From a virus, in the IMG/VR virus record IMGVR_UViG_3300024261_000009, positions 1 to 64,000 of that record: 64,000 bases of DNA. One strand, given 5' to 3'. Positions within the stretch are counted from its first letter, which is position 1. The number at the start of each line of letters is the position of its first letter. The translations under genes were made by a program, and so were the position numbers. Shown here piece after piece: positions 1 through 64,000 of this stretch. Below the pieces are notes generated by a model that worked only from the letters and a program-made list of their open reading frames with translations, searched no databases and had not been told where the DNA came from.

Positions 1-330
1 ATGGACCTACTCGCTTACAGAGCGCCGCCTCCAAGACTACCAATGAGGGGCGCAGCCGTCTCAAAGCCGAGCCCCCTAAAGGCTCAAGTTAAAGAGCCCC
101 CTGCCACAGGAAATACTGTTCCCGCTAGTCCCACACAATCAGCTCCAGCTAGTCCCACACAACCGGCTACCGTGGTACCCCAAACAGCGCCTAGTTTTGG
201 AGCTCGATTCGGAGTTCCCTTGGCTGCAGGCGGCCTAGCCGCAGGAGCAGGCGGAGCAGGATATATGTATGGTACTCGGAACCAAGACCAACCCCTTAGG
301 AACGTAGTGCGACACTACACGGGGTACTAA
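1..330 (+). CDS. Pro-rich protein with C-terminal glycine-zipper segment (possibly N-truncated at window edge); putative virion protein
   Basis: ORF begins at base 1; PASPTQ repeat; hydrophobic GxxxG tail (LAAGGLAAGAGGAGYMYG). Confidence 0.5.
   Translation: MDLLAYRAPPPRLPMRGAAVSKPSPLKAQVKEPPATGNTVPASPTQSAPASPTQPATVVPQTAPSFGARFGVPLAAGGLAAGAGGAGYMYGTRNQDQPLRNVVRHYTGY
124..162 (+). repeat. 15-nt direct repeat GCTAGTCCCACACAA, 24-nt period (PASPTQSA/PASPTQPA)
   Basis: Identical copies at 124-138 and 148-162. Confidence 0.9.
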
Positions 331-337
331 TACGCGC

Positions 338-574
338 GTGGAGATCCTAATTTTTAGCCTTATAGGCTCGTTAATAGGCGTCTTGTGGGCACTTAGAGAA
401 GTCACCCGAAGAGTAGCTCGCTTAGAGGACACCTGCGCGGAGTTTCGCAAAGAGTGTGAGAAGCTGCAGACAAACAGCACGAGTAATACTCACAGTATCT
501 ACGCAATTCAGAATATGTCCTATCAACAGATAAGCCCCCGCTCTTACGGAACCCTGCCGCCTAACTGCTCCTAA
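338..574 (+). CDS. Small membrane-anchored coiled-coil protein
   Basis: GTG start; N-terminal hydrophobic helix (ILIFSLIGSLIGVLWAL) followed by heptad-like segment. Confidence 0.55.
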   Translation: MEILIFSLIGSLIGVLWALREVTRRVARLEDTCAEFRKECEKLQTNSTSNTHSIYAIQNMSYQQISPRSYGTLPPNCS

Positions 575-605
575 TAATTGACCAATTTTTGATAGTCAAT
601 AATTA
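572..605. promoter_or_regulatory. Imperfect AT-rich inverted repeat (operator-like), each arm containing TTGAC
   Basis: TAATAATTGAC (572-582) and GTCAATAATTA (595-605), 10/11 match, 12-nt spacer, intergenic. Confidence 0.35.
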
Positions 606-693
606 AAAAAAGACCTGAGCGCGCACTAACGCTGCCGATTAAAGGCCCCACGACCTACCTTTACCTTGGTAACACAACTATAAGGCGCAGATT

Positions 694-2097
694 GTGACCC
701 AGAACGGAAAAATAAAAGATGAGGATTCTTTAAGGGCGTTGGACCTGTACCTGGAGTACGGAAGCATGTCCGAGGTCGCACGAATTATGGGACTGTCCGG
801 GTACCACCGAGCTAAAACTCGGGTCCTAAAAGGCGCTGCTCTGCGAGGGGTAGAAATCCCTAGGGGCAAGGTGTCCGTTAAGCCTGCCCCCGACCGATCT
901 CGGTTGCGGGACCTAAAAAATAGAGAAGGCAAGTTCACAGACACCGTAACTGGAGATCTCTCTAGAGAAGTTTCCACCGTTAGCCGAAGAGTGCTTAATT
1001 TGGACGACCTTCTACTTAGCGCTGGGGTTGATAAGGGTGAGTGGAAAGTAGAGTCCTGGTCCGCTAACAAATGGGAAACCTTCTCCAAAACCGAGGGCGT
1101 AGTAGAGCTCTGGCAGATAAAAGCTAGCTTGATAAAGACGCCCGACTGGATAGTTAACCCAGTAGTCACAAGCCCTCCTATAAAGAGAAAAAGCAGAAGC
1201 AAAGCCTCAACCAAGACTTCTGGAATCGAGACTGTCTTGGTAATACCCGACAGCCAGAACGGATACACTTACGATCCAAAGACGCAGTACTATGACCCTT
1301 TGCATGACCGAAGGGCCTGGGATGTTTCTATCCAAATAGCCAAAGACATGAATCCTGACAAGGTAGTCCTACTGGGAGACATGCTTGATTTAGCCCCGTT
1401 CTCCAGGTTCCCAACAGGTCCGAACCTCAGACACACAACCCAGCCCTCGCTTCTCGAGTTGCACTGGTGGCTCTCACAGTTGAGAAAAGCTTGTCCTTCC
1501 CAGCCTGTAAAATTCCTCGAGGGAAATCATGAATCCCGCATATATAGGGCTATTATAGACCAGTTCGCGGGAGAGTTTGCTACCTTAACGCCTGCAGATG
1601 ATCCTGACGGGCACAGTCTTCTAAGTATTGAACGCCTACTTGGGTTGGACTCGCTGGACATAGACTATATTTCCCCCTACGGCAAAGCCTGGTGGTTATG
1701 GAATAAGGTTATGTTTCATCACGGAACCACCGTCAGGAGCAACTCCGGAGGCACGGTGGCTGCCGTGTTGAAAGACGCTAACCACCACCAGGTCTTTGGA
1801 CATATTCACAGAACGGAACTAGCTTCTAAGAGACTTCACGGCCCTAATGACACTTCTAGGGTTATATATGCCATGACTCCCGGAAGCTTGTGCCGGACAG
1901 ACGGAGTTGTACCCTCGGCTTCACCCCGCTTAAACTGGCAGCAGGGGTTGGGTGTCGTCCAGTTGGACGAGGCTACCGGGACAGTTCACATGAACGTTAT
2001 ACACATAGAGGACGGCGTAGCTCTATACGGAGGTAAGAGGTACGAGGGACGTGAGCGGCGGGAAGAGATAGCCGAGGGCACAGGGTGGCCTTTCTAA
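694..2097 (+). CDS. Calcineurin-like metallophosphoesterase with N-terminal HTH-like region
   Basis: Motifs VIPDSQ, LGDMLD, EGNHE, FHHG, GHIH; N-terminal SMSEVARIMGLS helix-turn-helix-like. Confidence 0.85.
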   Translation: MTQNGKIKDEDSLRALDLYLEYGSMSEVARIMGLSGYHRAKTRVLKGAALRGVEIPRGKVSVKPAPDRSRLRDLKNREGKFTDTVTGDLSREVSTVSRRVLNLDDLLLSAGVDKGEWKVESWSANKWETFSKTEGVVELWQIKASLIKTPDWIVNPVVTSPPIKRKSRSKASTKTSGIETVLVIPDSQNGYTYDPKTQYYDPLHDRRAWDVSIQIAKDMNPDKVVLLGDMLDLAPFSRFPTGPNLRHTTQPSLLELHWWLSQLRKACPSQPVKFLEGNHESRIYRAIIDQFAGEFATLTPADDPDGHSLLSIERLLGLDSLDIDYISPYGKAWWLWNKVMFHHGTTVRSNSGGTVAAVLKDANHHQVFGHIHRTELASKRLHGPNDTSRVIYAMTPGSLCRTDGVVPSASPRLNWQQGLGVVQLDEATGTVHMNVIHIEDGVALYGGKRYEGRERREEIAEGTGWPF

Positions 2098-2754
2098 TTA
2101 TACAGCGAGCAGTTCCCTTAGGGCACGCCTAGCCCTGTGTATGCGAGACTTCACAGCGGCCGGGGATAGGCCCATTCGTTCGCCTAGACTAGCTAGGTCT
2201 GTGCCTTCCATTATCTGACTCCACAGAGGAAACCTGTACCCCTCAGGAAGTTCTTCGATACCTGCGAGGGCTTTCCTTAGCGACTCCCTACCCATAAGCT
2301 GGTCTTCTAGAAGGTAGCTATTTTCAGTAATGCCAATAACGTCGTCTATAGACTGCTCCCCAAGCAGCTTAAGCTCTTTTGCCTCCCTACGCCTCCTAGA
2401 CCTAAGGTGCATTCTTATGGTGTTAGTTCCTATTACGTAGAACCAGGAGCTGAATTTACAGTCTCCTCGAAAACCGCCAATCTTATTAAAGGCTTTTATG
2501 CATGCTTCCTGAACGACATCATCCGCTCCGTTCAAGCCGACAGCTTTTACAGCACGCCACTTAAGCTTGGGTATCAGGGGTTTGATTAGTTTTTCGAAAG
2601 CCCTATGGTCTCCAATTTGAGCCAATTCTAGCAGGGGAGGTTCCACTTCTATCTCCTTAAGGTCCACATAATTAATGTGGTCCCTAAAAGAGTCGGCATC
2701 CATAGGTGGGGCACAGTTACCTACATCTTCGTACATTGGGGTCTTGGCTAACAT
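2098..2754 (-). CDS. ECF (group 4) sigma-70 family factor
   Basis: Region 2 DDVVQEACIKAF...KFSSWFYVIGTN; region 4 LGLSPAAVKSRIHRARRAL-type HTH (MGLSPAAVKSRIHRARR); GAGG SD upstream. Confidence 0.9.
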   Translation of the reverse strand: MLAKTPMYEDVGNCAPPMDADSFRDHINYVDLKEIEVEPPLLELAQIGDHRAFEKLIKPLIPKLKWRAVKAVGLNGADDVVQEACIKAFNKIGGFRGDCKFSSWFYVIGTNTIRMHLRSRRRREAKELKLLGEQSIDDVIGITENSYLLEDQLMGRESLRKALAGIEELPEGYRFPLWSQIMEGTDLASLGERMGLSPAAVKSRIHRARRALRELLAV

Positions 2755-3555
2755 TTTTCCTCGGGGTTAGGCCCTTCGTTAAGGACACCTAGGTACTTAA
2801 CACTAATTCAATACCGAGAACCTAAAAAGACAACACGAAGTTGTTATAGTTGTTAGCAGACAGCAGAGTTCCTCGGAGTTCGTTTCCAAAGTTCTCTCCG
2901 AGAGAACGAGGAAAAGAATCCGGGAGCTTCTGCAGGCTCGAACAAACTAATAAATGGCTTAGAACCATTAAAACGTCCTACCAAAGAAACGTATCGTTTC
3001 CTACATAGGGCAGCTGTTGTCTTAGTCTTGGTGGGCTCTTAAGTCCCGATCTCTGGGACTTAAGATTTTAAGTTAGTAGAAGCCTGAAAATATCAGGCAC
3101 CAAAAATGACTAGAGATCTGTCTATTTGGATTTTTAAGACTCACGTATTTACGTTCGAAGTTCTACTGCAGAGTTCCGGGACTGAATTTCTTCCTTTCAA
3201 AGAATCTAATTTTGGAACCCAACATAACGTAAAAGGGTGGCGGAAGCCGCTCGTGGCGACCAGGCCGACCCCGGTTAGCACCGGGGAAACACTAAGAAGA
3301 CGTATCGTCTCCGATCCCAGAAGGATCTTAGTGCTGAGTCTAGAACCTCCATAATCACGAACGCGACTATCGGTGGGTTGTTGGATAAAAAACTAAAGAG
3401 AGGTACTATGCGAGAGGTAGACAGGACTTAATAAATTGTACGCGCGTACTAAGCCCCCTAACGACTGCAGGGAGGACATTTTTTAGGTTTACCCTAGAGA
3501 GATCTCACAAGGCGGCCAACCTGATAAGAAATCTCTAGCATCAGACTGTTGTCTA
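2755..3555. ncRNA. Candidate large structured non-coding RNA or structured DNA element (about 800 nt)
   Basis: No convincing ORF; many stems, e.g. 2891-2907, 2953-2969, 2986-3000, 3037-3065 (11 bp perfect), 3082-3098, 3237-3250 (GGAA tetraloop), 3269-3286, 3290-3333; long-range pairing 2920-2943 with 3153-3179. Confidence 0.5.
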
Positions 3556-3633
3556 TTGCATACTCTTATACCTGCAAATAAGCTAAATTTGCGCATTTAT
3601 GGTCACAACTACAGAAACCTTAAGGAGACTCCA

Positions 3634-4302
3634 ATGCCTCGAAAGTTATCGGATATCGGAAGTAACGGGGGCAGTATGGACCTTGGTTCCGAACTAACCT
3701 CTGACGCTAGTATTACCCCAGAAATAACTCCCAGGGATACTCAAAACCTACGGGGGGAAGTCGAGTCTGATCCCGATGTTTCTCCAGGATCCGAGTCCCC
3801 CGAGGCTTCTGGGACTGCAGAGGAAAACCTGAAAGAGTACCTGGACACGCCGAGGTCCCTGTGGCTAGAAGAGTTAGGGACGCTAAAAGTAACCCCGGAG
3901 GAAGCAGCAAACATCTTTGACGTGGTTATGTCTACCGGCAAGTACCTAGAGACTTACCGGGTTGGGAAAACCGTGGTTAAGATTAGAACACGGACCACAG
4001 TAGACGCTGATCGAACGATAGAAATACTTCAAGAGCAGCGCCCTGAGTCTGCCGCGGTGTACTCACACCTAGTTTCCAGGGTCAACCTTGCTTCGAGTTT
4101 GGTAGAGTACGGAGAAAGTAAATTTCCGCACACCGCCCCCTCGGAGGATAATCGGGAGAGGCTCGACTCGGAGTGGAGGGAGCGTTACCGCTTTTGCGCT
4201 GCTTTACCCGCCCCCGCGTTTTACGCCCTGAGTCAGATCTTACAAAAGTTTGACGAGAAGGTCTCTCTATCTTGTGACGCCAGGAGTCTGGAAAATTTTT
4301 AG
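3634..4302 (+). CDS. Tail assembly chaperone (gpG-like)
   Basis: AGGAG SD before ATG 3634 (track start 3556 probably too early); lies upstream of the tape-measure-like gene; ends on a slippery heptamer. Confidence 0.65.
   Translation: MPRKLSDIGSNGGSMDLGSELTSDASITPEITPRDTQNLRGEVESDPDVSPGSESPEASGTAEENLKEYLDTPRSLWLEELGTLKVTPEEAANIFDVVMSTGKYLETYRVGKTVVKIRTRTTVDADRTIEILQEQRPESAAVYSHLVSRVNLASSLVEYGESKFPHTAPSEDNRERLDSEWRERYRFCAALPAPAFYALSQILQKFDEKVSLSCDARSLENF
4293..4299 (+). promoter_or_regulatory. Programmed -1 ribosomal frameshift heptamer A AAT TTT
   Basis: X XXY YYZ heptamer directly before TAG 4300-4302; -1 frame is open from 4299 into ORF 4386-4640; downstream stem GGGGAA 4312-4317 / TTCCCC 4348-4353. 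Confidence 0.8.
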
Positions 4303-4640
4303 AGACCTCTTGGGGAAGTGCTCGAGCGGAGCTCATCCTAGAAGGAGTTCCCCTCCCCCCAAGGGGTAGTGCTAAGAGCGCAGTTATGGAGGAGATGGTA
4401 AATAGAAGAAGAGTACGCGCTTGGAGGGCTCAGGAGATGGCACTTTTGGCTCAGGCGTACACTTCTACAAGAAATGAAAAACTTTTTGAGCGTTTAGGCA
4501 GTCAGGCGACTAAAATTATGTCAATGGTCCTCCACTTGCCGGGGGCCTATGAGCCTGAGCAGCTTCCAGAGCCTGAGACAGCGTCTCCCTCGGATGTAGA
4601 ACTCTTGGCTCTATTGGACAAGAACTTGCCGGATCTTTAG
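4299..4640 (+). CDS. Frameshift extension of tail assembly chaperone (gpGT-like; includes track ORF 4386-4640)
   Basis: -1 frame reads LETSWGSARAELILEGVPLPPRGSAKSAV then MEEMVNRRR without a stop. Confidence 0.7.
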   Translation, partial: LETSWGSARAELILEGVPLPPRGSAKSAVMEEMVNRRRVRAWRAQEMALLAQAYTSTRNEKLFERLGSQATKIMSMVLHLPGAYEPEQLPEPETASPSDVELLALLDKNLPDL

Positions 4641-4650
4641 GGGACCCTAA

Positions 4651-7600
4651 ATGGCTGATAATACTTTCTCTAGCATAGCCCAGGGATACTCTGGTGCCCA
4701 GGATGCCCTCAGAGGTCTGGGAATGCTCCCAGGGTCCTTTCGCCCTATGGACGGGGGAGGAGCCTCACTACAGGTTCCCACCATAGCGCCCATGCATACA
4801 CAACCCATGTTTATGCCGCGCCCTCCCATGAGCAGCACACTGCCCTTTCCTTCCCAGTCCCCCCAATTTGCCCCTCAGTCGGGTCCCGGGATCCCTGCTC
4901 CCATGCACCCGAGTATGATGTCGCCTCGCATGAGTGCCTTTGCACCTCAGCAAGGGACTTACCTCCCTCCGGTACCCGCGGCTCCTACCGCTATGGGGAC
5001 CCTTGAGGCTCGAAGAATCCTAATGGGGCAGCAGACTATAGGCACCAACCAGAACGTACTTAAGACTCGGGCCCAGGCAGCGGCCACGTACGGAGCCTTT
5101 TCAGACTCTCTGTCCGTAATACCAGGAGCCCTGGGCGCTGGGTTTGCAGGATCCAAACTGGGTGGAGCCGTGGGCGCTATGGCAGGCGGTGTCGGTGCCC
5201 CCGTAGGAGCCGCCCTTGGTGGTATTGCTGCTAGTATGGGGTACGCGGCGTTTCATAACTACGCGGATGACTACGCCCGGGAGCGGGAACAACACGCCGC
5301 TATGGGAGGGTATAGCCTCCGAGGAGTGACCTCAGGCAATATGGTGGGTGCCTTCGGAACCGGAATTAGTCCGATGAAGCAGATGCAACTTTCGAAGCAA
5401 ATGATTTCTCAGGCTAAGCAGTCTGGGTTTCACGAGACCTTAAAGGGAGGAGACTTCTCTACTACCCTAGGCATGGCTTCTGAGATGGGTCTTATGCGAG
5501 GCCACACAAACGATGTGGGCCAGACAGTTTCCCGTGTTAAAAATTTGGCTACCGTGGCTAGAGACATAATGCGCCTAGGAGAGGGGATTACCCAGCAGGA
5601 TGCCATGGAACTACAAGCGCTTACCCAAGGTTTGGGGGTTAGTACGGGCACTTTCCAAACCCACAACCTGGGGCAGAAATTGGTTACTGCCGCTAAGGTA
5701 GCGGGCGTATCCCCAGGTCAAGCAACTCAACAAGGCTTTGTGGCTGGGGCCCAGGCTTTTCAGCAGGCCGGGATGTCCTCTGTTCTTGGGGGACTTACAG
5801 GGTTAAGCACTCTTACTCAAGCAGGGTCAATAGCTAATTCTGGTAATCTAACCGCAAGCCAACTAGCCGCTCTCGGCGGGCAGAGAGGACTTCACCGAAG
5901 CCTTCTCGGAGCACATACCGGTTTTCTATCAAATAATATGGGATCTATGGCGTTGGGGTCTATAGATACGGATGGGAACCTTGACCTAGATTCTTTTCAG
6001 TCCAACCTGTTGGGGTCCGGAGGCTCTGTAAGAAGTATGAACCTTCGGGGTCGAAAAGCCCTGCGTGGGGACGACCTAACTTCGGGACAGATTGGGTTGA
6101 GAAAGCAGCTCCTCTTAGAAAAAATGCCAGATATGACGCGAAAGATGCAGGAGGAGATGACTCCTATGCAAACTAACGCGCTCATGGTTAGGCAGGTTAC
6201 CTCTAGGATGGAGGAGGCGATGAGCACGGGCCGATTTGTCACTGACACCCAGGCAGCGGCTAGTCTGGGCGTAGCTCCCGAGCAGTGGAGCGCCGTTAAG
6301 TCTTCAATGAGTAATATAGATTCTCAGGTAAGGGACATAAACCGTCAGGAGAGGCTGGTTAGCCGAGAGAAGCGTGCCCGGGGTGCAGCTGAGTATGATG
6401 ACATGACTCGGAAAACAGTGTGGCAGGAGTACGCCCCAGACTGGGCCCAGTCAGCGGCCTCCTCGACAGGAGAGTTCTTCTCTGATTTGACTACGGTCTC
6501 CGAATGGGACAACGATGTGGGAAGGATGGTCCGGCGCAGGACTAAGGAAAGAGCTGTCAGGTCTTCTTTAATTGAAGCGAATGCAGCAGGAAGTCGCCTA
6601 GGCCAGGAGAAAGCCAACACATCTTCTGTACGCTTTAACGAGGGTCAGAGAAAGCTGCTGAATGAGGAAGGTACTCAAGAGTTTCTCGATTCCTTAGGGG
6701 GGCTGGGAAATCTAGGTAAGGACGTCCGTACCAGTACCGCCTCTAGAGGGGGATTCAGAATGACTGCTCCAGAGTTGGGGCGTTTAGCGTCTGGTCAGGA
6801 GGAGACGTTTGGAGACGATTTCCAGGCAAGTGAAACCCTACAAAGAAACTTTAACTTCTTAGACCCCCAGGGCGGTGACGGTCTCGCTAAGTTTGCAATG
6901 ACGGCTAGTGAAGAGCGAGATTATATTTACGATAGTGCTAAACGCAACCTTAATTCGGCGGGTTCCCTCAAGTACTACTCCGAGACAGTAGGGGGCTCGA
7001 CCAACCGGTCTTATATAGGGGATGTTGACTTTTCCAGGACGGGCAGAGGCTTGGATAGTGCAAACCTGAGTGATAAAGAGCGAAGTCGTGTCGCCGCTCT
7101 TATAAAGAGCACTGTTAGGTCTACGGCTGGTAAGCAGTTTGATTTAGCCTTTAACGACGGGAAAGACCCTAGTCTTAAGGAGCTTACCAACATGAACCTC
7201 AAGGTAGGGCAAGATGTTGATGCCATTCTCAAGAGAGAGAATATCACTCTGACCGCAGAGGACCGAGAGAACCTTAGATCCAGAACAAGTGAACTCGCAG
7301 AGAGAAGCGCGGCCCAAAAAATGGGAGAAACAGAAAAAAGCCGAAAGTTCGGAGCTAAATACATATCCTCCGTCGAGGGCGTTATTAATGAACTAAGTAA
7401 TGAGGACTTTGCCTTTAATGACGGGTTCAAGAATGCCGACTCGGGCGCTGCGGGAATAAACACCTTCCTTAATAATGCTCGCCCCTCCGCGCAATCGAGG
7501 CCGGATGGCGGTATCTTCGAAGAGCTAATTCCGGGGCCTTGGGCGACGGAGGCGCTGCGGGAATACGGCCGTGATCTGCAGGTCCCGCACGACTTGGAAG

Positions 7601-8535
7601 ATTACAAGGGCAAGCAACTTTCCGCTCATTTTGAGGTCCTTGAGACTTCTGGCCTTAGCGGCAAGGATCAAAAGTTGGCCATGTTGGCTATGGGCTTCCG
7701 AGATGACCAGTTTGATTCTGGGCACCAGGAGACGGTCAAAAGAACCGGGTTTAATAAGGATCAGATCCAGAATATGCGCCGCCGTATGATGTCTGGGGAC
7801 CTCGCGTCTCTGGGCAAGAAGTATACAGATAAGGGGTGGGAAGAGGGAGCCGACGGAGTCTTTAGTTTGGGCGATAGTTTTAATAAGTCGAACTTATTCA
7901 AAGACGAAAACATGGATAAGCTTATCAAGGCTAAGGGAGGCCAGCAAGCCCGGTCCCACTTGAACATAGGTCTAGGAAACATAGGGTTTCACGGAGGCGG
8001 TAATACAGAAGGCCTAGACTCGGAAAACGACACTGTAGAGCAGTTGAAAGCCAAAGACTTCCTAAGTCCTGAGGAGATACAGGCGGCAGTAAAGCAGGCT
8101 ACTAAGACCGGGGTTTCCGTACAGGAGGCACTCCTTGGAAAAGAGGGGATGGCCGCTGATAAGGTCGCTAAAGTCATAAAAAGTGGGTCTAGTGTTGAAG
8201 GTCTCTTAAGAGAAAAGGCAAATCTAGCCCAGTACGGAACAGCGGAAGAAAAAGCCGACGCTGAGAAGGCTATACGAGCAATCGTACAAAGAACCTTGGT
8301 AGACGCTGGAGACTCCGCGGCCAGACAAGGGGAGAGTACCGGCAGTTCCGCTTCAGCCAACGCGGGTGATTTTGGTAACGCTGTTAAAGAGTTTAAGACG
8401 ACGATAAATTCCATGAATCAGTACGCTTCCGGGAAGTCTCTAGAGACAGTACTCTCGGGCCACTTGAGTGCTTTTCGTGATATTAGGGATTCTTTATCTG
8501 AGTTGAAAACAGCGATAGTAAAACTTAAGGACTAA
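4651..8535 (+). CDS. Tape measure-like protein
   Basis: 1294 aa, Gly/Ala/Gln-rich helical, glycine-zipper hydrophobic segment near aa 150-200; follows G/GT chaperones and precedes baseplate genes. Confidence 0.7.
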   Translation: MADNTFSSIAQGYSGAQDALRGLGMLPGSFRPMDGGGASLQVPTIAPMHTQPMFMPRPPMSSTLPFPSQSPQFAPQSGPGIPAPMHPSMMSPRMSAFAPQQGTYLPPVPAAPTAMGTLEARRILMGQQTIGTNQNVLKTRAQAAATYGAFSDSLSVIPGALGAGFAGSKLGGAVGAMAGGVGAPVGAALGGIAASMGYAAFHNYADDYAREREQHAAMGGYSLRGVTSGNMVGAFGTGISPMKQMQLSKQMISQAKQSGFHETLKGGDFSTTLGMASEMGLMRGHTNDVGQTVSRVKNLATVARDIMRLGEGITQQDAMELQALTQGLGVSTGTFQTHNLGQKLVTAAKVAGVSPGQATQQGFVAGAQAFQQAGMSSVLGGLTGLSTLTQAGSIANSGNLTASQLAALGGQRGLHRSLLGAHTGFLSNNMGSMALGSIDTDGNLDLDSFQSNLLGSGGSVRSMNLRGRKALRGDDLTSGQIGLRKQLLLEKMPDMTRKMQEEMTPMQTNALMVRQVTSRMEEAMSTGRFVTDTQAAASLGVAPEQWSAVKSSMSNIDSQVRDINRQERLVSREKRARGAAEYDDMTRKTVWQEYAPDWAQSAASSTGEFFSDLTTVSEWDNDVGRMVRRRTKERAVRSSLIEANAAGSRLGQEKANTSSVRFNEGQRKLLNEEGTQEFLDSLGGLGNLGKDVRTSTASRGGFRMTAPELGRLASGQEETFGDDFQASETLQRNFNFLDPQGGDGLAKFAMTASEERDYIYDSAKRNLNSAGSLKYYSETVGGSTNRSYIGDVDFSRTGRGLDSANLSDKERSRVAALIKSTVRSTAGKQFDLAFNDGKDPSLKELTNMNLKVGQDVDAILKRENITLTAEDRENLRSRTSELAERSAAQKMGETEKSRKFGAKYISSVEGVINELSNEDFAFNDGFKNADSGAAGINTFLNNARPSAQSRPDGGIFEELIPGPWATEALREYGRDLQVPHDLEDYKGKQLSAHFEVLETSGLSGKDQKLAMLAMGFRDDQFDSGHQETVKRTGFNKDQIQNMRRRMMSGDLASLGKKYTDKGWEEGADGVFSLGDSFNKSNLFKDENMDKLIKAKGGQQARSHLNIGLGNIGFHGGGNTEGLDSENDTVEQLKAKDFLSPEEIQAAVKQATKTGVSVQEALLGKEGMAADKVAKVIKSGSSVEGLLREKANLAQYGTAEEKADAEKAIRAIVQRTLVDAGDSAARQGESTGSSASANAGDFGNAVKEFKTTINSMNQYASGKSLETVLSGHLSAFRDIRDSLSELKTAIVKLKD

Positions 8536-8544
8536 GGACGGATT

Positions 8545-8742
8545 ATGAAAAAGCCACCCACTATTACCATTCCCAGTGGAAGAAATTATCTAGAATACAT
8601 CTTGTCAGGGCTGATATCCAGCTTTAAGAAGGGGCGAAAGGTCGCTACTGTCGATGTGGTCAATATACATGCGAGAGCAGACTCCATGGACCGTCAGAAT
8701 GTTGTCTTAATACGTTCCGAGGAGGACCCCGATGCCCAGTAA
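8545..8742 (+). CDS. Small hypothetical protein, tail module
   Basis: AAGGA SD, ATG start, overlaps next gene. Confidence 0.55.
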   Translation: MKKPPTITIPSGRNYLEYILSGLISSFKKGRKVATVDVVNIHARADSMDRQNVVLIRSEEDPDAQ

Positions 8743-9742
8743 GTTAGTAACTAAGGTCGGGGGAGTGTATAGCCCCAAACCCGCCACACTACCCAGGTAC
8801 TCTTCTCACCATGGGAGGGACATACTCGATAACCTTACCGTGGCAAGGATATACCTAACGGGTCTTTCTGAGGGGGGTATCTCGGGCAGTGACTTAGGTT
8901 TATCTACTGCGGGCTATAAAACTTTGACAGGCCTATTTTCTTTAAACGGGCAAGCTTCCAGGGCTTACGTGGGGTTTTTCTTAGAGTCTGTTACTGAAAG
9001 AAGCGAGGAAAAGGCACAGGTAACATCTCTTAACGGAGACCGCTTTGCTGCCTACTACCTAGGAGCCCAGCCCACCCAGTACGCGTTTAGGGGCAAGCTT
9101 CTAAATACTATGCATGACGACTGGAGCACTATTTTTTCTGAGCTTTATAGCAGCGTTTTCAGAGGGTCTGTCGTTGCCGCTCAGAGAAGGATGGTTCAAG
9201 TAGCTTACGGGGACAAGATAGTTACTGGGGCCATGTCGGGGTTTGAGCAGGTCATTGACTCCGGTAACGAGAGTGTAAGGCAGTTTAGCTTTTCTCTTTT
9301 GGTGTACCATGTTCTTCATACTAGCGAGCCAAATCAGGATAGGTTCTCCACAACCTTTTTGGGTGACGCTGCCAACTTCGAGTTGGTTGACGTACAATCT
9401 AGCACGGAGGACCCTAACTCCGTGGTTACCGCTTACGTGACGCCCCCGCCAAGACCCAGGAAACCCCGGAAGAGTAAAAAGACGCTGGCCTCTTGTTCCC
9501 CAAAGCACATAACGAACTCTAGGGGGGTCAAAACTTCGACCGGTAAAACGGAAGCCCAGGCGGAGAATATAAAGAAGTGCACTGCCGGGATAAAAACCTT
9601 GAAGGAGGCTCAGAGGTTGTACGCTGACAAAACCACGGCGCAGCCGCTTAAGCGCGCCCTCCTAGAATTAAACGGTACCCGCGGCTGGGCAGGTTCTGTA
9701 GCGTCTGTCAAAGCAGCCAAGGACAAGGAATCTACAAAGTAA
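8732..9742 (+). CDS. Putative tail tube initiator/baseplate-associated protein with basic C-terminal tail
   Basis: Position after TMP; beta-rich core (FFLESVTERSEEK...YAFRGKLLNT); Pro/Lys-rich C-terminus. Confidence 0.4.
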   Translation: MPSKLVTKVGGVYSPKPATLPRYSSHHGRDILDNLTVARIYLTGLSEGGISGSDLGLSTAGYKTLTGLFSLNGQASRAYVGFFLESVTERSEEKAQVTSLNGDRFAAYYLGAQPTQYAFRGKLLNTMHDDWSTIFSELYSSVFRGSVVAAQRRMVQVAYGDKIVTGAMSGFEQVIDSGNESVRQFSFSLLVYHVLHTSEPNQDRFSTTFLGDAANFELVDVQSSTEDPNSVVTAYVTPPPRPRKPRKSKKTLASCSPKHITNSRGVKTSTGKTEAQAENIKKCTAGIKTLKEAQRLYADKTTAQPLKRALLELNGTRGWAGSVASVKAAKDKESTK

Positions 9743-9767
9743 GTAGTACCAGGAAGTAGGACCCAAA

Positions 9768-10673
9768 ATGCCCCAGGATTTCATACCGCCACTAATTTAC
9801 TCCGAGTCCCCCCTAGACGGGGACACTCGCGTCGGCAGAGCTTCCGGAATCCATCTCAAGTGTACGGACACGGGAACGTCGGACGCGGAGTTGGATCCCT
9901 CTACTCTGAGGGTCTCTGTCCATTACCGTCCTGAAGACGAAGCCCTCGTTAACCAGCCTTGGCCCCAGGTTGTGGTGTACGAGAACCAGGCTTTCCTTAA
10001 TACTGTCTGGAGCAACTCCTCCACGATAGACTTTAGGCCCTCACTGCCAGACATACCTACAGATATTGATCTTTTTCTTAGAAGAGATACTCTTGCCCCC
10101 TTTGGGCAAAGAATACGTGTAAGAGTTACCGTAGCTGACAAAGCTAATAACTCATCAACTCGGGAAATGAGTTACGGGTTCGTGGAGAACAAGATTTACT
10201 CTGGAGATGACCCCCATCCGCTAGAAGAGACCTTACTGGACACCTTTGGTGTACCCGAGATTGATGACTACATACTACTATTGTACACTTCTCTTATAGA
10301 CCCCACGGGGTTAGACGCCAATAAGATACCCTACTTAGCCACTAGAAGAGCGCTAGGTATACTCAGTGTGTTAAACATGAAGGCGGCTTTGCTAGGTCTT
10401 TTTGATGTAGACGAGTCTCTTATGAACCACAAGGTGGAAAATGCATTGTCCCTAAACGAGGTACTGGTCTCCCCGGAGATACTGAGATCCTCGTATGAGA
10501 ACTTAAGGTCCTTCCTGCTAAGGCGTTCTGATTTATGCCCCAATGGCTACCTTGAGTTTGCTAATAACAGTATATTAAGTACGAAACCACAAACGGTCCT
10601 CGGAGCTTACATAACCCTATGGTTAGTGTTGTGCGCCTACAGGATCTCAAGGGAGACAGTAAGTGCTGGGTGA
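9768..10673 (+). CDS. Hypothetical structural protein
   Basis: 301-aa ORF co-oriented within the tail operon. Confidence 0.6.
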   Translation: MPQDFIPPLIYSESPLDGDTRVGRASGIHLKCTDTGTSDAELDPSTLRVSVHYRPEDEALVNQPWPQVVVYENQAFLNTVWSNSSTIDFRPSLPDIPTDIDLFLRRDTLAPFGQRIRVRVTVADKANNSSTREMSYGFVENKIYSGDDPHPLEETLLDTFGVPEIDDYILLLYTSLIDPTGLDANKIPYLATRRALGILSVLNMKAALLGLFDVDESLMNHKVENALSLNEVLVSPEILRSSYENLRSFLLRRSDLCPNGYLEFANNSILSTKPQTVLGAYITLWLVLCAYRISRETVSAG

Positions 10674-13600
10674 TATTTTTCCAGCGCGGTTCCTCGTTTA
10701 TTTAAACGGAGTCCGTGTCCCCGCTTCCGCTGTCCAAGTGTCTTACCGGGCGGGAGACATAATGCAAGGTTCCGTCAGCCTGCCTCCCCATAAGCATCTG
10801 GCTAGGATGGGCGCTGAGGATAGACTCCAAGTGGCTGTGTTCTACCTGGACGTAAACCAGGGAGAGGGAACTCCTCAGGACCACCAGTGGAGCCTCTTGT
10901 GTGAGGGCGAGGTAACCGGGTGGCACTATTCCTCTAACCACTCCAGTGGGAGGCAGCTCCAACTAGTTTTTAGAAGCCACTTAGCCATACTCCATGAGCT
11001 GTACTTATACATGCTCTCGGGCGACACTGCAGCCAGGGGCAAGAGAGCTAAGTCTGATAGAAATTACCCAAACCAACTTAAGTTAAGGGGTAAGTACCCG
11101 GACCAGCTCTTTACTCAAGGCCTTAGTGGTAAAGGTAGTATTACTAGGCCCTTTGATATCATTGAGAACATTCTATACGCAGTCCTTGGTCAGCACCGAG
11201 AGAAGGGGCAGTCCTCAAAGGCAAAGAGTTCTGGAGGCCCCTCTGCTGCTAGTATAGATAAAAAGTTAAAGGAATTGAAAAAAGAGCAGGAGCTTAATGA
11301 TGGGCTCCTGATAAATTATCAGACTTCCGGAGACCCGGTTGATCCAATACTCTTCCAGACTACATTAGATGCTAACGAGTCAATAGCTGCCGAGATGGCA
11401 AAGTTGCGCTCTCAGAGAGCGGCTAGGATTAATCAAGCTACCCACGGAGGGGAGTTCGACAGACTCAAGAAAAACAGAGTTCTGAGAAGAGAGCGCCAGA
11501 TAAAAGCTAGAGCGAATTATCTCTTTGCATTGGATACCAACCCTTACGGTAATCTTGCTGATAAGGAAAAGGAGGTAAGGGCGGAAATAGAAGATAAGGA
11601 CAAGAAGTCTGCGTCTGAACTTCTTTCCTTTTATAAGTCTAAGAATCTAATTGGGAACTTCGCCCCTTCGGGCAAGTCCCTTGAGCAGCTTGAGGAGAGA
11701 CTCCTTACGCTTCAGGCTAAGAAAAACGTGTCACGCCGCGGTTTTCTGAGCAAGTCTGTAGCACAGACTGGGTTTTTCTCTAGGTACATGAGACTGACGA
11801 GATTCCTGGAGAAATGGATGGCCTCGCCCTACCTTGAGGGAAGACCCCGGGCTAAAGACCCTCTATCGGGCAAAATGGGAGGCGGGGTTTTCCCCATACT
11901 AAACGCCAGCAAGTCTAGAAAAGTTTTTAGAGCTCTGGCGAAACATTCCGGAATAAAGTACGGGCCTCAGGCAACTACCTTCAATCTAATCGCGGGGATA
12001 TTTGGGTCTTTATTCTACGAGGTGTCGGAGGTTTCTTCCCCGCCAGCTTTGGCGCTAGATAAGTATGGTCTCCCGAAGAGTTCCTTCTACAAAAGAGCTT
12101 CAAAGAACCCCGATACAGGTGCCTCTTCCCAGTTCGACCAGACTGAAAACGGCTACGTAAAGTGGGCGTTTGACCTGGCTAAAGCCAAGGAAAGACTGAG
12201 TTTGGGGACGTACCTTACTAAGCCTATCTCACCCTTTTCCCTACCTCCGAGCTGCAATGTCGTGTTCCCCTCTATGTGGACAGCATACTCTATTGGGGAA
12301 AACTATACGGGCCACCCTACTCGAGTGTATTATAATAGGAAGGGTGAGCTAAAAAAGCTTAGTTTAGGATCTAGTCTGCCCGGCTACTCTTACGATTCCG
12401 CTAGGGTAGGTTTCCCTGCAGTAGTAGAGCGGCACGTCCAAGACGCTAGTTCAGGAGTCAACGATCTAGAGCTCCTCGTGTTCCCGGAGGAGTACTACCG
12501 AGGACCGATGCCCGCGCTAAAAGACGCTCCTCTAATGCTCTCCAGTATTCAAAGTGTGGCTAACTCTGCTCGTTTTGGTAGGGGAGAGTTTAAAAGGGAA
12601 GACACGCCTGCTATTCAGGGAGGAACTAGGACTTCCAACAACCCCGTATACGCAGAAACAATGGCCTTCTCCTTAAAAGCTATCGAGAGAGCCAATAAAA
12701 GGGGACACTCCATGCAGGCCCTTTACTTCCTGCTGGCTGCGCAGGAGTACTATAACTCCAAGTATGTTGGGAGAAACGGTAGGGTGGAGATGCTCTTTAA
12801 CCCTTACATACTCTGCAACCACCCCCTAGCGGTCTTTGATAGTTCTGACAAGGGTGTTCATATGTTGGGACGCGTTGCCGAAGTGCAACACTCCCTTTCT
12901 GCAGACGGGTTCGGGACCTCAGTTAGTTTCACACACGGAAGAACTTTTGAGGAGATGTTCACGCAGATGTACGCTGATGGGCCGGGTCTAGACATGTCCC
13001 CTATGAGTCCTATTTCTGAGGAAAGAGATCTCCTCCAGTACATTCCCCAAGCCAATGCTTACTATACTCAGCTATTCTACCAAGATTCCTTGAATGACAA
13101 TGATTCGGATTCCGACATTCTTGACTATAGTGCCAACAACCACGACGAAACTAGGGCAGGCGTCGGGGTTTTTGATTACCGACAGTGGTTGGGCTGGGAC
13201 ACCGAAGCGGGTCCTGATAACGATAGGATCGTTAACCGACCCGATGCAGGAACAGAAATTGACTTACCTTCCGCTACGTATAACCCCCCACACATGGGAC
13301 TTATGCTTCACACTTCAGTAGCCCCACTAAGCAGGTCCACCCTTTTGTTTAGTAGCGCTGAGTACGCATTTCGGTTTGTAGCACGTCCTGTTTGCTCATT
13401 AGAGCAGTACATAGATCTATACGGCGTAGCTGGCCGGGGCGACTCCAATGCTGACCCGATAGGGCGAGGGCGAGGTATTCGAGTCAGAGTCCGTAAAGAG
13501 GACGGGCTGGAGCCTCTCTACTACGACATTATCAGACAGTTTGTTGGGGGGCCCGGTGTTGAGCCGGGGAGTAAGATTTCAGATGCTATAGCGGACCCAA

Positions 13601-13806
13601 GCAACCCAGATAAGGAACCGCTAGTCTTGACTGTCGTTTCAGAAGATTCCTTGGACTTGTTATTTTCAGAGGTTGCTGTAGGTCAAAAGGCACTTTTTCA
13701 GGACCTTCCGGACTCTAGGAGGGACTGGCAGCGTTTGCTTTTAGCGTACCTAAGAATAGTAGACGGTGACGGAGAACCAGGCACCCTGGCCCCTCCCTTG
13801 GAGTAG
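10663..13806 (+). CDS. Putative baseplate hub protein with coiled-coil insertion
   Basis: 1047 aa; N-terminal FLVYLNGVRVP...EGEVTGW and C-terminal GRVAEVQHSL...TSVSFTHGR beta-barrel-like hub signatures; position before wedge genes. Confidence 0.5.
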   Translation: MLGDIFPARFLVYLNGVRVPASAVQVSYRAGDIMQGSVSLPPHKHLARMGAEDRLQVAVFYLDVNQGEGTPQDHQWSLLCEGEVTGWHYSSNHSSGRQLQLVFRSHLAILHELYLYMLSGDTAARGKRAKSDRNYPNQLKLRGKYPDQLFTQGLSGKGSITRPFDIIENILYAVLGQHREKGQSSKAKSSGGPSAASIDKKLKELKKEQELNDGLLINYQTSGDPVDPILFQTTLDANESIAAEMAKLRSQRAARINQATHGGEFDRLKKNRVLRRERQIKARANYLFALDTNPYGNLADKEKEVRAEIEDKDKKSASELLSFYKSKNLIGNFAPSGKSLEQLEERLLTLQAKKNVSRRGFLSKSVAQTGFFSRYMRLTRFLEKWMASPYLEGRPRAKDPLSGKMGGGVFPILNASKSRKVFRALAKHSGIKYGPQATTFNLIAGIFGSLFYEVSEVSSPPALALDKYGLPKSSFYKRASKNPDTGASSQFDQTENGYVKWAFDLAKAKERLSLGTYLTKPISPFSLPPSCNVVFPSMWTAYSIGENYTGHPTRVYYNRKGELKKLSLGSSLPGYSYDSARVGFPAVVERHVQDASSGVNDLELLVFPEEYYRGPMPALKDAPLMLSSIQSVANSARFGRGEFKREDTPAIQGGTRTSNNPVYAETMAFSLKAIERANKRGHSMQALYFLLAAQEYYNSKYVGRNGRVEMLFNPYILCNHPLAVFDSSDKGVHMLGRVAEVQHSLSADGFGTSVSFTHGRTFEEMFTQMYADGPGLDMSPMSPISEERDLLQYIPQANAYYTQLFYQDSLNDNDSDSDILDYSANNHDETRAGVGVFDYRQWLGWDTEAGPDNDRIVNRPDAGTEIDLPSATYNPPHMGLMLHTSVAPLSRSTLLFSSAEYAFRFVARPVCSLEQYIDLYGVAGRGDSNADPIGRGRGIRVRVRKEDGLEPLYYDIIRQFVGGPGVEPGSKISDAIADPSNPDKEPLVLTVVSEDSLDLLFSEVAVGQKALFQDLPDSRRDWQRLLLAYLRIVDGDGEPGTLAPPLE

Positions 13807-13809
13807 GAA

Positions 13810-14514
13810 ATGAATGACATAAAGAAAAAAGATGCCCTCATGTGGAGTACATGGAGAAGTGATCCCTCAAGGGAAAACTTATCAGCCCTTCTAGGCCAGG
13901 TTAACCCTATACTCCAGAAAGAGGTTAACAGGTGGTCCGGTGGGTCGGTATCTTCCCCGGTTCTAAACGTAAACGCTAAGAAGCTCGCTATCCAGGCCTT
14001 CGAGACGTTTGACCCAAACAAGTCCGCCCTAAATACGCACGTAACAAACAATCTCAAGGGGCTCTCCAGAGACCCCTACACCTATGTAAATCCAGCTCGA
14101 ATGCCAGAGCATAGGCAGATAAAGTTTAAAACTTTTACTGACTCTGAGGAGCGCCTCCTAGACACCCTAGGCCGACAGCCCACTGCTCAGGAGATGTCTC
14201 GAGATCTGCGGTGGAGTCTTGCGGAAGTTTCCCGATTCCGGTCTGAATTGCGGAGTGAGTTTTCTACTAGCCAACCAACACCGGCAGCTTTCGACTCGGT
14301 TGACAGGACCGGAGGCGTACTAGCCTACGTTTACCATGATTTGCCCGATGTGGACAAATTGGTGCTAGAACACTCAACAGGTTACGGAGGGGCTACCATA
14401 CTCCCCGCCAAGGACCTAACCAGTTTAACGGGACTCTCCCAGGGCCAGATATCCCACAGCAAGAGAAGAATAAGAAAAGCAATAGAGTCTGTGTCCGGCT
14501 TGGGGGGGTCTTAG
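13810..14514 (+). CDS. Divergent sigma-70-like factor (regions 2-4) inside the baseplate module
   Basis: AFETFDPNKSALNTHV (region 2), LGRQPTAQEMSRDL (region 3), LTGLSQGQISHSKRRI (region 4 HTH). Confidence 0.7.
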   Translation: MNDIKKKDALMWSTWRSDPSRENLSALLGQVNPILQKEVNRWSGGSVSSPVLNVNAKKLAIQAFETFDPNKSALNTHVTNNLKGLSRDPYTYVNPARMPEHRQIKFKTFTDSEERLLDTLGRQPTAQEMSRDLRWSLAEVSRFRSELRSEFSTSQPTPAAFDSVDRTGGVLAYVYHDLPDVDKLVLEHSTGYGGATILPAKDLTSLTGLSQGQISHSKRRIRKAIESVSGLGGS

Positions 14515-14985
14515 GTGGCGTCTGCAGTACAGTCGGACGGGTTGCTGGCGTTTAATAATGCGGTGGATGTAATAAACGCTCATTATGCCAAAGTAATGTT
14601 ACATTACAACTCGGATAGACACTACTCTTTGTATAAAGAAGACCTTAAAGCTTTATTTAGGGCTATAGACTTGCTTGAGGGGATGGTACGGACAGCCGTG
14701 TCCTCAGAAAGTATTGAGGAGGCTATACATATGAAGAAAATGTACGCTTCCATAGCCTCTGTTAGGAGAGCTCTCGTGCTCAGGAACGTTACGCGTGAAG
14801 AAGAGTGGGCACACGCAGAAGAGAGTGCGGAGAAGGAAGATGTACGTAGACGCCTTGTGTGGGCTCACGCTTCAGATTCTTATAAAGCCTCTCTTGGAAA
14901 CCTTTCCGAGGAGAATGCTCCTGAAGACGGGAGGGACTCGATGCCCACGGTTAATTTCGATACCGGGGCGGTAGAGGGGGACTAG
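14515..14985 (+). CDS. Hypothetical protein
   Basis: 156-aa ORF; GTG start abuts the upstream TAG. Confidence 0.6.
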   Translation: MASAVQSDGLLAFNNAVDVINAHYAKVMLHYNSDRHYSLYKEDLKALFRAIDLLEGMVRTAVSSESIEEAIHMKKMYASIASVRRALVLRNVTREEEWAHAEESAEKEDVRRRLVWAHASDSYKASLGNLSEENAPEDGRDSMPTVNFDTGAVEGD

Positions 14986-14986
14986 C

Positions 14987-15415
14987 GTGGTTAAGGTCGA
15001 TATTCTTGTATACACAGACGGCTCAGGGAAGGACCCTTCCTTTATACTGGGTGAGGGTGATAATCCTTTGTTGCTGTCCTCTTCAGGGATTCAGGTGTTA
15101 GCGGGCAGAGTTATGCGGGAATTACTGACTCGTAAGGGCTCTAGTTTAACCAAGCCTAACCAGGGTTCGATTCTCGCAACGCTATCAGGACAACTTTTTG
15201 ATAAGAATTCTATTAGGTCGGACGTGGCTAGGTCTATTATATCTGTGTCTGAATCTATAAAGCGAAGTCAGGTGGGAAAGGCCATACCAGATTCTGAGCT
15301 CCTAGCTAGGTTGGAGGTCGTATCTATCGAAACGCCCACTCCGGATAGCTTAGTTGTTAGGATTCTTATTGTGAGTTTATCTGGAGAACAGGTACTAAGT
15401 ACCGTAGGAGTTTAG
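14987..15415 (+). CDS. Baseplate wedge protein, gp25/GPW-like
   Basis: 142 aa; GIQVLAGRVMRELLTRKGS...GS pattern; directly upstream of the J-like gene. Confidence 0.7.
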   Translation: MVKVDILVYTDGSGKDPSFILGEGDNPLLLSSSGIQVLAGRVMRELLTRKGSSLTKPNQGSILATLSGQLFDKNSIRSDVARSIISVSESIKRSQVGKAIPDSELLARLEVVSIETPTPDSLVVRILIVSLSGEQVLSTVGV

Positions 15416-15416
15416 T

Positions 15417-17165
15417 GTGGCTAATATTGATATAGACATAGAAGAAGTCAAAAAAGCAGAGCTCCTAATCCAGTCTTTTCTTATGGATAAGCTGCCCGAG
15501 GCAAACTTCCGGGAAGGGACTCATCTCCACGATATAGTTGTTCGAGCGTTCGCCGCTGTATACGCACTTATAAAGTCGGAAGTAACTGAGGTTAGGTCAC
15601 GGCAATCTCTTCTCAAACTAGAGTCTCTATCTGACATAGCTTCGGATGAGGTGGTTGACGAAATTGCGTCGAACTGGTTTTTAACCAGGAAGACCGGTTC
15701 AAACGCTATGGGCACACTAACGGTCCACGTATCCGCAACGATAACTCAGGGGGTTTCCGTCGTAGTCCCCGAGAGTGCGGAGTTCATTTACACCAACGGA
15801 ATCTCTTATTTTCTTAATTCTGAACAGGACATGGTTTTCTCTAGGCAGGATATGACCCCAGTGTATACTGGAGGCGAGGAACCCTCCAGCTACCATTTCT
15901 TAATACCTGTTATAGCAGAGCTCCCGGGAGTCGCCGGGGAGTCCGCTTCCGGGGTATTCGAGTCATTTTCCTCCTTTGGAGATGGGCTGATAACCTCTGT
16001 TGAAGCAACAAGTGCCTTGACAGTATCGAGTGCGGATGAAACTAACGCGGAGCTAATTGCGCGAGCAAAAACGGCTGTAACTTCTAGGGGAACGGTTAGT
16101 GCTCGCGCTATTGACACCGTTCTTAGGGACGAGGTTCCTGACGTTCAGGAGGTAGTCGTAGTTGGGTCCGGAGATACGGAGATGTACCGGGACTATATAA
16201 CGGATGTCTCATCGGGCTTTTCGATACATGTTTTAGGACATGTAAATGTGTACGCTCACCTGCCCTTGGCACCAATAGCTATATACCCTCAAGCAAGCTC
16301 TATAGTACTATCGGGACTAACCTCTTTGGTGGTAGACGCCTCAAAAGTGTCTGATTTTCCTTTTATGAGGCTGAGGTCTGTTAGGAGCACTCACACCGAT
16401 GACCTAGGGGTTGAGGTAGTCTCTACTCTCGAGAGGGTGTCTTTCTTTAGTTACACGGATGCCTCCACGAACCAGGTTGTCTACAAGAAAGTAACGGGAG
16501 ACCTGAGTTCAACCTACGAGGATTACACGTTGGTGGCTGACCAAACGGAACCTGTTTTGGTAGAGGGTGAGTATTCAGTATCTTACACCGAACCCCTAAC
16601 GGCCTTTACCGCCGAAGAAGGGTTCCGTATAAACGTTCCCTCCTTGGGTTTCGATAGAATGCTTAGAATTGAGTACCAGGGTTTGTCCGGCCTGTCCTCG
16701 GCGGATTCCGTTCTCCAGGATCGGCAGAGAAGAACCGTTTCAAGCAACGTTAGGTCCTATGGGTTTTACCCCCTCACAGTTTCTATGCACATTAAGTACT
16801 ATGCATCGCCGGACGCTCTTGGAGATTTCCCGGTGGCTCTTGCGGTCTCAAGTCTAGCTACTTTCGTAAACACTTTCCCTCGAGAGAGAGCCTTAAGGGT
16901 AGGGGATATTATCCAGCATTTTCTTACAACGTTTTCCTCGTATGTTAACGGAGTAGGTCTTCCTACGGAGGTTAGGTACCACTTAGAGGGACCCGACGGT
17001 AAAGTTTCCGCCTTCAAGACCAACGACGTAATCTCTGTTACGAACCCTGCCCTTCTCGTCTCTCCGAACACGTACCCCTCAACAACTAGGATACCTCAAC
17101 AGGTCAGTGACAGGACTGTACGCCCTATTACTTTCGAGAACCTAGTTACCTTCGAGGAGATTTAG
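15417..17165 (+). CDS. Baseplate J-like (gp6-like) wedge protein
   Basis: SNWFLTRKTGSNAMGTLTV, IAELPGVAG, ADETNAELIARAK and VVVGSGD motifs typical of baseplate J. Confidence 0.8.
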   Translation: MANIDIDIEEVKKAELLIQSFLMDKLPEANFREGTHLHDIVVRAFAAVYALIKSEVTEVRSRQSLLKLESLSDIASDEVVDEIASNWFLTRKTGSNAMGTLTVHVSATITQGVSVVVPESAEFIYTNGISYFLNSEQDMVFSRQDMTPVYTGGEEPSSYHFLIPVIAELPGVAGESASGVFESFSSFGDGLITSVEATSALTVSSADETNAELIARAKTAVTSRGTVSARAIDTVLRDEVPDVQEVVVVGSGDTEMYRDYITDVSSGFSIHVLGHVNVYAHLPLAPIAIYPQASSIVLSGLTSLVVDASKVSDFPFMRLRSVRSTHTDDLGVEVVSTLERVSFFSYTDASTNQVVYKKVTGDLSSTYEDYTLVADQTEPVLVEGEYSVSYTEPLTAFTAEEGFRINVPSLGFDRMLRIEYQGLSGLSSADSVLQDRQRRTVSSNVRSYGFYPLTVSMHIKYYASPDALGDFPVALAVSSLATFVNTFPRERALRVGDIIQHFLTTFSSYVNGVGLPTEVRYHLEGPDGKVSAFKTNDVISVTNPALLVSPNTYPSTTRIPQQVSDRTVRPITFENLVTFEEI

Positions 17166-20100
17166 ATGTCTTTACGCAAGGTTCTTCTCTCGGGTATCTC
17201 CGATTTCTGGACTAGATACTTCGCGGACACAGATATCATTGAAGCCCTTCACGAGGGCACGCTCGAGATGGTCGCCGGAGCGTACAAGGAGTTGGTAGGG
17301 ACTGTATTGACACAGTCTTTCGACACAGTTCCTCTTACGGAGACAGTCCCTTGGGAACCCCTTTTTATATTTGAATCTGACGTGTATGAGTGCGTGAGCA
17401 GTGTCCCGGGCGAAACCCGGTACCTGGTCCAACTACCTTTCGATATTCGAGACTTATCACTTATACACAATAAGGTTCTAGACCCTACGGCCGCTTTAGA
17501 GGTGGGCTTTGATTTTGATATAATTAGGGATGACCCTCGTAGGTTTGAGGAGCTGCGCCTCTCGAGCCCCTTTGTCCCTGAAGAAGGATATTTTCTCGCC
17601 CTTAAGGATGACCCTTTTAGGGACTACTCTGAAAATGAGAGTAATCTTTACCGAAGATTCGCTACGAGAACCTTCATGGGAGAGTATAATGTCCGATTAA
17701 CAGACACTACCGTTGACTTTTCGGTCAATGGTTTAGGGGTAGCTGTTGGCGACGTCGTCTTGGCGGAAAGTTTCGATGGAGTAAGAACTCTCCATAAAGT
17801 GGAGTCGATCTCCACAAATTATCTAGAGGTTAGTTCTAGGACGCCGTTCATCCGTGTAGGGGACTTGGCTTCCTACTCTGTCGGAAGCTTCTCAGATAGG
17901 CCGAGTTATGACAATAAGTTATCGGCTACTGTGGCGGGCCAGCCTAGGACTACCGGGACTGTTACTAGTCGTTCTAAGGAATCCAGGGTCTTATCTGCCT
18001 GGGCACCAGACCCTCAGAAGGATTTCTACTCTCTGTACTACATGTACGGGCATTCGGTAAGCCTATCCGAGACTCCCTCAACAGAGGAATACCGGTCTTT
18101 TGTTAAGGGCATATGGAATCTTTACCTACGAGGACCCTCCCTAGAAAATATTGAGGGAGCACTCTCCGTGGTATCTGGGATCCCTGTGGTCCGGGATGAG
18201 GAAGAAACTATTGTAGAAGTAGATCTAAGGGACCCCCTGATTCCCAAGGTGACAACAGATCTAAACTACTACGAGTTTTCTAAGTATACCAAGGTTCGAT
18301 CCGACGTGATTCTTGCCGCCCCCAAGTTTAATGGAGAAACTCGAGCAGGACTAGTCCGGATTATTACTTCGGGGGAAGTAGTCAACGCAGGAGGTTTCAT
18401 TGACTTTCTGGGGGTCGAACCCGGTAACGTGCTAGTACCCCAAGACCCTCAGGAATCAGTCTCCTCAGTAATCTGGGCCACAGACACCTACCTCCTTGTA
18501 GCTGCTTCAGACGCTAGACCCGCAGGGTATCTAGTGAAGAATGGCGGGCCCGCCAGGAGTTACTCTGTTCAGGAGGCTGACAGTACCCCCATACCCGGCG
18601 CATTCTTTGGGAGCGGGGTTTGGCTACCCAATACGGCGGTCCCGCTAACGCTACCCGCGTACTCAACCCTGTCTGACGCTTTTGTTGTAACAGACCACGT
18701 TGAAACTCCCGACTGGTGGCACACCACAACTATCCCACACAACCTTACAACACTCCCTTTTCTGAGAAGAGCCGTTACTTCAGAAGTGTTCGAGAACTTT
18801 ATTGGATCCGATTCGGGACTTGTATCCGTGGGAGATATCGGAAAGATAGTCGGTAAAGACGAAGAGCTTTCTCAGTGCCTCTCCCTCTCGCCAGCAGGGC
18901 AAGGTGACCCCGCGGGCATGTTCCTTGCTTGTGCTGTTGGAGATCTTGTTCGTCTGTGGGTAGGTGGGGAACTAGTAGCCTCCACCGAGGTTGTTATGGA
19001 GTCGGGAACCCAGCTAGTCATCCAGAACTTCTCGGTGCTTAGTGACTCCTTTTCTTCAGACTTTGTTCAAGGGGACCCCAGCAGTAAGCGCGTTCTCTTA
19101 GCCTCCGAGGAGGACCCAATAAAGACTCGTGAGGTAGACGTAATCCGTCAGGACAAAGTGTCAAATTCCTCTCTAGAGATAGTGGCTAAGTTTAGCATCT
19201 ACGGTAACAACAACAGTGCTCAGTCTGTGGTAGGCGACAACCTATACTCCGCGTACTTAAGGTACCACCCGGGAGTCCATCACGGCATCGCTTGGCAGGT
19301 AATGGATAGGTATCTAAAGCACAACACGTTTACTGTGTCTTGGGATGCTAATACTCAGCAGTTTGAGAGGGACCGAGCCTTTTACCTAGATTTAATACTT
19401 TCTTCAAGGCCCGCGGGAGCCTACCCGTATGTTGAGCCGGGCTCTACTTTGGTTGATAGAATGCGCTCTCCCCAGGACGATCCTCCCGCAGGGGCAGATC
19501 CCCTATACGGCCCCCGTAACTTGTATAGACGTATCGTTATTCTTGACCACCCGCACCAGCGGGCAGACTTTGATGTAAATAAGATGTCTGTTGACGAGGG
19601 GTTCCCCCTTCAGATTACGGGTATGGAGAATCAGTACCTAATCGGAGAGCGTAAGCGAGAGTACCTACTTGTTACAGACAAGATAACACCCGTAGGCGGG
19701 GTCGGGGAGGCTAACTTACTAGGGCTAGATTTTTCTTTTAACGGAATACCCGCGGAAGAAGACTCCATTCAGGTTGAGTTTCAAGCCACACAGCACTTGT
19801 TTTCTGGTTTGGACAGCAACGGTGTTCAGGCCTCCACAGGGCAAGACTACGTGGTTGGGGTGGATTGGGTCAGCAGTTACCGTGAGGTTGACACCTCTGG
19901 AAACCCCATAGACTCCTACTCAGCACTTATAAAGTTGGATAATGAGCCCGGATCCTCTGAGGAAATGTCCTTAGTAGCTCAAGGCTGGAATAACCAGACC
20001 TTTAAGTTCCGGGTATTAGCTTCAAACGGAGTAGACTCTTTCTACCCAGTCTTCCCTAACGGAGCGGACCCTGTCCGGACGAATACGCGCGTAATCGGAG

Positions 20101-21086
20101 GAATAGGCACTACCCCGGGAGCTATAATCGGCGGACAGGACCCCATAGTAGGCTTCCACGAGACGCACCGAGCTAGCTGGGACGCCCTTGGAGGAGGCGA
20201 TGTGAGTACCTACGTCCCTCACGGTTTCCCCGAGGCCCTTAAGACAAAGCTGATGCTTGAAAGATCTCCCCTAGATGGGAACCAAGCTCACGTGTCAACC
20301 ACTCAGACCCTCCCTGGGGAGGCTACGCTTTTTCAGAGCATAGACCCCAATGACCCCTGGTACGAGGGAACAGGAAACCAGGCAGACCCCATCGGATCGC
20401 TTACGGTGGTTCCCATTGTTGACGATACTAGGCACATGCTCATTACCGATGAGACTATTGAGCTTAGAGTTATACTGGAGGACCAGAGCCCCGTGTTTCT
20501 AACCGACCCGGTAGTAAGAGCATCCGTAGACGTAGAGTTTATCTATGACGTGGCCGTATTTGACCCCAACGTTCACTCGGTAAGAGACTTCGGTATACTC
20601 CGACTTGGAAGCGCTGTCGTAGACTCCGTAACAATAACGACTAGCAACCTTCCGGGTTGGTTAACCCTAGTAGATAACAGCGATGGCACCGCCCTGTTGA
20701 GTGGAGTCCCCCCGGCAGGAGGAGATTTCTCGGTAACATTGTCTGCTTCAGACCAGTTGGCTAACATAGCCACCCAACAGTTTACGGTATCTGTTAACGA
20801 GAAACCTTCTTTTTCGTCAATCCCCGCCACCCTAATCGCGGTTCTGGGCCAGGTTTGGACTTACAACGTTGTGTGTTCAGATATCAACGGAACCGACTCT
20901 CTCAGAGTACTTCCAGGGTTCCTACCGCCTTGGTTAACGCTTACAGATAACGGAAATAGGACGGCTACTCTGCAAGGAACCCCCACGGGTAACGACTCCT
21001 TGGGCGGGTGGGACGTAGCTCTTATCGTGTCCGATTCTGCTGGACTAAGAACAACTCAACAGTTCACCCTACAAGTACAGAACTGA
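17166..21086 (+). CDS. Large baseplate wedge protein (gpI/gp7-like position) with C-terminal Ig-like (He_PIG/cadherin-like) repeats
   Basis: Follows J-like gene; two LPGWLTLVDNSDGTALLSGVP / LPPWLTLTDNGNRTATLQGTP repeats near the C-terminus. Confidence 0.65.
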   Translation: MSLRKVLLSGISDFWTRYFADTDIIEALHEGTLEMVAGAYKELVGTVLTQSFDTVPLTETVPWEPLFIFESDVYECVSSVPGETRYLVQLPFDIRDLSLIHNKVLDPTAALEVGFDFDIIRDDPRRFEELRLSSPFVPEEGYFLALKDDPFRDYSENESNLYRRFATRTFMGEYNVRLTDTTVDFSVNGLGVAVGDVVLAESFDGVRTLHKVESISTNYLEVSSRTPFIRVGDLASYSVGSFSDRPSYDNKLSATVAGQPRTTGTVTSRSKESRVLSAWAPDPQKDFYSLYYMYGHSVSLSETPSTEEYRSFVKGIWNLYLRGPSLENIEGALSVVSGIPVVRDEEETIVEVDLRDPLIPKVTTDLNYYEFSKYTKVRSDVILAAPKFNGETRAGLVRIITSGEVVNAGGFIDFLGVEPGNVLVPQDPQESVSSVIWATDTYLLVAASDARPAGYLVKNGGPARSYSVQEADSTPIPGAFFGSGVWLPNTAVPLTLPAYSTLSDAFVVTDHVETPDWWHTTTIPHNLTTLPFLRRAVTSEVFENFIGSDSGLVSVGDIGKIVGKDEELSQCLSLSPAGQGDPAGMFLACAVGDLVRLWVGGELVASTEVVMESGTQLVIQNFSVLSDSFSSDFVQGDPSSKRVLLASEEDPIKTREVDVIRQDKVSNSSLEIVAKFSIYGNNNSAQSVVGDNLYSAYLRYHPGVHHGIAWQVMDRYLKHNTFTVSWDANTQQFERDRAFYLDLILSSRPAGAYPYVEPGSTLVDRMRSPQDDPPAGADPLYGPRNLYRRIVILDHPHQRADFDVNKMSVDEGFPLQITGMENQYLIGERKREYLLVTDKITPVGGVGEANLLGLDFSFNGIPAEEDSIQVEFQATQHLFSGLDSNGVQASTGQDYVVGVDWVSSYREVDTSGNPIDSYSALIKLDNEPGSSEEMSLVAQGWNNQTFKFRVLASNGVDSFYPVFPNGADPVRTNTRVIGGIGTTPGAIIGGQDPIVGFHETHRASWDALGGGDVSTYVPHGFPEALKTKLMLERSPLDGNQAHVSTTQTLPGEATLFQSIDPNDPWYEGTGNQADPIGSLTVVPIVDDTRHMLITDETIELRVILEDQSPVFLTDPVVRASVDVEFIYDVAVFDPNVHSVRDFGILRLGSAVVDSVTITTSNLPGWLTLVDNSDGTALLSGVPPAGGDFSVTLSASDQLANIATQQFTVSVNEKPSFSSIPATLIAVLGQVWTYNVVCSDINGTDSLRVLPGFLPPWLTLTDNGNRTATLQGTPTGNDSLGGWDVALIVSDSAGLRTTQQFTLQVQN

Positions 21087-21252
21087 CTTTAGTCGAGGGT
21101 CTCATCGTAAAGTAGAACTACAGGGAAGTTCTGCTGTGGGAGACGTAGGTACCTTGACTATAAGAGTAAAGGTGGGTGTGGCGGCTAGTCCCGCGGAGGC
21201 AACTCCTGGGAATCCCGTTTACCACGACATAACTATACAGGTTTTCTCCTAA
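21049..21252 (+). pseudogene. Start-less +1-frame half Ig-like repeat after the wedge gene stop
   Basis: Open frame 21049-21252 reads ...RGSHRKVELQGSSAVGDVGTLTIRVKV...YHDITIQVFS*, matching the second half of the preceding repeats; no start codon before the domain. Confidence 0.55.
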
Positions 21253-21346
21253 GCAATTCTTACTATTGTTTTGCTTACAGCCGGGGTAGGGTATACCTTT
21301 CTTGTGGCTACCCTATGTTTAGATTGCGGGGCTTAGAGGTCAATTT

Positions 21347-21934
21347 ATGATAGTGAACGATTCATTTGGGTTTCTCCGAGGCGAGGTACTTCTCCGAGTC
21401 TTGGACAAAAACGGCACCTGCCTACACAGGTACGAAGATAAGAACGCCATAACCTACATGGCACCTCTAGTCATAAAGGACCTTCTTGTGCAGGCGACTA
21501 GTCCTCAGATGGGCGTTGGTTCTAGTAATGACCATCCATTATTCGAGGGTTGGGGGATAACACAGAATGTTGCTTCTGATTTCTCGCCCACCAACAATGC
21601 GCTAAGGTACCTACAGATAGGAACCGGAGGGGCCACCCCCGCTGTTCGGCAGCAACAAGCCTTAGTGACGCCTGTAGCGTCCGTTGTAGTACCTACTATC
21701 CTCTACCCAACCGCTAGCTCGATTCGTTGCGTGGCCCAGGTTGACGCTAACACGGGAAATGTAGCGGCCCCTATAAACGAAGTAGGTCTACTTACAAAGG
21801 GAAGTGCTGCCTATAGCGCCACGCCTGATATATCGCCTGCAGGTAGTAAACTTTTCGCCCGCCAGGTTCATCCGGCAGTAACAAAAACAGAGCAAGTCGT
21901 CCTAGAGTATTCTTGGACGATTTATTTTACGTAG
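21347..21934 (+). CDS. Putative tail collar/fibre-attachment protein
   Basis: NAITY, YLQIGTGG, INEVGL, LFARQVHPAVTKT...YSWTIYF pattern typical of collar-fibre proteins. Confidence 0.55.
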   Translation: MIVNDSFGFLRGEVLLRVLDKNGTCLHRYEDKNAITYMAPLVIKDLLVQATSPQMGVGSSNDHPLFEGWGITQNVASDFSPTNNALRYLQIGTGGATPAVRQQQALVTPVASVVVPTILYPTASSIRCVAQVDANTGNVAAPINEVGLLTKGSAAYSATPDISPAGSKLFARQVHPAVTKTEQVVLEYSWTIYFT

Positions 21935-21944
21935 AGAGAATCGT

Positions 21945-23747
21945 ATGTCGGTAAAATATAGTAGTACAGGTGTCCGTCACGTTCAAAATGGCGAAGCAGT
22001 TAACGAAACCGTTTTGAAAAGGCCTACCCAGGATTTAGAGACCCGCTCAGATGAGGCAAAGAGGTCTGTTAATCTTAACGAGGCTACAGACATCGTGTTC
22101 TCTGACTATGTTTTGTCAACGGGGTCCGGAACGGCCGCTATAGAAAGCGCCCAGGATTCCACCCTAACGGCTATCCCAGATCGCGGCCACCATCACCGAC
22201 TAACACTCACGGAAGACTTAAAGGTAGTAGGCAAGGCCGGGGAGTTTGAGCTAACAGTTAGTAGTGCGACTCTAATGGGACACTACAATGAGGCGTATAC
22301 GGATCCTAGTACGGGCAACGTGTACAACAAGGAAAACTGGTTGGCACAGATCTCTCCCTCGGCAGCGGTTGCGAATGTTACCGGGTTTGGTCACCCCTAC
22401 AAGGACCCCTCGACTTGCATCGTCTTAGACAAGTCTGAGTTTAGTACCGAGTACAGCACTTTTAGAAGGGGAGAGGGCCTACACTTAACGGAGGACCATT
22501 TATATAAGCTTCCCGCGTACAATAGGGTGCTTATTGATTCTTCCGCACAGGACGACTTTATCGAAAGAAATGGCCCTGGAGGCACGGGAGTACAGTTGTT
22601 TGACGCGGTCGGCGCAGATGGTTACTACCCTGTTTTGGATAGAGCAGCATCTAATTTTCAGGATCTTTACGCAGTTATAGAGTCAGTAACCCCCGCACAA
22701 GGCCAACCCCAGACATCCTTCTGGTATGCGCAGGGGTTTCGAGGCGGAAAGAACGTAGACGCTAATCAAGTAGTTCATAAGGACTATCTTAAGGTCGTTA
22801 AGGCTAACAATTCCGAGATAGTGTTAGCTGGAACCTCCGGTACCCGAGGAAACTGTTACGGCAACCCGCTCAACAGTGTGTCCCTTACCTTTTATACGAT
22901 TAATTTAGCTAACGGAAATCTGGTAGAAGCGGCAGATGCATCCCACCTTTTCACGAAGGTTACTCCTGCACCAATGGACCTTACTGATAAGGTGGTCATA
23001 CCCCTGGTAACTTTAGTCTCCGGAGAGAAGTTTATTTTTGGGACTAAGTCAGGGGTTTTGAAAAAACCTCAGGCTACGAGTCCCATGCCTGCAAACACTC
23101 CGCTGAGTGCTTTCAGCCTTCCCGTATGTCCTGTAGAGCAGTTTGCAGGCACCGCAGAGGGTTTCGCGGGAACAGACCTGATACACGCCCCTGCGTTGAG
23201 CTCAAACATATCAAATATAAGCATCCCCGCAGGGCCTTTAACGGGGGTTTTGGAGAAGATACTTACGGTTCTCTCTACGAGAGACATAACCACTCGTGTG
23301 GTGTACACCACCTCTGACTTAGCCTCCGCGGGAGGAGACGAGGTGTTAACCGAGAAGCACTTGTTCGGGTACGGATCTAATGATGCAGCGGTTAGCCCTA
23401 CGGTGGACGACCTTAACAACTACGCAAGGGTAAAGACCTTGGCTGTGGATGTGTTTAGTATCTTCACAGACAATACACTTGGTCCTATACAGGTCCTGGT
23501 TGATGTGGTGTCCACCGACCTGGGAGCTTCGCCCCTTATAGAAGGGCTTGTTGGTACCATAGACCCCCTTGTACCCGGCCGCACAGAGATAGGCATGACA
23601 ACCATGACTCATAATCAAGCGGTTGTTGATATATCAAACAAAAGAATAACTCGAGTAGTTCTCAGGCACGGATCTTTTAATGTTAACTCCACGGGGTCTA
23701 TTGCTCTAGATATCACTTACAACGCTATGGCTAACCTTGCCAGTTAG
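21945..23747 (+). CDS. Putative tail fibre/receptor-binding protein
   Basis: N-terminal GEAVNETVLKRPTQDL anchor-like segment; beta-rich 600 aa; module position. Confidence 0.5.
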   Translation: MSVKYSSTGVRHVQNGEAVNETVLKRPTQDLETRSDEAKRSVNLNEATDIVFSDYVLSTGSGTAAIESAQDSTLTAIPDRGHHHRLTLTEDLKVVGKAGEFELTVSSATLMGHYNEAYTDPSTGNVYNKENWLAQISPSAAVANVTGFGHPYKDPSTCIVLDKSEFSTEYSTFRRGEGLHLTEDHLYKLPAYNRVLIDSSAQDDFIERNGPGGTGVQLFDAVGADGYYPVLDRAASNFQDLYAVIESVTPAQGQPQTSFWYAQGFRGGKNVDANQVVHKDYLKVVKANNSEIVLAGTSGTRGNCYGNPLNSVSLTFYTINLANGNLVEAADASHLFTKVTPAPMDLTDKVVIPLVTLVSGEKFIFGTKSGVLKKPQATSPMPANTPLSAFSLPVCPVEQFAGTAEGFAGTDLIHAPALSSNISNISIPAGPLTGVLEKILTVLSTRDITTRVVYTTSDLASAGGDEVLTEKHLFGYGSNDAAVSPTVDDLNNYARVKTLAVDVFSIFTDNTLGPIQVLVDVVSTDLGASPLIEGLVGTIDPLVPGRTEIGMTTMTHNQAVVDISNKRITRVVLRHGSFNVNSTGSIALDITYNAMANLAS

Positions 23748-23758
23748 GGTATCCCTAA

Positions 23759-24115
23759 GTGACTCCTCCCATCCTAGATAAACTCACGGATAAGCTGGAA
23801 GCGTCTAGGACCTCCCCCGTAAAGATGTTCCTGCTAGGGGTCGCTGTTTCCATCGTCATTTGGTTGGTGTCCCGAACACGAAAAAAATTGGTTCACCGGA
23901 AAGAGTACCTAATTAAAAAATCTGAAGCGCTCTTGGTGGTGGACTTTGTCAGTAAGACCACCGACGAGCAGGCTCGGATACTAGATGCTATTCGCCTAAA
24001 TAGAAACGCTGCCAAAGTCATTGGCAAGAAGATAGCCTACTTGGACAAAAAGATTGAAAACACTGAGAATCGTATTAATTCTGCTCGTTCTTTTGACGAC
24101 CTCGAGGACCTTTAG
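23759..24115 (+). CDS. Membrane-anchored coiled-coil protein (i-spanin-like)
   Basis: Single N-terminal TM (MFLLGVAVSIVIWLV) followed by coiled coil; overlaps next gene. Confidence 0.45.
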   Translation: MTPPILDKLTDKLEASRTSPVKMFLLGVAVSIVIWLVSRTRKKLVHRKEYLIKKSEALLVVDFVSKTTDEQARILDAIRLNRNAAKVIGKKIAYLDKKIENTENRINSARSFDDLEDL

Positions 24116-24527
24116 TAAGCCTAAGTGGTCTGTGCCCGAGGATCTTCTTCAGAACCTACCCCTATCTTTGCCCAACTGGACTCAGAGAGGCGAGCACGCC
24201 TGTTATGACCTGGAGTCGGCTAAAAAATTAAAGATCTACGAGGCCCGATGTATGGGGGCTCGTGATAAGCTTAACCTAGTCCAACCCCTGCTGATGGATC
24301 AGGTAGGGGCTCTAAACGCGTATTACGCGTCTATGATTCTGCTAACTACCGCACTTAAAAAGTCCAAAAAAGCGCTTGAGGACCAGATTAAGGTCTCGGA
24401 TAGTTCGGAGCGTCTTAGGCAGGATGCCGAGTACTGGTCTATTACCGGCGGTATGCTTCCTTGGGTTATAACAGGAGTATCCTCCGCGTTTATAGTAGGA
24501 TATGTAGCGGGAAGCGTATCTGACTAG
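24054..24527 (+). CDS. Exported/membrane protein with signal peptide and C-terminal TM (spanin-partner-like)
   Basis: MKTLRIVLILLVLLTT signal; C-terminal hydrophobic LPWVITGVSSAFIVGYVAG; 62-nt overlap with upstream gene. Confidence 0.45.
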   Translation: MKTLRIVLILLVLLTTSRTFSKPKWSVPEDLLQNLPLSLPNWTQRGEHACYDLESAKKLKIYEARCMGARDKLNLVQPLLMDQVGALNAYYASMILLTTALKKSKKALEDQIKVSDSSERLRQDAEYWSITGGMLPWVITGVSSAFIVGYVAGSVSD

Positions 24528-25006
24528 GCGAGTGGGGTAGGTACTGGGGGAGCTCCGGGCACGAGATAGTGAACCCCCGCGGGCATAGCAGGAGTAATTC
24601 CCTTAGCCCACATGTCTATGGCTATAGCAACTTGGTTTAGAACCTGAGATTGGTCTATAGCACCAAAACCAGCAGCAAATAGGGGCATTAGTATCTGTGG
24701 TAGAAGACCCAGGGGCACCACAGGGGTAACGCCCGGTAGCGCTAGAGGTATCGCCTGGGTTAGTGCCGCCACTAGGCCCGCGTCTAGCGCCCTACAGAAG
24801 GTGTCTGGACTTGGGTTAGGTACTGCCATACTAGCAGAGAGGGGACCTCTTATAGCAGGGTCTAGGATAGCAGGGTTTAGCGGGGGAGTAGCCGCGCTAA
24901 GGTACCGCACTAGAGCCAGTGTCCAGATGTTAGCGGCGGTGGTCGAATCCGGAGCCGCTCTTGTAGGTTCTAATCCGGATATTAATGTTGCTACTACTAA
25001 GGGCAA
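24524..25006 (-). CDS. Hypothetical Pro/Ala-rich hydrophobic protein
   Basis: 160-aa ORF, TTG start overlapping the RuvC stop. Confidence 0.55.
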   Translation of the reverse strand: MPLVVATLISGLEPTRAAPDSTTAANIWTLALVRYLSAATPPLNPAILDPAIRGPLSASMAVPNPSPDTFCRALDAGLVAALTQAIPLALPGVTPVVPLGLLPQILMPLFAAGFGAIDQSQVLNQVAIAIDMWAKGITPAMPAGVHYLVPGAPPVPTPLA

Positions 25007-25524
25007 AGTTCTTTCCTCATCTTCTGAACAACTTCCTCAGAAGCCCTGCGTCTAACCAGGGATGAACCCTCTAGGACATCCTGACCCAGCCTTGCTAGGT
25101 GCCAGGCGTCCGAGATATCTTCTTGGTTTGTCCGACACCCTTGCTCCTGAGCAGCCTTCATCATTAATTCTTTCTTTGCGGTTCCGACCCCAACCGCATA
25201 CTTTTTCAGAGTCTTCGGTGGGACTATAATCACTGGAATCTTCTTTTTGAAAAGAACCAGCTTGAAAGTACCGTATACCTCGCCCAAGGTGAAGGGTTTG
25301 TTTATAGACCTGTAGGAGGGTCCTTCCATGGCTGCCAGATCTATTTTCTTACCTTCTAGGGTTTTTAGGACGGCTTCCTCAATAAATGCTAGTCTTTCTC
25401 CTTCTTTTAAGTTTCCTGGTTTAATAACCTGCTCTATAGTAATCCTATCGGGGGATAGCAGTACTATCCCCGTAGACCTGGCACTTGCATCTATACCTAG
25501 GACGGTGGTTTGAAATGGCATCAT
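24997..25524 (-). CDS. ruvC: RuvC-like Holliday junction resolvase
   Basis: VLGIDASARSTG, AMEGP, PKTLKKYAVGVGTAKK, DISDAWHLA; likely start ATG 25524 (GAGG upstream); track start 25581. Confidence 0.85.
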   Translation of the reverse strand: MMPFQTTVLGIDASARSTGIVLLSPDRITIEQVIKPGNLKEGERLAFIEEAVLKTLEGKKIDLAAMEGPSYRSINKPFTLGEVYGTFKLVLFKKKIPVIIVPPKTLKKYAVGVGTAKKELMMKAAQEQGCRTNQEDISDAWHLARLGQDVLEGSSLVRRRASEEVVQKMRKELCP

Positions 25525-25886
25525 TAAGTTTGCGCCTCGTGTGCTCAAATCAGGATTTGGGAGCAGCCCGTATGGTTGCAACGGTCACTAACCCTGTGGA
25601 CATCCCAGGTGAGATATTTGTATTAAAAGTAGGCTTAGCCGGTGCTGGGGACACGTATGACAGAATAGCTACCCCCTACGATATCCAGACTTTCCCCAGT
25701 ATTAAGGACGAGTCCCTTGGCTTTTATAGGGTTAGCACAGCTACTCTTGAATTTACAGATATAGATACAGCTTCCAAGGCTAGGGAGAGCATTCAGACCT
25801 CCGTTAAGCGACTCCTTGACGAGTACTCTACTGCTCAGACAAGCTTCGTCGGAGTTTTTGACCTCAACCTCGTATCGGGAGCTTAG
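25515..25886 (+). CDS. Hypothetical protein, paralog 1 of a three-gene family
   Basis: ATG 25515 after GGTGG; shares RIAT..D...P...YR...L.F.D.DTA pattern with 26699-27976. Confidence 0.6.
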   Translation: MASLSLRLVCSNQDLGAARMVATVTNPVDIPGEIFVLKVGLAGAGDTYDRIATPYDIQTFPSIKDESLGFYRVSTATLEFTDIDTASKARESIQTSVKRLLDEYSTAQTSFVGVFDLNLVSGA

Positions 25887-25890
25887 CCTC

Positions 25891-26706
25891 ATGTCGCAGA
25901 TAACCCTGACAAAGAGCATCTTCTTTGACGCCTCTGCCCCTCTTGAGATGGGTTGGAAGTTGTCTGTTCAAGCCTCAGGGACCTCCGGCGCTCCGGATAG
26001 GGTCTTCTTAAACAAGAGGTTCTTTGGGCCGAGGACCGGTTTCACGGGAACAGATTCTGATTATGTTCTTACGGGACAGTCTCAGAATTCCGTTCAGGAG
26101 TACGCCTCGGTCTATTGGTCGGAGTCAAAGTTCCTTCGAGTTGCGGCTGAGGAACAGCTCCCGGATACGGCTTCCAGTGACCCTGCTCTGTCTCACCCCT
26201 TTCCAAGGATTGGGTCAGGCCCTCTAACCATAGCCTCCTTTGGCTACCATGAGTTTTTGTCACGCAGTTTCGAGGAGCACCACTCTACTTGGGACTCGGC
26301 TAACTCCAGGTACCTAGAAATTAAGGCTGGGCTACTAGCTCTGGTTCAGGTCGAAGAGTCTCTAGCTGTTTCTAGCGTTTCCTTGGGCGTTCGGGGAGAT
26401 CCTCCGCTAAGGAACGGCACGCTGTATCAGGCCTACCCGGGGGATGTGATACACCTCGTTGCCTGGGGCGGGTCAGGTCAATACTCCTATGGGATACAGT
26501 CCGAACTGGGCGTGTCTGATAATAATTATCAGAGCTCAATAGATTCTTCTACAGGGAGGTTTGTTATGGGACCTGTGGTAGTTTCCGGAACCGCCAAGGT
26601 TGTCGTCTCTGTGACAGACGTTCCCAGTGCCCTGATAGCAAACTTAACTATAAACATGGTCCTCCCTCCCGAGGTCTCTGGTCCGGAGATAATACAAGAT
26701 GTCTAG
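25891..26706 (+). CDS. Hypothetical protein, divergent paralog 2 with C-terminal Ig-like domain
   Basis: ATG 25891 after GGAG; FLRVAAEEQLPD motif; C-terminal GGSGQYSY...VVVSVTD Ig-like pattern. Confidence 0.55.
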   Translation: MSQITLTKSIFFDASAPLEMGWKLSVQASGTSGAPDRVFLNKRFFGPRTGFTGTDSDYVLTGQSQNSVQEYASVYWSESKFLRVAAEEQLPDTASSDPALSHPFPRIGSGPLTIASFGYHEFLSRSFEEHHSTWDSANSRYLEIKAGLLALVQVEESLAVSSVSLGVRGDPPLRNGTLYQAYPGDVIHLVAWGGSGQYSYGIQSELGVSDNNYQSSIDSSTGRFVMGPVVVSGTAKVVVSVTDVPSALIANLTINMVLPPEVSGPEIIQDV

Positions 26707-27976
26707 TGTCACTAAGAGTGAGATCGTCCTTAAGCAGCGGCGGTATGCCGCAACGATAAACGGTCAGCCCTACTACAACATAGAGGTATCCGCGGAGCCT
26801 GGGGCTACTCCCGTAAGTTCTGATAGACCTATGGACAGTCACGTTTTCATAATGACCATAGGGACCACTTCCTCAGAAGACTCCTTTGCCCGGGTTGCTA
26901 CAATTGCAGATATGGACCTTGTTCCAACATTCAGAGACTTCTCTGTTTCTAGGGGCCAGACTGAGTATAGAACCGCTAATACTACGCTACGGTTTGTTGA
27001 TTTGGACACAGCTATAGCCGCCATCCCTGTTTTAAGAGACAGGGTTAACAACCTAGTGGACGTGTATACTACGGCGGTGCGTGACTTCCTTACTCCCACC
27101 TTGCCGGGATCTAATTTTCCCTCCGAGTTTTCTCTTCCGATGGGCGCTACTATCCTGTCGGTTAAGCAGGGGCTCATAGATTCTTACACTAAGGCTAGAG
27201 ATTCTCGAGCCGCGGTGGACTCTGACGTCGCAATAGTGCAGAGCGATTATGATAGTAACCTACTTTCCTTTGAGTGCGAGGCTCAAAAGAGCGCTATACA
27301 CTGTGATTACAGTTCTCAGTTTGTTGATATACACACGCAGCTGACCCCGCTGGTTAATCAGTTGAGCGCCGCTACTCTGGCCTTAGAGAAGGCTGCCGCA
27401 AACGCCAGCAGAAGTAGAGTCTTTAAGTTCTCCTCTCAGGAGGCTAAAGCCTCGGATCCCAACCTGGTTGATCCCAGTTGGTCCAGCGCTACAAGCGTAA
27501 CCTACTCCTTACCTGCTAATAGTGGAGTTACTCTGGGGGACCTTATAGAGGTAAGTGCTTCGGGCAGCGTTCAGATTAGAACCATCGTAGGGACAGCGGC
27601 CCCGGGACTCGAAGTCGCTCCCGCCCTAGACGGAATTCCTAATAACGTATCCCCTCACTTTAAAGTATACTCTATACTGGGGGCGTTCAATTTCTCAGAC
27701 TACGGGTCTACTGCCCAAGCCGCAGCCGAAACTCGAGCGGCCTACACTAAGTTTGTAAGCGAAACATTCGTCTCTGTAGGCTCGAAAAAGCAGGCTAGCG
27801 AAACGGAGTGCACTACTTCTAAGCAGGCCTCCGAGACCGCCTGGGGCACTGCGGAGACTTCCAAGGCCCTGGTACAGGCTAAGGACGCAGAGCTCACAAA
27901 AGCCCAAAGAGTAGAGACGGAAGCAACCGCGGAGTTAATTGCTTACTGCCCCACCCTAGACATATCCTCTCTATAG
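26699..27976 (+). CDS. Hypothetical protein, paralog 3 with coiled-coil segments
   Basis: FARVATIADMDLVP...YRTANTTLRFVDLDTA; long Ala/Glu/Lys helical regions. Confidence 0.6.
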   Translation: MSSVTKSEIVLKQRRYAATINGQPYYNIEVSAEPGATPVSSDRPMDSHVFIMTIGTTSSEDSFARVATIADMDLVPTFRDFSVSRGQTEYRTANTTLRFVDLDTAIAAIPVLRDRVNNLVDVYTTAVRDFLTPTLPGSNFPSEFSLPMGATILSVKQGLIDSYTKARDSRAAVDSDVAIVQSDYDSNLLSFECEAQKSAIHCDYSSQFVDIHTQLTPLVNQLSAATLALEKAAANASRSRVFKFSSQEAKASDPNLVDPSWSSATSVTYSLPANSGVTLGDLIEVSASGSVQIRTIVGTAAPGLEVAPALDGIPNNVSPHFKVYSILGAFNFSDYGSTAQAAAETRAAYTKFVSETFVSVGSKKQASETECTTSKQASETAWGTAETSKALVQAKDAELTKAQRVETEATAELIAYCPTLDISSL

Positions 27977-27981
27977 GACCT

Positions 27982-28011
27982 AAAAAAAGAGAGGCCCCTT
28001 AAGGCCCCTCT
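27982..28011 (-). terminator. Probable intrinsic terminator ending the minus-strand RT operon
   Basis: Minus strand AGAGGGGCCTTAAGGGGCCTCT imperfect GC stem followed by CTTTTTTT; between convergent genes. Confidence 0.5.
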
Positions 28012-28014
28012 GTG

Positions 28015-29508
28015 TTACTGATTAACAGCCCTCTCAAAGAGGTTCTCTTGAGAGGACAGTATCTCGGCGGATCTCCGGCATCCGTCAACCTCTACGTTTG
28101 TTGCCAGGAACAGTGCTATACTCTCAGAAGTTTCGGGGTCTCTTTCTAGTACCGATTCGAGAAACCCGTCTTCCAACGCTTTTCTTATGTGCCTGAGTTT
28201 CAGACCGGAGTCTGAGGTGTTTGTGACGTTGTGTACCCAGGCAGACTCCTTATCACGACCCCTTTGTTCGTCTAGAAAGTCCTTCACGACCCGCAGCCCC
28301 TCTCTAATCCTGGGGGATGTTGTTACGCTACACAGTTTAGATATCACGGAGTCTAGCTTAGATAGGTTAGGCCCCCCTAGACTTTCTAGTATACGCAAGT
28401 TGGTCTCCCTGGAAGTTCCCGCCTTAAAAAGGTCTCCCATATCCAGTACTCCCGCCTGGCGAAAACACGCCTCCAGTTGCTCCGTGTTGTCTTTACCGGG
28501 TATTAACATTGATATTGCAAGCGCTGTGAAGGCAACATCAAATTGAGTCAGCTCTATGTACCTCTGTAGAGATAAGTTTCGGAAAGCCTCGACTTGCTTC
28601 CTCCCGTCCCTCATAACCTTCGTTCTATACCCTTTCCTGCCGGTAACAGAGGGGTCCCACTCTAGGGTGTCCGAGTACGTCTCGTTCTCTTTAAGAAGAA
28701 GATTCCAGTGGACATCATACTGCCACTGAGAAACTAATTCTAAGTATCTAGTAGCGACTTCTCTAACCTCCGGAAGTTCCGTAACCCTTTTGCCGTAGAG
28801 GGGGTCATTTGTGGTGGGTGAGATGTGTGCGAGGTCTATTAGGTATGACCCAACACGCGTGCTCCCTGACATAATATGCCAAAGCCGCTCGGAGAGAATT
28901 TCTTCGGAAGTGTTCTCGTTGGGGAACTCCACGCGGACTCTCAGGTGTGTGACGGATGTGGTAGCAACTCGAAGATCGTATATTGCTTTTAAACAAGCTC
29001 GAGCTACTTTTGAGGGGTCTAACGATTCCTTAGTCTCCTCTCGTACTGTACGCCTCCTCTCATTTTTTCCTGCGGATTTATTGACCGAACCCCAAAAGTT
29101 TACAACACTCTGGAGTTCGCTAGAGGCAGAACAATCCTCGGAGTCTAGAGAGTTAGTCCATGCTAGGGCCGGGAGAACAGTGTTCCTACCCGCTAGCAGG
29201 GAGCACCTGTGATCCCCTGTTAGAAGCAGCGCGGGTTTTGAATCTCCCCCCAGGAGTTTAGCCGCCTCGGATTTTGCCTTTCTAGAGGACATCCCAGGAG
29301 GCGCTACCGCCATTGCAAACCTTCTATCACGCCCGTTGTACCTGTCCAGCGGTGCCACAGTACCCAAGAGAACGGACACGCCTGGGTTTAGGTTCACCCA
29401 GATACTGTGTTCCCTGAGGTAGGCCACATTCTTAGTTTCGTCTACTACCCCGTTTTCCCAACGGAGTACCTTCTCAAGTTTTACCTCTTCAGGTATTACA
29501 ATTTTCAC
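28015..29508 (-). CDS. Hypothetical protein (RT operon, last gene)
   Basis: 497-aa ORF, 4-nt overlap with upstream gene; no motif recognised. Confidence 0.7.
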   Translation of the reverse strand: MKIVIPEEVKLEKVLRWENGVVDETKNVAYLREHSIWVNLNPGVSVLLGTVAPLDRYNGRDRRFAMAVAPPGMSSRKAKSEAAKLLGGDSKPALLLTGDHRCSLLAGRNTVLPALAWTNSLDSEDCSASSELQSVVNFWGSVNKSAGKNERRRTVREETKESLDPSKVARACLKAIYDLRVATTSVTHLRVRVEFPNENTSEEILSERLWHIMSGSTRVGSYLIDLAHISPTTNDPLYGKRVTELPEVREVATRYLELVSQWQYDVHWNLLLKENETYSDTLEWDPSVTGRKGYRTKVMRDGRKQVEAFRNLSLQRYIELTQFDVAFTALAISMLIPGKDNTEQLEACFRQAGVLDMGDLFKAGTSRETNLRILESLGGPNLSKLDSVISKLCSVTTSPRIREGLRVVKDFLDEQRGRDKESAWVHNVTNTSDSGLKLRHIRKALEDGFLESVLERDPETSESIALFLATNVEVDGCRRSAEILSSQENLFERAVNQ

Positions 29509-30836
29509 CAGTTTTTCTCCTCATCCCACGAGGTGGGTCTCCGTAACAACGACCAAAGATCCTGGTACTCTGGTACGTGAAGATCCGCTAAGCTTTTAAA
29601 CTCAAGCCCACGCCAGTTGGTAAGCCTAACCGACAGAGTCTTAGAACCGAGCACATCTATCGATGAAAAGTCTTCTTCCCAAGACCCGTAAAACATCTTA
29701 TTACGCGTGTATTTCCCACTACCTAGCACCCAAGCAAGAATAAGAGACTGCTCCTTAGTCAGGGGGATCTTGTCTCTTTTTAACCGGTGCTCTAGGTGAG
29801 GGTGCTCCTCAATGAATCTCTTTAGGGTGAAGGTCTGCTCTCTGTACGCCCCCCAAGAGCGTACAGTCTTCACCAGGTATTCTCCCTTGCGCTCACTGGG
29901 CGTAACTCGGACAACAGAGCCCTTGTGACCCCTAGGCCCGAGCGCAGAAAGGGTGGCGTCACATCCTATGAGCTGAATCGCGGCATGTATTCCTGGGTTC
30001 TTGTACGTGGGGATAACCTTCCATCGATTTAATACGGAAGCTTTCACAAAGGACTCCAATTCCTGCGGAGAAACCCCTCCTGAGCAACGCTGTCTCCGCC
30101 ACTTGCTGGAAGAATCCTCGCAGTAGCTACGGCCGTAAGAAGCCTCCGACAGAACACAGTTACGGCACTCGCGGTTCCCGAAAGCTCTGCTCTTGCCTGC
30201 GCTTACATTCCGGGCCTTCACTCTCGAGTAGGCTTTTTTTATCGACTGCTCCTTTAAGTCGATAAGCGTAATGCACGGGTACTCCTCACAGAACAGATCG
30301 TCAGTAGCTATAGACGACTTGACTAGGGTCATCCCGGCATGTTTTCCCAGAGAAGAGTCCCAGTCTTCAGTCCCCAAGTTGTTTCCGGTGACGCCCCAAG
30401 TGGTAGTATTAAGAAGCATTTCTGAGATGTCTAGTACTGACTTAGGGATGTTGTCTTGCAAACAGGTTTCCTGGACGTCGCAGGAAGTGCAGCCTTTGTC
30501 CGAAAACTTCAACATACTGGTACAGTTGTCCGTGAACTTTTTTAATTCGTATACATCTCCCATAGACACAACCGAGTAGAGTATCTCTGAGAGTTCCTTA
30601 ATAGACTCCTGTCGGGGCATAACGTCGGTCACTAAGCCGTTGTAGTATACCGCTAGTGGTTTCCCCAAGAAGATACTTAGTTTCTTGGCCGCTTCCACGG
30701 ACTTGTCTAGGGTCTCTCCTCCGTCAGCGTAAACTCCTGAAAGGGTAACCCTCTTTAAAGCGGGTCTGCCGTCCCAACCAACCCCGCTCCAGATGTGTAC
30801 CACTGAGGAAGCCTTAGTTATATTAAGAGTTGTCAT
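29505..30836 (-). CDS. Hypothetical Cys-rich protein coupled to the RT
   Basis: 443 aa; CTSCDVQETC and CRNC...YC...RC clusters; start overlaps RT stop by 14 nt. Confidence 0.7.
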   Translation of the reverse strand: MTTLNITKASSVVHIWSGVGWDGRPALKRVTLSGVYADGGETLDKSVEAAKKLSIFLGKPLAVYYNGLVTDVMPRQESIKELSEILYSVVSMGDVYELKKFTDNCTSMLKFSDKGCTSCDVQETCLQDNIPKSVLDISEMLLNTTTWGVTGNNLGTEDWDSSLGKHAGMTLVKSSIATDDLFCEEYPCITLIDLKEQSIKKAYSRVKARNVSAGKSRAFGNRECRNCVLSEASYGRSYCEDSSSKWRRQRCSGGVSPQELESFVKASVLNRWKVIPTYKNPGIHAAIQLIGCDATLSALGPRGHKGSVVRVTPSERKGEYLVKTVRSWGAYREQTFTLKRFIEEHPHLEHRLKRDKIPLTKEQSLILAWVLGSGKYTRNKMFYGSWEEDFSSIDVLGSKTLSVRLTNWRGLEFKSLADLHVPEYQDLWSLLRRPTSWDEEKNW

Positions 30837-31923
30837 ACTTGTCCTCCTCTTCCCAGAGTCGTGTTTTTCTAGTATCTTCCTTATCCAGAGCGCGCTTAAA
30901 ACTTGCCTGAAGGCACTCGTTCCTTGCCGGAGCTAGGACTTGACCAACGTAGCTAAGTTTGCCTCTTAGGTGGGATATTAGGGCTTCTGTGGTGGTTATC
31001 TTAAAGTTTACCTTTTCTCCGGCTCTCTTGACCTGAGACTCGAAACCGTACTTCTCGCAGTTATTAAGGATGGCCCGGAGGTCTTTGTACTTTTCACGCC
31101 TTATATTGGCGTGTTCGTTAACTACTAGACCTAGAACTTCCTGCCTCCGCCATTTAGGCGCTACACGAATCTTGTGTACCCGCCACCCGGTTTTTTTAAT
31201 AATACTGATTACCGATTCTTTAAAACGGTCAACTTCTGTCCTTGGAAGAACTTGTGGGTGGGTCAGGTAGATATTATCGGAGTACCGTATATACTCCCAC
31301 CCCAACGACCGCGCGATTCGTAGTACTTCCTGGTCAAAGAAAAGGTCAGCCACCCGATTCGCGACCGTAGGGGATATGGGCGTGCCCTGGGGCATAAACC
31401 GTCTTCCCCTGGAGTCGGTACAACAGCACAGTTGTGCCATAAGGCTGGAAACCTGTCGGTTGTAGCCTACTGTTGTAAACATCTTCCTTACCTGGCTCAG
31501 TTTTATGGACCCGAAGAAATTCTTTAGGTCCATAGTTAGCAGTATACCCGCCCCCGCACATTTCCGAGCGGCATCGGCGGTACGCCGCCCCTTCTCGTAC
31601 GCCGCCACGTGGTCCCCAACAGGGATTTTCTTCACAAAGTTCCTGTCTAAGGACCGCTGCACCGCTTTGAGTCTCTCGTCCGGAACATGAATGGGTCGCC
31701 TCTTACCCGCCCGCCCAGACTTTCCCCGTTTGGCCACGCTATGCTCTTCATACATAGAACCGCTATGCCCCGCAGGTACTTGGGATCCTCTAATTAGCCA
31801 CCACAGCGTTTTATTTCGTATCCCCAGATTTAGGGCTAGAGTGAAGTCATCTATCGCTGTGGGAAGGCCCTCGTTAGGTCTAGTTAGACCAATCTCTTCT
31901 ATAACAGTGCTTTTGTAAGCCAT
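30823..31923 (-). CDS. Retron-type reverse transcriptase with non-canonical YSDN motif
   Basis: RPIHVPDERLKAVQ, MDLKNFFGSI, MPQGTPISPTVAN, YIRYSDN (31273-31284 for YSDN), RQEVLGLVVN (VTG-like), LRAILNNC; GAGGAG SD. Confidence 0.9.
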   Translation of the reverse strand: MAYKSTVIEEIGLTRPNEGLPTAIDDFTLALNLGIRNKTLWWLIRGSQVPAGHSGSMYEEHSVAKRGKSGRAGKRRPIHVPDERLKAVQRSLDRNFVKKIPVGDHVAAYEKGRRTADAARKCAGAGILLTMDLKNFFGSIKLSQVRKMFTTVGYNRQVSSLMAQLCCCTDSRGRRFMPQGTPISPTVANRVADLFFDQEVLRIARSLGWEYIRYSDNIYLTHPQVLPRTEVDRFKESVISIIKKTGWRVHKIRVAPKWRRQEVLGLVVNEHANIRREKYKDLRAILNNCEKYGFESQVKRAGEKVNFKITTTEALISHLRGKLSYVGQVLAPARNECLQASFKRALDKEDTRKTRLWEEEDKYDNS

Positions 31924-31934
31924 TACTACTCTCC

Positions 31935-31949
31935 TCAGCGTATCGCTGA
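31935..31949. promoter_or_regulatory. Hairpin TCAGCG-TAT-CGCTGA overlapping the RT Shine-Dalgarno
   Basis: Perfect 6-bp stem filling the 27-nt gap before the RT; on the mRNA the 3' arm runs into GAGGAG. Confidence 0.65.
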
Positions 31950-31950
31950 A

Positions 31951-32733
31951 TTACGCCCCTGTGTGCCAACTAACAAGCCTCCCAGCTTCCTTGATGGTTT
32001 CCTCAGGGTACATTTGTGTAGGCGCGTTGAAGGACATCTCAGAGAGACATACGTCTCCCCCCAGCTGGCAGTCTCCGTGCATATGTTCTAATAATCTAGG
32101 ACAAGCCCTGCAGGGCGGAGTGATGATATCATCAAGTATCTTTAACTCTGCGCTGTCGGGTACTATGGGAGCGCCTTTAAGAATCGCTTTGTGGGGCCAA
32201 TCTATATCCCTCGCCCTGGAACCTCCGTTTTCTTTAGCACCTCCCCAGGTCCACTTCTCATTTGCTAGGTATGAGGGCCTAGAGTGGTTAGATCCCCCCT
32301 TGCTAGATAGGTTCAATATGGGGATAAGAAGTCTCCAGTCCTCAGCGGTCCCGTCGTCTAAGGCCTGGCATAAAGCCTGTATCTCTGGAGATCCGCCCTC
32401 CAAGTGTGGGAGTATTGACCTCCCCACCCCCGTGCGGGATCTTCCAGCCGAACCTCGTTTTTCTCGCCTTTTGTATTCGTTCTCGTTGGTAAGGATAATG
32501 AAACCGGGAAGCTTTTTGGACGGACCTCTTCGACCCGCCTCTCTTGATACGGTTTCGTCAATGTGGAGCTTCTCCAGAAGGCTTCTAACAACCCCCTTAA
32601 TAGGCAACACGAGGTTTATAGGGGTTAGGCTTTGAGCCCTGATTGTCGCCTCCTTGCGGAAAATATACACCCTGTCGAAGGGAAACTTTCGTCCGGCAGC
32701 ATACCGCTTTATCTTTAGGCATATTATACTCAT
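31951..32733 (-). CDS. Hypothetical basic protein with C-terminal Cys cluster, directly upstream of the RT
   Basis: 260 aa; PPCRACPRLLEHMHGDCQLGGDVC; 4-nt overlap with the VWA gene. Confidence 0.7.
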   Translation of the reverse strand: MSIICLKIKRYAAGRKFPFDRVYIFRKEATIRAQSLTPINLVLPIKGVVRSLLEKLHIDETVSREAGRRGPSKKLPGFIILTNENEYKRREKRGSAGRSRTGVGRSILPHLEGGSPEIQALCQALDDGTAEDWRLLIPILNLSSKGGSNHSRPSYLANEKWTWGGAKENGGSRARDIDWPHKAILKGAPIVPDSAELKILDDIITPPCRACPRLLEHMHGDCQLGGDVCLSEMSFNAPTQMYPEETIKEAGRLVSWHTGA

Positions 32734-34151
32734 GTGTTTATCCTAACGACCCTCCCGTAGGAGCAGTCTTCGTCTTTTCTCCGAGAGCTCCAAGCGGACC
32801 CTGGAACGGAACCCGAAGGAGTAACTACCCACACCACAGGGCACGGAGCTCTATTCTCTCTTCGGGGGAGAGGGCACTCACCGTCGGTTCCGTAAATTAT
32901 AATGTCGGGTTTTAAGTCTTTAGCTCTTACGAAGACTTCGTTAAAGTCGGTTCCTCCACGCCCACTAAGAAGTGTTTGAGGAGTAGACCCAGGCTTCAAA
33001 GTATATTCCTTATGTATTCTAGTGTCCGCCTCTATCACCGTGATACTCATACACTCAGAGGCTTTTTGAACCCCCTGTATCTCGCTAAGACAGAGAAGCA
33101 TTTCCTCAACGCTCATGCTAGCGCTGGTATCGATGGCAAACAGTACATCAAACTTAGGACTCGTTTTTGTCCCTGGATAAGGGGACGCTTTCCCTCCAGA
33201 CTCTAGGAGTCTCCTCTTAGGCCGGGACATGCTTCTAACAGTACGAGTTTTCTTAGAATTAGTTATTAGTCTTCTAAGTAGATGATTCCAGGGGATAGTC
33301 GGGGGTCTAAGAAGGTCTTCAACAAGCTCCTGCACGTTCCCACTTAGCTTACCCCTGCCTTTTGTTGCTGCCTGAGCATTCTTGACAGTTTTCTTTATTT
33401 TCCTTTCTGATCTATCCGCAGCACCCTCTATCTCCGTAGTGGTCATTTTGGATAGTTCGGATTCAAGATCCGCGTGTGCGTTCAGGGGCGCTCCCTCCTT
33501 GTGGTACTCCTCTAGGATATCTGCCAGTTGGTCGGGAGTTAGGGTCACTTTTTGAGGCGGCGGTCCTTCCCCACCCTCTCTGTCCTCCGGACTAACCACG
33601 ATGCAATCCCCGAGGTCGGTTGTAGAGGCTCCCTCGCTCTGGTTCATCTGAGGCAAGTTGTGAACATTTTCTATTAGTTTGGCCGCGTACCATTCGTAGG
33701 ACTTGCCAAGGGGCAGCCCTGCGTCGGAGGGCAGTATGCCAGGCAACTTCCCAGGTCCCTCCTGACGAAATTGCGCCTCGGTACACTCCCTAGTGCTAAT
33801 TAGGAGGGAGTTTACCGCGTAGTCAGCAGCCACATTGCTGACCTTCATCAGTAGTTTTTTCCGGTGTTCCGGAGCCCCTGCGTAGAGTCTCATGGCTCGG
33901 GGGATGTGGTTTAGGACAAGATGTAAAACCTCATGGGTTATGATAAGAACCAGAGTATCAAAGTTAAGTTCTCGTATCAGTTTGGGGTTGTACATGAGTA
34001 CGTTAGCCCCTTCTTTGATTGTCACCGCCATGGTGCCTACGTCTGGGTCCTCTAGTTTAACCAAGCTATTAATAACCGTGGGGTAGAAAGTGTGTGTCTT
34101 TCCCCTCCCTGTAAGTAAATAGGCTAGAATCTGATCTAGACTAGCTTTCAT
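32730..34151 (-). CDS. VWA domain protein with N-terminal HExxH putative metallopeptidase (DUF2201-like)
   Basis: THEVLHLVLNH; MIDAS-like AIDTSASMS; GRGGTDF; IYGTDG; AGGAGG SD. Confidence 0.85.
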   Translation of the reverse strand: MKASLDQILAYLLTGRGKTHTFYPTVINSLVKLEDPDVGTMAVTIKEGANVLMYNPKLIRELNFDTLVLIITHEVLHLVLNHIPRAMRLYAGAPEHRKKLLMKVSNVAADYAVNSLLISTRECTEAQFRQEGPGKLPGILPSDAGLPLGKSYEWYAAKLIENVHNLPQMNQSEGASTTDLGDCIVVSPEDREGGEGPPPQKVTLTPDQLADILEEYHKEGAPLNAHADLESELSKMTTTEIEGAADRSERKIKKTVKNAQAATKGRGKLSGNVQELVEDLLRPPTIPWNHLLRRLITNSKKTRTVRSMSRPKRRLLESGGKASPYPGTKTSPKFDVLFAIDTSASMSVEEMLLCLSEIQGVQKASECMSITVIEADTRIHKEYTLKPGSTPQTLLSGRGGTDFNEVFVRAKDLKPDIIIYGTDGECPLPRRENRAPCPVVWVVTPSGSVPGSAWSSRRKDEDCSYGRVVRINT

Positions 34152-34199
34152 AAGTAATACCTCCTAGTATTAGCTCGACTGTTGGAAAGGCGAGCCGTG

Positions 34200-35174
34200 A
34201 TGATTGACCAGAATACTGATCCTACTTTTGACCTCTTTAAGAAGATTGTAGAAGAACGTCCTTCTTTGGGAGAACGAGTTAAAACTGCGCAAGTTGGTAG
34301 CGAGGTTAGAAACAGCCTTCCGGATTCTTCTTTTGCGAATCCTTCGGATAGGATCTTTCCCATACATACGCCTGAGGATGCCTTACTATCCATGGCGTAC
34401 GCTACAAAACAGGCGGGTGTCTCTTCTGAGACTTTGAACAAGATAGAAACCGCGATGGATCTCTACGGAGTAGAACTACCCGACCCCGTTGAAGTAAAGC
34501 AGGCTTCCTCTAACGTCAGGTATTTAGTACCAAACCAGAAGTTGTTCCCTATAAAGACTGCCGCGGATATTTCTGGGGCGGAGATAGCTCTCCACAGGAA
34601 CTCAAAAAAGCTTTCGCCAGATAGTATGGCGGTTGCGTCCGTTACGCTTATAAAGCAGGCGGCTTCCTACGGAATGAATGTCTCCAGGAAAACTCTTCAG
34701 GCCGCGGGTTTGATGCAGTGTGACCGGGATAAAGCTGCTGAGTGGATCGAGGCCCGTGCCATGGCTTCGGACACTAGTTCAGAGGCCTACCTCAAGTTAG
34801 CATCTGTGGTCCGGGGCTGCCCGGAAGACTCAACCCGAGAGGACTTGACAAAGATAGCAGGGGCTCTACAAGAGCTTGATTATAACGCAGGACTCACGAG
34901 ACACTATGGTAAGACCCTTCCCAGTCCGCAAGATACAGTCTTCAACTCCAAGGTGGCGATGGGGTCTTCCCTTGAGCTAGCAGGAGTCCCCATCCCCGTG
35001 AATAAGTTACTAGATATCTCCCCGGACATGTACGGAGACATTTTGGGAGAAGATATCGTTTCAGAGATATCTTCTGATGGGGAAGTTGATTTAGAAAACC
35101 TTCTAGCCATACTTCCAACCCTACCTTCAGACCTACAGGAACTCCTAGTCGGTAAACTAGGCCTAGATGGTTAG
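34200..35174 (+). CDS. Hypothetical protein with recurrent K-x-A motifs, putative head-associated
   Basis: ATG 34200 (track start 34182); VKTAQ, TKQAG, VKQAS, IKTAA, IKQAA, LKLAS. Confidence 0.6.
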   Translation: MIDQNTDPTFDLFKKIVEERPSLGERVKTAQVGSEVRNSLPDSSFANPSDRIFPIHTPEDALLSMAYATKQAGVSSETLNKIETAMDLYGVELPDPVEVKQASSNVRYLVPNQKLFPIKTAADISGAEIALHRNSKKLSPDSMAVASVTLIKQAASYGMNVSRKTLQAAGLMQCDRDKAAEWIEARAMASDTSSEAYLKLASVVRGCPEDSTREDLTKIAGALQELDYNAGLTRHYGKTLPSPQDTVFNSKVAMGSSLELAGVPIPVNKLLDISPDMYGDILGEDIVSEISSDGEVDLENLLAILPTLPSDLQELLVGKLGLDG

Positions 35175-35820
35175 TTTAGACGCTAAGAGACTCCTCACGT
35201 CTACAGATGCTCACGGATTAACTTTAATGGTTGCCTGCGACGTCCTCACGTCTGGAGCTTGCTTTGCTTGGGAGACCGACACCTTGCTTACTTACCTGGA
35301 GTCGGAGAATTGTTTGCCTGATGAAGATAGTAGGGATCGACTGCTAGCAATGCTCGCGATAAGACTAAACCCAGCTCATCTATGGGACGGGTTTGTATTT
35401 TCTAATGTTGCCACGGCTCTTGCGGGCACTGCGTGTTTTCCAGAAATAATGGAGGAGTGCTCTGTTGCTGAGCTGTGCTGGGCCGTAACGGAGCTCCGAG
35501 AAATGTCAAATCAGTATACCCTATCCCACCCCGAGTACGGAGACGAGCCCGCAGTATACGCCGCAGCCGTGTGCTCAAAGAACAGCTTGGTGGTAATACC
35601 CCCCGAGCTTTCCTTCTGCGAACAATCTCTGGGGAGCATGCCCTCGGTGGAGGACCCCGCTTCCCTTAGAGAGAAGGTTATCCAGAAGTTATCCCAGGAT
35701 ATAGAGGTAGATGAGGAGTGTCCAGCTTGCACCCAGGCGATGGTCTTAAGAGAAGCTGGACACTATGTAGAGGTCAATAGGAGTAAGTTACTCTCGGACC
35801 TGGCTTTATTACGCGCGTAG
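35167..35820 (+). CDS. Hypothetical acidic protein
   Basis: 217-aa ORF, overlaps upstream gene by 8 nt and the DinG stop convergently. Confidence 0.65.
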   Translation: MVSLDAKRLLTSTDAHGLTLMVACDVLTSGACFAWETDTLLTYLESENCLPDEDSRDRLLAMLAIRLNPAHLWDGFVFSNVATALAGTACFPEIMEECSVAELCWAVTELREMSNQYTLSHPEYGDEPAVYAAAVCSKNSLVVIPPELSFCEQSLGSMPSVEDPASLREKVIQKLSQDIEVDEECPACTQAMVLREAGHYVEVNRSKLLSDLALLRA

Positions 35821-37593
35821 TTTCCACCGTCCCGCGTCCCATTTCCATTTACCCACGAAAGAGTTACCCCAGGCCTGCATAAACCAGGCGGGCAGGTACT
35901 TTGAACTCTTAGAAATAGCTCGAGCGGCGTTCGAGTCTAGTATATAGGTACTGCACCAGTCCTCCTTGTGGCGGCAACCTCTACCGTAGGCCTGAACTAG
36001 TGTTTGAGCCGCCTTTAAGTTGTACCAAGTATCTCCGTCTCTAAGTGCTCTCCGGGCATTAACCTTGCTGTCCCCCAGACTTGCGTAGGGTGTCTTGAGC
36101 AAAACCTGAACCCGAACTCGATCATCGATACCGTTCAGGCCTTCGGTAACGCTAGGTGATACTAACCAAGAATCCTGAGAGGCGAAAAATTTCTCTAACA
36201 GGTGATCCAGATCATCGTCTCTTTCATGCCAGATAAACCTGGCAGCTGCTCCGGGAGACATAAGCTCCTTTAAAGCGGCGGCATTAGAAAAGGAGTGAGT
36301 ATGTATAATCCCCTTGTTTCGTCCGTGTCTCTCAAGGATACCCTCTATAATTTTAGCTGCTTTTGGCAGAGTTTTTTCTAGAGACTTTCTTGACAAGCTT
36401 CCACAAAACTCAGCTATAAGAGGTCTGTTCTCCAGTTCAAAGGTGCTAGGAACGTCCAGAAAGCAAGCTATATCTCTCCCTCTAATCCCGAGGTCTCTTA
36501 AAAACGGGCCTGTGTCCACTGTAGCAGACATTAAGAGAACCCTACCTCCAAAGGAAAACAGGTACTTGTGCGCCAGGGACCCTGCGACTACAGGTTTAAA
36601 AGTCACCCTACCTTTCTCTAAGTAGTACACCCAGTTTTTAGGACTCTCTTTAACGGAGGCTATTAACCACCTAAGGTTGTCTATTAAGCACCCGATTTTT
36701 ATCAACCGGGTTTTGGTGTCATCGGATATCTCTACAGGTTTATCGGCCTCTACAAGAAGGCTGGGATTATCTTCTCTTAGAGATACCAGGGACTTGTCCA
36801 ACCCAGCCCCGGAGCCCTCCACTAGAATACCGAGCTTGCTGAACAAGTACGCGGACTTTCCGATAAGTTTCGGTAAGAGGAGCTCTTCTAGGTACTGACT
36901 CAAGTCGGTAACGGAGGGATCCGTTAAGCTCAGTATTTCTTTTACATGCCATTTCTCTAAATGCTCCCCCAGCCTAATGTTGACGCTAACGAAATCAGAC
37001 ACCCGGCTCTCGACTAGATGAGCCTCGTCAACTATTAAAAGATCTCGCTTATCAAAGGTGCCCGCTAAGTTAGCGTGAGTTAGGAAGCTTGCGTAGTTGT
37101 TAAGACTTAGAGAGGAGTTAACCGCCTCTCTCTTTGCCTGTATGTAGAGGCATTGGTCTCCGTCGTAGCGTTCTTTCGCCCTTGAAGAGCAGTTGTCTCG
37201 TATAAAGGAGAGTCGATCACTTGGAGTCGGTTCTTCGTCTGCTAAGCATCTGGAACAGTCCCTACGAGGGTTACCCCTTTTTACAGCGGTAGTGCAGGAG
37301 TAGTTAGCCTTTCCCCACAGGGAAGAAAGTCCCAAGGACTTGAAGTCCTCTACGTACTGATCCTGTAGGAACCGGTGAGACGCCAAAATGTGAACCTGAC
37401 CGCCAGACTCCCGCACCTTCTGGGCCAAACTAATAGCGACGGCTGATTTTCCGCAGCCTGTAGGCCCTCGAAGGACCATAAATTTTTTTTCTTTTGGTGC
37501 TTCTAGCCCCTCCTCAAGAGCCAGAAGCACGTCCCGTTGGTGAGCGTAAGGTTTCTTACCCTCCAACGGGAAGTGCTCTAGTATACTCTTCAT
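35809..37593 (-). CDS. DinG/XPD-family (SF2) helicase
   Basis: Q-motif PYAHQ, GPTGCGKS, VDEAH, LMSAT, EGLNGIDD, QAYGRGCRHKEDW; Cys cluster after motif Ia. Confidence 0.9.
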   Translation of the reverse strand: MKSILEHFPLEGKKPYAHQRDVLLALEEGLEAPKEKKFMVLRGPTGCGKSAVAISLAQKVRESGGQVHILASHRFLQDQYVEDFKSLGLSSLWGKANYSCTTAVKRGNPRRDCSRCLADEEPTPSDRLSFIRDNCSSRAKERYDGDQCLYIQAKREAVNSSLSLNNYASFLTHANLAGTFDKRDLLIVDEAHLVESRVSDFVSVNIRLGEHLEKWHVKEILSLTDPSVTDLSQYLEELLLPKLIGKSAYLFSKLGILVEGSGAGLDKSLVSLREDNPSLLVEADKPVEISDDTKTRLIKIGCLIDNLRWLIASVKESPKNWVYYLEKGRVTFKPVVAGSLAHKYLFSFGGRVLLMSATVDTGPFLRDLGIRGRDIACFLDVPSTFELENRPLIAEFCGSLSRKSLEKTLPKAAKIIEGILERHGRNKGIIHTHSFSNAAALKELMSPGAAARFIWHERDDDLDHLLEKFFASQDSWLVSPSVTEGLNGIDDRVRVQVLLKTPYASLGDSKVNARRALRDGDTWYNLKAAQTLVQAYGRGCRHKEDWCSTYILDSNAARAISKSSKYLPAWFMQAWGNSFVGKWKWDAGRWKLRA

Positions 37594-37603
37594 ATAGTCT
37601 CTC

Positions 37604-38806
37604 CTAGAGACCTATTTCAGACTCCACAGCCTCCAGGGTCTGGCTTTGGTTCTTAATAGCCTCTATATAGTCTGGCGTTGTAGCCAGCCTTTTATTTAGT
37701 AACCGAAGATACTGTCGGTCTTCCTGAGACCCACAGGCTTGGTGAAACTCAGAGAACAGTTGTCCTCGAATTTGGTCTGGTAGATCCAGGCAGAATTTAC
37801 CTAGATTAGCGGCCAAACTCTTGCTTGGGTTGGGTTTATTGCTAACCATGACGCGGGCGATGTTTCCCACTAAGGTGGTCACCTTGTCTACCCCACCTTC
37901 CTCCAAAGCTAACTTAACTCTTTTTGGAAGATCTTCCTTGGAGCAATAATCTTCGATTATTTCCCGAGGCCCGATAACCATCTCCCTGTGCCGGATAAAG
38001 TCGAATAGACTATCGGTCATTCCCTGACCTATTAGGGACACCATGACAGTGTCTATTTCCGACAGGCTATCCCTAACTGCGCCTATTTCGCAATCAGTAT
38101 GCTGCATAAGAATACTTACGTCCTCCCACGCGGCAGGGTTTGAGTAAACTTGCTCAGCAGCTCGAGCGGCCGTGTCCAGCAAGTGGTTAGGATTAGTCTC
38201 GATATAGTCCACCACTATCGGGTGAAACTCATTCTCCCGAGCGTATTCAAGCCAAGCCCTGCTGTCTTCTCTAACACATAACCACTTGACCCTGCGTCGA
38301 AATGCGTGGTCAGTTTCCAGCTCATTGACTGAGTAGTCCCCACCACTTGGGTTCTGAGCGATTGCTATGTGCCACCCGTCAGGCAGCTTGAAGCTGCCCG
38401 TTCCACGTTGATCCATGAACGCGAATACCGCCGCAGCGGTGGGAGCGGAGGCTCTGTTAACCTCCTCGAAAACCAAGATGCCCTTGTCATGTTTCTTGGT
38501 CATCTCATGGAGACGAATGTCGATCAGGTTTTCGTAGTAGTTACCGTTCTCGGATCTCCAGGGAAGACCTGCGATATCCTCGGGGGGGACCACCTGGGAG
38601 TAGTAGTCAAGGTACCCCCAGCTGTTCTCCTCACAGATCTGCTTGTAAAGCTGGGTTTTGCCTATCCCAGCCTCACCGACTAAGCAGGGAACCTTATCAA
38701 TAGCAAATAGCTGTAGAACAGCCTTCTTTGCCTGCGGTAAACTCTTGATTCCCACGCCGAGTTTTTCCCAGAACTTGTTAACTGAGTCGCCATTTAAGTT
38801 AGACAT
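37604..38806 (-). CDS. MoxR-type AAA+ ATPase
   Basis: GEAGIGKT Walker A, LVFEEVNRA Walker B, AQNP sensor, AFRRR arginine finger. Confidence 0.85.
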   Translation of the reverse strand: MSNLNGDSVNKFWEKLGVGIKSLPQAKKAVLQLFAIDKVPCLVGEAGIGKTQLYKQICEENSWGYLDYYSQVVPPEDIAGLPWRSENGNYYENLIDIRLHEMTKKHDKGILVFEEVNRASAPTAAAVFAFMDQRGTGSFKLPDGWHIAIAQNPSGGDYSVNELETDHAFRRRVKWLCVREDSRAWLEYARENEFHPIVVDYIETNPNHLLDTAARAAEQVYSNPAAWEDVSILMQHTDCEIGAVRDSLSEIDTVMVSLIGQGMTDSLFDFIRHREMVIGPREIIEDYCSKEDLPKRVKLALEEGGVDKVTTLVGNIARVMVSNKPNPSKSLAANLGKFCLDLPDQIRGQLFSEFHQACGSQEDRQYLRLLNKRLATTPDYIEAIKNQSQTLEAVESEIGL

Positions 38807-38955
38807 TTATTTATTCCTCTCTTGGAGTTAGAATATAGAACCGATTACTTTGAAAAATAGCCAAGCTATTTGACCCAGTATCGCGGAAACAACCAGGGGA
38901 AACTCGGACCCCATAGTTAGGATTAAAAGTAGTATGGAACCGAAGATAACGTCCC

Positions 38956-40584
38956 ATGGCCAATGATTATCTGATGAAAACACCTAAAGTCTCCTCGGAG
39001 AAGGGGGAGGATATCCCTCTTGACAGAAAGACTCTGGCGTCCAAATTGTTTCGTTTGGATGGAAAAGATTTTTCCCTAGCGAACTACCCTATGTATGACG
39101 CTATATACAAGGGCACGTGGAAGTCCACACTACTTAAGTGTGGGCGTCAGGTGGGTAAGAGCGTATCAGCAGCTAACTTTACTATTGCAGATAGCATAGC
39201 GATACCCTACTTCAAGACTTTGTACGTTTCGCCAACGTTAAAACAAACGAGTGGGTTCTCGAACACCAGAATCGCTAAAATCATGCGTCACTCGCCTCTA
39301 GTTAAGCATAATTTTATGGGCGACTCCCAGACGGATAATGTTTTCTTAAAGATATTGTCAAACGGAAGTGAAATGATATTCACCTACGCTTTTGATAACC
39401 CCGATAGAGCTCGAGGTTACACCGCGGACCGAGTTCATTACGACGAGGTCCAGGATATACTATATGACGAGGTGGTACCCGTCATTAACGAGTGCATGGC
39501 CAATTCTGACTATGCATACGTTGGTTACACAGGAACTCCTAAGACCATGGAAAACACCATTGAGTATATATGGCAGAATTCCACACAGTCGGAGTGGTGT
39601 ATTAAATGTGATTCTTGCGGGTCTTACTCCTTTTATATTGATGATAAGGGGCTCGGTAAGAAGGGGCTGGAGTGCATAAAATGCAGGAGCCAAGTTAATC
39701 CCAGAAACGGAACTTGGGTTGACATGAATCCCGTTCCTAAAGATACGGATCCGGCTGACCCCGCGTTCTACAGAACTAAGGGGTTTCACATACCCCAGTT
39801 AATACTTCCACTTAATAGTGAGTACCCCGATAGGTGGGCGCGCATACTAGATAAACACGACACCTACAGCCAAAACAAGTTTAAGAATGAGGTTCTAGGT
39901 GTATCTGACTCCATAGGAGCCCGGTTAATATCCCTAGAGGAGCTACATTCCTTCTGTACCCCACATTCTTTTGACTGGGCTCCTACCAAGCCTGTGGGGG
40001 TGGATACTCCTATCGTTGTAGGAGGGGTTGACTGGTCGGGCGGAGGATCCGCGGGTAAGTCTCGTACTGTAGGATGGATCTACGGAGTCCGTGGAGACAA
40101 GCTGAAAACCTTATGGTACAGAATTTACGATGTGGCAAACCCTGTTGATACCGTAGACGAGTTGGCCCGTGTGTTCAGTCTCTTTAATGTCTCCCTCGTT
40201 TTCGGAGATGCTGGGGAGGGGGCTTTAGCTAACAGTGTGCTCAGAAAGAAGCTAGGGGATACTAGGGTATTCCAGGTTCAGTACTCAGGGACGTCCTCCA
40301 GGGCTCCTATATACTGGAATAACCAGGACCGCTACATGGCGGACCGAACAGCGTGTATAGACAACTTTTTATTTGATGTGAAGAGCGGGAAGGTTACCTA
40401 CCCTACAGAGAAAATATCTAAGTTCGCTTTTAGTGACATGTTAAATGTCTTCGAAGAAGTAACCGTGACGGGAAGAAAGGTGTGGAAACACCCTCCAGGC
40501 CTTCCTGACGACGCTCTCCACGCCCAGGTATTCGCTTGGATTGCCGCCAGGGTTACTACTAAGAATCTCAAGTTCTACGCTTAA
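38956..40584 (+). CDS. terL: Terminase large subunit (GpA-like) with zinc-ribbon insertion
   Basis: GRQVGKS Walker A, ARGYTAD..HYDEVQD Walker B, YTGTPK, GVDWSGG nuclease Asp, PDDALHA. Confidence 0.88.
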   Translation: MANDYLMKTPKVSSEKGEDIPLDRKTLASKLFRLDGKDFSLANYPMYDAIYKGTWKSTLLKCGRQVGKSVSAANFTIADSIAIPYFKTLYVSPTLKQTSGFSNTRIAKIMRHSPLVKHNFMGDSQTDNVFLKILSNGSEMIFTYAFDNPDRARGYTADRVHYDEVQDILYDEVVPVINECMANSDYAYVGYTGTPKTMENTIEYIWQNSTQSEWCIKCDSCGSYSFYIDDKGLGKKGLECIKCRSQVNPRNGTWVDMNPVPKDTDPADPAFYRTKGFHIPQLILPLNSEYPDRWARILDKHDTYSQNKFKNEVLGVSDSIGARLISLEELHSFCTPHSFDWAPTKPVGVDTPIVVGGVDWSGGGSAGKSRTVGWIYGVRGDKLKTLWYRIYDVANPVDTVDELARVFSLFNVSLVFGDAGEGALANSVLRKKLGDTRVFQVQYSGTSSRAPIYWNNQDRYMADRTACIDNFLFDVKSGKVTYPTEKISKFAFSDMLNVFEEVTVTGRKVWKHPPGLPDDALHAQVFAWIAARVTTKNLKFYA

Positions 40585-40634
40585 TACGAATTTTGTTGGA
40601 TCAGAGAACTCGAGCTCGGATCTAACCTATATTC

Positions 40635-40761
40635 GGGGCCCGGACGAGGCGAAGCCGAAGTCGCCTTACGGGCCCCAGTACTACTAAGGGAAAGTTACTT
40701 TCCCGGTATGGGAGTTAAAGCTATTAAGCACTTACTTATACCATAATAACGTATGTTATTA
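40635..40761. terminator. Cluster of three hairpins between convergent terL and polA (terminator or processing region)
   Basis: GGGGCCCG/CGGGCCCC plus AGGCGA/TCGCCT (40635-40676); GGGAAAG/CTTTCCC (40688-40704); TAATAAC/GTTATTA (40744-40761); no clear U-tract. Confidence 0.45.
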
Positions 40762-40767
40762 CGGTCT

Positions 40768-43700
40768 CTAAAAGTCTTCCGTTTCCCCGTAAGACACTCC
40801 CACTAAGACATCGTAGGGCATGGGAACTATTATGTCCGGAAACTCTTTTTCTATATGCTGTGTTATGGACCTTTCCAGGAAGGAGCTTAAGTTGTCTAGC
40901 TCGCTCTCAGGGAACTCTGCGCAAATAGAGTCGTGAACAGTTAGCAGAAGCCTCCCTCTAATCTCGGGTAGCATTGTTGATATGTTCTTTAAACAGGACA
41001 TAACTATGTCGCTACAGTAGGACTGAACCAGGAAGTTAACTCCCTGTCTCTGGTTCTTGTTCCTAATTGATCGGTCCATATTTACCATGGGGAATCTTCT
41101 AACCCTGCCGTAGGGAGTAGACACCCTTTTATTAAGCATAATTTCCTTATGAGTCTCGTTTATGTACTCTCTTATTTTCGGAAACCTAGTCATTAGTTTG
41201 TCTATTATTTCTTGGGCCCACTGCTCCTCGAAGCCCATCCTGTCATGTAGTCCTTGAGCAGTGATCCCGTACAATGTGCCAAACACCACCTGCTTGGTCT
41301 CCTTGCGAAGTTTTACGAAGTTAGAGCCCGCTACCTTTCTTCCCTCGTTAACCTCCTCGTAAGAGTATCCGTGGATCTCTGCGGTCATCCAGGAGTGAAC
41401 ATCCAACCCGTCCCTAAGAGCACGTATCAAGCCTTCGTCTGGTGCGAATCTTGTCAAGACGCGCACCTCCGCGCCTGCAAAGTCGAAGTCTACCCAGATG
41501 AGCCTATCTTCCCTAGTCCAACCGTACTTACTGGCCAGACCTACGTTGTAAGCACTGCCCCACCAAGATTCCTTGTGGACGGGTGCGGGAATGAACAGCT
41601 TCTTTATACTCCTCTTTCCTTTTCTACTAGCCACGCTTGGAGGAGTGTTCTGTAGGTTGGGCGAAGAACTAGAGCTTCTCCCTGTCGCTGTTCCGTTTAA
41701 GTGTATAGACCCGTGTATCCTACCGTCTTCCGCGGACAGAGTTTTTAGTCGGTCAACGTATGTTGATTTAGCCTTGGAGACCTTCCGCAGCTCTACTATT
41801 TTTCCGGCTATCTCATAACCCTCTTCGGAGTATTCCTTAAGGACGTCCGCGGTCATCGAAGCCTGGCCCGTAGCGGTTTCCTTTTTTCGTGGCAAACCAT
41901 AGCCCCCGATAAGTACGTCCCCTAGAAACCGAGGGTTGTTTATAACCATGTCCTCCTTGGGTATCCCTAAGTCTTTATTTATCTGAGTCTTTATCTCTTC
42001 TTCGAGAACCAGGGACTCTTCCTGGAGATCCTCTGCTAGGGAAGTGGCGTACTCCTGGTCGAGATAAACTCCTTCAGACTGCATATCCGCAAGGACTTCT
42101 GTTAGGGGTAGGTAGTGCCTGTCCATAAGAGATATGAGATTATGTCTCCCAGTAATCTCCCTCCGCGTAGGATCTTCCTTATAAGCTCTTACCCTCTGCA
42201 TAACGGAGATGGACCTAGTTATGTCCGCATCTATCGCGGCGTACAGGCTTAGTAAATCTACATCCAAGTCCTCGTAGGTGGTCTGCTCTCCTTCTAAGGC
42301 CTGAGAAGATTTAACCTCCATTTTAGCCTCCTTCTCGTAGACCTTGGCCTCCTTCTTCAGGTGCCTAAGCCTCTTCCTGTAAGATTTTAACCATTGGTCG
42401 ATACCATTACGAAGCTCTCGTAGGTTGCTTAAGTTTACCTTTTGTTCCGGGGTTTTATTCTTCTCCTTAGTCAACTCTGATACTGACTTTTTAACCCGGT
42501 CCAGTTCTACCTTTCCGAGGCGAGCGACCTCTCCTTCTGAGGATCCCCTAGGGTATGAGAAAGAGGGCTCCCCTAGTTCGGAAGAGCTAGCTATAAATAC
42601 GGGGTCAACACTACTGGACAGATCCCCGAGTATCTTCTCGTTAGCCAGGGCGTTAAACCCCTCTTTTATGGACTCCTCGTACCCCGCGTACTCAGGTAGG
42701 TAGTTGGTAACTACGCTTTTAAGACTGTAAAAACCCTTACTATCTTCATTTATCATGTGCTCGCCCAGGAGCCCGTCCCACCGAGTATTATTGACACCGC
42801 TTTTTAGCAGTATGGTCTCGTAAGAGACTCCCACCACTCTCTCCAAATTATCCCGATACTGGTCGCTCGTACAAAGATCCCTGAGTTTCGGCATTAGAGC
42901 GTATTTAAACATCTGGTAGTCGTACTTCCAATTCCACCACCCTTTGGGGTGCCTGGACATCGTCATCTTTAGGACGTGCGGAAGAGCTTTTCGCCAGTCG
43001 TATTCTGCTTCTCGGTGGTTTAGCAGTATGGCGCACGCTTTCTTCTCCGCTACGCTGGCGGACACCATTATAATCTTGGCTTCCTGACTCCAAGGTTTCA
43101 GAGTGTTGGTTTCCGTGTCTAAAGCCATTAGAGTATTCCCTATACTCTTTCCGGGGAGAGAGTATGAAGAGTACGCGTCACAGACCGATTCCACTTCTTC
43201 TAGCGTTTTCGGGAGGTCATACCTCTCCCGGAGATGTTCTGGGTCCACAGACTCTAGATTGTCTTTGGCCGCCGCCTCCATAAATGCGGTTCTCATATCA
43301 GACTTAAACATCTCGTAGAGCCCCGCGCTGTCCTTAACCAGCTGTATGGGGGATATAGTCGGGATAACCGTGAAGGAACTCCCGCCAATACTAGCGGACA
43401 TAGCTTGACCCCTTATCTTACGGACACTGCCCGCTATGCCCAATGACTTTATGGGCGCGGATCCCATAGCAAATATAATCTTTGGAGATGCCTTTAAGAT
43501 GCTTCCGTGGGTCATACTTCTAGCGCAGTGAGATATTATCTCCTTATCTAAGGCTCCTGCAGAGCAGTGGACCGCGTACATTAGACGCTTGCCCTTGCTC
43601 ACTGCCTGGATAGGTCCCATCCGGTTAGTATACCGGGGGTCTCTTTTTTCTTCAGAAACTAGATCCTCAATGGCCCCTCGAACGATCCTTCCGGACCGGT

Positions 43701-43839
43701 CGGTAAAGAATCCTCCCCACCCCGGAGGAGAACCTCCCAGGATTAATATTGAGCAAGGGGAAGCCCCTTGACTTAGTTCCATGTTTTCTGATCCATACTC
43801 CCTACATCCAATGCAGGAGCTTGGTTTTATAACTCTCAT
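40768..43839 (-). CDS. polA: Family A DNA polymerase with N-terminal UDG family-4-like domain and 3'-5' exonuclease
   Basis: LDTET (ExoI), YAAIDAD (ExoIII), DFAGAEVR (motif A), RKETKQVVFGTLYG (motif B), TVHDS (motif C); N-terminal CxxC and PKIIFAMGS UDG-like. Confidence 0.93.
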   Translation of the reverse strand: MRVIKPSSCIGCREYGSENMELSQGASPCSILILGGSPPGWGGFFTDRSGRIVRGAIEDLVSEEKRDPRYTNRMGPIQAVSKGKRLMYAVHCSAGALDKEIISHCARSMTHGSILKASPKIIFAMGSAPIKSLGIAGSVRKIRGQAMSASIGGSSFTVIPTISPIQLVKDSAGLYEMFKSDMRTAFMEAAAKDNLESVDPEHLRERYDLPKTLEEVESVCDAYSSYSLPGKSIGNTLMALDTETNTLKPWSQEAKIIMVSASVAEKKACAILLNHREAEYDWRKALPHVLKMTMSRHPKGWWNWKYDYQMFKYALMPKLRDLCTSDQYRDNLERVVGVSYETILLKSGVNNTRWDGLLGEHMINEDSKGFYSLKSVVTNYLPEYAGYEESIKEGFNALANEKILGDLSSSVDPVFIASSSELGEPSFSYPRGSSEGEVARLGKVELDRVKKSVSELTKEKNKTPEQKVNLSNLRELRNGIDQWLKSYRKRLRHLKKEAKVYEKEAKMEVKSSQALEGEQTTYEDLDVDLLSLYAAIDADITRSISVMQRVRAYKEDPTRREITGRHNLISLMDRHYLPLTEVLADMQSEGVYLDQEYATSLAEDLQEESLVLEEEIKTQINKDLGIPKEDMVINNPRFLGDVLIGGYGLPRKKETATGQASMTADVLKEYSEEGYEIAGKIVELRKVSKAKSTYVDRLKTLSAEDGRIHGSIHLNGTATGRSSSSSPNLQNTPPSVASRKGKRSIKKLFIPAPVHKESWWGSAYNVGLASKYGWTREDRLIWVDFDFAGAEVRVLTRFAPDEGLIRALRDGLDVHSWMTAEIHGYSYEEVNEGRKVAGSNFVKLRKETKQVVFGTLYGITAQGLHDRMGFEEQWAQEIIDKLMTRFPKIREYINETHKEIMLNKRVSTPYGRVRRFPMVNMDRSIRNKNQRQGVNFLVQSYCSDIVMSCLKNISTMLPEIRGRLLLTVHDSICAEFPESELDNLSSFLERSITQHIEKEFPDIIVPMPYDVLVGVSYGETEDF

Positions 43840-46800
43840 CTAGATACTCCTGTGTCCCACTCCTCTAGCATTGGGCCGACGTCGTACACGGTGTAGTCTG
43901 AAGTGGCTACGCCTACCTTTAGGTACCTCTTTATACCTCCAGGAACGCGCCTTACGATGTCTTCAGACACGACCATTTCCACGTCAGAGTCTGCCAGTTG
44001 TTTTAGTCTGTTGGGAGTCTCCCTTCTATAAGTGGAAACTCCCCTAAGAACTCCGTGGAGCGCGTCTGCCCAAATAACCACTAACCAGCGATTGTCCTTA
44101 GTACCGTCCTTAGAGTCAAACTCTACGTATCTGACACCACTCTCAGTTTCGTTTAGCAGACTCCTCTCTGTGGGGTCGCTTAGGATAGACCTTACAGTAG
44201 AGTGCCTTATCTCGGAGGTGGGTCTGCTGTACTCGATTGGCGCGCTTAATATGTGCTCGAAAAGAGCATGCTTTTGCGTCCCCTGTATGACCTTCTTTAG
44301 GTACTCGGACTTCGCAATAACAAAGTCTCGTATGAAAACGTGGGGGTTTCTACCGGACAGCCACACCATTGCAGCAGCGATTATAACTCCGTCTAAGAAC
44401 CTACTAGGGATCTCTACCCCCGAGCTTCTCCCGAGCATATTCATGGCTAGGGGGTTGCTATAGGTAACTCTGAGTTCATGTATGTTTTTCAGTAGGTCTG
44501 GGGTGTGTCTAAATACCCCCGTTGTTATCTTTCGTCTAAATTCCCGAAATAAATCCGATCCATATTTTTCTCTAAGCACGACCTTAGGGTTCGGATGGCC
44601 TTCCCTGAGAACCGTGTGGATCTGTATGAAACGGGACACATCAGCTTCATCTCTGAGGTACTGAATTGCAGCGCACCAGAGTTGGCATCTCAGAGTATAA
44701 GACGTAACTTCTTTATTCTCTATATTGCCTCGGACGATTCGAGCTTCGGGGTTTGAAGTTAAAGATCTAACATCCCTCAGTATACCTCTAACGTGAGCAC
44801 TTTGTGCGTTCGACCCCGTGTCCTCGAATTCATCTAAAACAGCACCTAAGGAGCAATTATTCATCTCCTTTCGAAAGCCTGCGGTTGTATAGTTGTCCAT
44901 ACCGAAGGCTGATTCTAACAACCGGTGGTCACCGTCTGCTCCCGTAAGAAGCCCAAGGAACGAGCTTTTTCCGGATCCTCGGGTGCCATTTATTATAGTA
45001 TATAACTGGCGGGGTAGAGCAGAGCAGACGGGGTTTAGCATTATTGCCGCCGCTAAGTACTGACAATCGACGTCCTGATGTTTAAAGCACCACCCTGTGG
45101 ATATTGCTTCTACAAGAAACTCAAAAAGCTTAGGTAAGTCTGATTCGTTTCCCCCTTGAAGGTCCACCACACTAGACAGTTCTTCAGACCAGGAAGGCCT
45201 AATAAGATTAAAATAGTGCTTACCAAGTTTGGGTCCGTCCAGCCTATTCCACCGCAGTGTTCTATCAGTTTGTGACGACTCAGTCCCAACGTAGACATCG
45301 CTGCCGTTTACGATGCACCACCTGTTCTTCGTGGACTCCGCATCTTTATAGGGTATGTAGTGGCAACCGGCTTTCAGTTCTTTCAGCTCACTTAGAGGAG
45401 ACATCTCCTTGATGATCTCTTCGACCGCGATTTTAACGTACTTTTCCTGAAGGGCTTGTTGTTCTAGTAGTGTTAGTTCCCGGATACCATTAGCGGTTAT
45501 CCGCTGCGTTAGGAACTGAGGAACCCCCACCTGCTCTCGAGCCCAGAAGGTAATATTACCTAAGTCACTGCTCAGAGCCGCCTGAAGTTCTGCCGCTCGA
45601 GATGCGTTCCAGCTCCGCATCTCTCTCTTAATTTTATGCCATGCCAGGATTCTACCAACGCCTCCGGCAGTGTCTGTTCCAATAAACATGTATATTGTTC
45701 TTAAGGCTGTAGTAAGCCTACGCACGTACCCCTCTTCAGACTCTTCCTGCCCTATTATAAGCGCACTTATCTCCCCCTTGGAGATATCTGTAAGGATAGC
45801 AGCCTCTTCTACGTACTTGGCTTGCTCTGAAGGGTCCAGTAGGCAGGACCCTTCGTCTATTATGACTTCCCTAACAGCCCTAAGATCGTCTCTGTCCACA
45901 GACCCGAGTCGGTCGTGAAGCCTTTCCAGCACCCACTGATACGCGTACTGGTAGTTCCTTCTATGGCCCCCATCGGTTGCTCTCGCCATCGTGGCGTCTA
46001 ACCACTTAACGCCCCCGTACTTTACGATGGCCTCATCGGGATCCTTGGCACCGACACAGTCCGGCCACGTGAAAACGTGCATAGGTATTCGGTTGTTCCT
46101 AAGCAGGTTTTTTACAATAACGTCCCCGTTGTGCTCCGGTGAGTCCGCTGTCAGTAGACAGGTCTTTATGCCAAAATCTTTTAGTTTATCTAAGTTGGAT
46201 TCCGCAGCCCCCCCAGTAGCCAGGACTATATCGTACTGCATGCCCGCTTGGATTTGGTAGGCCATGTTCGCTATAGAGTCAAACTCGCCTTCCACAATTA
46301 TGGCACTAGAATTAACGGAACTATTAGTTCCTAGTTTAGCTATGTAGTGTTGGAGACCGAAAAACCCCAGGGCGTCATCGGTTTGATCGGACACTTTAAC
46401 AAAGTCTTTTCTCCCGTCGGGGCGTAAAAAATCCGCTCTAAGTTTAATAGCGGATATTTCCGTAGGGGTGCTGTGATACACAAAGGCTAAGGACCCTGTG
46501 TACTCCGCGGTGGTCCACTGTTTTAGATATTCCCGACACCTGTCTGATTCTAGTCCCAGAACCTCGTTCATTATCTTTATAGGAGGAACAACCCCGATAG
46601 GTAAGTGCCTCAGAATTTCGATGTCGTTTCGACAAGGAGCCGGACTTAACACGCCTCTCTTTCTCAGGTAATCTAAGCAAGGCTTAGCAAAATTAAAGGT
46701 GGGGTCCGCTTCCTCGTCCAAAGAAGCTTCAGCCGCCATTCTGAGACAAGTCTTAAGAGCATACTCTGTCGCCTCCCGGGTCTTCTGCATATCTTCGCGC

Positions 46801-47159
46801 TTTTGCAGTTCCTCCGTTACAGCGTTACTTATTGACTTTATTCGGTAGATTCTTTTTAGGTCTAAGGCTACGGAGGACCAATCCTTATTAGCTACCTTGG
46901 ATAGGAACTTTATGGGGTCCGCTTCGAACAACCCGGTAGAAAAACATTTTATAAACCCCTTAGTTGTTACTATATGGCAAGAGGGGGTGTTGTCCAACGT
47001 AGGTGAGTAGGGGCTGTGTCCTACTAGTGATTTACCCTTAACTTGCCACCCGGATCCTGGAGAATACCTTTCCAGAAGGGAGGCCCAATCGGACGTAGAT
47101 AGGGATCTCCACACGTCCTTGTATTTATACCCTCTTCTAGGGCTTCTTTTTTCCGCCAC
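43836..47159 (-). CDS. Primase (Toprim)-helicase (P-loop) fusion
   Basis: IIVEGEFD, TADSPEHNGD, KDPDE (DnaG-like Toprim); GTRGSGKS and VLDEFE in C-terminal half. Confidence 0.82.
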   Translation of the reverse strand: MAEKRSPRRGYKYKDVWRSLSTSDWASLLERYSPGSGWQVKGKSLVGHSPYSPTLDNTPSCHIVTTKGFIKCFSTGLFEADPIKFLSKVANKDWSSVALDLKRIYRIKSISNAVTEELQKREDMQKTREATEYALKTCLRMAAEASLDEEADPTFNFAKPCLDYLRKRGVLSPAPCRNDIEILRHLPIGVVPPIKIMNEVLGLESDRCREYLKQWTTAEYTGSLAFVYHSTPTEISAIKLRADFLRPDGRKDFVKVSDQTDDALGFFGLQHYIAKLGTNSSVNSSAIIVEGEFDSIANMAYQIQAGMQYDIVLATGGAAESNLDKLKDFGIKTCLLTADSPEHNGDVIVKNLLRNNRIPMHVFTWPDCVGAKDPDEAIVKYGGVKWLDATMARATDGGHRRNYQYAYQWVLERLHDRLGSVDRDDLRAVREVIIDEGSCLLDPSEQAKYVEEAAILTDISKGEISALIIGQEESEEGYVRRLTTALRTIYMFIGTDTAGGVGRILAWHKIKREMRSWNASRAAELQAALSSDLGNITFWAREQVGVPQFLTQRITANGIRELTLLEQQALQEKYVKIAVEEIIKEMSPLSELKELKAGCHYIPYKDAESTKNRWCIVNGSDVYVGTESSQTDRTLRWNRLDGPKLGKHYFNLIRPSWSEELSSVVDLQGGNESDLPKLFEFLVEAISTGWCFKHQDVDCQYLAAAIMLNPVCSALPRQLYTIINGTRGSGKSSFLGLLTGADGDHRLLESAFGMDNYTTAGFRKEMNNCSLGAVLDEFEDTGSNAQSAHVRGILRDVRSLTSNPEARIVRGNIENKEVTSYTLRCQLWCAAIQYLRDEADVSRFIQIHTVLREGHPNPKVVLREKYGSDLFREFRRKITTGVFRHTPDLLKNIHELRVTYSNPLAMNMLGRSSGVEIPSRFLDGVIIAAAMVWLSGRNPHVFIRDFVIAKSEYLKKVIQGTQKHALFEHILSAPIEYSRPTSEIRHSTVRSILSDPTERSLLNETESGVRYVEFDSKDGTKDNRWLVVIWADALHGVLRGVSTYRRETPNRLKQLADSDVEMVVSEDIVRRVPGGIKRYLKVGVATSDYTVYDVGPMLEEWDTGVSR

Positions 47160-47165
47160 GATTCG

Positions 47166-47984
47166 TCACTTCCTTGCTTGTCTAGCTTTTTCACGTCTTG
47201 CTTTTCTTTCTTCTAGGCACATAATCTTATATTGGCACCAGGAGCAATGCTTTCCTGGGAGTATCTCACCTGTCCCGGCTTCTGTCGCCGCTTTATTTAT
47301 AAACTCTACGGTGGGATGCTCTTCCCAGCCCCCGAAGGAGTTTCTCAGTATTTTATCTCCCCATAGAAGGTCTCCCGTAGAGGTAAAGTACAGGCCGGTT
47401 CTTACGGTATGAACAAAGTCCCAGGTGGTAAAGGCGAGGAGTGAATACGCGTCTAGTTGGTCCTTGGCGTACTTAAGGCTGGGGAATTTTCCTGTCTTAA
47501 GGTCTATTATTACGGCGACTCCGTCCTCAGTTATCAGCGCTCGGTCCATGACGCCTCTAAAGAAGACATCCTTACCGAAAAACCCTGTTGGAGTAAGCTC
47601 CGAGGTCATCCCGAGCCTTACTTCAACAAGGTCCTTCACGACTTTACTTGTTTTCTTGAAGGACTCTATTTTGTCGTTAAAAGCGTGGACGTTGTCCAGC
47701 ATCGATTTGAAATCGTCTTCCTCTTCGTGGACTAGTTGACCTTCCTCTAAGGCTATTATCTCCGCTATTGAAGCCTCCCTACCCCGGGCGGTTTCTTCAG
47801 CGTACTTATGAACCGAGGAACCAACGCGCAACTTAGCGTCATCCAACTCGAAGATTTTTTCTTTTGGGACCACAGTCTTATCTAAGTACTGGTTCTTGAA
47901 CTTCCAGGGGCACTGGATCCCGGTTTTTGCTTTTGAAAGGGACCACGGCGCAAAAGCGGTCGCTTCTGGTGTAAAGAAGGGCAT
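47166..47984 (-). CDS. PD-(D/E)xK nuclease (RecB/Cas4-like)
   Basis: WSLSK...QCPWKF, GVMDR, IIDLKTG, CSWCQYKIMC; likely ATG 47984 after GGAG (track start 47996). Confidence 0.85.
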   Translation of the reverse strand: MPFFTPEATAFAPWSLSKAKTGIQCPWKFKNQYLDKTVVPKEKIFELDDAKLRVGSSVHKYAEETARGREASIAEIIALEEGQLVHEEEDDFKSMLDNVHAFNDKIESFKKTSKVVKDLVEVRLGMTSELTPTGFFGKDVFFRGVMDRALITEDGVAVIIDLKTGKFPSLKYAKDQLDAYSLLAFTTWDFVHTVRTGLYFTSTGDLLWGDKILRNSFGGWEEHPTVEFINKAATEAGTGEILPGKHCSWCQYKIMCLEERKARREKARQARK

Positions 47985-48261
47985 TATTATCTCCAATTTG
48001 TGGGGGAAAGTCTAGGTTGCCTCTGCGGAAGAATTTTGTCCAGACCTTCTTCCTATGCCGGACATTTTTTACCTTACGCGCCCTGAAGTTAGTAAGTTGT
48101 TGTAAGTGTCCCTATTACTATGTAGGTATATAACCACAGTGTAGTTTCTTGCGTTACCTGGTAGGTTACTGTAAGCAAATCTTGCCAGGGGAAAAAACTT
48201 CCTGTACGGGGGCAGCATCAAGTCTTTTGAAGATACCATCTTAGACACCTACTACAAGGCC

Positions 48262-49002
48262 TTGTCTACCGTAAAGGTTCTTGGAAGATCCGAAGAGATA
48301 TCCATGTTCCGTAGGTACAGGTCTTCTAGGGATCCTAAACTTAGGAGACTTCTTGTGGAGAGCTGCTTAAAGCTTGTCTTCTCCTTAGCCCGTAAGTACT
48401 GGCTAGACAGGGATCCTGAGTCTCTTCAGGCGTTAATATCCGCAGGAAACGTAGGGCTCATGGAGGCGGTTGACAAATTTGATCCTGACAGAGGAGCTAG
48501 GTTTGCTAGCTATGCTTCCTTCTGGATACTCATGCACGTTAGAACAGAGCTTACGACCCTGCACGACGTTGTTATTCCTTCTTCAAAGGCAAGAAAACTT
48601 CGCATGAGGGCGTCTTCAACAAGGAAAGAGATGGGGATAGAGGAAAGTCCTAGTCCTAGCTCAATGTACTCAAAGCTGGAAGATGTACCTGAGGCTCTGT
48701 CACGATCTACTTGTTCCGACCAAACCACAACTAGTAGTTACGTGCCCGGGCATTCTATACCCGGCGCAGACGTAACCAAGTTGTTTTCCCGTTGGTTTAG
48801 GTTCCTAACTGTCCGGGAACAGTTTGTACTCCGAGCCTACTACGGCCTTCTCGGAGAAGGAGAGGGTTTAAAGCTACGACAAATATCCTCACATTTAGGA
48901 CTCTCGAGTGAGCGGGTTAGGCAAATTAAGGCCTCTGCGCTAACTAAACTTCGCAGGTGGTTTTCCTACGATGGTGTGGATTGTCCTAGTGACGTCATTT
49001 AG
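48262..49002 (+). CDS. Sigma-70 family factor (group 2/3-like, regions 2 and 4)
   Basis: LISAGNVGLMEAVDKFDPDRGARFASYASFWI; LRQISSHLGLSSERVRQIKASALTKLR. Confidence 0.9.
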   Translation: MSTVKVLGRSEEISMFRRYRSSRDPKLRRLLVESCLKLVFSLARKYWLDRDPESLQALISAGNVGLMEAVDKFDPDRGARFASYASFWILMHVRTELTTLHDVVIPSSKARKLRMRASSTRKEMGIEESPSPSSMYSKLEDVPEALSRSTCSDQTTTSSYVPGHSIPGADVTKLFSRWFRFLTVREQFVLRAYYGLLGEGEGLKLRQISSHLGLSSERVRQIKASALTKLRRWFSYDGVDCPSDVI

Positions 49003-49351
49003 TCTCGCACAGCTCCTTAACAAGGAGCCGTACTTGGTCTTCCGGCACCGGGTGATCCGGGTCAGAAACACATCGGACGGACACATCCGATGTAGAACTG
49101 ACAGTAAAAGACTCCCCGGGAACTAGGACCAGGTTTGCTTTAGCCGTAACCTCCAAGGGGCTCAGGCAGGTAGTACACACGGACGTGGCGTCAGCTATAT
49201 CAACCACCTCTGTAGCTTCCTGAATCAGTCGGGCAGTGGTTTTAAGTTTCTCCCACACTTCGTCAGGGTTGGTGCTCTCCAGTTCTTCCTCGGATTTGGC
49301 AGCAACAATCCCTACCCGTATTCTATGAACGGTTACCTGAAATAGTTTCAT
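48995..49351 (-). CDS. Hypothetical protein with CxxC
   Basis: 118 aa; VCTTC; 4-nt overlap with upstream gene. Confidence 0.6.
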   Translation of the reverse strand: MKLFQVTVHRIRVGIVAAKSEEELESTNPDEVWEKLKTTARLIQEATEVVDIADATSVCTTCLSPLEVTAKANLVLVPGESFTVSSTSDVSVRCVSDPDHPVPEDQVRLLVKELCETK

Positions 49352-49608
49352 AGTTGCTCCATCTGGCTAAGGAAGGTGCTCTCCAGTTCTTCCGTAGTAA
49401 TGAACCCCAAACCTACGTCCTTCGCATATTGTTTAAGCATTTCAAAATCCATTGGTTGGGGGAGGTTTTCTCCGATAAGAGCTCTAAGAAGCCACAGGTC
49501 CTCTTGTTCCAGCACTCGTTTGCGCATGTAAGCTAAGTACTCAGGGTCAATTTCCTGAAGGGCTTCCAAGAGCCGGGTTCCCGCCTCAAGTTCTTTTTCT
49601 CGAGTCAC
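49348..49608 (-). CDS. Small hypothetical protein
   Basis: Likely GTG 49608 overlapping the ParB TAG, GAGG SD upstream (track start 49656). Confidence 0.55.
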   Translation of the reverse strand: MTREKELEAGTRLLEALQEIDPEYLAYMRKRVLEQEDLWLLRALIGENLPQPMDFEMLKQYAKDVGLGFITTEELESTFLSQMEQL

Positions 49609-50489
49609 TAGTTCCTCTTCTCTGAAGAAAGTATATTCTTGTCTACTAGGGCCCACTGAAGTCCTTCTATGTAACCCTCCACCCTCGCTTTAACTTTTCC
49701 GTCAGTGATTAAGACCAGGTCCTTCTGGGAAGCTTCTATCTTAGATACCACCTCGGACACCGTTCTCATCCCAACGGATACGGCAGGTTTTTGCTTCCTA
49801 GGTTTTTTTCGCCGGGAAGTCGTAGCTCCCTCGGCTATAGCTTTATCTGCTAGCTCGGAGGCTCGGAGTTCTACCTGCCGAGAAGACAAGCCTTCCGTAA
49901 CAGCCTCCCGAACCAACTCTTCTCTAAGGGCCTTATCTGGAACAGAAATTATAGCTCTTGCGGAGCTGAAACTCAGCTCTTGCTCCACGAGCGCGTCCTT
50001 AACAAAGTCGTCCGCACTTAGAAGAGCCAGTCTCTGCTGTATAGCTTGTGCTCCAAGACCCATCTTGTCCTGGATATCCGGGGAATCCACCCCACCGTCT
50101 AGCAGTTTTTTAATATGTAAGGCCTGCTCATAGGCTGTCCAGGAGTTCTGAGAGGTATTTAGAGCCAACTGAGTTAACAGCCTTCTATCTCCATCGGAGT
50201 GTTCCGGCAGAACCTCAGCCCAAACGCTATGTAAATTGTGCCCCAAGTCGTCAACAGAAACCCCCTCTTCTAGAAGGCTCTCCAGCGCGGCTAAGCGTCT
50301 GTGCCCATCTTCTAAGGTATACTCTTTACCCTCAGGGTGATCAGCGACTTGCCGGACTCTAATTATGCCCTGAAGTCCAAAACTTTTTATTCTGAGAGCT
50401 AAGGTCTCTATGTCCCCGTAGTCCTTGCGGCTATTCTGGTGTGGATTCGTGTCGATAGATTCTATCTTTATTTCCGTTCGTGTAATCAT
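49608..50489 (-). CDS. ParB/Spo0J-like protein
   Basis: NPHQNSR, LEDGHRRLAAL (arginine patch), YEQA...GLGAQAIQQRLALL HTH. Confidence 0.85.
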   Translation of the reverse strand: MITRTEIKIESIDTNPHQNSRKDYGDIETLALRIKSFGLQGIIRVRQVADHPEGKEYTLEDGHRRLAALESLLEEGVSVDDLGHNLHSVWAEVLPEHSDGDRRLLTQLALNTSQNSWTAYEQALHIKKLLDGGVDSPDIQDKMGLGAQAIQQRLALLSADDFVKDALVEQELSFSSARAIISVPDKALREELVREAVTEGLSSRQVELRASELADKAIAEGATTSRRKKPRKQKPAVSVGMRTVSEVVSKIEASQKDLVLITDGKVKARVEGYIEGLQWALVDKNILSSEKRN

Positions 50490-50803
50490 GTTACCTTCTT
50501 TCTTGGAGTTTTAACTCTTGCGTCTTCAATAACGTTGTCGCAGTTAGTCTGGGTTTCTGTTCCCATTTCAGTTTCAGTTTCAGTTTCTATTCCAAGTTCA
50601 TCCTTCTCCGCGTCCTCAAGAGCTCGTTTTAATAAAGTACTCAGGGCGGGGGCAAGGAACAGGTTGGCCGCTCTTACAACAGGATTAGACTTAGCCAGTA
50701 AGCTGCCGCCTAGTTTAGCAGCAGCCACTATAATAAGGACTAAAGTCTCCCGAGGTATCTTCTTGAGGGTGAGGTATCTCTTCAAATCTTTTTCCCTCTG
50801 CAC
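50486..50803 (-). CDS. Small hypothetical protein with ET-repeat
   Basis: 105 aa; hydrophobic N-terminal half; ETETETE low-complexity stretch. Confidence 0.55.
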   Translation of the reverse strand: MQREKDLKRYLTLKKIPRETLVLIIVAAAKLGGSLLAKSNPVVRAANLFLAPALSTLLKRALEDAEKDELGIETETETEMGTETQTNCDNVIEDARVKTPRKKVT

Positions 50804-51612
50804 TCAGACCAGTGCTGACAAAACCTCTCGCTGCACCACCAATTATCAGGACTGGTCTTTGGAAAAACCCCCGCGCTAATGCTTTCTGCTGCGTCCCGGA
50901 TAAGTTCCCCGGACCAGGTTACCTGCTGAGGGGTTAGGGTTGTTCTAACCTTATTAAACCTGGGAACTTTGCCCTTAATTATATTGTCGTACCCAACAGA
51001 AGCGCAGCCCTCCACATTTGCGTACAAGGCGAGCTGGAGGCTGTTCTCCGCGTCCCTGTCGGGCTTTTTCCTTTTGGTCACTTTAGTATCAATGACCTCA
51101 ACCCCGTTAGCTCCGTCTATCAAGTCTATAACTCCTCGAGTTAGGACTCCCTTAACAGGAACCTCAAAGCTTTTCTCAACGGCTAGAGGCACTATCTCTG
51201 GAGCACGGATCTTATGCCACAGTTTATACGCGGCCCTAACTTTGTCGAGCCAGTGGCCTACGGGTTTCTGTTCCCCGGTATCCGGGTCCTCAAGGGAGTC
51301 CAGTTCCGAAAAGTCAGCACTTACGATAGTGCTGGCTTCGTCCAAGGCTTCCTCTAACTCTCTAAGGGTATTAGTTTCCTGCTTAACTCTGAGAGTGTCT
51401 TCTATGATCTTATGTACGCTACGCCCCGTAGCGGTGGCTACACTACCGCCCCCTCGCTTACCTAGGACATAGGTATGGTAGTATCTCCACCCGCACATAT
51501 AGTACTGACTAACCTGGCTAACAGATATGTAGCCTCGGGGTAGGTTTAGCGAGGAGTCTACCTCGGGCGTGTCTAGATCTGATAATTTTATCTTTTTGAA
51601 GTGTTCTGACAT
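50782..51612 (-). CDS. Second PD-(D/E)xK nuclease (Cas4/RecB-like)
   Basis: ISVSQ...MCGWRY, RGVIDLI, VIDTKVT, WWCSERFCQHWSEC; GGAGG SD before ATG 51612 (track start 51669). Confidence 0.85.
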   Translation of the reverse strand: MSEHFKKIKLSDLDTPEVDSSLNLPRGYISVSQVSQYYMCGWRYYHTYVLGKRGGGSVATATGRSVHKIIEDTLRVKQETNTLRELEEALDEASTIVSADFSELDSLEDPDTGEQKPVGHWLDKVRAAYKLWHKIRAPEIVPLAVEKSFEVPVKGVLTRGVIDLIDGANGVEVIDTKVTKRKKPDRDAENSLQLALYANVEGCASVGYDNIIKGKVPRFNKVRTTLTPQQVTWSGELIRDAAESISAGVFPKTSPDNWWCSERFCQHWSECRGKKI

Positions 51613-52031
51613 AAATCCTCCAGTACTTTTGCCGCTCGAGGTCCGCCCTCTGCCAGTGCGTCTGCCCACTTTGCTTTGGGAGACTCTCTAGGGTGCCAAC
51701 GAAATCGGACTTGGTTTAAATTACGGACACGGTCTAACGCTCTCTGGTGTAGGGGTTTTAGTCCCTTGCTCTTTACGCGGTATACCCCACGAAGTTGCCT
51801 ATCCACCAATTGGCTATCAGTGTAGAGAGTAACTGTCTGGGCTCCTAGAGACTTTGCTTCCTCTAAGCCCCGTATTACGGCTAGGTACTCTGCTACGTTA
51901 TTAGACCCTACTCCGGCTTTCTCGGAGATAGCCGCCATAACGGTACCCTCCGAGTCTCGTATTAAAACGCCTATCCCCATTTTCCCGGGGTTAGGTTTAG
52001 CCTCCCCATCCGTTATAATTTCTAAGTGCAT
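51588..52031 (-). CDS. rnhA: Ribonuclease HI family protein
   Basis: ITDGEAKPNPG, NNVAEY, YTDSQLV, WHPRE...ADALA. Confidence 0.92.
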   Translation of the reverse strand: MHLEIITDGEAKPNPGKMGIGVLIRDSEGTVMAAISEKAGVGSNNVAEYLAVIRGLEEAKSLGAQTVTLYTDSQLVDRQLRGVYRVKSKGLKPLHQRALDRVRNLNQVRFRWHPRESPKAKWADALAEGGPRAAKVLEDLCQNTSKR

Positions 52032-52097
52032 ACTCTCCCCTTAAGGTCTTCTGTCATTTTTTGGTACCTGTTTTTTGTTACCAACAAGTCCGCTCCT

Positions 52098-53984
52098 TTA
52101 TATTTTGTTCGTGCTTACCGTCGCTTTAGACGCGCTTTTAGAGAACTTGCACGCAGGTTCGTAGGGCTTTACCCCTGCAGCTAGGCACTCCAGGGAACGA
52201 TCACAACTAACGCACTCCGGGGTCCGGGTGACCATAGCCGCCACATCTATCTTGGCCGTTAGTAGTTTGCGCGTTGCATCCATAACCGACCCTCGGATTG
52301 CAATAGTTTGAACTAGAAGTTGTTTAAACCCCTTGGCGCGTATACCAAAGTTTCTGTCTAACGACTGTAGCCAGTGATCCAGTCTCCAGTCTAGTTCGGC
52401 GTATATCATAGCAGGGGCCTTAAAGGTCACCCCTATCCCCATCGATATCTGTCCCACCAGAACTCGAGTCTTAGAGTCTTCGTTAAAAGACTTCTCTGCC
52501 GCCTTTAAATCTGGAGTAGTGCTATCATACCGCACCGAGTTAAGCCCCAAGGGATCTAGTACGGATTGTGAGAGCTCGTGAAGGGCATTAAGCATGGCTA
52601 CATGTTTTGCCCAGATAATTACTTTCCTTCCTTCAGCAAGATGGCCTTCTAGAAGCTCCCTAACGGCGTCCACTACAGGGTTTTTTCCGGAGAAGGTTAT
52701 GAGAGAGTTTCCAGGATCCCTTGTCTCCACCTTGCAAGCCTTAGTGTAGGGCTTTACCCCCTCCGCCACGCACTGGTTTAGCCTGGGACAGCCGTCACAT
52801 ATCGTGGGGTTCTTTTTAGACAGGTACAAAAAGCCGCTAGAAAGTTGCGACAACTTACTAAGTGCTACTATTTTTTCCTCTACGTTTAGAGTCCTGTTTT
52901 CTCCGGCAGAGTCTTTTATCTTGACCACTTTTCCGTCTACAATCTGGTTGTACACTTTCCTTAGCGCAGGCGTGGGCTCTATAGTTATGTGGTCAAAACT
53001 TCGTGGAGGAAGCTCAAGGCAGTCTTCAGCCTCTAAAGTTAGGGCTAAGGTTTCGACTTGCTTAGAAAGCAGGTGCATATTCTTAAAGCCTGAGACGGCA
53101 TGCTCGTGGTACCGGGACGGTATAGTGTACCTAGACTTAAAATCCCAGTAACTCGGAACTACGAACTTCCCGAGAAACCTTAGTTGGCCCCACAGGTGGC
53201 GTGGGTCTCCCAAGGACGCGGTCCCGGTTAGTAGCAACCTTCTGGAGGCCTTTTTAGCTAAGTAGTGGACCGCCTTGGTCTGCTGTGACTTGTAACCTCT
53301 CAGCCGATGAGACTCGTCTGCAACTATCATAGTGTAGGGGACCTGCGCGTATATTAGCTCGGAGGCTACTCGAGCCGTGTCATAGGTTATGACTAGAATG
53401 TCGGGAGGGTCTTTTAGTATATCTTTTAGCTTCTTAGCTCTCTGCTTAGGCCCGCTAGCAACCAAGGGTTCCGCCCTAAGCTCTCCTGCAGAATGAATGT
53501 CAGCTTCCTCTTTCCAGGTGTAGATGTTTACGCGTAGCGCGATTACCAAGCAAAGCTGTCTTCGAGAAGGGTCCTTGTTCTTTAGGTGCCTAACGAGGTC
53601 TACCACAATCTTTGTTTTACCGAGGCCTCTTCCTAGAAAGAGCCCATACCGTAGATTCCACAAGGCGTGGCAAAAGGCTGTCTTCTGGTGCGGATAAAAC
53701 GGCGTAACAGGCTCATACCCGTCCGTGTCTTCTCGCTCCATCAATAGAGGCACTCGGTCCTCTTTGGAGACGTGGTCTAAGACCTCCTCGGGGATAACCA
53801 CCGCAGGCAAAACTTTTCCTATATCCTCTACTACCTTTTGGTGGTAAGGGTAGAAAGCTGGGTACGCCCACCTTCCAGAAGGGGTTCGGACGGCACCGTA
53901 TATTTTCTTTTGGGCGGGGGACAAAGCCTCCATTATTATTACTGGAAGGCCGTTATTAAGCATTTCTACTCTAATAGTAGTCAT
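52098..53984 (-). CDS. SNF2-family helicase with two Cys-rich inserts
   Basis: YPHQ, GRGLGKT, ADESH, LTGT, QSLDRN; two CxxC-x5-C-x3-GVKPY-x3-CK modules. Confidence 0.88.
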   Translation of the reverse strand: MTTIRVEMLNNGLPVIIMEALSPAQKKIYGAVRTPSGRWAYPAFYPYHQKVVEDIGKVLPAVVIPEEVLDHVSKEDRVPLLMEREDTDGYEPVTPFYPHQKTAFCHALWNLRYGLFLGRGLGKTKIVVDLVRHLKNKDPSRRQLCLVIALRVNIYTWKEEADIHSAGELRAEPLVASGPKQRAKKLKDILKDPPDILVITYDTARVASELIYAQVPYTMIVADESHRLRGYKSQQTKAVHYLAKKASRRLLLTGTASLGDPRHLWGQLRFLGKFVVPSYWDFKSRYTIPSRYHEHAVSGFKNMHLLSKQVETLALTLEAEDCLELPPRSFDHITIEPTPALRKVYNQIVDGKVVKIKDSAGENRTLNVEEKIVALSKLSQLSSGFLYLSKKNPTICDGCPRLNQCVAEGVKPYTKACKVETRDPGNSLITFSGKNPVVDAVRELLEGHLAEGRKVIIWAKHVAMLNALHELSQSVLDPLGLNSVRYDSTTPDLKAAEKSFNEDSKTRVLVGQISMGIGVTFKAPAMIYAELDWRLDHWLQSLDRNFGIRAKGFKQLLVQTIAIRGSVMDATRKLLTAKIDVAAMVTRTPECVSCDRSLECLAAGVKPYEPACKFSKSASKATVSTNKI

Positions 53985-54078
53985 ATCGGTAAACCTCCTC
54001 TATAGTTATCGGGAATACAGTGTGTACCAGTCATATACTTATGCCAGCAAAAACGCTTTTATTTAAGGAGGTTTTACC

Positions 54079-55815
54079 ATGCCCTTAGCTGACGATCTGC
54101 TCGGCGTTTCTATAAACACGGCCCGACAGTACCAAGACCCCTTTAAGCTGTGGTCTGGCAATAACACGCCTAAGGATCTTAAATCCCTGTTTAAGTGGAC
54201 TGAATACCTCTACTACAATAGTGCCCAAATATACGCGGGCGTGAAGAAATTCGCTGAATACCCCATTACAGAAATACGTTACTTAACGACCAGTCCAAAA
54301 ATACGCGACCGCTACAAAGAGCTCCTGGAAGAAGTTATTGGGATAAAGAGCTGCTTAATACGCTCCTCCCTAGACCTCCATGTGTACGGGAATAGTTTTT
54401 CTTCCGTCCACATCCCGTTTAAGAGGTTCCTTGTCTGTGACTCCTGCGGTCATAAGTCAGATATAAGAAGCGTTGATTACACGCTAAAGTTAGATAAGCT
54501 AGCTTTCAAGGGACACTGCTCCTCCTGTAACAGCACTCGAAAGATGACCGTTGAGGACCAGCGCATCTTGGACGTGGAAAAAGTTAACCTGATACGGTGG
54601 GACCCTAAGTGCATCACTATCTCCCACAACCCCGTAACGGGGGACAGTCAGTACTACTTAGACGTACCCGAAGACTTGGTCTCCTCAATAAAGAAAGCCG
54701 ACGAACACCTTATAGCGTCAACTCCTTACAGCATACTGCAGGCCGTTTCTGAAGGATCGACTTTTAAGTTCGCTTCCGGGGAACTCTTTCACATGAAGTC
54801 AGATTCCCCCGCAGGGGTTGAGGGCGGGTGGGGCTACCCAAGTCTAATGGCCGCTATGCACCTTTTTTATCACGCGTCAGTTATGCGAAAAGCGAATGAG
54901 GCCATCGCGCTTGAGAGAATTGTTCCTATGCGAATACTTCACCCGGCAGCCACATCGGGTAATGGGGATCCCATCATGTCAATGTCCATCTCTAGTTGGA
55001 TAGACGATATGAAAACTTCTGTAAAAGAATGGAGGAAGGACCCTAACCACATGGTTTTCGCTCCTGTGGCTGTTGGAGTATCTCAGATCGGCGGCGATGC
55101 CCGGGCTCTTATGGTAGACTCAGAAATACAAAGAGCCGAGGACAACATAATAGCATCCATGGGGTTACCTAAGGAGTTCATCTACGGAGGACTGTCCTTT
55201 ACAGGATCCGGAGTCACACTTAGGATGCTAGAAAACCAGCTTGAGAGCTCCCTATTTCAGATAAACAACCTTCTTCAGTGGACCACGGACAAACTCTCTA
55301 AATACCTTAGTTGGGACAGCTGCAAGGTAGCTCTGGGAGACTTTAAAATGGTGGACGATGTGCAACAGAAGGGAATCTTTCTCAACTTGTGGCAGAGCGG
55401 AGTTGTCTCAAAAACAACTCTGGCGGAGGCCAACGGGATAGACCTCGCTGAGGAGCGGGAAAGAATGAAACAAGAGCAGCTTGAAGACGCTCAGTTGCAG
55501 AGGGAGATCCAGATGTCTATACAGGAGATGCAAAACACCTTAGCGGACCAAGCTCGAGCAGAGGTCCAAATGGGTAATCCCGGGCAGCAAGCTCAAGGTT
55601 CTCAGTACGACCAGCAAGCGGTAATAGCCCAGGCAGAGAATATAGCCCTTCAGATGCTACAGATGGACCCCAATATGAGAAGATCTCAGCTGTCCTCACT
55701 GCAGTCAGAAGACTACGTTATGTACTCCGTGGTCATCCAGAGATTAGAACAACTTCAACTGGACCAGAAGAACCAAGCAGCGCAGGCCAACCTGCAGCAG
55801 ATGGGAGTAAACTAG
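54079..55815 (+). CDS. Probable portal protein with zinc-ribbon insertion
   Basis: 578 aa; LHVYGNSF, LIRWDP, LFHMK...WGYP, ALERIVPMRIL, IIASMGLPKEFI portal-like pattern; Gln-rich C-terminus; AAGGAGG SD. Confidence 0.65.
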   Translation: MPLADDLLGVSINTARQYQDPFKLWSGNNTPKDLKSLFKWTEYLYYNSAQIYAGVKKFAEYPITEIRYLTTSPKIRDRYKELLEEVIGIKSCLIRSSLDLHVYGNSFSSVHIPFKRFLVCDSCGHKSDIRSVDYTLKLDKLAFKGHCSSCNSTRKMTVEDQRILDVEKVNLIRWDPKCITISHNPVTGDSQYYLDVPEDLVSSIKKADEHLIASTPYSILQAVSEGSTFKFASGELFHMKSDSPAGVEGGWGYPSLMAAMHLFYHASVMRKANEAIALERIVPMRILHPAATSGNGDPIMSMSISSWIDDMKTSVKEWRKDPNHMVFAPVAVGVSQIGGDARALMVDSEIQRAEDNIIASMGLPKEFIYGGLSFTGSGVTLRMLENQLESSLFQINNLLQWTTDKLSKYLSWDSCKVALGDFKMVDDVQQKGIFLNLWQSGVVSKTTLAEANGIDLAEERERMKQEQLEDAQLQREIQMSIQEMQNTLADQARAEVQMGNPGQQAQGSQYDQQAVIAQAENIALQMLQMDPNMRRSQLSSLQSEDYVMYSVVIQRLEQLQLDQKNQAAQANLQQMGVN

Positions 55816-55816
55816 T

Positions 55817-56176
55817 ATGTCCTCTAACGACCCTATAAAGGATTTTTCTCAGAGTATAGGGGGAGGACTTGACGCACCGAACCCTTTTAAAGAGGGTTTA
55901 GGGAAGACTAATGGTTTTGAAAAAGACCTATTCGAAGGAACTCCCCATGAGGCTAGTAAGCCTGCGACCCTAAAGTGGCGGCCGAAAGCGCGGGTGTTTA
56001 TCATTGATGAAGACGGCAACGAGGAGTACGAGGACATATTGGCGCAGGGGGCCAACGGGGAAGTCATGTTGGGCCGAAAGGAGATAGTGGATCTTAAAGG
56101 TTCTATTTCCTACAAGGTGTACTTGGAGTGGATGATACCTATTCGACCAGCTAAAAAGAAGCAGACTAACTCGTAG
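55817..56176 (+). CDS. Hypothetical protein downstream of the portal
   Basis: 119-aa ORF starting one base after the portal stop. Confidence 0.6.
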   Translation: MSSNDPIKDFSQSIGGGLDAPNPFKEGLGKTNGFEKDLFEGTPHEASKPATLKWRPKARVFIIDEDGNEEYEDILAQGANGEVMLGRKEIVDLKGSISYKVYLEWMIPIRPAKKKQTNS

Positions 56177-56261
56177 TCTGCTCCTCAAGGACGTCCTTAC
56201 TTTCTTCTCTTTGGCTTAGAACTTAGTTTCTTTAGCGCGCTTCTCTTTGTGTATATTGGTC

Positions 56262-56624
56262 CTACTCGCATCTTAACTCCGTTAAATTATTATTAAGTGC
56301 CTCGGGACTACTAACTGCCGCCTTAAGCAGTTTCCGAGACGTTTCCTCTTTAAGGTCCGCGGTTCTCCTCTGTTTTCTGGACTTTCTACAGGGAGTACAC
56401 ACGGGCCTAACCGCGAGACTACGAAACTTGTTTCCCCGAGCCGAAGCCACGGCGTTGTACCTCTCGACCTGATTTTTCCACCGGAAGAGCATCCCGATGG
56501 TTATGTCTATAAGTGCCTTTTCTCCGGGACACCTAACACAACTAGCCATCCCAACTATAACGTCGGTAGGATCCAGATCTGAGGTTCTTCTATCTATCCA
56601 CTCCCCGCTAGGAGGTTCTGTCAT
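56262..56624 (-). CDS. Small basic zinc-ribbon protein
   Basis: CVRC and CTPC pairs; likely ATG 56624 (track start 56774). Confidence 0.5.
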   Translation of the reverse strand: MTEPPSGEWIDRRTSDLDPTDVIVGMASCVRCPGEKALIDITIGMLFRWKNQVERYNAVASARGNKFRSLAVRPVCTPCRKSRKQRRTADLKEETSRKLLKAAVSSPEALNNNLTELRCE

Positions 56625-56817
56625 CAGGCCTTCTTCACAGCTTTTCGGAGCGCCCTGCTCCGCAAGAATTCTCGCCAGATAATTATATAAATACACTATT
56701 TTTTGCCTTTCTTTATTGTGGTTAGTGCTATTTGCATGAACACTACATGTGCCTTGCATATACTTGTGACACAATTAGGGGCGGTATTTTTGCTCCGATG
56801 CCCGCTTGGAGACCCTG

Positions 56818-59800
56818 ATGAAAGATTTAACCCCCGTTGTAATGAACCCCTACGACCGTAGGGATAAAATCAGAACCTCCGCCATCCAAGGAGTGGAAAG
56901 CCTATTTCCAATTCTAGGAGACCATAGAGATCTAGAGGTAAACAACCTTCGGGTAGATAAGAAAGACTACTCCGCTTCAGATATAAAGGACGCTGTTTTA
57001 TCTGGGAGAACTCTTGGGGAGCAACTGAAAGCGGACGTGACTATCCGGGATAAAAACGGGCAGGTTATAGACGTAAAAAAGAACCACTCTCTAATGAGAG
57101 TACCCTACTTCACCCCGCAGAACACTTTCGTGGTCAAGGGAAACGAGTACGTAGTTAGACACCAGCTGAGGACTATGCCTGGGGTATACACTCGAAAAAG
57201 AGGGAATGGTGAACTTGAGGCTAGCTTTAACTTAGCTAAGGGCTCCAATTTTCGTCTTAGTATGGACCCGGAAAAAGGTCACATGAACATGGAGTACGGA
57301 TCTTCGAAAATACCCTTGTATCCGGTACTTAGAGGCATGGGAATGACTCACACGGATATATCAAAGCAGTGGGGTTCTGGTGTAGCCAACCAAAACCAGG
57401 ATGCGTTTGACCCTAAGAGGGACAAACACGTAGACCGGCTGTATAAGAAACTGGTACCGCAGAGGAAGGTGGACTCTTCCCTAAATACAGGGGAAAAGGT
57501 TTCTGTTATACTGGATAAGTATTCCAACACACTCTTAGATAAAGAGACTACTAAGAAAACTTTGGGGGAAGCCCACACTAGCGTCACTCCCAGGAGCTTA
57601 CTCGCGGCAAGCAAAAAATTACTGCGAGTATACAAGGGGGAGGCGACCTCGGACGAGAGAGACAGCCTCGAGTACCAGACTCTCCACTCCCCTGAAGATT
57701 TCATCAGGGAACGCTTAGAGCATTCGGGCAGAAATATGCGGTGGAAGTTGAAATCAAAGCTAGACTTAACGTCTAAGCCGGAAATTAGTAAGGTTCTGCC
57801 CTCGTCTACGTTCACAAAGCCTGTGGACTCCTTCATAACCACCTCTCAGATAACCACCTCCCCGACTCAGATAAACCCCATTGCGTTAATTAACGATGCC
57901 AGCAGCATTACCCGATTCGGGGAAGGGGGTATCGGAAGTGAGAGAGCTATCCCCGCGGACGTCCGAACTTTACACGCGTCCCACCTGGGAGCTTTGGACC
58001 CCTTCGGCACTCCAGAGAGCAGCAAATCCGGAGTAGATGTTCGGGCGGCTCAGCATTTATATAAGGATGATAGGGGGCGTCTTCACACCATACTCAAAAA
58101 CGTCAGGACTTCTAAGAACCAGTTTGTTCCCGTGTCGGAAATACCTAGGTCCACTGTGGCGTTTTCTAACCAGAACACCCTTTCGGGTAGTGTGGACGTA
58201 CTGCACAAGGGCAAGGTAACCAAGGTGTCCCCGGGTAAGGTTGATTACCAGGTACCCCACTCCTCGGTTCTATACGGAGTATCGACTAATCTTATACCTT
58301 TCCTAGATTCTACTCAGGGGAACCGGGCAATAATGGCCTCAAAACACGTAGCCCAGGCTGTGCCTCTGATCGGACGAGAAGCGCCTTTAATCCAGGTCGG
58401 GGCCCCCGAAAACAGTGGGTACTCCTCGATAGAGGAACTGGTGGCTAAAACTATCGTCTTGCCCACATCTCCGGTGTCGGGAAGGGTTACGCGCGTAGAC
58501 GATGATTTCATCCATATAAGAGATTCAAAAGGATCTCCCCACAAGGTTGTCCGATTCAAAGACTATCCCCTTGCGTCAAAGACGCATATAAACGAAACAC
58601 CTGTGGTCCGCAGGGGTGATAAAGTAAAGAAGGGCCAGGTTCTTTCTGACAATAACTACACGGTAGACGGGGTCCTAGCCCTGGGCAAAAACCTAAACGT
58701 GGGCTACATGGCCTACAGAGGTTTAAACTCAAATGACGCAGTGGTTATCTCAGATGCAGCCGCGGATAAGCTTACCTCGGAGCATATGGTCAAACGAGTC
58801 CTAGTGCTGGATAACGACCTCTCCCTAGGGGACAAGAAGCACGCGGCAAACTTCGCTTCGAGGTTTACTCGGGATCAGTATAGTAACTTGAAATCCGGCG
58901 TTGTTACTCCAGGAACCGTCTTGAGAAGTGGGGACCCTATAGCAACCGCAGTTAGAAAAGCCCCTCCTAGCGTTGAAAATGAAATGTTTGGTAGGATACA
59001 TAAGTCCTTGAGAAGAGAGTACGTGGACGACAGTCTCGTCTGGGAGGATCCCGAAGACGGAGAGGTTGTTGATGTAAAACAAACGGGCAACAGGTTAGCA
59101 GTAACTATAAAGTCCAAAAAAAGGATGAAGGTTGGTGATAAACTAACGAATCGGTACGGGGCTAAGGGCGTAGTATCTAAAATAATTCCCGATGCAGAGA
59201 TGATCCAGGATGCTTCGGGGAGCCCTATTGACCTACTATGGTCTTCCTCGGGTGTCATAAGTCGAATAAATCCAGGCCAGATTGTGGAGACCGCTGCCGC
59301 TAAGGTGGCTAAGAAGCAGGGCAAACCAATCGTTGTCCAAAACTTTTCCAACAGAGATAACGTTCAGTGGGCCAAAAAGTTACTAAAGGATAATGGCCTA
59401 ACCGACAAGGAAGAGGTTACCGATCCAATCACGGGAAAGAAGATACCAAATATCATGGTGGGTCCTCAGTATGTCTATAAGGGCTTTAAGTCTACGGATA
59501 CTAATTTCTCTGCTCGAGGGGCGGGAGGGTCGTACGACATTAACCAGCAGCCTGGGAGAGGAGGCATCTCTGGTGCCAAGGGGATGGGCAGGATGGAAAT
59601 TAACGGACTGCTTGCACACAACGCACGAGACATCCTAAGGGAAAATGCGGTTATAAAGGGCACCAGAAACACTGAGTACTGGAATGCGGTTAGACTCGGG
59701 CTACCCATCCCTTCTGCGACGGCTCCTTTCGCGCACAATAAGTTTGTTTCTATGCTTACCGGAGCCGGTATGCGAATGAATCGAGAGGGAAACCAGGTCA

Positions 59801-61167
59801 GCATGGCCCCTCTGACAAATAGAGATATAAGGAAGATGTCTTCCGGGGTTATTACTTCCGGGAAGATGGTTCGAGCCAAGGACCTGCGTCCCGAAGCGGG
59901 AGGACTCTTTGACCCTGGCGTGACAGGAGGGTTAACGGGGCAGAAGTGGTCTCACATAGAGTTAGACGAGCCCGTAGTCAGTCCTGTTTACCGGGACAGT
60001 GTCCGAAGAATACTGGGCTTTACTAACACAGAGCTCCAGGATACCGTGGAAAAAAAGGGCGGGGGGTTCATTAGAGAATCTCTTAAGTCTATAGATATCG
60101 ACGGTAAGATAAAATCTCTCACTAGGGAAGTTAGAACCAGATCTCCTGGGTCCTCTCAAGATGATGCTCTTAAGCAACTCAAGGCGTTTAAGGCCTTGAA
60201 GTCCCGAGGCGTTCGGCCCGAGGATGCCTACATTCTGGACGCGTTTCCCGTTTTGCCTCCTCAGTTTAGGCCTATAGTGCCAGGGCCTAAAGGAGACCTC
60301 TTAGTATCCGACGTTAACCACCTGTATAAGGACCTAGCCTTAGCTAATGAAAAGATGAAGGAAGCTAAGTCCTTAGGTCTTCCTGATAAAGATATAGGGG
60401 CCATGAGAGCCCATCTTTCAGACGCTGTTGGAGCTGTCGCGGGGCTTAACGATCCCGTTACCGACAAATCTCGTGCCGCGGCCAAGAAGGGGATTATTAA
60501 TACAATAGCGGGAACAAAAAGAGGCTTTTATAACGGGAAACTTATTAGTAAAAGATTAGATCTAACTGGGAGAGGAACCGCTGCACCAGACCCTTCCCTA
60601 GGTCTGGATGAAGTGGGTCTTCCCGAGGAGATGGCTTGGTCTATGTACCAGCCCTTTACGATAGGTAACCTGGTTAGGAGAGGGCACAAAGCTGTCCGGG
60701 CTAAAGAACTCGTAGAAAATAGGGACCCTATAGCCCGGGAGGCTTTATCTAGAGAGATTTCTCAAAGACCCGTGATTCTTAACAGAGCTCCCAGTCTGCA
60801 TAAGTACAGCCTAGTTTCCGCGTACCCCAAGATGATCCCCGGAAAAACTATAAAGGTTAACCCCTTCATTGAGGCGGGCATGAATTTGGACTACGATGGG
60901 GACGCGCTTCAGTTGCACCTACCAGCAACTCCTGGGGGAGTATCTGATGCTAAGAAGATGTTAATATCGGAAAACATCATGGGAACAAGGAATCGAGACT
61001 CTGTTCAGGTATTTCCAGAACTAGAATCCGTTATTGGACTGTATAAGGGGACAACGGGAACCTCCAGCAGGCCTATGCAAACGTTCTCTTCGCGCCGGGA
61101 GGCACTGGAAGCATACCGTAAGGGAGATATTTCTTTAAAAGACCCTGTAAGGCTAGTAAACGATTAA
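56818..61167 (+). CDS. Multi-subunit RNA polymerase: beta fused to N-terminal half of beta'
   Basis: beta: GEGG, DPFGTPES, NRAIMASKH..QAVPL, GDKLTNRYGAKGVVS; beta': GLFDP..HIEL, KRLDLTGR, LNRAPSLH, NLDYDGD (60883-60903); GGAG SD before ATG 56818 (track start 56806). Confidence 0.93.
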   Translation: MKDLTPVVMNPYDRRDKIRTSAIQGVESLFPILGDHRDLEVNNLRVDKKDYSASDIKDAVLSGRTLGEQLKADVTIRDKNGQVIDVKKNHSLMRVPYFTPQNTFVVKGNEYVVRHQLRTMPGVYTRKRGNGELEASFNLAKGSNFRLSMDPEKGHMNMEYGSSKIPLYPVLRGMGMTHTDISKQWGSGVANQNQDAFDPKRDKHVDRLYKKLVPQRKVDSSLNTGEKVSVILDKYSNTLLDKETTKKTLGEAHTSVTPRSLLAASKKLLRVYKGEATSDERDSLEYQTLHSPEDFIRERLEHSGRNMRWKLKSKLDLTSKPEISKVLPSSTFTKPVDSFITTSQITTSPTQINPIALINDASSITRFGEGGIGSERAIPADVRTLHASHLGALDPFGTPESSKSGVDVRAAQHLYKDDRGRLHTILKNVRTSKNQFVPVSEIPRSTVAFSNQNTLSGSVDVLHKGKVTKVSPGKVDYQVPHSSVLYGVSTNLIPFLDSTQGNRAIMASKHVAQAVPLIGREAPLIQVGAPENSGYSSIEELVAKTIVLPTSPVSGRVTRVDDDFIHIRDSKGSPHKVVRFKDYPLASKTHINETPVVRRGDKVKKGQVLSDNNYTVDGVLALGKNLNVGYMAYRGLNSNDAVVISDAAADKLTSEHMVKRVLVLDNDLSLGDKKHAANFASRFTRDQYSNLKSGVVTPGTVLRSGDPIATAVRKAPPSVENEMFGRIHKSLRREYVDDSLVWEDPEDGEVVDVKQTGNRLAVTIKSKKRMKVGDKLTNRYGAKGVVSKIIPDAEMIQDASGSPIDLLWSSSGVISRINPGQIVETAAAKVAKKQGKPIVVQNFSNRDNVQWAKKLLKDNGLTDKEEVTDPITGKKIPNIMVGPQYVYKGFKSTDTNFSARGAGGSYDINQQPGRGGISGAKGMGRMEINGLLAHNARDILRENAVIKGTRNTEYWNAVRLGLPIPSATAPFAHNKFVSMLTGAGMRMNREGNQVSMAPLTNRDIRKMSSGVITSGKMVRAKDLRPEAGGLFDPGVTGGLTGQKWSHIELDEPVVSPVYRDSVRRILGFTNTELQDTVEKKGGGFIRESLKSIDIDGKIKSLTREVRTRSPGSSQDDALKQLKAFKALKSRGVRPEDAYILDAFPVLPPQFRPIVPGPKGDLLVSDVNHLYKDLALANEKMKEAKSLGLPDKDIGAMRAHLSDAVGAVAGLNDPVTDKSRAAAKKGIINTIAGTKRGFYNGKLISKRLDLTGRGTAAPDPSLGLDEVGLPEEMAWSMYQPFTIGNLVRRGHKAVRAKELVENRDPIAREALSREISQRPVILNRAPSLHKYSLVSAYPKMIPGKTIKVNPFIEAGMNLDYDGDALQLHLPATPGGVSDAKKMLISENIMGTRNRDSVQVFPELESVIGLYKGTTGTSSRPMQTFSSRREALEAYRKGDISLKDPVRLVND

Positions 61168-61219
61168 CTGGTAATGCAAACCTCGTAGTCCTATTTTAAA
61201 ACAGTCAGGAGAATATGAA

Positions 61220-61693
61220 ATGTCGCAACCCAAGTTAATACCACTAGTCCTGCTTTTCGCAACCCTATCGGTCCCTTTCGTAGCCACATCCCAAGACGGG
61301 GGCGCTAATGATTCCGGTACAGCCTCCTCTGCGGGCGAAGAATCTCCAGTGACAACAGCGCTTGGAGATCCCGAAACTGTAGAGCAGGCAATCCAATTAG
61401 TGTCTCAAGCCTTTGACATGGCCCTAGCGGGCCAGTGGCTCTTGCTAGCAATACTCCTGATACAGCTGGGGGTGTTCCTCATCAAAAGATACGCTCCGAG
61501 CGGTTACATGAAGGCCTGGGGGTCCGTTACTGTGGGCGCTCTGGCGGCTTTGATAGCAGTCCTATCCGGCTTATCCGGGGGATTGTCTTGGCAGGAATGC
61601 CTCGTAGTGTTCCTCTCGGGCCCGGCCTCGTCTCTAGCAGTAGACTTCTTGCACGCTATGGGCTGGCTTAAAAGAAAGACTCTCGATGCTTAG
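61220..61693 (+). CDS. Multi-pass membrane protein with signal-like N-terminus (holin-like candidate)
   Basis: Hydrophobic leader plus about three TM segments and basic C-terminus (LKRK). Confidence 0.45.
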   Translation: MSQPKLIPLVLLFATLSVPFVATSQDGGANDSGTASSAGEESPVTTALGDPETVEQAIQLVSQAFDMALAGQWLLLAILLIQLGVFLIKRYAPSGYMKAWGSVTVGALAALIAVLSGLSGGLSWQECLVVFLSGPASSLAVDFLHAMGWLKRKTLDA

Positions 61694-61943
61694 TACTGCG
61701 TATAAAATCGGTAGTGTCACCGCTGTTGCTGACTTTCTAGCTAAGGCAGCCTCCTCGGAAACCTCTGAGTCGGGGGTGGCGGAAAACTTCATTGCCCGGA
61801 TCAACCAAATAACAGTGGGCTCTTCTGAAGAAGATGCCTCTCAGGCCAAACGAACGGGGAATGAGGTGTCTGCCTCAAGCCCCTCAACACGTCAAGCGGT
61901 AAGCTGGACGTCTCCCACGATAATTCATTCTGGAAGGCCTTAG
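61686..61943 (+). CDS. Small protein with MLxxAY(K/R)xGS leader
   Basis: Begins MLSTAYKIGS; overlaps upstream gene by 8 nt. Confidence 0.65.
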   Translation: MLSTAYKIGSVTAVADFLAKAASSETSESGVAENFIARINQITVGSSEEDASQAKRTGNEVSASSPSTRQAVSWTSPTIIHSGRP

Positions 61944-61946
61944 TAA

Positions 61947-62720
61947 ATGCTTAGTAGAGCCTACAAAGCCGGAAGTTACGAAGCTGAAGAGGCCTTTCTC
62001 GAGCGGCTATCCGGGGACCCGTCCTTTGAAAAGGTATCGTGGGCGGCACTCCGTACTATAGGATCCTCCCTCATGGGTACTGGGGCTAGGGCAGGGACAT
62101 CCTCAATAATGTCCGGCGTGGGCTCCGGAGCAAGGGCTGCTTGGGGTGCGGGCATGGCATCCAGACCCGTGTCTGCAGCTAAGTTCATGTTAGGCATGGG
62201 CGGAAAAACTAGGCTTGGAAAGAACCTCTCTTTTTGGGGAGCTTCTCCACTAACCTTCGGGGGTGTTGGTGCCGCTACGGCCGAAGAGGGAGAGAGGGGC
62301 GAAGCCTTCATGAAGGGTGTCGCTGGCGGCCTACTGTTCAACGTAGGTATGCGCGGAGGGGAAAAACTAGTGGGTGGGGGCTTACTGAAGGCCCTGAAAC
62401 CTAAGGCGGGCATTGGGTTGAACGCTTTTACAAAGCACACCGCAAAGAGTGTAAAAGCACACAAGGGTCTTATGCCAAAGGGGGTCCCGCCCCCGCAAGC
62501 AGGAGAATACGCCGTTGGTTTTAAACAGCTGGGAGCGGCGGATAAGTTACGGAGAGGCTCGGTAGCTACGGGCACCGCTCTCGGCGGGATGGCAGGCGGC
62601 TTCGGACTTTCGATGGCAGCAGACCCCCTGGTGAACATTTTCTCTAAGAAGAACGTTCCCTACAAGGTCCCTCCAATGACACACGTAAATAACCCGTATA
62701 ACCCGGTATACTACAGGTGA
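61947..62720 (+). CDS. Glycine-zipper protein with MLxxAY(K/R)xGS leader; putative internal virion protein
   Basis: Begins MLSRAYKAGS; several GxxxG hydrophobic stretches. Confidence 0.65.
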   Translation: MLSRAYKAGSYEAEEAFLERLSGDPSFEKVSWAALRTIGSSLMGTGARAGTSSIMSGVGSGARAAWGAGMASRPVSAAKFMLGMGGKTRLGKNLSFWGASPLTFGGVGAATAEEGERGEAFMKGVAGGLLFNVGMRGGEKLVGGGLLKALKPKAGIGLNAFTKHTAKSVKAHKGLMPKGVPPPQAGEYAVGFKQLGAADKLRRGSVATGTALGGMAGGFGLSMAADPLVNIFSKKNVPYKVPPMTHVNNPYNPVYYR

Positions 62721-62724
62721 GTAG

Positions 62725-63081
62725 ATGTTAGATATTGCATACAGGATAGGTTCTCGAAGGGCAGAAGAGGAGGCTCTTTTAAAGCATTCCTCGCTGGCTA
62801 AGAGTTTAGCAGCAGCAGGCGTGTCCGGGAGCGTTATAGGTTCCGTAGGAAGCCAGTTGAGTTCCAGAGATGACGGTTCCCTATTCCTAGACCCCAAGCA
62901 GGTGTCCGGCCAGGCTATCACAGAGGGGGCCGCTACAGGACTAGGCGCAATGGGGGGGTTAGCCGCGGGTAGAACCTTCGGAAAAGGCTTTTGGCCCAGC
63001 GTTCTGGGAATGGCTCTGGGAGGTACTATAGCCCCTACCGCTGTAAGAAACCTAGGTTCGAGTAGAAACAATGTCTATTAG
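62725..63081 (+). CDS. Glycine-zipper protein with MLxxAY(K/R)xGS leader; putative internal virion protein
   Basis: Begins MLDIAYRIGS; GAATGLGAMGGLAAG and LGMALGG zippers. Confidence 0.65.
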   Translation: MLDIAYRIGSRRAEEEALLKHSSLAKSLAAAGVSGSVIGSVGSQLSSRDDGSLFLDPKQVSGQAITEGAATGLGAMGGLAAGRTFGKGFWPSVLGMALGGTIAPTAVRNLGSSRNNVY

Positions 63082-64000
63082 TGGGCCTCTAGGGAGTGTA
63101 TTGGTCAACTCACTGCTTCCCGAAGTTCACCGAATTTCGGGGCCTCTGGATAAGAAAAACCTTCGGACCAGTTTAAAAGAGTACGCGCGTAAAGACCCAA
63201 GAGGGTACGCCGAAAAAGTTACGGATATTAAGAATCTGGGGGATGAGTTTGCTACTTACGAGGGCGTGTCCGTCGGCCTAGACGATATAGAACCTCAGTA
63301 CAGGGTCCGGGACCCTATCCTGAAGAACGCTCGAAAACAGTTCTGGTCGGCAAAGTCCGAGGACGAAAAGACTAAGGTGCTCCTAGCAACGCAAGATAAG
63401 CTGAAGGGCATAACTGGGTCCCACCCGGGCGACTTGGGTCTTATGGCTCGTTCCGGGGGTCGGGGAAACTTGGCTCAGATGATGAAGGCAACAGCCTCCC
63501 CTGTGGTGATTGGCGATTACCACGGAGCGCCGGTTCCCTACTTAATATCGAGGGGCTACTCGGAAGGACTAGCTCCAGCAGAGCATTGGATAGCGGGAGA
63601 CGAGAGTCGCGCTCAGGTTATTAAGGGTCAGTTAGGGACGGCGGACCCTGGGGAACTTGGGAATATAATGGCCGCAATGATGTCCTCTCAGGTTATCTCG
63701 TCAGAAGACTGTGGGACAGACAATGGGCTTCTACTAAAGTCTGGGGATACAAACTCTCTAGGCCGGTTTGAGGCGGGAACGAACAGAATAGTAGACTCCC
63801 GGATATTAAAAGCTGTAGGTAGGACCGGGGGCATTAAAGTTCGCTCCCCAATGACCTGCGAGCTCCCCTCTGGAGTGTGCAAAAAGTGTCAGGGAACGAA
63901 CAACTACGGAGAACTCGAGGAAATAGGTTCCAACGTAGGAGTAGCTTCTGCCCAAGCTTTGGGTGAACCTCTAACCCAACTAACGCTGTCTTCAAAGCAC
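63071..64000 (+). CDS. RNA polymerase beta' C-terminal half (runs off the window; absent from the ORF track)
   Basis: ATG 63071, open to the end; SGGRGN, GYSEGLAPAEH (bridge helix), EDCGT...VRSPMTC...GVCKKC (Zn site), VGVASAQALGEPLTQLTLSSKH (trigger loop). Confidence 0.92.
   Translation, partial: MSISGPLGSVLVNSLLPEVHRISGPLDKKNLRTSLKEYARKDPRGYAEKVTDIKNLGDEFATYEGVSVGLDDIEPQYRVRDPILKNARKQFWSAKSEDEKTKVLLATQDKLKGITGSHPGDLGLMARSGGRGNLAQMMKATASPVVIGDYHGAPVPYLISRGYSEGLAPAEHWIAGDESRAQVIKGQLGTADPGELGNIMAAMMSSQVISSEDCGTDNGLLLKSGDTNSLGRFEAGTNRIVDSRILKAVGRTGGIKVRSPMTCELPSGVCKKCQGTNNYGELEEIGSNVGVASAQALGEPLTQLTLSSKH

Follow-up and report, generated by a model that had tools for sequence, protein, structure and literature searches.

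A class of G-NNA-C hairpins as candidate RNA punctuation signals in the non-coding regions of large uncultured phages

In our study, a large phage genome was found to contain short hairpins with a constrained apex and freely varying stems, located on the minus (sense) strand of non-coding regions. The motif was found across three genomes, and its stems have evolved by compensatory changes. The window, a stretch of 64,000 nucleotides (positions 1 to 64,000 of IMG/VR record IMGVR_UViG_3300024261_000009), is part of this genome, which contains a multisubunit RNA polymerase, two sigma factors and a retron-like reverse transcriptase (RT). Judging from the genomes compared, the CG-AUA-CG core of its most similar hairpins is the local form of a hairpin class found across a clade of large uncultured phages. 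We read the hairpins, with slightly less than even confidence, as possible punctuation signals in RNA that a factor recognises and that serve 3'-end formation, processing or stability. We infer from the sequences that they would act as RNA and not as single-stranded DNA, that a factor would read them and that the outcome would be end formation or stability.

The preliminary description had listed four hairpins by their plus-strand forms, and all four were found exactly at its coordinates, in non-coding DNA and in one orientation: GAAACG-TAT-CGTTTC (2986-3000), AGACG-TAT-CGTCT (3298-3310), TCAGCG-TAT-CGCTGA (31935-31949) and TAATAAC-GTAT-GTTATTA (40744-40761). Every hairpin folded better on the minus strand, where the A.C mismatches of the plus strand become G.U pairs and the stems reach 7-8 bp; the first three are lengthened by these pairs to 2984-3002, 3296-3312 and 31934-31950, respectively. 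The folds indicate that the minus (sense) strand is the functional strand. It is presumably also the transcribed strand, with RNA ends probably at the hairpins.

The first hairpin, H1 (AGGAAACG-AUA-CGUUUCUU, 2984-3002, minus strand), contained 8 bp including one G.U pair, with fold energies of -6.1 (minus strand) and -4.4 kcal/mol (plus strand). It was located 230 nt upstream of an ECF-type sigma factor gene (2098-2754, minus strand; Pfam Sigma70_r2 and Sigma70_r4_2, homologues found), which is on the same strand as H1 and H2 and downstream of both. H2 (GGAGACG-AUA-CGUCUUC, 3296-3312, minus strand; -7.9 against -3.9 kcal/mol) is the middle member of a conserved three-hairpin cluster and is followed by UU-AGU, with the AGU at 3293-3291. 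H3 (UUCAGCG-AUA-CGCUGAG, 31934-31950, minus strand; AGU at 31930-31928) starts 1 nt past the stop codon of an upstream 260-aa ORF, and its 3' arm enters the GAGGAG ribosome-binding site of the RT gene, the order being stop codon, hairpin, ribosome-binding site and AUG. A fourth copy, H4 (GGGGGCG-AUA-CGUCCCC), was found outside the window on the minus strand, at genome 99131-99147 (L007:1496-1512).

The CGTATCG 7-mer alone was not enriched: the window has 5 copies where 4.06 would be expected. Genome-wide, 7 forward and 0 reverse copies were found, compared with 5 and 4 for a control pattern. Three copies form no hairpin and are all inside ORFs; the four hairpin-forming CGAUACG copies are all non-coding. 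When both strands were searched and G.U pairs allowed, the minus-strand CGAUACG hairpins (n = 4) formed the largest same-core family genome-wide. Families of at least 4 appeared in 1 of 200 genome-wide shuffles for stems of at least 7 bp and in 18 of 200 for stems of at least 6 bp. In shuffles of the non-coding DNA (10.2 kb), a family of 4 was found in 0 of 1500, the maximum being 3, in 6 shuffles. The family of four same-core non-coding hairpins is beyond chance by this control, though a first, cruder test restricted to perfect plus-strand hairpins of the window did not reach significance (25 of 300 shuffles gave a family of at least 3). The three hairpins of the window were confirmed as real and not chance.

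The wider class was defined by a stem of at least 7 bp (7-9 bp) that closes with a 5'G-C3' pair and carries a 3-nt loop whose last base is A (G-NNA-C). In the genome of this phage (G000) and two collinear relatives (G001 and G002), 22 of the 70 sense-strand non-coding triloop hairpins were G-NNA-C, against 37 of 688 elsewhere (p = 4.6e-10); G001 and G002 alone gave 14 of 45 against 26 of 460 (p = 1.2e-6). An AGU was present 0-4 nt past the stem in 11 of the 23 class hairpins against a background of 8% (p = 5e-7), commonly at an offset of two bases, and about half of the members were devoid of it. In hairpins with 7-bp stems, the A of the AGU is 11 nt from the loop centre.

The strand bias of the class was strict in the three collinear genomes, and 21 of the 23 hairpins had a same-strand gene on the side that places the hairpin in its transcript; the exceptions were G001 146825 and G002 77289, the latter by crude ORF calls. 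About ten members were located 1-64 nt past a same-strand stop codon, including those of polA (three genomes), a pentapeptide-repeat gene, the 260-aa gene before the RT and three G001 genes. In the gap after polA, the polA-sense strand contained three members in G001 and four in G002, one of the latter being GCUGGCG-AUA-CGCCAGC. The member in this phage, GGGAAAG-UAA-CUUUCCC followed by UU-AGU-AGU (40688-40704, minus strand), lies 64 nt past the polA stop, in the gap where the polA and terminase genes converge. It adjoins the hairpin at 40744-40761, which had been described as a near variant of the core. That hairpin is present but of a different kind: on the minus strand it is a 9-bp A/U-rich tetraloop hairpin, CGUAAUAAC-AUAC-GUUAUUAUG (40742-40763; -6.4 against -3.7 kcal/mol), with a C-G closing pair and a 4-nt loop, 5 nt past the polA stop and outside the class. 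H1, H2 and H4 sit in 5' leaders, and neither these nor a copy at genome 101559 is near the 3' end of any gene. The plus-strand gene blocks (structural and RNA polymerase) had no class member in their non-coding gaps, on either strand; use of the signal may be limited to one temporal gene class or to one DNA strand.

No DNA match to this phage was found in the GenBank phage collection, where the RT matches were distant only, and single-protein scans of IMG/VR gave no close relatives. One published phage group considered as the lineage of this phage was rejected, since its members have no RNA polymerase genes. In related phages, the positional counterparts of H1, H2 and H3 keep the stem by compensatory changes and do not keep the CGAUACG core. 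The H1 counterparts were GAAAGAG-CUA-CUCUUUC in L091 and GAAGUCG-UUA-CGACCUC in L093; among three phages, both sides had changed in 4 of 7 pairs and 95% of cells were paired. For H2, in an alignment of five phages (A5), both sides had changed in 5 of 7 pairs and 97% of cells were paired, a result matched by 0 of 500 shuffles. The loops at this site were AUA, AUUA, CCA, UUA and UAA; all five phages share the closing G-C pair, the A that ends the loop and the AGU further downstream. The H3 counterparts, judged by eye from the sequences and not from a tool alignment, were CUAGCG-AUA-CGCUAG in L008 (RT 70% identical) and GGUUGCG-AAA-CGCAACU in L094 (58%), both directly 5' of the ribosome-binding site, so that GCG-ANA-CGC is retained over three different outer stems. 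Variable but paired stems around a constrained apex had been proposed, and the covariation at H1 and H2 bears this out: the hairpins are single-strand stem-loops with free, compensating stems and not double-stranded operators. The L091 counterparts of H1 (AG-CUA-CU) and H2 (UG-AUUA-CG) carry two different cores; therefore, the cores do not co-vary as one recognition set.

If the hairpins serve as punctuation, they would lie on minus-strand (sense) transcripts as RNA stem-loops, where a phage or host factor would read the apex and the 3' flank. This factor would make or protect an RNA end at the hairpin, via processing or U-tract-free termination, and the resulting 3'-terminal hairpin would stabilise the upstream message and uncouple the expression of neighbouring genes. 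The H3 stem, which starts one base past the upstream stop codon, covers half of the RT ribosome-binding site. Translation of the RT would then require either that ribosomes complete the upstream gene or that the factor acts; H3 may thus gate RT translation. This explanation is favoured because of the minus-strand stability, the non-coding sites, the class enrichment, the AGU, the stem covariation, the gene positions and the geometry of H3. It is weakened because a general processing signal is not expected to skip the gaps between plus-strand genes, and because no gene 3' end is near H1, H2, H4 or the genome 101559 copy. It is also weakened because about half of the members are without AGU, because protein searches of this phage identified no candidate nuclease or RNA-binding protein that could read the hairpins, and because AUA triloops are not known to have a special stability that would account for the identical seven-base apex of the four G000 copies.

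Several known systems resemble the class. Hairpins with CUUCGG reportedly occur in the intercistronic regions of phage T4 mRNAs, and like them the present hairpins are many, short and located in intergenic RNA on the sense strand, where fixed positions in the loop and closing pair go with freely varying stems. The T4 hairpins are accounted for by the UUCG tetraloop, which is exceptionally stable, whereas the class has a 3-nt loop in which the last base alone is fixed, along with the closing pair, and its motif includes a 3' AGU. The early and late mRNAs of phage T7 are processed by RNase III at irregular helices at least about 20 bp long, which leaves protective 3' hairpins and separates cistrons, a likeness to the role proposed here. 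Both systems have about ten sense-strand intergenic structures per genome, conserved in shape and not in sequence. RNase III needs roughly two helical turns of double-stranded RNA, however, and the 7-9 bp stems of the class are too short, so RNase III sites were rejected. The hairpins also resemble intrinsic terminators, being sense-strand stem-loops shortly past a stop codon. An intrinsic terminator has a G+C-rich stem with a U-run within 0-2 nt, and this reading was rejected because the hairpins have no U-tract: no U-run was visible by eye in the 3' flanks viewed. In the regions scanned, H2 was the only one of the four CG-AUA-CG hairpins to fit even a lenient terminator pattern. Conserved-apex hairpins such as T4 CUUCGG, the T7 RNase III sites and lambda nut earlier opened phage RNA biology. 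The 7-9 bp stem, the G-NNA-C apex and the 3' AGU offer a compact, testable RNA signal for uncultured large aquatic phages, and the motif can help to place transcript boundaries when these genomes are annotated and to identify the factor that reads it.

An unlikely alternative, although the strongest of those considered, is an operator regulon in which an RNA-binding repressor or a lambda N/boxB-like antiterminator reads CG-AUA-CG and co-regulates the sigma factor, RT and pentapeptide-repeat genes in the G000 lineage. The identical 7-nt apex in four hairpins with unrelated outer stems is a classic signature of apex recognition, and the leader placement of H1, H2 and H4 and the overlap of H3 with a ribosome-binding site agree with it. 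The boxB of lambda nut, a hairpin with a GNRA-like pentaloop, is read by N and has a conserved boxA a few bases upstream. Like boxB, the present hairpins have a short stem and a phage-specific apex repeated in transcript leaders, and the apices differ between phages; G001 has its own favoured apex, CG-CAA-CG (5 copies, 3 intergenic), in the manner of phage-specific boxB variants. Against this, the counterparts of H1 and H2 in L091 differ from each other, which means that no common apex has been kept there; in addition, many class members follow genes rather than precede them, and no candidate protein was found. Unlike lambda boxB, the class is also present in many more copies and has a 3-nt loop. 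A lambda-type nut site was rejected on the 3-nt loops and on the upstream sequences of the 23 class sites, which contained no common linear motif and no boxA-like element.

A DNA-level element is clearly less probable again. Here, hairpins extruded on one strand would serve in replication priming, nicking or N4-type hairpin promoters. The strict strand bias over three collinear genomes and the lack of the class on both strands of the plus-strand gene blocks would suit such an element. The N4-type hairpin promoter has a 5-7 bp stem, a 3-nt loop and a start about 11 nt from the loop centre, and is used by a giant virion polymerase. The class matches it in stem, loop and spacing, the A of the AGU lying 11 nt from the loop centre in 7-bp stems. 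However, a start at the H3 AGU would fall downstream of the RT ribosome-binding site, the template strand carries A.C mismatches, and the polymerase found in this phage is multisubunit with sigma factors and not of the N4 type. In RNA, G.U pairs are more stabilising than G.T pairs are in DNA. Primase recognition triplets are not known to have a purine as the middle base, as AGT does.

It had also been proposed that the hairpins could be recognised by the RT or one of its partners, both on the RT mRNA (autoregulation) and in 2755-3555 as a template RNA, which we regard as very doubtful. The RT gene (30823-31923, minus strand, 366 aa; Pfam RVT_1 7.8e-15) is retron-like and scored 148 bits with NCBIfam retron St85 (cutoff 235) and 201 bits with PADLOC RT_XIII. 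Its motifs depart from the retron type, with ADAARKC at the NAXXH site, VLG for VTG and YSDN for YADD, the catalytic box of retron RTs. The NAXXH and VTG motifs characterise regions X and Y of retron RTs, respectively, and these enzymes recognise stem-loops in their own RNA, the msr/msd (PMC7736814), which speaks for the proposal. A class member immediately precedes the RT start in G000, L008 and L094, but most RT relatives have no such hairpin in the leader. No comparable short hairpin was found in the RT leaders of L010, L014/G002, L018 and L095; L096 has a different, larger fold over the ribosome-binding site, and the leader hairpin of G001 is of another type, AG-UUG-CU, an apex with no partners elsewhere in the G001 genome. 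The frequent U-AGU after the stem may resemble the context of the retron branching G, but the geometry differs, the branching G of retrons following the 5' strand of a long-range stem.

Recognition specific to the RT is further opposed by cores that do not co-vary and by class members at many RT-unrelated sites, such as those after polA and the pentapeptide-repeat gene. The class was not enriched in G006, a distant RT-bearing phage, which also counts against the proposal. A retron with a contiguous msr-msd RNA was rejected, since only 27 nt of non-coding DNA separates the RT from the upstream 260-aa ORF (in relatives the two overlap or abut) and no long inverted repeats (a1/a2) were found nearby. 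Unlike a retron, the locus has no adjacent non-coding RNA and no NAXXH in its RT, and the hairpins are scattered over the genome. Nothing was found for a template RNA from 2755-3555, a region 28 kb from the RT whose best-conserved part looks like a separate transcript. The tempting link between the hairpins and the RT was removed as unsupported. A variant was considered marginally more doubtful still, in which the hairpin with NN-AGU would be an RT docking and priming site, its G acting as the branching G; the phage would copy early transcripts or a ~325-nt RNA into DNA during replication, and the copy in the RT leader would also be autoregulatory. A diversity-generating retroelement was rejected; no template/variable repeat-like pair of at least 30 nt was found in the window, and the RT scores as retron-type. 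The RT locus has a conserved replication-module position in relatives, and Pfam, PHROGs, PADLOC, NCBIfam and ESM Atlas gave nothing usable on the function of its neighbours.

Least probable of all, and already unlikely, is a chance likeness of ordinary unrelated hairpins with no common function: the unenriched 7-mer, the first window test and a general hairpin excess in the window (120 against 69) speak for it, and the absence of a family of four from all 1500 non-coding shuffles, the independent enrichment in G001 and G002, the covariation at the orthologous H1 and H2 sites and the conserved 3' AGU speak against it.

H1 and H2 are located in a non-coding region of 879 nt (2755-3633, minus strand), between the ECF sigma gene and the first gene of the structural operon, whose true start is 3634. 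An ECF promoter reading of H1 and H2 (GGAAAC ... CGT) was rejected, by inspection only, as the spacing was wrong. The tRNA/tmRNA scan found nothing, and no Rfam covariance model matched the window at the gathering score, while the matches obtained for 2600-3700 were at chance level only. No similarity was found between 2755-3633 and the other large non-coding region, at genome 99007-99558. A conserved block of 18 nt gave 31 metagenome matches, all unrelated outside the block, and a pattern search based on hairpin C returned only G001-type records and two chance matches. Fold z-scores for the region were -5.2 (minus strand) and -3.4 (plus strand), and long identical blocks were shared by G000 and L091 despite sigma proteins only 53% identical. 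A scan for the sigma-70 consensus found no promoter in this region; a promoter-like -10 box, TATAAG (3565-3570, minus strand), is preceded by TGN in four relatives, its ATAAG being invariant in an alignment of six phages (A4), and may be a promoter. We infer a separate transcript of ~325 nt on the minus strand, roughly from 3557 to 3231, which would be followed by the sigma leader with H1. In the three-hairpin cluster, hairpin A (GAUCC-UUCUG-GGAUC, 3313-3327, minus strand) had counterparts of differing sequence, read by eye as AAUCC..GGAUU, CGUCUC..GAGAUG, GUUC..GAAC and AGCCU..AGGCU. Hairpin C (CCCCGG-UGCUAA-CCGGGG, 3269-3286, minus strand), with its inner 14 nt CCGGUGCNAACCGG invariant, was not found in G002 and was present as a single copy, at the same place, in G000, L091/L092, L132, L133 and G001. 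In L091, a terminator-like hairpin with U5 was found on the same strand, 25 nt past hairpin C.

The genome was found to contain four hairpins with the apex CG-AUA-CG: H1 (AGGAAACG-AUA-CGUUUCUU, 2984-3002, minus strand), H2 (GGAGACG-AUA-CGUCUUC, 3296-3312, minus strand), H3 (UUCAGCG-AUA-CGCUGAG, 31934-31950, minus strand), each written as minus-strand RNA, and a fourth copy (GGGGGCG-AUA-CGUCCCC, genome 99131-99147), which is located in a non-coding gap of 550 nt, with a pentapeptide-repeat gene 125 nt downstream. The bare 7-mer CGTATCG was not enriched in the window (5 copies vs 4.06 expected). It occurred genome-wide in 7 forward and 0 reverse copies, and the three copies forming no hairpin were all located within ORFs. 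An initial test, restricted to the window's perfect hairpins on the plus strand, gave no convincing excess: a family of at least three was found in 25 of 300 shuffles. Hairpins sharing the core CG-AUA-CG outnumbered those of any other core in the whole genome; a family of four, each stem being 7 bp or longer, was found in 1 of 200 genome-wide shuffles, and a family of four within non-coding DNA in 0 of 1500, so the recurrence noticed in the preliminary description exceeds that of shuffled sequence. The functional strand has to be corrected to minus: the stems of H1, H2 and H3 were lengthened there by G.U pairs, with A.C mismatches at the same places on the plus strand, and for every hairpin the minus-strand fold was the better one. 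Short perfect hairpins in general (3-nt loop, stem of at least 5 bp) were also in excess across the window (120 vs 69 +/- 8.5 in shuffles).

Comparison with the sequences of related phages indicates that the stems are conserved whereas the CGAUACG core is not. H2, the middle one of three adjacent hairpins, kept its 7-bp stem in three loci of uncultured phages (L091, L132, L133) and in the collinear genome G001; its loop was AUA, AUUA, CCA, UUA or UAA among the phages compared, and its second pair was variable. The H1 counterparts were GAAAGAG-CUA-CUCUUUC in L091 and GAAGUCG-UUA-CGACCUC in L093. The compensatory stem changes expected from the preliminary description were found at both sites, each test resting on 3-5 sequences only: 5 of the 7 pairs of H2 were changed on both sides, with 97% of cells paired and 0 of 500 shuffles as good, and 4 of 7 pairs of H1 were changed likewise. 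The H3 counterparts CUAGCG-AUA-CGCUAG (L008) and GGUUGCG-AAA-CGCAACU (L094) were both located directly 5' of the ribosome-binding site of the reverse transcriptase (RT) gene. The RT leader of G001 contained an unrelated 8-bp hairpin with the loop UUG, that of L096 a different, larger fold spanning the ribosome-binding site, and a comparable leader hairpin was absent from L010, L018, L095 and G002, the second collinear genome.

The closing 5'G-C3' pair and the loop-final A were common to all counterparts; this pattern (G-NNA-C), defined from nine orthologous hairpins prior to whole-genome testing, was examined in whole genomes. Of the triloop types with a stem of 7 bp or longer, G-NNA-C was by far the commonest in the non-coding DNA of one strand, the minus strand of our genome and the plus strand of G001 and G002; the RT, polA and sigma genes are in sense orientation on this strand. 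With crude gene calls (ORFs of 90 aa or more, chosen greedily), G-NNA-C accounted for 22 of 70 sense-strand non-coding triloop hairpins vs 37 of 688 in the remaining categories combined (p = 4.6e-10); when only G001 and G002 were counted, which are independent of the initial cases, the figures were 14/45 vs 26/460 (p = 1.2e-6). Eight members were found in our genome, those in the window being H1, H2, H3 and GGGAAAG-UAA-CUUUCCC (40688-40704). The near variant of the preliminary description (40744-40761) was confirmed in position, as were its other three hairpins, but falls outside the class, having a tetraloop and a C-G closing pair. The gap following polA contained one member in our genome and three in that of G001; G002 had four there, including GCUGGCG-AUA-CGCCAGC. 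Of 23 members, 11 had an AGU beginning 0-4 nt 3' of the stem (background 8%, p = 5e-7), eight of them at offset 2, and about ten members followed a gene on their own strand, 1-64 nt downstream of its stop codon. No U-run was visible in the printed 3' flanks, and a lenient terminator pattern matched only H2 in the regions scanned. In the polA-terminase gap of G002 (41344-41732), four sense-strand copies of the box AAAT(A/T)CGT(G/A) alternated with triloop hairpins, spaced about 115-150 nt apart; the box was also present at 40593 and 3150 of the window (both minus), with no antisense-strand copy in any of the three genomes.

The evidence favours an RNA element that a factor recognises: the stems are free but compensated, the apex is constrained, G.U pairs occur on one strand only and the orientation is sense. 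Hairpins are located past stop codons, in the gaps between cistrons and within a structured leader or non-coding RNA, an arrangement that suggests transcript punctuation (formation of 3' ends, processing or protection). The RNase III sites of T7 and the CUUCGG hairpins of T4 work comparably, although their anatomy differs. The stem of H3 starts one base past the stop codon of the gene upstream, and half of the GAGGAG ribosome-binding site lies within it; a ribosome terminating on that gene would open the stem, a geometry that suggests coupling or gating of RT translation. A lineage-specific reader of the CG-AUA-CG apex is plausible as a second hypothesis, as stability alone does not account for seven identical apex bases in four copies. 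The specific link to the RT and to a template RNA from 2755-3555, proposed in the preliminary description, was not supported: the leader of most RT relatives contained no class member, the H1 and H2 counterparts in L091 were dissimilar, class members were present at many RT-unrelated sites, and class enrichment was absent in the distant RT-bearing phage G006, and weak and without AGU in another, G004. The RT itself does not qualify as a retron RT, since a neighbouring non-coding RNA and the NAXXH motif were both lacking, and VLG and YSDN stood where VTG and YADD are expected.

The retron-like RT gene (30823-31923, minus, 366 aa) was found to be a conserved part of the replication module in a large-phage family, with 55 IMG/VR loci; the catalytic box is YSD followed by N or D. 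The surrounding order (DUF2201/VWA protein, 226-272-aa ORF, RT, further ORFs without assigned function) was conserved among uncultured phages whose contigs reach about 160 kb. An RNase H gene (51588-52031, minus) was present 20 kb from the RT gene. The record is linear, 117 kb long and an estimated 73% complete, the window being its first 64 kb. The window encodes a large terminase subunit, a family-A DNA polymerase, a primase-helicase, an ECF-like sigma factor (2098-2754, minus), a sigma-70-like factor (48262-49002, plus) and a 1453-aa protein that joins RNA polymerase beta to the N-terminal part of beta' (56806-61167, plus). The remainder of beta' might be encoded by the 592-aa ORF starting at 63071, which shares 52-56% identity with the corresponding ORFs of G001 and G002. 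Both genomes were collinear with ours but inverted. G001 was complete (160,861 bp), and its terminal repeats (1-400 and 160400-160861) consisted of 129-bp tandem units, each bearing the hairpin GAGUACC-AGU-GGUGCUC.

The sigma gene is separated from the first structural gene, whose true start is 3634, by a non-coding stretch of 879 nt (891 nt in L091). Long identical blocks were shared with L091 here, the sigma proteins being only 53% identical. The hairpin adjoining H2 was an invariant CCGG-UGCNAA-CCGG, one copy per genome, followed shortly in L091 by a hairpin and U5 on the same strand. Together with a -10-like box TATAAG (3570-3565, minus) conserved in six phages, this L091 hairpin suggests that a structured RNA of about 325 nt is transcribed here (3231-3557, minus). 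The predicted RNA includes the invariant hairpin as well as a block of 27 nt shared exactly with L091, and matched no Rfam family. The region also contained the block ACTTCGTGTTGTCTTTTT, identical in our genome, L091 and L093, and three copies of the box AGACAAC(A), two in the same orientation (3555-3546 and 3023-3014, minus) and one inverted (2828-2836, plus).

Two further repeats were found. A 20-nt string around GGCTGAGGAACCCAAGGCTG, recurring 8-10 times in the genome, is probably a repeat within a protein gene. The 10-bp palindrome TACGCGCGTA was present in 9 copies vs about 0.1 expected (window 3439, 20084, 35810, 58488 and 63182, and four elsewhere), in about 40 copies in G001 and in 0 in G002; nearly all copies were located within ORFs, and it resembles a site at which DNA is bound, nicked or modified.

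Follow-up and report, generated by a model that had tools for sequence, protein, structure and literature searches.

What occupies the roughly 880 bases (2755-3633) that separate a leftward sigma-factor gene from a rightward 222-aa gene near the beginning of this phage genome? The initial annotation proposed a large non-coding RNA of about 800 nt, with a reverse transcriptase template or a cruciform-rich origin as alternatives. The analysed window, 64 kb long, is the first part of a 117-kb linear virus record with a completeness estimate of 73%. The phage is uncultured and marine, with relatives from TARA and other ocean assemblies, and it belongs to an ocean phage group without cultured representative; the best match of its terminase among deposited phages is only ~31% identical and comes from distant phages. 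The same phage is carried by a 137.8-kb metagenome contig in which the gap-bearing region lies mid-contig, and thus the gap is not a genome end. The genes relevant to the analysis are the following (all positions are those of the window or of the longer record):

2098-2754, minus strand: sigma-factor gene (Pfam Sigma70_r2 and r4_2; PHROG RNA polymerase sigma factor)
3634-4302, plus strand: 222-aa gene, function unassigned, first of the rightward tail/baseplate block, with 24 homologues
15417-17165: baseplate wedge subunit gene, downstream of the 222-aa gene
30823-31923, minus strand: reverse transcriptase gene (RVT_1, 56 bits)
48262-49002, plus strand: second sigma-70-family gene
56806-61167, plus strand: RNA polymerase beta-like protein of 1453 aa (PHROG matches to the beta subunit)

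The 222-aa gene starts at the ATG at 3634, with AAGGAG ahead of it. The phage thereby brings along some transcription machinery of its own. Most genes for replication and regulation are on the minus strand (sigma factor, helicases, DNA polymerase, primase, and exonuclease), and virion genes on the plus strand (tail, baseplate, portal, and terminase). A DUF2201 metallopeptidase/VWA-like gene (32730-34151, minus strand) is found near the reverse transcriptase gene.

The presence of a long non-coding gap was borne out, this being the longest ORF-poor stretch of the 117-kb contig. The stems described at 2891-2907, 2953-2969, 3037-3065 (11 bp, perfect), 3082-3098, 3237-3250, 3269-3286, and 3290-3333, as well as the palindrome at 3438-3449, were all found at these positions. 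The GC content of the gap is 0.47-0.48, compared to ~0.50 for the genome. On both strands, the folding energy of the whole gap is below that of dinucleotide shuffles (z of −3.4 on the plus strand and −5.2 on the minus strand, 20 shuffles per strand). A 150-nt sliding scan over positions 1-7100, with the flanking genes as control, showed two islands, 2801-3150 (z from −3 to −7) and 3201-3400 (z from −2 to −3.7), while 3101-3250 and 3301-3650 fold like coding DNA and no more. Dense folding over 800 nt, as originally described, is thus an overstatement, because the excess is local and confined to the two islands; folding below shuffles is the part that stands. Within a metallophosphoesterase gene, the 150-nt stretch 1651-1800 is also below shuffles on both strands (z of −3.1 and −4.5).

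Rfam 15 at gathering thresholds gave no match anywhere in the 64-kb window, and a search of 2600-3800 with E up to 10 returned chance matches only (14-20 bits, against cut-offs of 39-195); no family, including GOLLD and ROOL, was matched, and the tRNA/tmRNA scan found none. A large RNA of the GOLLD/ROOL class was discarded on the Rfam result and on the conservation of only ~85 nt across lineages. Of the large non-coding RNA, the structured RNA is supported, since the gap holds a conserved, covarying, non-coding structured element; its size is reduced to ~85 nt across lineages and to ~330 nt with the closest relative. The gap is not the template of the reverse transcriptase, since it has no second copy in the 117-kb genome, where it matches only itself; the reverse transcriptase gene is 27 kb away. 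The template repeat of a diversity-generating retroelement needs a near-identical variable repeat and a neighbouring reverse transcriptase, and the gap has neither. The idea of a cruciform-rich origin received no positive support: the gap has no iterons, is not AT-rich, and contains only weak two-copy direct repeats, and the GC skew tracks gene orientation, its turns coinciding with gene-strand blocks. An 82-aa ORF called on identical contigs (3106-3354) was rejected as a gene: its frame is not kept in relatives, and it has no Pfam or PHROG match. The closest relative has one-base indels inside the conserved core. No match to the gap (DNA search) or to the 222-aa protein (protein search) was found in the phage record collection, and the scan of viral contigs with the sigma-factor protein found no relative.

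We compared the genomic contexts of 24 homologues of the 222-aa protein. Members of the subclade whose proteins start with MPRKLS have a gap of 500-1400 nt ahead of the gene; more distant lineages have ~100-200 nt of intergenic space, and there a small minus-strand zinc-ribbon ORF starts as little as ~13 nt from the plus-strand gene. A small zinc-ribbon ORF (69-81 aa, minus strand) also lies inside the gap of most members of the MPRKLS subclade. In the window and in locus L006 it is missing, and the sigma gene is in the leftward position; no homologue of this ORF was found in the 117 kb of this phage, and the zinc-ribbon protein matches no Pfam family. Family-wide, the divergent neighbour of the 222-aa gene is a small acidic zinc-ribbon-like protein with the pattern C-x-H ... 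C-x2-C. The zinc-ribbon ORFs of the relatives are:

L009, 4223-4459, minus strand
L012, 2660-2869, minus strand
L015, 948-1190, minus strand
L118, 845-1090, minus strand

L006 is the closest relative, with a 222-aa protein 73% identical to that of the window and a DNA identity of 73% over 3271-3593. In the left 515 nt (2755-3270), only a 24-nt block (2820-2842) and the 12-nt AGCTGTTGTCTT are shared; the layout nevertheless persists there, since the hairpins of the two phages occupy corresponding positions and the global alignment scores 6 sd above shuffles. The features that emerge from this comparison, on the two sides of the three-hairpin motif described below, are:

2820-2842, minus strand: 24-nt block, 96% identical to L006 amid unalignable DNA, 66-88 nt before the sigma start
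2850-2945: long imperfect hairpin of ~95 nt, with GTTCTCT/AGAGAAC (2891-2907) at its centre (self inverted match, MFE, local z from −4 to −5); in L006 a long hairpin of different sequence occupies this position
3037-3065: 11-bp hairpin followed by TTTTAAG on the plus strand, terminator-like on that strand only; in L006 an unrelated GC hairpin of 8 bp takes its place
3350-3558, minus strand: remainder of the putative leftward RNA, right of the motif, with blocks conserved with L006 at 3350-3385, 3428-3454, and the two hairpins listed next
3494-3538, minus strand: long hairpin right of the motif (consensus fold)
3543-3554, minus strand: hairpin AGAC-TGTT-GTCT, right of the motif (consensus fold)

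The block at 2820-2842, which includes TGTTGTCT on the minus strand (2828-2835), is a candidate sigma-proximal promoter or operator. The 27 nt at 3428-3454, which contain the palindrome GTACGCGCGTAC, are 100% identical to L006, compared to no more than 73% identity for the flanking proteins. Two parts of the gap can be aligned with all other lineages: an 85-nt core (3265-3349) and a box containing CTTATAsC, which ends 17-62 nt ahead of the start codon in the lineages compared.

The core corresponds to a three-hairpin motif, whose parts are given in plus-strand spelling:

3265-3349, minus strand: three-hairpin motif of ~85 nt (covariance models R1/R2, 71-77 bits)
3271-3284: hairpin A
3291-3293: ACT box
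3296-3312: hairpin B
3313-3327: hairpin C
3334-3338: CTGAG box

In the consensus (plus spelling), hairpin A consists of CCGG, a 6-nt loop T-N-N-R-C-A, and CCGG; an 11-nt linker containing ACT leads to hairpin B (7 bp with a T-N-N triloop), followed by hairpin C (3-7 bp) and a CTRAG box. A multiloop-closing helix, CACTAAG/CTTAGTG, is found in the window, L006, and L009 and, being absent from some copies, was omitted from the consensus. The covariance models identified 15 distinct copies of the motif in 11 marine phage lineages (52-77 bits under R2 and 25-83 bits under R1), among which the identity of the 222-aa protein is only 49-74%. The location is constant, between the leftward regulator gene and the homologue of the 222-aa gene, and four lineages carry tandem copies 200-290 nt apart. 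No comparable match was found elsewhere in ~260 kb of loci, and the model search of ~35 more distant loci encoding the 222-aa family found no motif. Among viral contigs, the 15-mer of hairpin A occurs in 27 places, all due to chance by model score; a degenerate pattern of 18 positions was absent from viral contigs and matched 23 places in prokaryote genomes, every one due to chance and most of them in GC-rich actinobacteria.

Covariation among homologues had been suggested as a test for the gap, and compensatory changes are indeed present in the motif hairpins. In hairpin B, both sides change in 6/7 pairs, pairing is kept in 96.6% of cells (versus 33-47% with slid partners), and the covariation score was reached by 0/500 shuffles. 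At least 8 different stems occur in hairpin C. In hairpin A, the stem is constant in sequence and the loop varies, and a conserved C beside its 3' arm has no symmetric partner. There is no open frame across the motif in L015 or in the second copies of L023 and L091, and the frames differ elsewhere. Since the stems covary and no frame survives across copies, the motif, as judged from these alignments, is a structured, non-coding nucleic-acid element. The motif is new, and the gap as a whole is a composite control region.

The GNRA loop and the G-U pairs had been taken to favour the plus strand. This does not hold in the conserved part, where wobble pairing is found on the minus strand: correctly placed hairpins contain ~11 A·C on the plus strand (G·U on the minus strand) versus 1 G·U on the plus strand. 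At pair 2 of hairpin B, there are at least 4 independent G/A switches opposite a fixed C, and three paralogous B-type hairpins in the genome have one A·C each, at a differing position. The minus-strand fold is lower in 11/15 motif copies (p=0.015), and the consensus energy of the window and L006 is −65 on the minus strand versus −47 on the plus strand, both comparisons being of raw energies as to G+U content. At 96482, a B-type hairpin is embedded in an operon of the minus strand and is sense only on that strand. The z-scores of the sliding scan do not separate the strands, and the variable hairpin beside A has U·G on the plus strand and C·A on the minus strand in the window, L012, and L021. 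Taken together, we consider it quite probable that the conserved RNA is read leftward, on the minus strand.

Two further features of the minus strand flank this span:

3559-3580, minus strand: 22-nt promoter-like box, reading AGGTATAAG...TG (TGnTATAAG in most relatives)
3239-3270, minus strand: terminator-like hairpin directly after the motif, with a U-run at 3231-3234 (minus-strand fold)

On the minus strand, the box consists of a T-rich stretch, TGnTATAAG (3565-3573 here), four bases, and TG, an extended −10-like layout. It is conserved in 12 lineages, with the “n” of TGnTATAAG as the single variable position. The box occurs three times in the genome: the other two copies, at 54032-54053 and 40725-40752 (minus spelling TGGCATAAG and TGGTATAAG), lie in the 94 nt that separate a helicase gene (minus) from the divergent portal gene (plus) and in the convergent gap between DNA polymerase and terminase, respectively. 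Only the longer box is significant; CTTATACC as an exact word is not enriched (4 occurrences versus 3.6 expected). Sigma-70 promoters normally need a T at the last −10 position, and the last base of TATAAG is a G, not a T; moreover, there is no −35 element near the box, and a consensus promoter scan of the gap called no promoter. The box could also be a rightward late promoter, because the 22-mer is also located ahead of the tail block and of the portal, both late operons on the plus strand; in three lineages it is only 17-18 nt from the plus-strand ATG, which is tight for a rightward promoter.

In the window, 4 nt separate the stem of the terminator-like hairpin from the U-run. A terminator-like hairpin with U-run follows the motif on the minus strand in 6/11 lineages: those of L006 and L009 are clearer and called by the terminator scan, and those of the window, L023, L015, and L118 are seen in folds. 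L012, L090, L091, and L116 have a hairpin beside A without a U-run on the minus strand. The B-type hairpins of L009 are flagged as terminator-like on the plus strand, and several gap hairpins score as terminators on either strand. The wobble asymmetry, the terminator-like hairpins, and the TGnTATAAG-like box point to a leftward RNA of ~330 nt.

The explanation that we favour, with about even confidence, is that the gap contains a putative structured leader or attenuator of the leftward regulator gene, within a divergent control region. The non-coding status, conservation, covariation, recurrence, and position of the element are observed; the strand and the promoter are inferred, as are termination at the hairpin and the mechanism of read-through. 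The gap would control the late tail block rightward and the regulator gene leftward. A leftward early or middle transcript would start near 3558, from the −10-like hexamer at 3570-3565 (minus strand), and would traverse ~330 nt of folded RNA, the last module of which would be the three-hairpin motif (3349-3265), before reaching the terminator-like hairpin with its U-run (3270-3231). The block 73% identical between the window and L006 (3271-3593) coincides with this box-to-motif span. In the window and its closest relative, extra hairpins and a degenerate motif copy would then precede the sigma-factor gene, and in the other relatives the small zinc-ribbon gene would come directly next. The motif would work as a recognition module: a bound factor, or its own folding, could set the passage through the terminator, upon which the regulator would be expressed and the late genes switched on. 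A narrower version, which we regard as rather improbable, is that the motif, single or in tandem, would be the sensing domain of a riboswitch-like attenuator or a nut-like site for a phage factor, timing the late-gene activator (sigma factor or zinc-ribbon protein) in a clade of phages with an RNA polymerase subunit and two sigma factors of their own; with such a function, the simpler B-type hairpins would label further early transcripts for that factor.

Parts of the motif and of the gap recur in the genome, as listed:

2953-3009, minus strand: degenerate second motif copy, with an A-like hairpin AATGG/CCATT and a B-type hairpin (2985-3001) behind an ACCAAAG box
2828-2835, minus strand: TGTTGTCT
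3015-3022, 3547-3554, and 8700-8707, plus strand: TGTTGTCT

The degenerate copy, whose positions 2980-3001 match 3291-3312 at 77% identity, was also recovered by the scan for a box plus hairpin. An ACTAAG-like box with a 7-bp T-N-N-triloop hairpin occurs at 2980, 3291, 40683, 96482, and 99126; these units are 5/5 in plus spelling and 5/5 intergenic, and the five opposite-strand look-alikes are all inside ORFs. The units at 96482 and 99126 (L121:2482 and L121:5126) are B-type hairpins with an ACT..G box, located in gaps of a block of small minus-strand genes. Next to the 99126 unit is a palindromic C-like hairpin and, on the minus strand, a terminator-like hairpin and then a 295-aa minus-strand gene; the 99126 hairpin has ACG-TAT-CG in common with the main motif. 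TGTTGTCT occurs 8 times in the genome versus ~3.6 expected; three of these are in the gap and all three are kept in L006, where the one at 3015-3022 is AGCTGTTGTCTT. The copy at 8700-8707 is 25 nt before the gene at 8732. On a minus-strand RNA, the two plus-strand gap copies would be complementary to the sigma-proximal copy (9-11 bp). TGTTGTCT may serve as an operator, as part of a promoter, or for long-range pairing.

This recurrence bears on a different explanation, to which we assign a low but not negligible probability: the gap would be a set of DNA elements or transcription punctuation, a PeSL-like pile-up of promoters and terminator stem-loops without a dedicated RNA function, whose cassettes would insulate early from late units or serve as recombination sites, or whose palindromes would be operators. 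It is consistent with the five B-type hairpin and box units always lying between genes, the three promoter-like boxes in the genome, the three TGTTGTCT copies in the gap, and the several hairpins that score as terminators on either strand. Furthermore, the leftward gene is swapped here (zinc-ribbon ORF versus sigma), as at a recombination-prone cassette, and a constant stem with a varying loop, as in hairpin A, is operator-like. However, across 11 lineages the three adjacent hairpins of the motif keep their spacing and the invariant bases of loops and linkers while their stems covary freely, which simple terminators and duplex operators do not require; the C next to the 3' arm of hairpin A lacks a symmetric partner, and the wobble asymmetry indicates the single-stranded reading of one strand.

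Between the convergent DNA polymerase and terminase genes, 183 nt (40585-40767) are gene-free, with a minus-strand fold of z −3.4. Besides a long GC hairpin, they contain GGGAAAG-TTA-CTTTCCC, a B-type hairpin preceded by ACTAAG (plus spelling), and they could represent another small RNA or a bidirectional terminator. The box at 40725-40752 faces, on the minus strand, 140 nt of this folded gene-free DNA (z −3.4), with no gene behind. This would suit a free-standing small RNA of ~330 nt that ends at the terminator and acts in trans (as antisense, protein sponge, or decoy), an explanation of the gap that we consider unlikely. It accounts for the promoter-to-terminator span and for the conservation as well as the leader does, and the block at 2820-2842 could be the sigma gene's own promoter. 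Conversely, in relatives the leftward ORF starts 87-263 nt past the motif, as expected of a leader, no target complementarity was found, and the terminators are weak or absent in 4-5 lineages.

A plus-strand RNA, either a large non-coding RNA that takes up the greater part of the gap or a long leader of the tail operon, made from a more leftward promoter, is very improbable: it agrees with the hairpin at 3237-3250 (GNRA loop and U·G on the plus strand), the lower plus-strand folds at 2951-3100, the strong plus-strand hairpin after TGTTGTCT at 3015, and the plus-strand U·G in the variable hairpin of L012 and L021, but the wobble count of the conserved hairpins is ~11 to 1 for the minus strand, the DNA left of the motif in relatives is a minus-strand ORF and thus leaves no room for a plus-strand promoter there, the left 500 nt are unconserved in sequence even in the closest relative, Rfam gave no match, and a B-type copy situated in an operon would be read there in antisense.

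If the leader or attenuator explanation is true, the motif would be an undescribed RNA family with clean covariation, placed at the early/late switch of abundant ocean phages. It would also offer a concrete handle on late-gene timing in phages with their own sigma factors and polymerase subunit, namely the promoter-like box, the folded leader with its terminator, and the exchangeable regulator gene. The size first assigned to the RNA and, probably, its strand are corrected here, which is relevant to any probe or model built on them.

Among known systems, lambda nut (boxA and a boxB hairpin, with the N protein) and the put RNAs of HK022 are antitermination signals in early phage leaders, with one hairpin in nut and two in put. 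Similarly, the motif is built from short hairpins whose loops and neighbouring bases are conserved, is present in more than one copy per genome, and would lie on the sense strand of an early-type transcript, before terminator-like hairpins and ahead of the next-stage genes. It differs in having three hairpins and no sequence or Rfam similarity to nut or put, and its conserved linear boxes (CUUAGU-like and CUYAG on the minus strand) resemble no known boxA. In common with leaders of riboswitches or protein-dependent attenuators and with tandem aptamers, there is a conserved folded domain and, after it, a terminator-like hairpin of variable sequence, with tandems in four lineages; unlike these leaders, the module is simple, with three stacked hairpins and no clear junction that all copies share. 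The proposed arrangement resembles nut/put or attenuator leaders by analogy of logic, not of sequence. GOLLD and ROOL are RNAs of ~600-800 nt with complex multi-domain folds and Rfam models. The gap is likewise non-coding, structured, and phage-borne, but neither model matches and its cross-lineage conservation is limited to ~85 nt. Lastly, the PeSLs of T4-type phages are sigma-70-like promoters with terminator stem-loops that mediate gene shuffling (PMC2839356), and the gap shares with them recurrent intergenic stem-loops, host-type promoter-like boxes on the early strand, and a spot of gene exchange. PeSLs are single GGGG/CCCC stem-loops fused to a full −35/−10 promoter directly before an ORF (PMC2839356), whereas here 40-250 nt lie between the module and a box without −35, and the five intergenic B-type hairpins and three promoter-like boxes are adjacent at two sites only. 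Unlike PeSLs, the module described here is composite and conserved far beyond one genome.

Follow-up and report, generated by a model that had tools for sequence, protein, structure and literature searches.

A two-chain RNA polymerase core encoded by a phage: a beta–beta'-N fusion and a separate gene for beta'-C

The window, a stretch of 64,000 nucleotides (positions 1 to 64,000 of IMG/VR record IMGVR_UViG_3300024261_000009), belongs to a linear, metagenome-assembled virus record of 117 kb that is 73% complete and stems from a large tailed phage of marine origin. Two genes toward its end encode the large subunits of a multisubunit RNA polymerase (RNAP) in an unusual arrangement, and a portal-like gene and two sigma factor genes lie in the same window. 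The features are as follows:

2098..2754, - strand: second sigma factor, ECF-like, with regions 2 and 4_2
48262..49002, + strand: sigma-70 family factor with regions 2 and 4, syntenic in relatives
54079..55815, + strand: portal-like protein, 30-64% identity to the portals of phages Arash, D69, L012 and L014
56818..61167, + strand: chain 1 gene, RNAP beta and beta'-N in frame, 1449 aa from ATG
56818..59790, + strand: beta portion of chain 1, about 990 aa, with Rpb2 domains 2, 3 and 6
59785..59800, + strand: linker-free fusion seam, the C-terminal helix of beta ending where beta' takes over (at about E. coli residue 14), placed by alignment with Salmonella rpoC and cellular fused enzymes
59791..61164, + strand: beta'-N portion of chain 1, about 458 aa, reaching about E. 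coli beta' residue 550
60883..60903, + strand: catalytic Mg loop NLDYDGD (canonical NADFDGD), residues 1360-1366, all three Asp present
61220..63081, + strand: four intervening ORFs (61220-61693, 61686-61943, 61947-62720 and 62725-63081; 157, 85, 257 and 118 aa)
63071..64000 (window end), + strand: chain 2 gene, beta'-C, from ATG 63071
63605-63697, + strand: bridge helix in chain 2
63704-63895, + strand: second Zn site (Zn2) in chain 2, four Cys present
63962-64000, + strand: trigger loop in chain 2, GEPLTQLTLSSKH

Chain 1 begins at ATG 56818, with GGAG 7 nt upstream, or at an upstream TTG (56806; 1453 aa), and is identical (100%) to a 1449-aa cluster, P0004. Pfam matches cover beta (Rpb2_2/3/6) at residues 153-919, including domain 6 (PF00562, E 1.4e-47), and beta' (Rpb1_1/Rpb1_2) at residues 1098-1386. 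The beta active-site signature GDK...KG lies at 59134-59172, and its lysines (GDKLTNRYGAKGV, residues 777-789) align with E. coli K1065/K1073. By alignment, the beta portion is without the E. coli insertions at beta 225-354, 934-1037 and 1125-1178, its best solved-structure matches are cyanobacterial beta chains, and the equivalents of D516, H526 and S531 in the rifampicin pocket are all substituted.

The preliminary description of this locus, made from the letters alone, had beta running straight into beta' near 59790, and alignment places this direct junction at nt 59790/59791, where the beta C-terminal helix FAHNKFVSMLTGAGMRMNREG (nt 59728-59790) abuts beta' NQVSMAPLTNRDIRKMSSG (nt 59791-59847) with zero linker. 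The four-Cys Zn ribbon at the beta' N-terminus is deleted (59899-59976, about 32 aa missing), and the lid/clamp-helix region extends from 60244 onward. The spacing from GGLFD to HIEL is 21-27 residues with zero Cys in 165 of 166 family rows. As first noted, the chain ends soon after NLDYDGD, with the stop codon (TAA 61165-61167) 87 residues past the motif.

The remainder of beta' was said to start at 63071 after four unrelated genes, and this holds: chain 2 starts at ATG 63071 and, in the parent record, ends at 64849, for a total of 592 aa. The bridge helix, second Zn site and trigger loop all align in chain 2, and the catalytic motifs are intact in both chains. The variant catalytic and trigger loops are likewise present as first read; in alignment the trigger loop keeps the equivalent of His936 and has Ser at the equivalent of Arg933. 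NLDYDGD is found in 9 of 83 split representatives of the family described below, while NADFDGD is the commonest loop in full-length forms (43 of 84), and, across the 166 family rows, each listed motif variant keeps the Asp triad except that of one full-length sequence (NMDFNGD). The motif variants are ordinary within the split clade.

None of the four intervening ORFs has a Pfam or PHROG match, a function was not found in the ESM Atlas for two of the four, and BLAST gave no sign of their conservation in relatives. The corresponding gap in relatives holds 2-9 different genes (nine in Arash, two in D69), all ordinary and some on the opposite strand, and two of the Arash gap genes encode virion proteins (PMC10585845). 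The intervening ORFs thus seem to be variable cargo sitting where beta' was split. Scans for consensus promoters and terminators around the RNAP genes returned nothing above chance, and neither Rfam families nor tRNAs (ARAGORN) were found in the window.

A linear, 73% complete record assembled from a metagenome could, in principle, carry a split that is an artefact of assembly or gene calling, or a pseudogene decaying in a single contig. Independent seawater sequencing runs (X2 and X3) contain identical contigs that cover every boundary: nt 59750-59965 at the junction, 61146-61514 at the stop and 63014-63500 at the second start. The layout is also common to 83 representative clusters and four isolate genomes, every catalytic motif is intact in both chains, and both products of the Salmonella phage Arash have been detected as proteins (PMC10585845). 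These observations refute the artefact and pseudogene reading, which retains a negligible probability.

The split enzyme belongs to a large family. At least 120 clusters (90% identity) consist of fusions of about 1450 aa with 44-67% identity to chain 1 of the window, and the best 150 representatives (50% identity clusters) from a search of 1.84 billion proteins are beta–beta'N fusions without exception, each below E 1e-165 and drawn from marine and other metagenomes. About half of these best 150 relatives stop at the same seam as the window, while the rest run on into beta'C as a single chain of about 2040 aa; in full-length forms, beta'C begins within about 6-10 residues of beta'N. Module mapping assigned 83 representatives to the split form and 84 to the full-length form. 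The split is common to the close relatives (44-67% identity) and to Arash and its Vibrio phage counterparts, and synteny in the order portal, RNAP fusion gene, variable gap and beta'C is found in Arash, D69, D181, L012, L014 and one GenBank contig.

Trees were built with FastTree (171 rows) and IQ-TREE (81 rows) and rooted on cellular enzymes. As the preliminary description had proposed a phylogeny as a check, it is relevant that the split forms are nested in one clade among single-chain fusions (SH-like 98), with all sister lineages toward the cellular root full-length; this polarity hangs on the cellular rooting, and the branch support comes from quick methods. Because the split forms are nested in one clade of the cellular-rooted trees, the split appears to be derived from a single-chain beta–beta' ancestor. 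One full-length row, P0290, falls inside the split clade and would reflect either a second split or a re-fusion. A continuous beta' in relatives had been taken beforehand as the mark of an assembly chimera; such a beta' does occur, in distant relatives (36-41% identity), where it characterizes a sister single-chain group and not a chimera.

Mobile elements heavily colonize the family. In 72 representatives there are inserts of at least 100 aa, which fall at five hot spots and in many cases contain intein or LAGLIDADG domains, and a group I intron that carries a homing endonuclease breaks the fusion gene of the Vibrio phages D181 and D148. Both observations lend some appeal to the idea that an intron, trans-splicing or a split intein joins the two chains of the window again, at the RNA or protein level, into a single beta–beta' chain like that of the sister clade. 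Against this, no Rfam intron was found in the window, the end of chain 1 and the start of chain 2 adjoin exactly in full-length relatives and leave no residues for split-intein halves, and the gap consists of 2-9 ordinary genes, some on the opposite strand and two encoding virion proteins in Arash. Rejoining by split intein or intron was rejected on these grounds and is considered very improbable.

The closest named systems are Arash (OQ632216; gp206 and gp216) and the Vibrio phages D69, D148 and D181, which share the two-chain layout adjoining the portal gene, fall in the same split clade as the window, and have one RNAP set and sigma genes, with alpha and omega not found. Their chain 1 is about 33% identical to that of the window across 99% of its length, and their chain 2 about 31% identical. 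They differ in a chain 1 that is about 75 aa longer, a catalytic loop that reads AADYDGD, other gap genes and, in D181 and D148, the intron in the beta part. In the Arash paper and the GenBank records the chains are named 'beta' and 'beta prime', with fusion and split unmentioned (PMC10585845). The question raised at the outset of whether this layout is already standard for a described phage clade therefore has a divided answer: it is standard for a large clade with GenBank isolates annotated only as 'beta' and 'beta prime', but a description of the two-chain arrangement of fusion plus split was not found in the literature searched.

The phage enzymes of the family that consist of one beta–beta' chain (about 2020-2120 aa; 36-41% identity to the window; for example P0125, P0140 and P0331) are known from metagenomes only, on phage-like contigs of up to 184 kb. 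Like the window, they pass directly from beta into beta' and have lost the Zn ribbon; unlike the window, their beta' is continuous, and the end of chain 1 and the start of chain 2 correspond to adjacent residues there. Cellular rpoBC fusions occur in Helicobacter and Wolbachia. These enzymes, and those of candidate-phyla bacteria (such as P0196 and P0188), likewise join the beta C-terminus to the beta' N-terminus, but they keep the beta' N-terminus in full, Zn ribbon included (about 230 residues from the end of beta to the lid region, compared with about 95 in the window family), have an uninterrupted beta' and operate together with alpha and omega. The complete beta' in one ORF that typifies Helicobacter and Wolbachia is present in the sister clade and absent from the window, where the ORF stops at about beta' 550. 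A 30% match labelled 'Bacteriophage sp.' (MT836236) is not a phage enzyme but a bacterial rplKAJL-rpoBC operon.

The rpoC1/rpoC2 genes of cyanobacteria and plastids also cut beta' after the catalytic barrel, and the cyanobacterial beta' N-terminus maps about 10-20 residues downstream of the start of chain 2 of the window. In cyanobacteria, however, beta has a gene of its own, rpoC1 lies next to rpoC2, the trigger loop has a large insertion, and alpha and omega are present, whereas in the window beta is fused, four genes intervene and the insertion is absent. The trees place the split of the window inside the phage family of fused enzymes. In the phiKZ/AR9-type RNAPs of jumbo phages, the cut in beta' falls past the barrel, where cyanobacteria have theirs (review PMC7598289). 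These enzymes resemble that of the window in being phage-encoded and without alpha and omega, but their sequence similarity to it is only distant (22-28% identity over parts); they have beta in 2-3 pieces, never fused to beta', and occur in two sets (virion and non-virion) with no sigma-70 homologues, in contrast to the intact, fused beta, single set and two sigma genes of the window. The mReC group of Weinheimer and Aylward (2020; PMC7481178) similarly comprises cellular-like beta and beta' from metagenomic tailed phages, although all entries examined in its Supplementary Data 2 have beta (920-1563 aa) and beta' (887-1391 aa) as two distinct proteins, unlike the window. The mReC filter required NADxDGD, which the NLDYDGD loop of the window fails (PMC7481178).

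The RNAP genes belong to the head module and share the strand of the portal-like gene, which lies just upstream of them in all relatives examined; downstream there is a prohead-protease-like gene and a weak match to a major head protein. A small ORF after the portal (55817-56176) was considered as a possible extra subunit and dismissed: it is coupled to the portal gene, and the nearest relative is the only one in which it is conserved. The genomes examined have a single RNAP set and, across the window record, Arash and D69, one or two sigma genes each, with two in the window, of which the factor at 48262..49002 is the candidate promoter-specificity subunit. Searches for alpha and omega (PF01000, PF01193 and PF01192) gave zero matches above noise in the window record, Arash and D69; the missing part of the 73% complete window record could hold an alpha-like gene, while the complete Arash and D69 genomes are without one. 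Judged by sequence, the family is without the beta' N-terminal Zn ribbon, without recognizable alpha or omega, and equipped with sigma-70 family genes.

Taken together, the locus probably encodes a two-chain, phage-encoded, bacterial-type multisubunit RNAP core, derived by the split of a single-chain ancestor, and this reading is held with good confidence. Chain 1 carries the two double-psi beta-barrels together with the Mg-binding loop, clamp helices and lid, and chain 2 the bridge helix, second Zn site, trigger loop and jaw/cleft, with the two chains predicted to assemble non-covalently in the manner of cyanobacterial gamma and beta'. The arrangement may have originated in one lineage through insertion of DNA into a permissive seam between domains (near E. 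coli beta' 550-573), in the region where cyanobacteria, plastids and phiKZ/AR9 phages also divide beta'. This event would have severed the last ~590 residues of beta' into a gene of their own and left a gap now occupied by variable genes. Cellular RNA polymerases assemble on an alpha dimer, and the covalent link between beta and beta' may stand in for that platform. The working enzyme would then consist of the chain 1 and chain 2 core with a phage sigma factor, and would be expected to be insensitive to rifampicin. Two-chain assembly, sigma use and independence from host alpha are all predicted properties.

The enzyme would probably be made with the head proteins, packaged in the capsid, injected and used to transcribe phage genes. 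Consistent with this, its genes lie in the head module, and gp206, gp216 and the sigma factor gp10 were detected in Arash virions, with gp206 giving the most spectra (PMC10585845). The same particle preparation held ribonucleotide reductases, ligases and primase, and its authors considered carry-over of abundant non-structural proteins possible (PMC10585845). Packaging in Arash is not proven because such abundant non-structural proteins may be carry-over.

Phage sigma factors often redirect the host polymerase, and T4 gp55 and SPO1 gp28 are reportedly examples that act on the host core. Alternatively, the enzyme might not be packaged at all: host RNAP with a phage sigma would transcribe the early genes, and the two-chain RNAP would act later, on middle and late genes only, with another specificity factor. 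The classical action of phage-encoded sigma factors on host core is compatible with this alternative, as are the many plainly non-structural enzymes in the Arash particle proteome and their possible carry-over (PMC10585845), and no significant similarity was found between the window sigma and the virion-associated Arash gp10. It fits less well with RNAP genes that sit in the head module on the strand of the portal, with gp206 at the top of the Arash spectra and gp216 and sigma in the same particles (PMC10585845), or with a single RNAP set, as opposed to the separate virion and non-virion enzymes of other phages; a non-packaged enzyme is accordingly viewed as rather unlikely. A broader reading is that of an undescribed, very large family of minimal transcription machines, in which phages of about 150-190 kb would encode a one- or two-chain core with beta and beta' covalently linked, without alpha, omega or Zn ribbon, use a phage sigma-70 factor, and package and inject the enzyme; this is offered tentatively, as a possibility somewhat short of probable.

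Recognizing the architecture would correct records in which chain 1 is named simply 'beta', and phylogenies in which beta and beta' each serve as a marker of their own would be affected. The family offers single-chain and two-chain versions of one enzyme for natural comparison, with at least one isolate (Arash) in which the enzyme is abundant in particles, and the cyanobacterial split site appears as a recurrent permissive seam. A sigma-dependent RNAP with a covalent beta–beta' link in place of the alpha platform would test the need for alpha and omega, and would also offer structural and applied studies a compact polymerase that is probably insensitive to rifampicin. If the minimal-machine reading is true, the enzyme would be the simplest known sigma-dependent, cellular-type holoenzyme, and the beta' cuts at one seam in the split clade, cyanobacteria and jumbo phages would mark a general permissive joint.

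The polymerase genes lie in a linear virus record of 117,232 bp with an estimated completeness of 73%; the window covers its first 64 kb. One gene encodes the beta subunit fused to the N-terminal part of beta' (chain 1) and another, downstream, encodes the C-terminal part of beta' (chain 2), with the following features:

56806-61167 (+), chain 1 ORF, stop-free translation of 1453 aa
chain 1 residues 153-919 (+), Rpb2 domains 2, 3 and 6 (Pfam)
57844-57933 (+), rifampicin cluster I equivalent, with substitutions at the D516, H526, R529 and S531 positions
59728-59790 (+), last helix of beta (multiple alignment)
59791 onward (+), beta' segment, directly after the beta helix and matching E. coli beta' from residue ~14 (multiple alignment)
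chain 1 residues 1098-1386 (+), Rpb1 domains 1 and 2 (Pfam)
60883-60903 (+), catalytic loop NLDYDGD, with the end of chain 1 87 residues further on
between 61220 and 63081 (+), four intervening ORFs (Pfam and PHROG searches)
63071-64849 (+), chain 2 (beta'C), 592 aa, extending past the window end
very end of the window (+), trigger loop GEPLTQLTLSSKH (alignment)

The likely start of chain 1 is the ATG at 56818, with a GGAG 7 nt upstream, giving a protein of 1449 aa that matches cluster P0004. In alignments to solved structures, complete beta chains align with chain 1 residues 25-989 (best, the cyanobacterial 8syi and 8gzg, E ~2e-65) and E. coli beta' 179-548 corresponds to residues 1083-1448, the last few beta residues and ~13 residues of beta' having been lost at the fusion junction. 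The alignment puts this junction exactly where the preliminary description had placed it, near 59790, and the claim that the rest of beta' starts at 63071 after four unrelated genes is also borne out by Pfam, PHROG and the alignments. None of the four gap ORFs has a Pfam or PHROG family match (0/4). Chain 2, which contains the bridge helix, the second Zn site with four cysteines and the trigger loop, can be aligned to the beta' C-terminal region of Bacillus, Streptomyces and Thermus and to the cyanobacterial beta' from residue 27 of the latter. Contigs from two independent seawater metagenome runs (X2 and X3) are identical to the window over the fusion junction (59750-59965, X2), the stop codon (61146-61514, X3) and the second start (63014-63500, X2).

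Among 50,697 phage records searched with tblastn, four match 99% of chain 1 at ~33% identity, Salmonella phage Arash (OQ632216) and Vibrio phages D69, D148 and D181 (OZ196140). Each possesses a separate downstream chain 2, in the annotated order of portal, small ORF, fusion gene (~1525 aa), gap and beta'C gene (606-609 aa), with nine genes in the gap of Arash and two in that of D69. A collection of 5.8 billion proteins contains at least 120 clusters of ~1450 aa with beta and beta'-N domains (44-67% identity). Their source contigs, of marine and other metagenomic origin, reach 197 kb, and the three cluster contexts that were fetched share the gene order, the gap being occupied by 2-7 unrelated genes. 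The layout is a clade trait, not peculiar to one contig; the observation is genuine, its position is exact and it is conserved. By BLAST, the window's four gap ORFs have no counterpart in the gaps of the three fetched relatives except for one weak match, and the seam between the polymerase genes seems to gather unrelated cargo genes. A LigD-like ligase/primase-polymerase gene is present in the gap of some relatives (at L014:15096-16562 and on the GenBank contig that carries P0070).

Some relatives have introns or inserts in the polymerase genes. In D181, a group I intron (L003:5604-5884; RF00028, 100.7 bits, E 2e-26) followed by a homing-endonuclease ORF interrupts the beta-encoding region of the fusion gene, which is annotated as two 'hypothetical proteins' in place of one spliced gene, and D148 is interrupted likewise. 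In 72 representative proteins (P0009, P0126, P0129, P0247-P0390) there are inserts ranging from 118 to 547 aa (median, 376), many of them with intein or LAGLIDADG Pfam domains, with five hot spots at chain 1 residues ~410, ~780 (GDK active site), ~1240 and ~1370 (just past the catalytic loop) and chain 2 residue ~310 (trigger loop).

An exhaustive HMMER search of 1.84 billion representatives with the junction-spanning residues 601-1453 of chain 1 returned, as its best 150 matches (36-61% identity, E below 1e-165), proteins in which beta is fused to beta'-N in every case (150/150). Mapping of three modules (beta, beta'-N and beta'-C) on these matches and on long proteins found with chain 2 distinguished 83 'split' proteins, ending a few residues from the beta'-N end, and 84 'full' proteins of ~2020-2120 aa, longer where inserts are present. 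Because only ~6-10 residues separate beta'-N from the start of beta'-C in the 'full' proteins, the C-terminus of chain 1 and the N-terminus of chain 2 are adjacent positions in a continuous relative, with nothing absent and nothing added at the seam. A continuous beta' in relatives had been proposed as the mark of an assembly chimera; such relatives do exist, but the window is not a chimera, since independent contigs match it and the split is shared by a clade.

A phylogeny, envisaged as a check in the preliminary description and spanning here cellular enzymes and the phage family, nests the split in the full-length family. It consists of a FastTree tree (171 rows, 1418 columns) rooted on the cellular fused enzymes of candidate phyla and an IQ-TREE tree (LG+G4, short search, 81 rows, 1392 columns) that includes the unfused Salmonella enzyme. 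In both, the phage family is one group with basal lines that are all full-length, every split row (the window, Arash and D69 included) belongs to a single clade (SH-type support, 98), and each successive sister toward the root is full-length. The single full-length row inside the split clade, P0290 (2565 aa), is the sister of P0305, implying either that a split lineage later re-fused or that beta' was split twice independently; two state changes suffice for the tree data, and the well-supported branches allow a single origin of the split. Based on these trees, we conclude that the split derives from a single-chain beta-beta' ancestor, a polarity that depends on the cellular root and on trees made by quick methods.

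The seam corresponds to E. coli beta' ~550-573, some 10-20 residues ahead of where the cyanobacterial beta' begins, and as the beta' split of jumbo-phage RNAPs coincides with the cyanobacterial split according to a review (PMC7598289), cuts at this joint have occurred at least three times. Insertions specific to the E. coli lineage (beta 225-354, 934-1037 and 1125-1178) are absent from the beta part, which retains the active-site lysines and a flap-tip helix. The clamp-helix region, to which sigma region 2 binds in bacteria, is at full length in chain 1, and the beta' Zn ribbon, ~55 residues with four Cys in cellular enzymes, is deleted throughout the phage family, where 21-27 residues without Cys occur in its place. 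The trigger loop is short and without a lineage insertion, with the His936 equivalent kept and Ser at the Arg933 position, while the catalytic loop takes the forms NADYDGD, NLDYDGD, NADFDGD, GADFDGD and others in the clade, with the three Asp retained. The motifs had initially been described as differing from the canonical forms, and they do, but given the variability of the catalytic loop within the clade these differences are ordinary for the family. In the rifampicin pocket, the window and most of the family have substitutions at D516, H526 and S531 (Thr at the S531 position in 70/76 family rows) and, because established resistance genetics ties substitutions at these positions to drug insensitivity, the polymerase is predicted to be rifampicin-insensitive.

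Both elements of the architecture have precedents, the fusion in Helicobacter, Wolbachia and the fused cellular enzymes of candidate phyla, and a beta' split at the window's seam in cyanobacteria and jumbo phages. In the full-text literature searched, which includes only a minority of subscription journals, there is no description of a phage beta-beta'N fusion with a separate beta'C, or of single-chain cellular-type beta-beta' phage enzymes. The comparison covered the Arash paper, the mReC paper, a jumbo-phage RNAP review, a jumbo-phage comparative genomics survey and a 2026 jumbo-phage review; the mReC enzymes compared (RNAP-encoding Caudovirales with cellular-like beta/beta'; entries from Supplementary Data 2 of PMC7481178) all have separate beta and beta' proteins. 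The layout is standard for its clade, but the clade's architecture is not described in the literature searched. The combination of the fusion, the split and an alpha-free enzyme seems not to have been reported, nor does its descent from a large family of single-chain phage enzymes or its occurrence together with sigma factors.

The window's record possesses only one RNAP set and two sigma-70 family genes:

48262-49002 (+), sigma-70 family gene with regions 2 and 4
2098-2754 (-), ECF-like sigma-70 family gene with regions 2 and 4_2

The former has relatives on long contigs that also carry the polymerase, and the two sigma genes could serve different temporal gene classes. There is no alpha or omega family match in the window's record (73% complete) or in Arash and D69, whose genomes are complete and present the same RNAP/sigma picture; alpha-free phage RNAPs are already precedented. 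The polymerase genes are flanked by a portal gene on one side and a prohead-protease-like gene on the other, all in the same orientation, with a weak major-head-protein match after the latter.

An SNF2-family helicase (52098-53984, -) is divergent from the portal-RNAP block, likewise in relatives L012 and L014 and in a GenBank contig, and in Arash a helicase gene comes immediately after beta'C; a similar helicase-polymerase link is noted in a jumbo-phage survey, and the helicase may be a RapA-like polymerase partner. A DNA polymerase of family A (1023 aa; 40768-43839, -) adjoins an 1107-aa protein with a primase-like segment (43836-47159, -), so the phage has its own replication module besides its own transcription module. 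Three very large ORFs (+) near a baseplate-wedge gene (4651-8535, 1294 aa; 10663-13806, 1047 aa; 17166-21086, 1306 aa) match no PHROG or Pfam family apart from an Ig-like domain in the third. They probably encode proteins of the tail or fibres.

In the particle proteomics of Arash, no protein had a higher spectral count than the chain 1 homologue, and the chain 2 homologue was detected too, along with a sigma factor, with carry-over of abundant non-structural proteins considered possible by the authors (PMC10585845). Based on the single RNAP set, the sigma genes, the lack of alpha and omega matches, the head-gene context and the Arash proteomics, we infer a core of chain 1 and chain 2 that would work with a phage sigma and without alpha or omega, in which the covalent beta-beta' link may take the place of an assembly platform, the enzyme probably being packaged and then injected.
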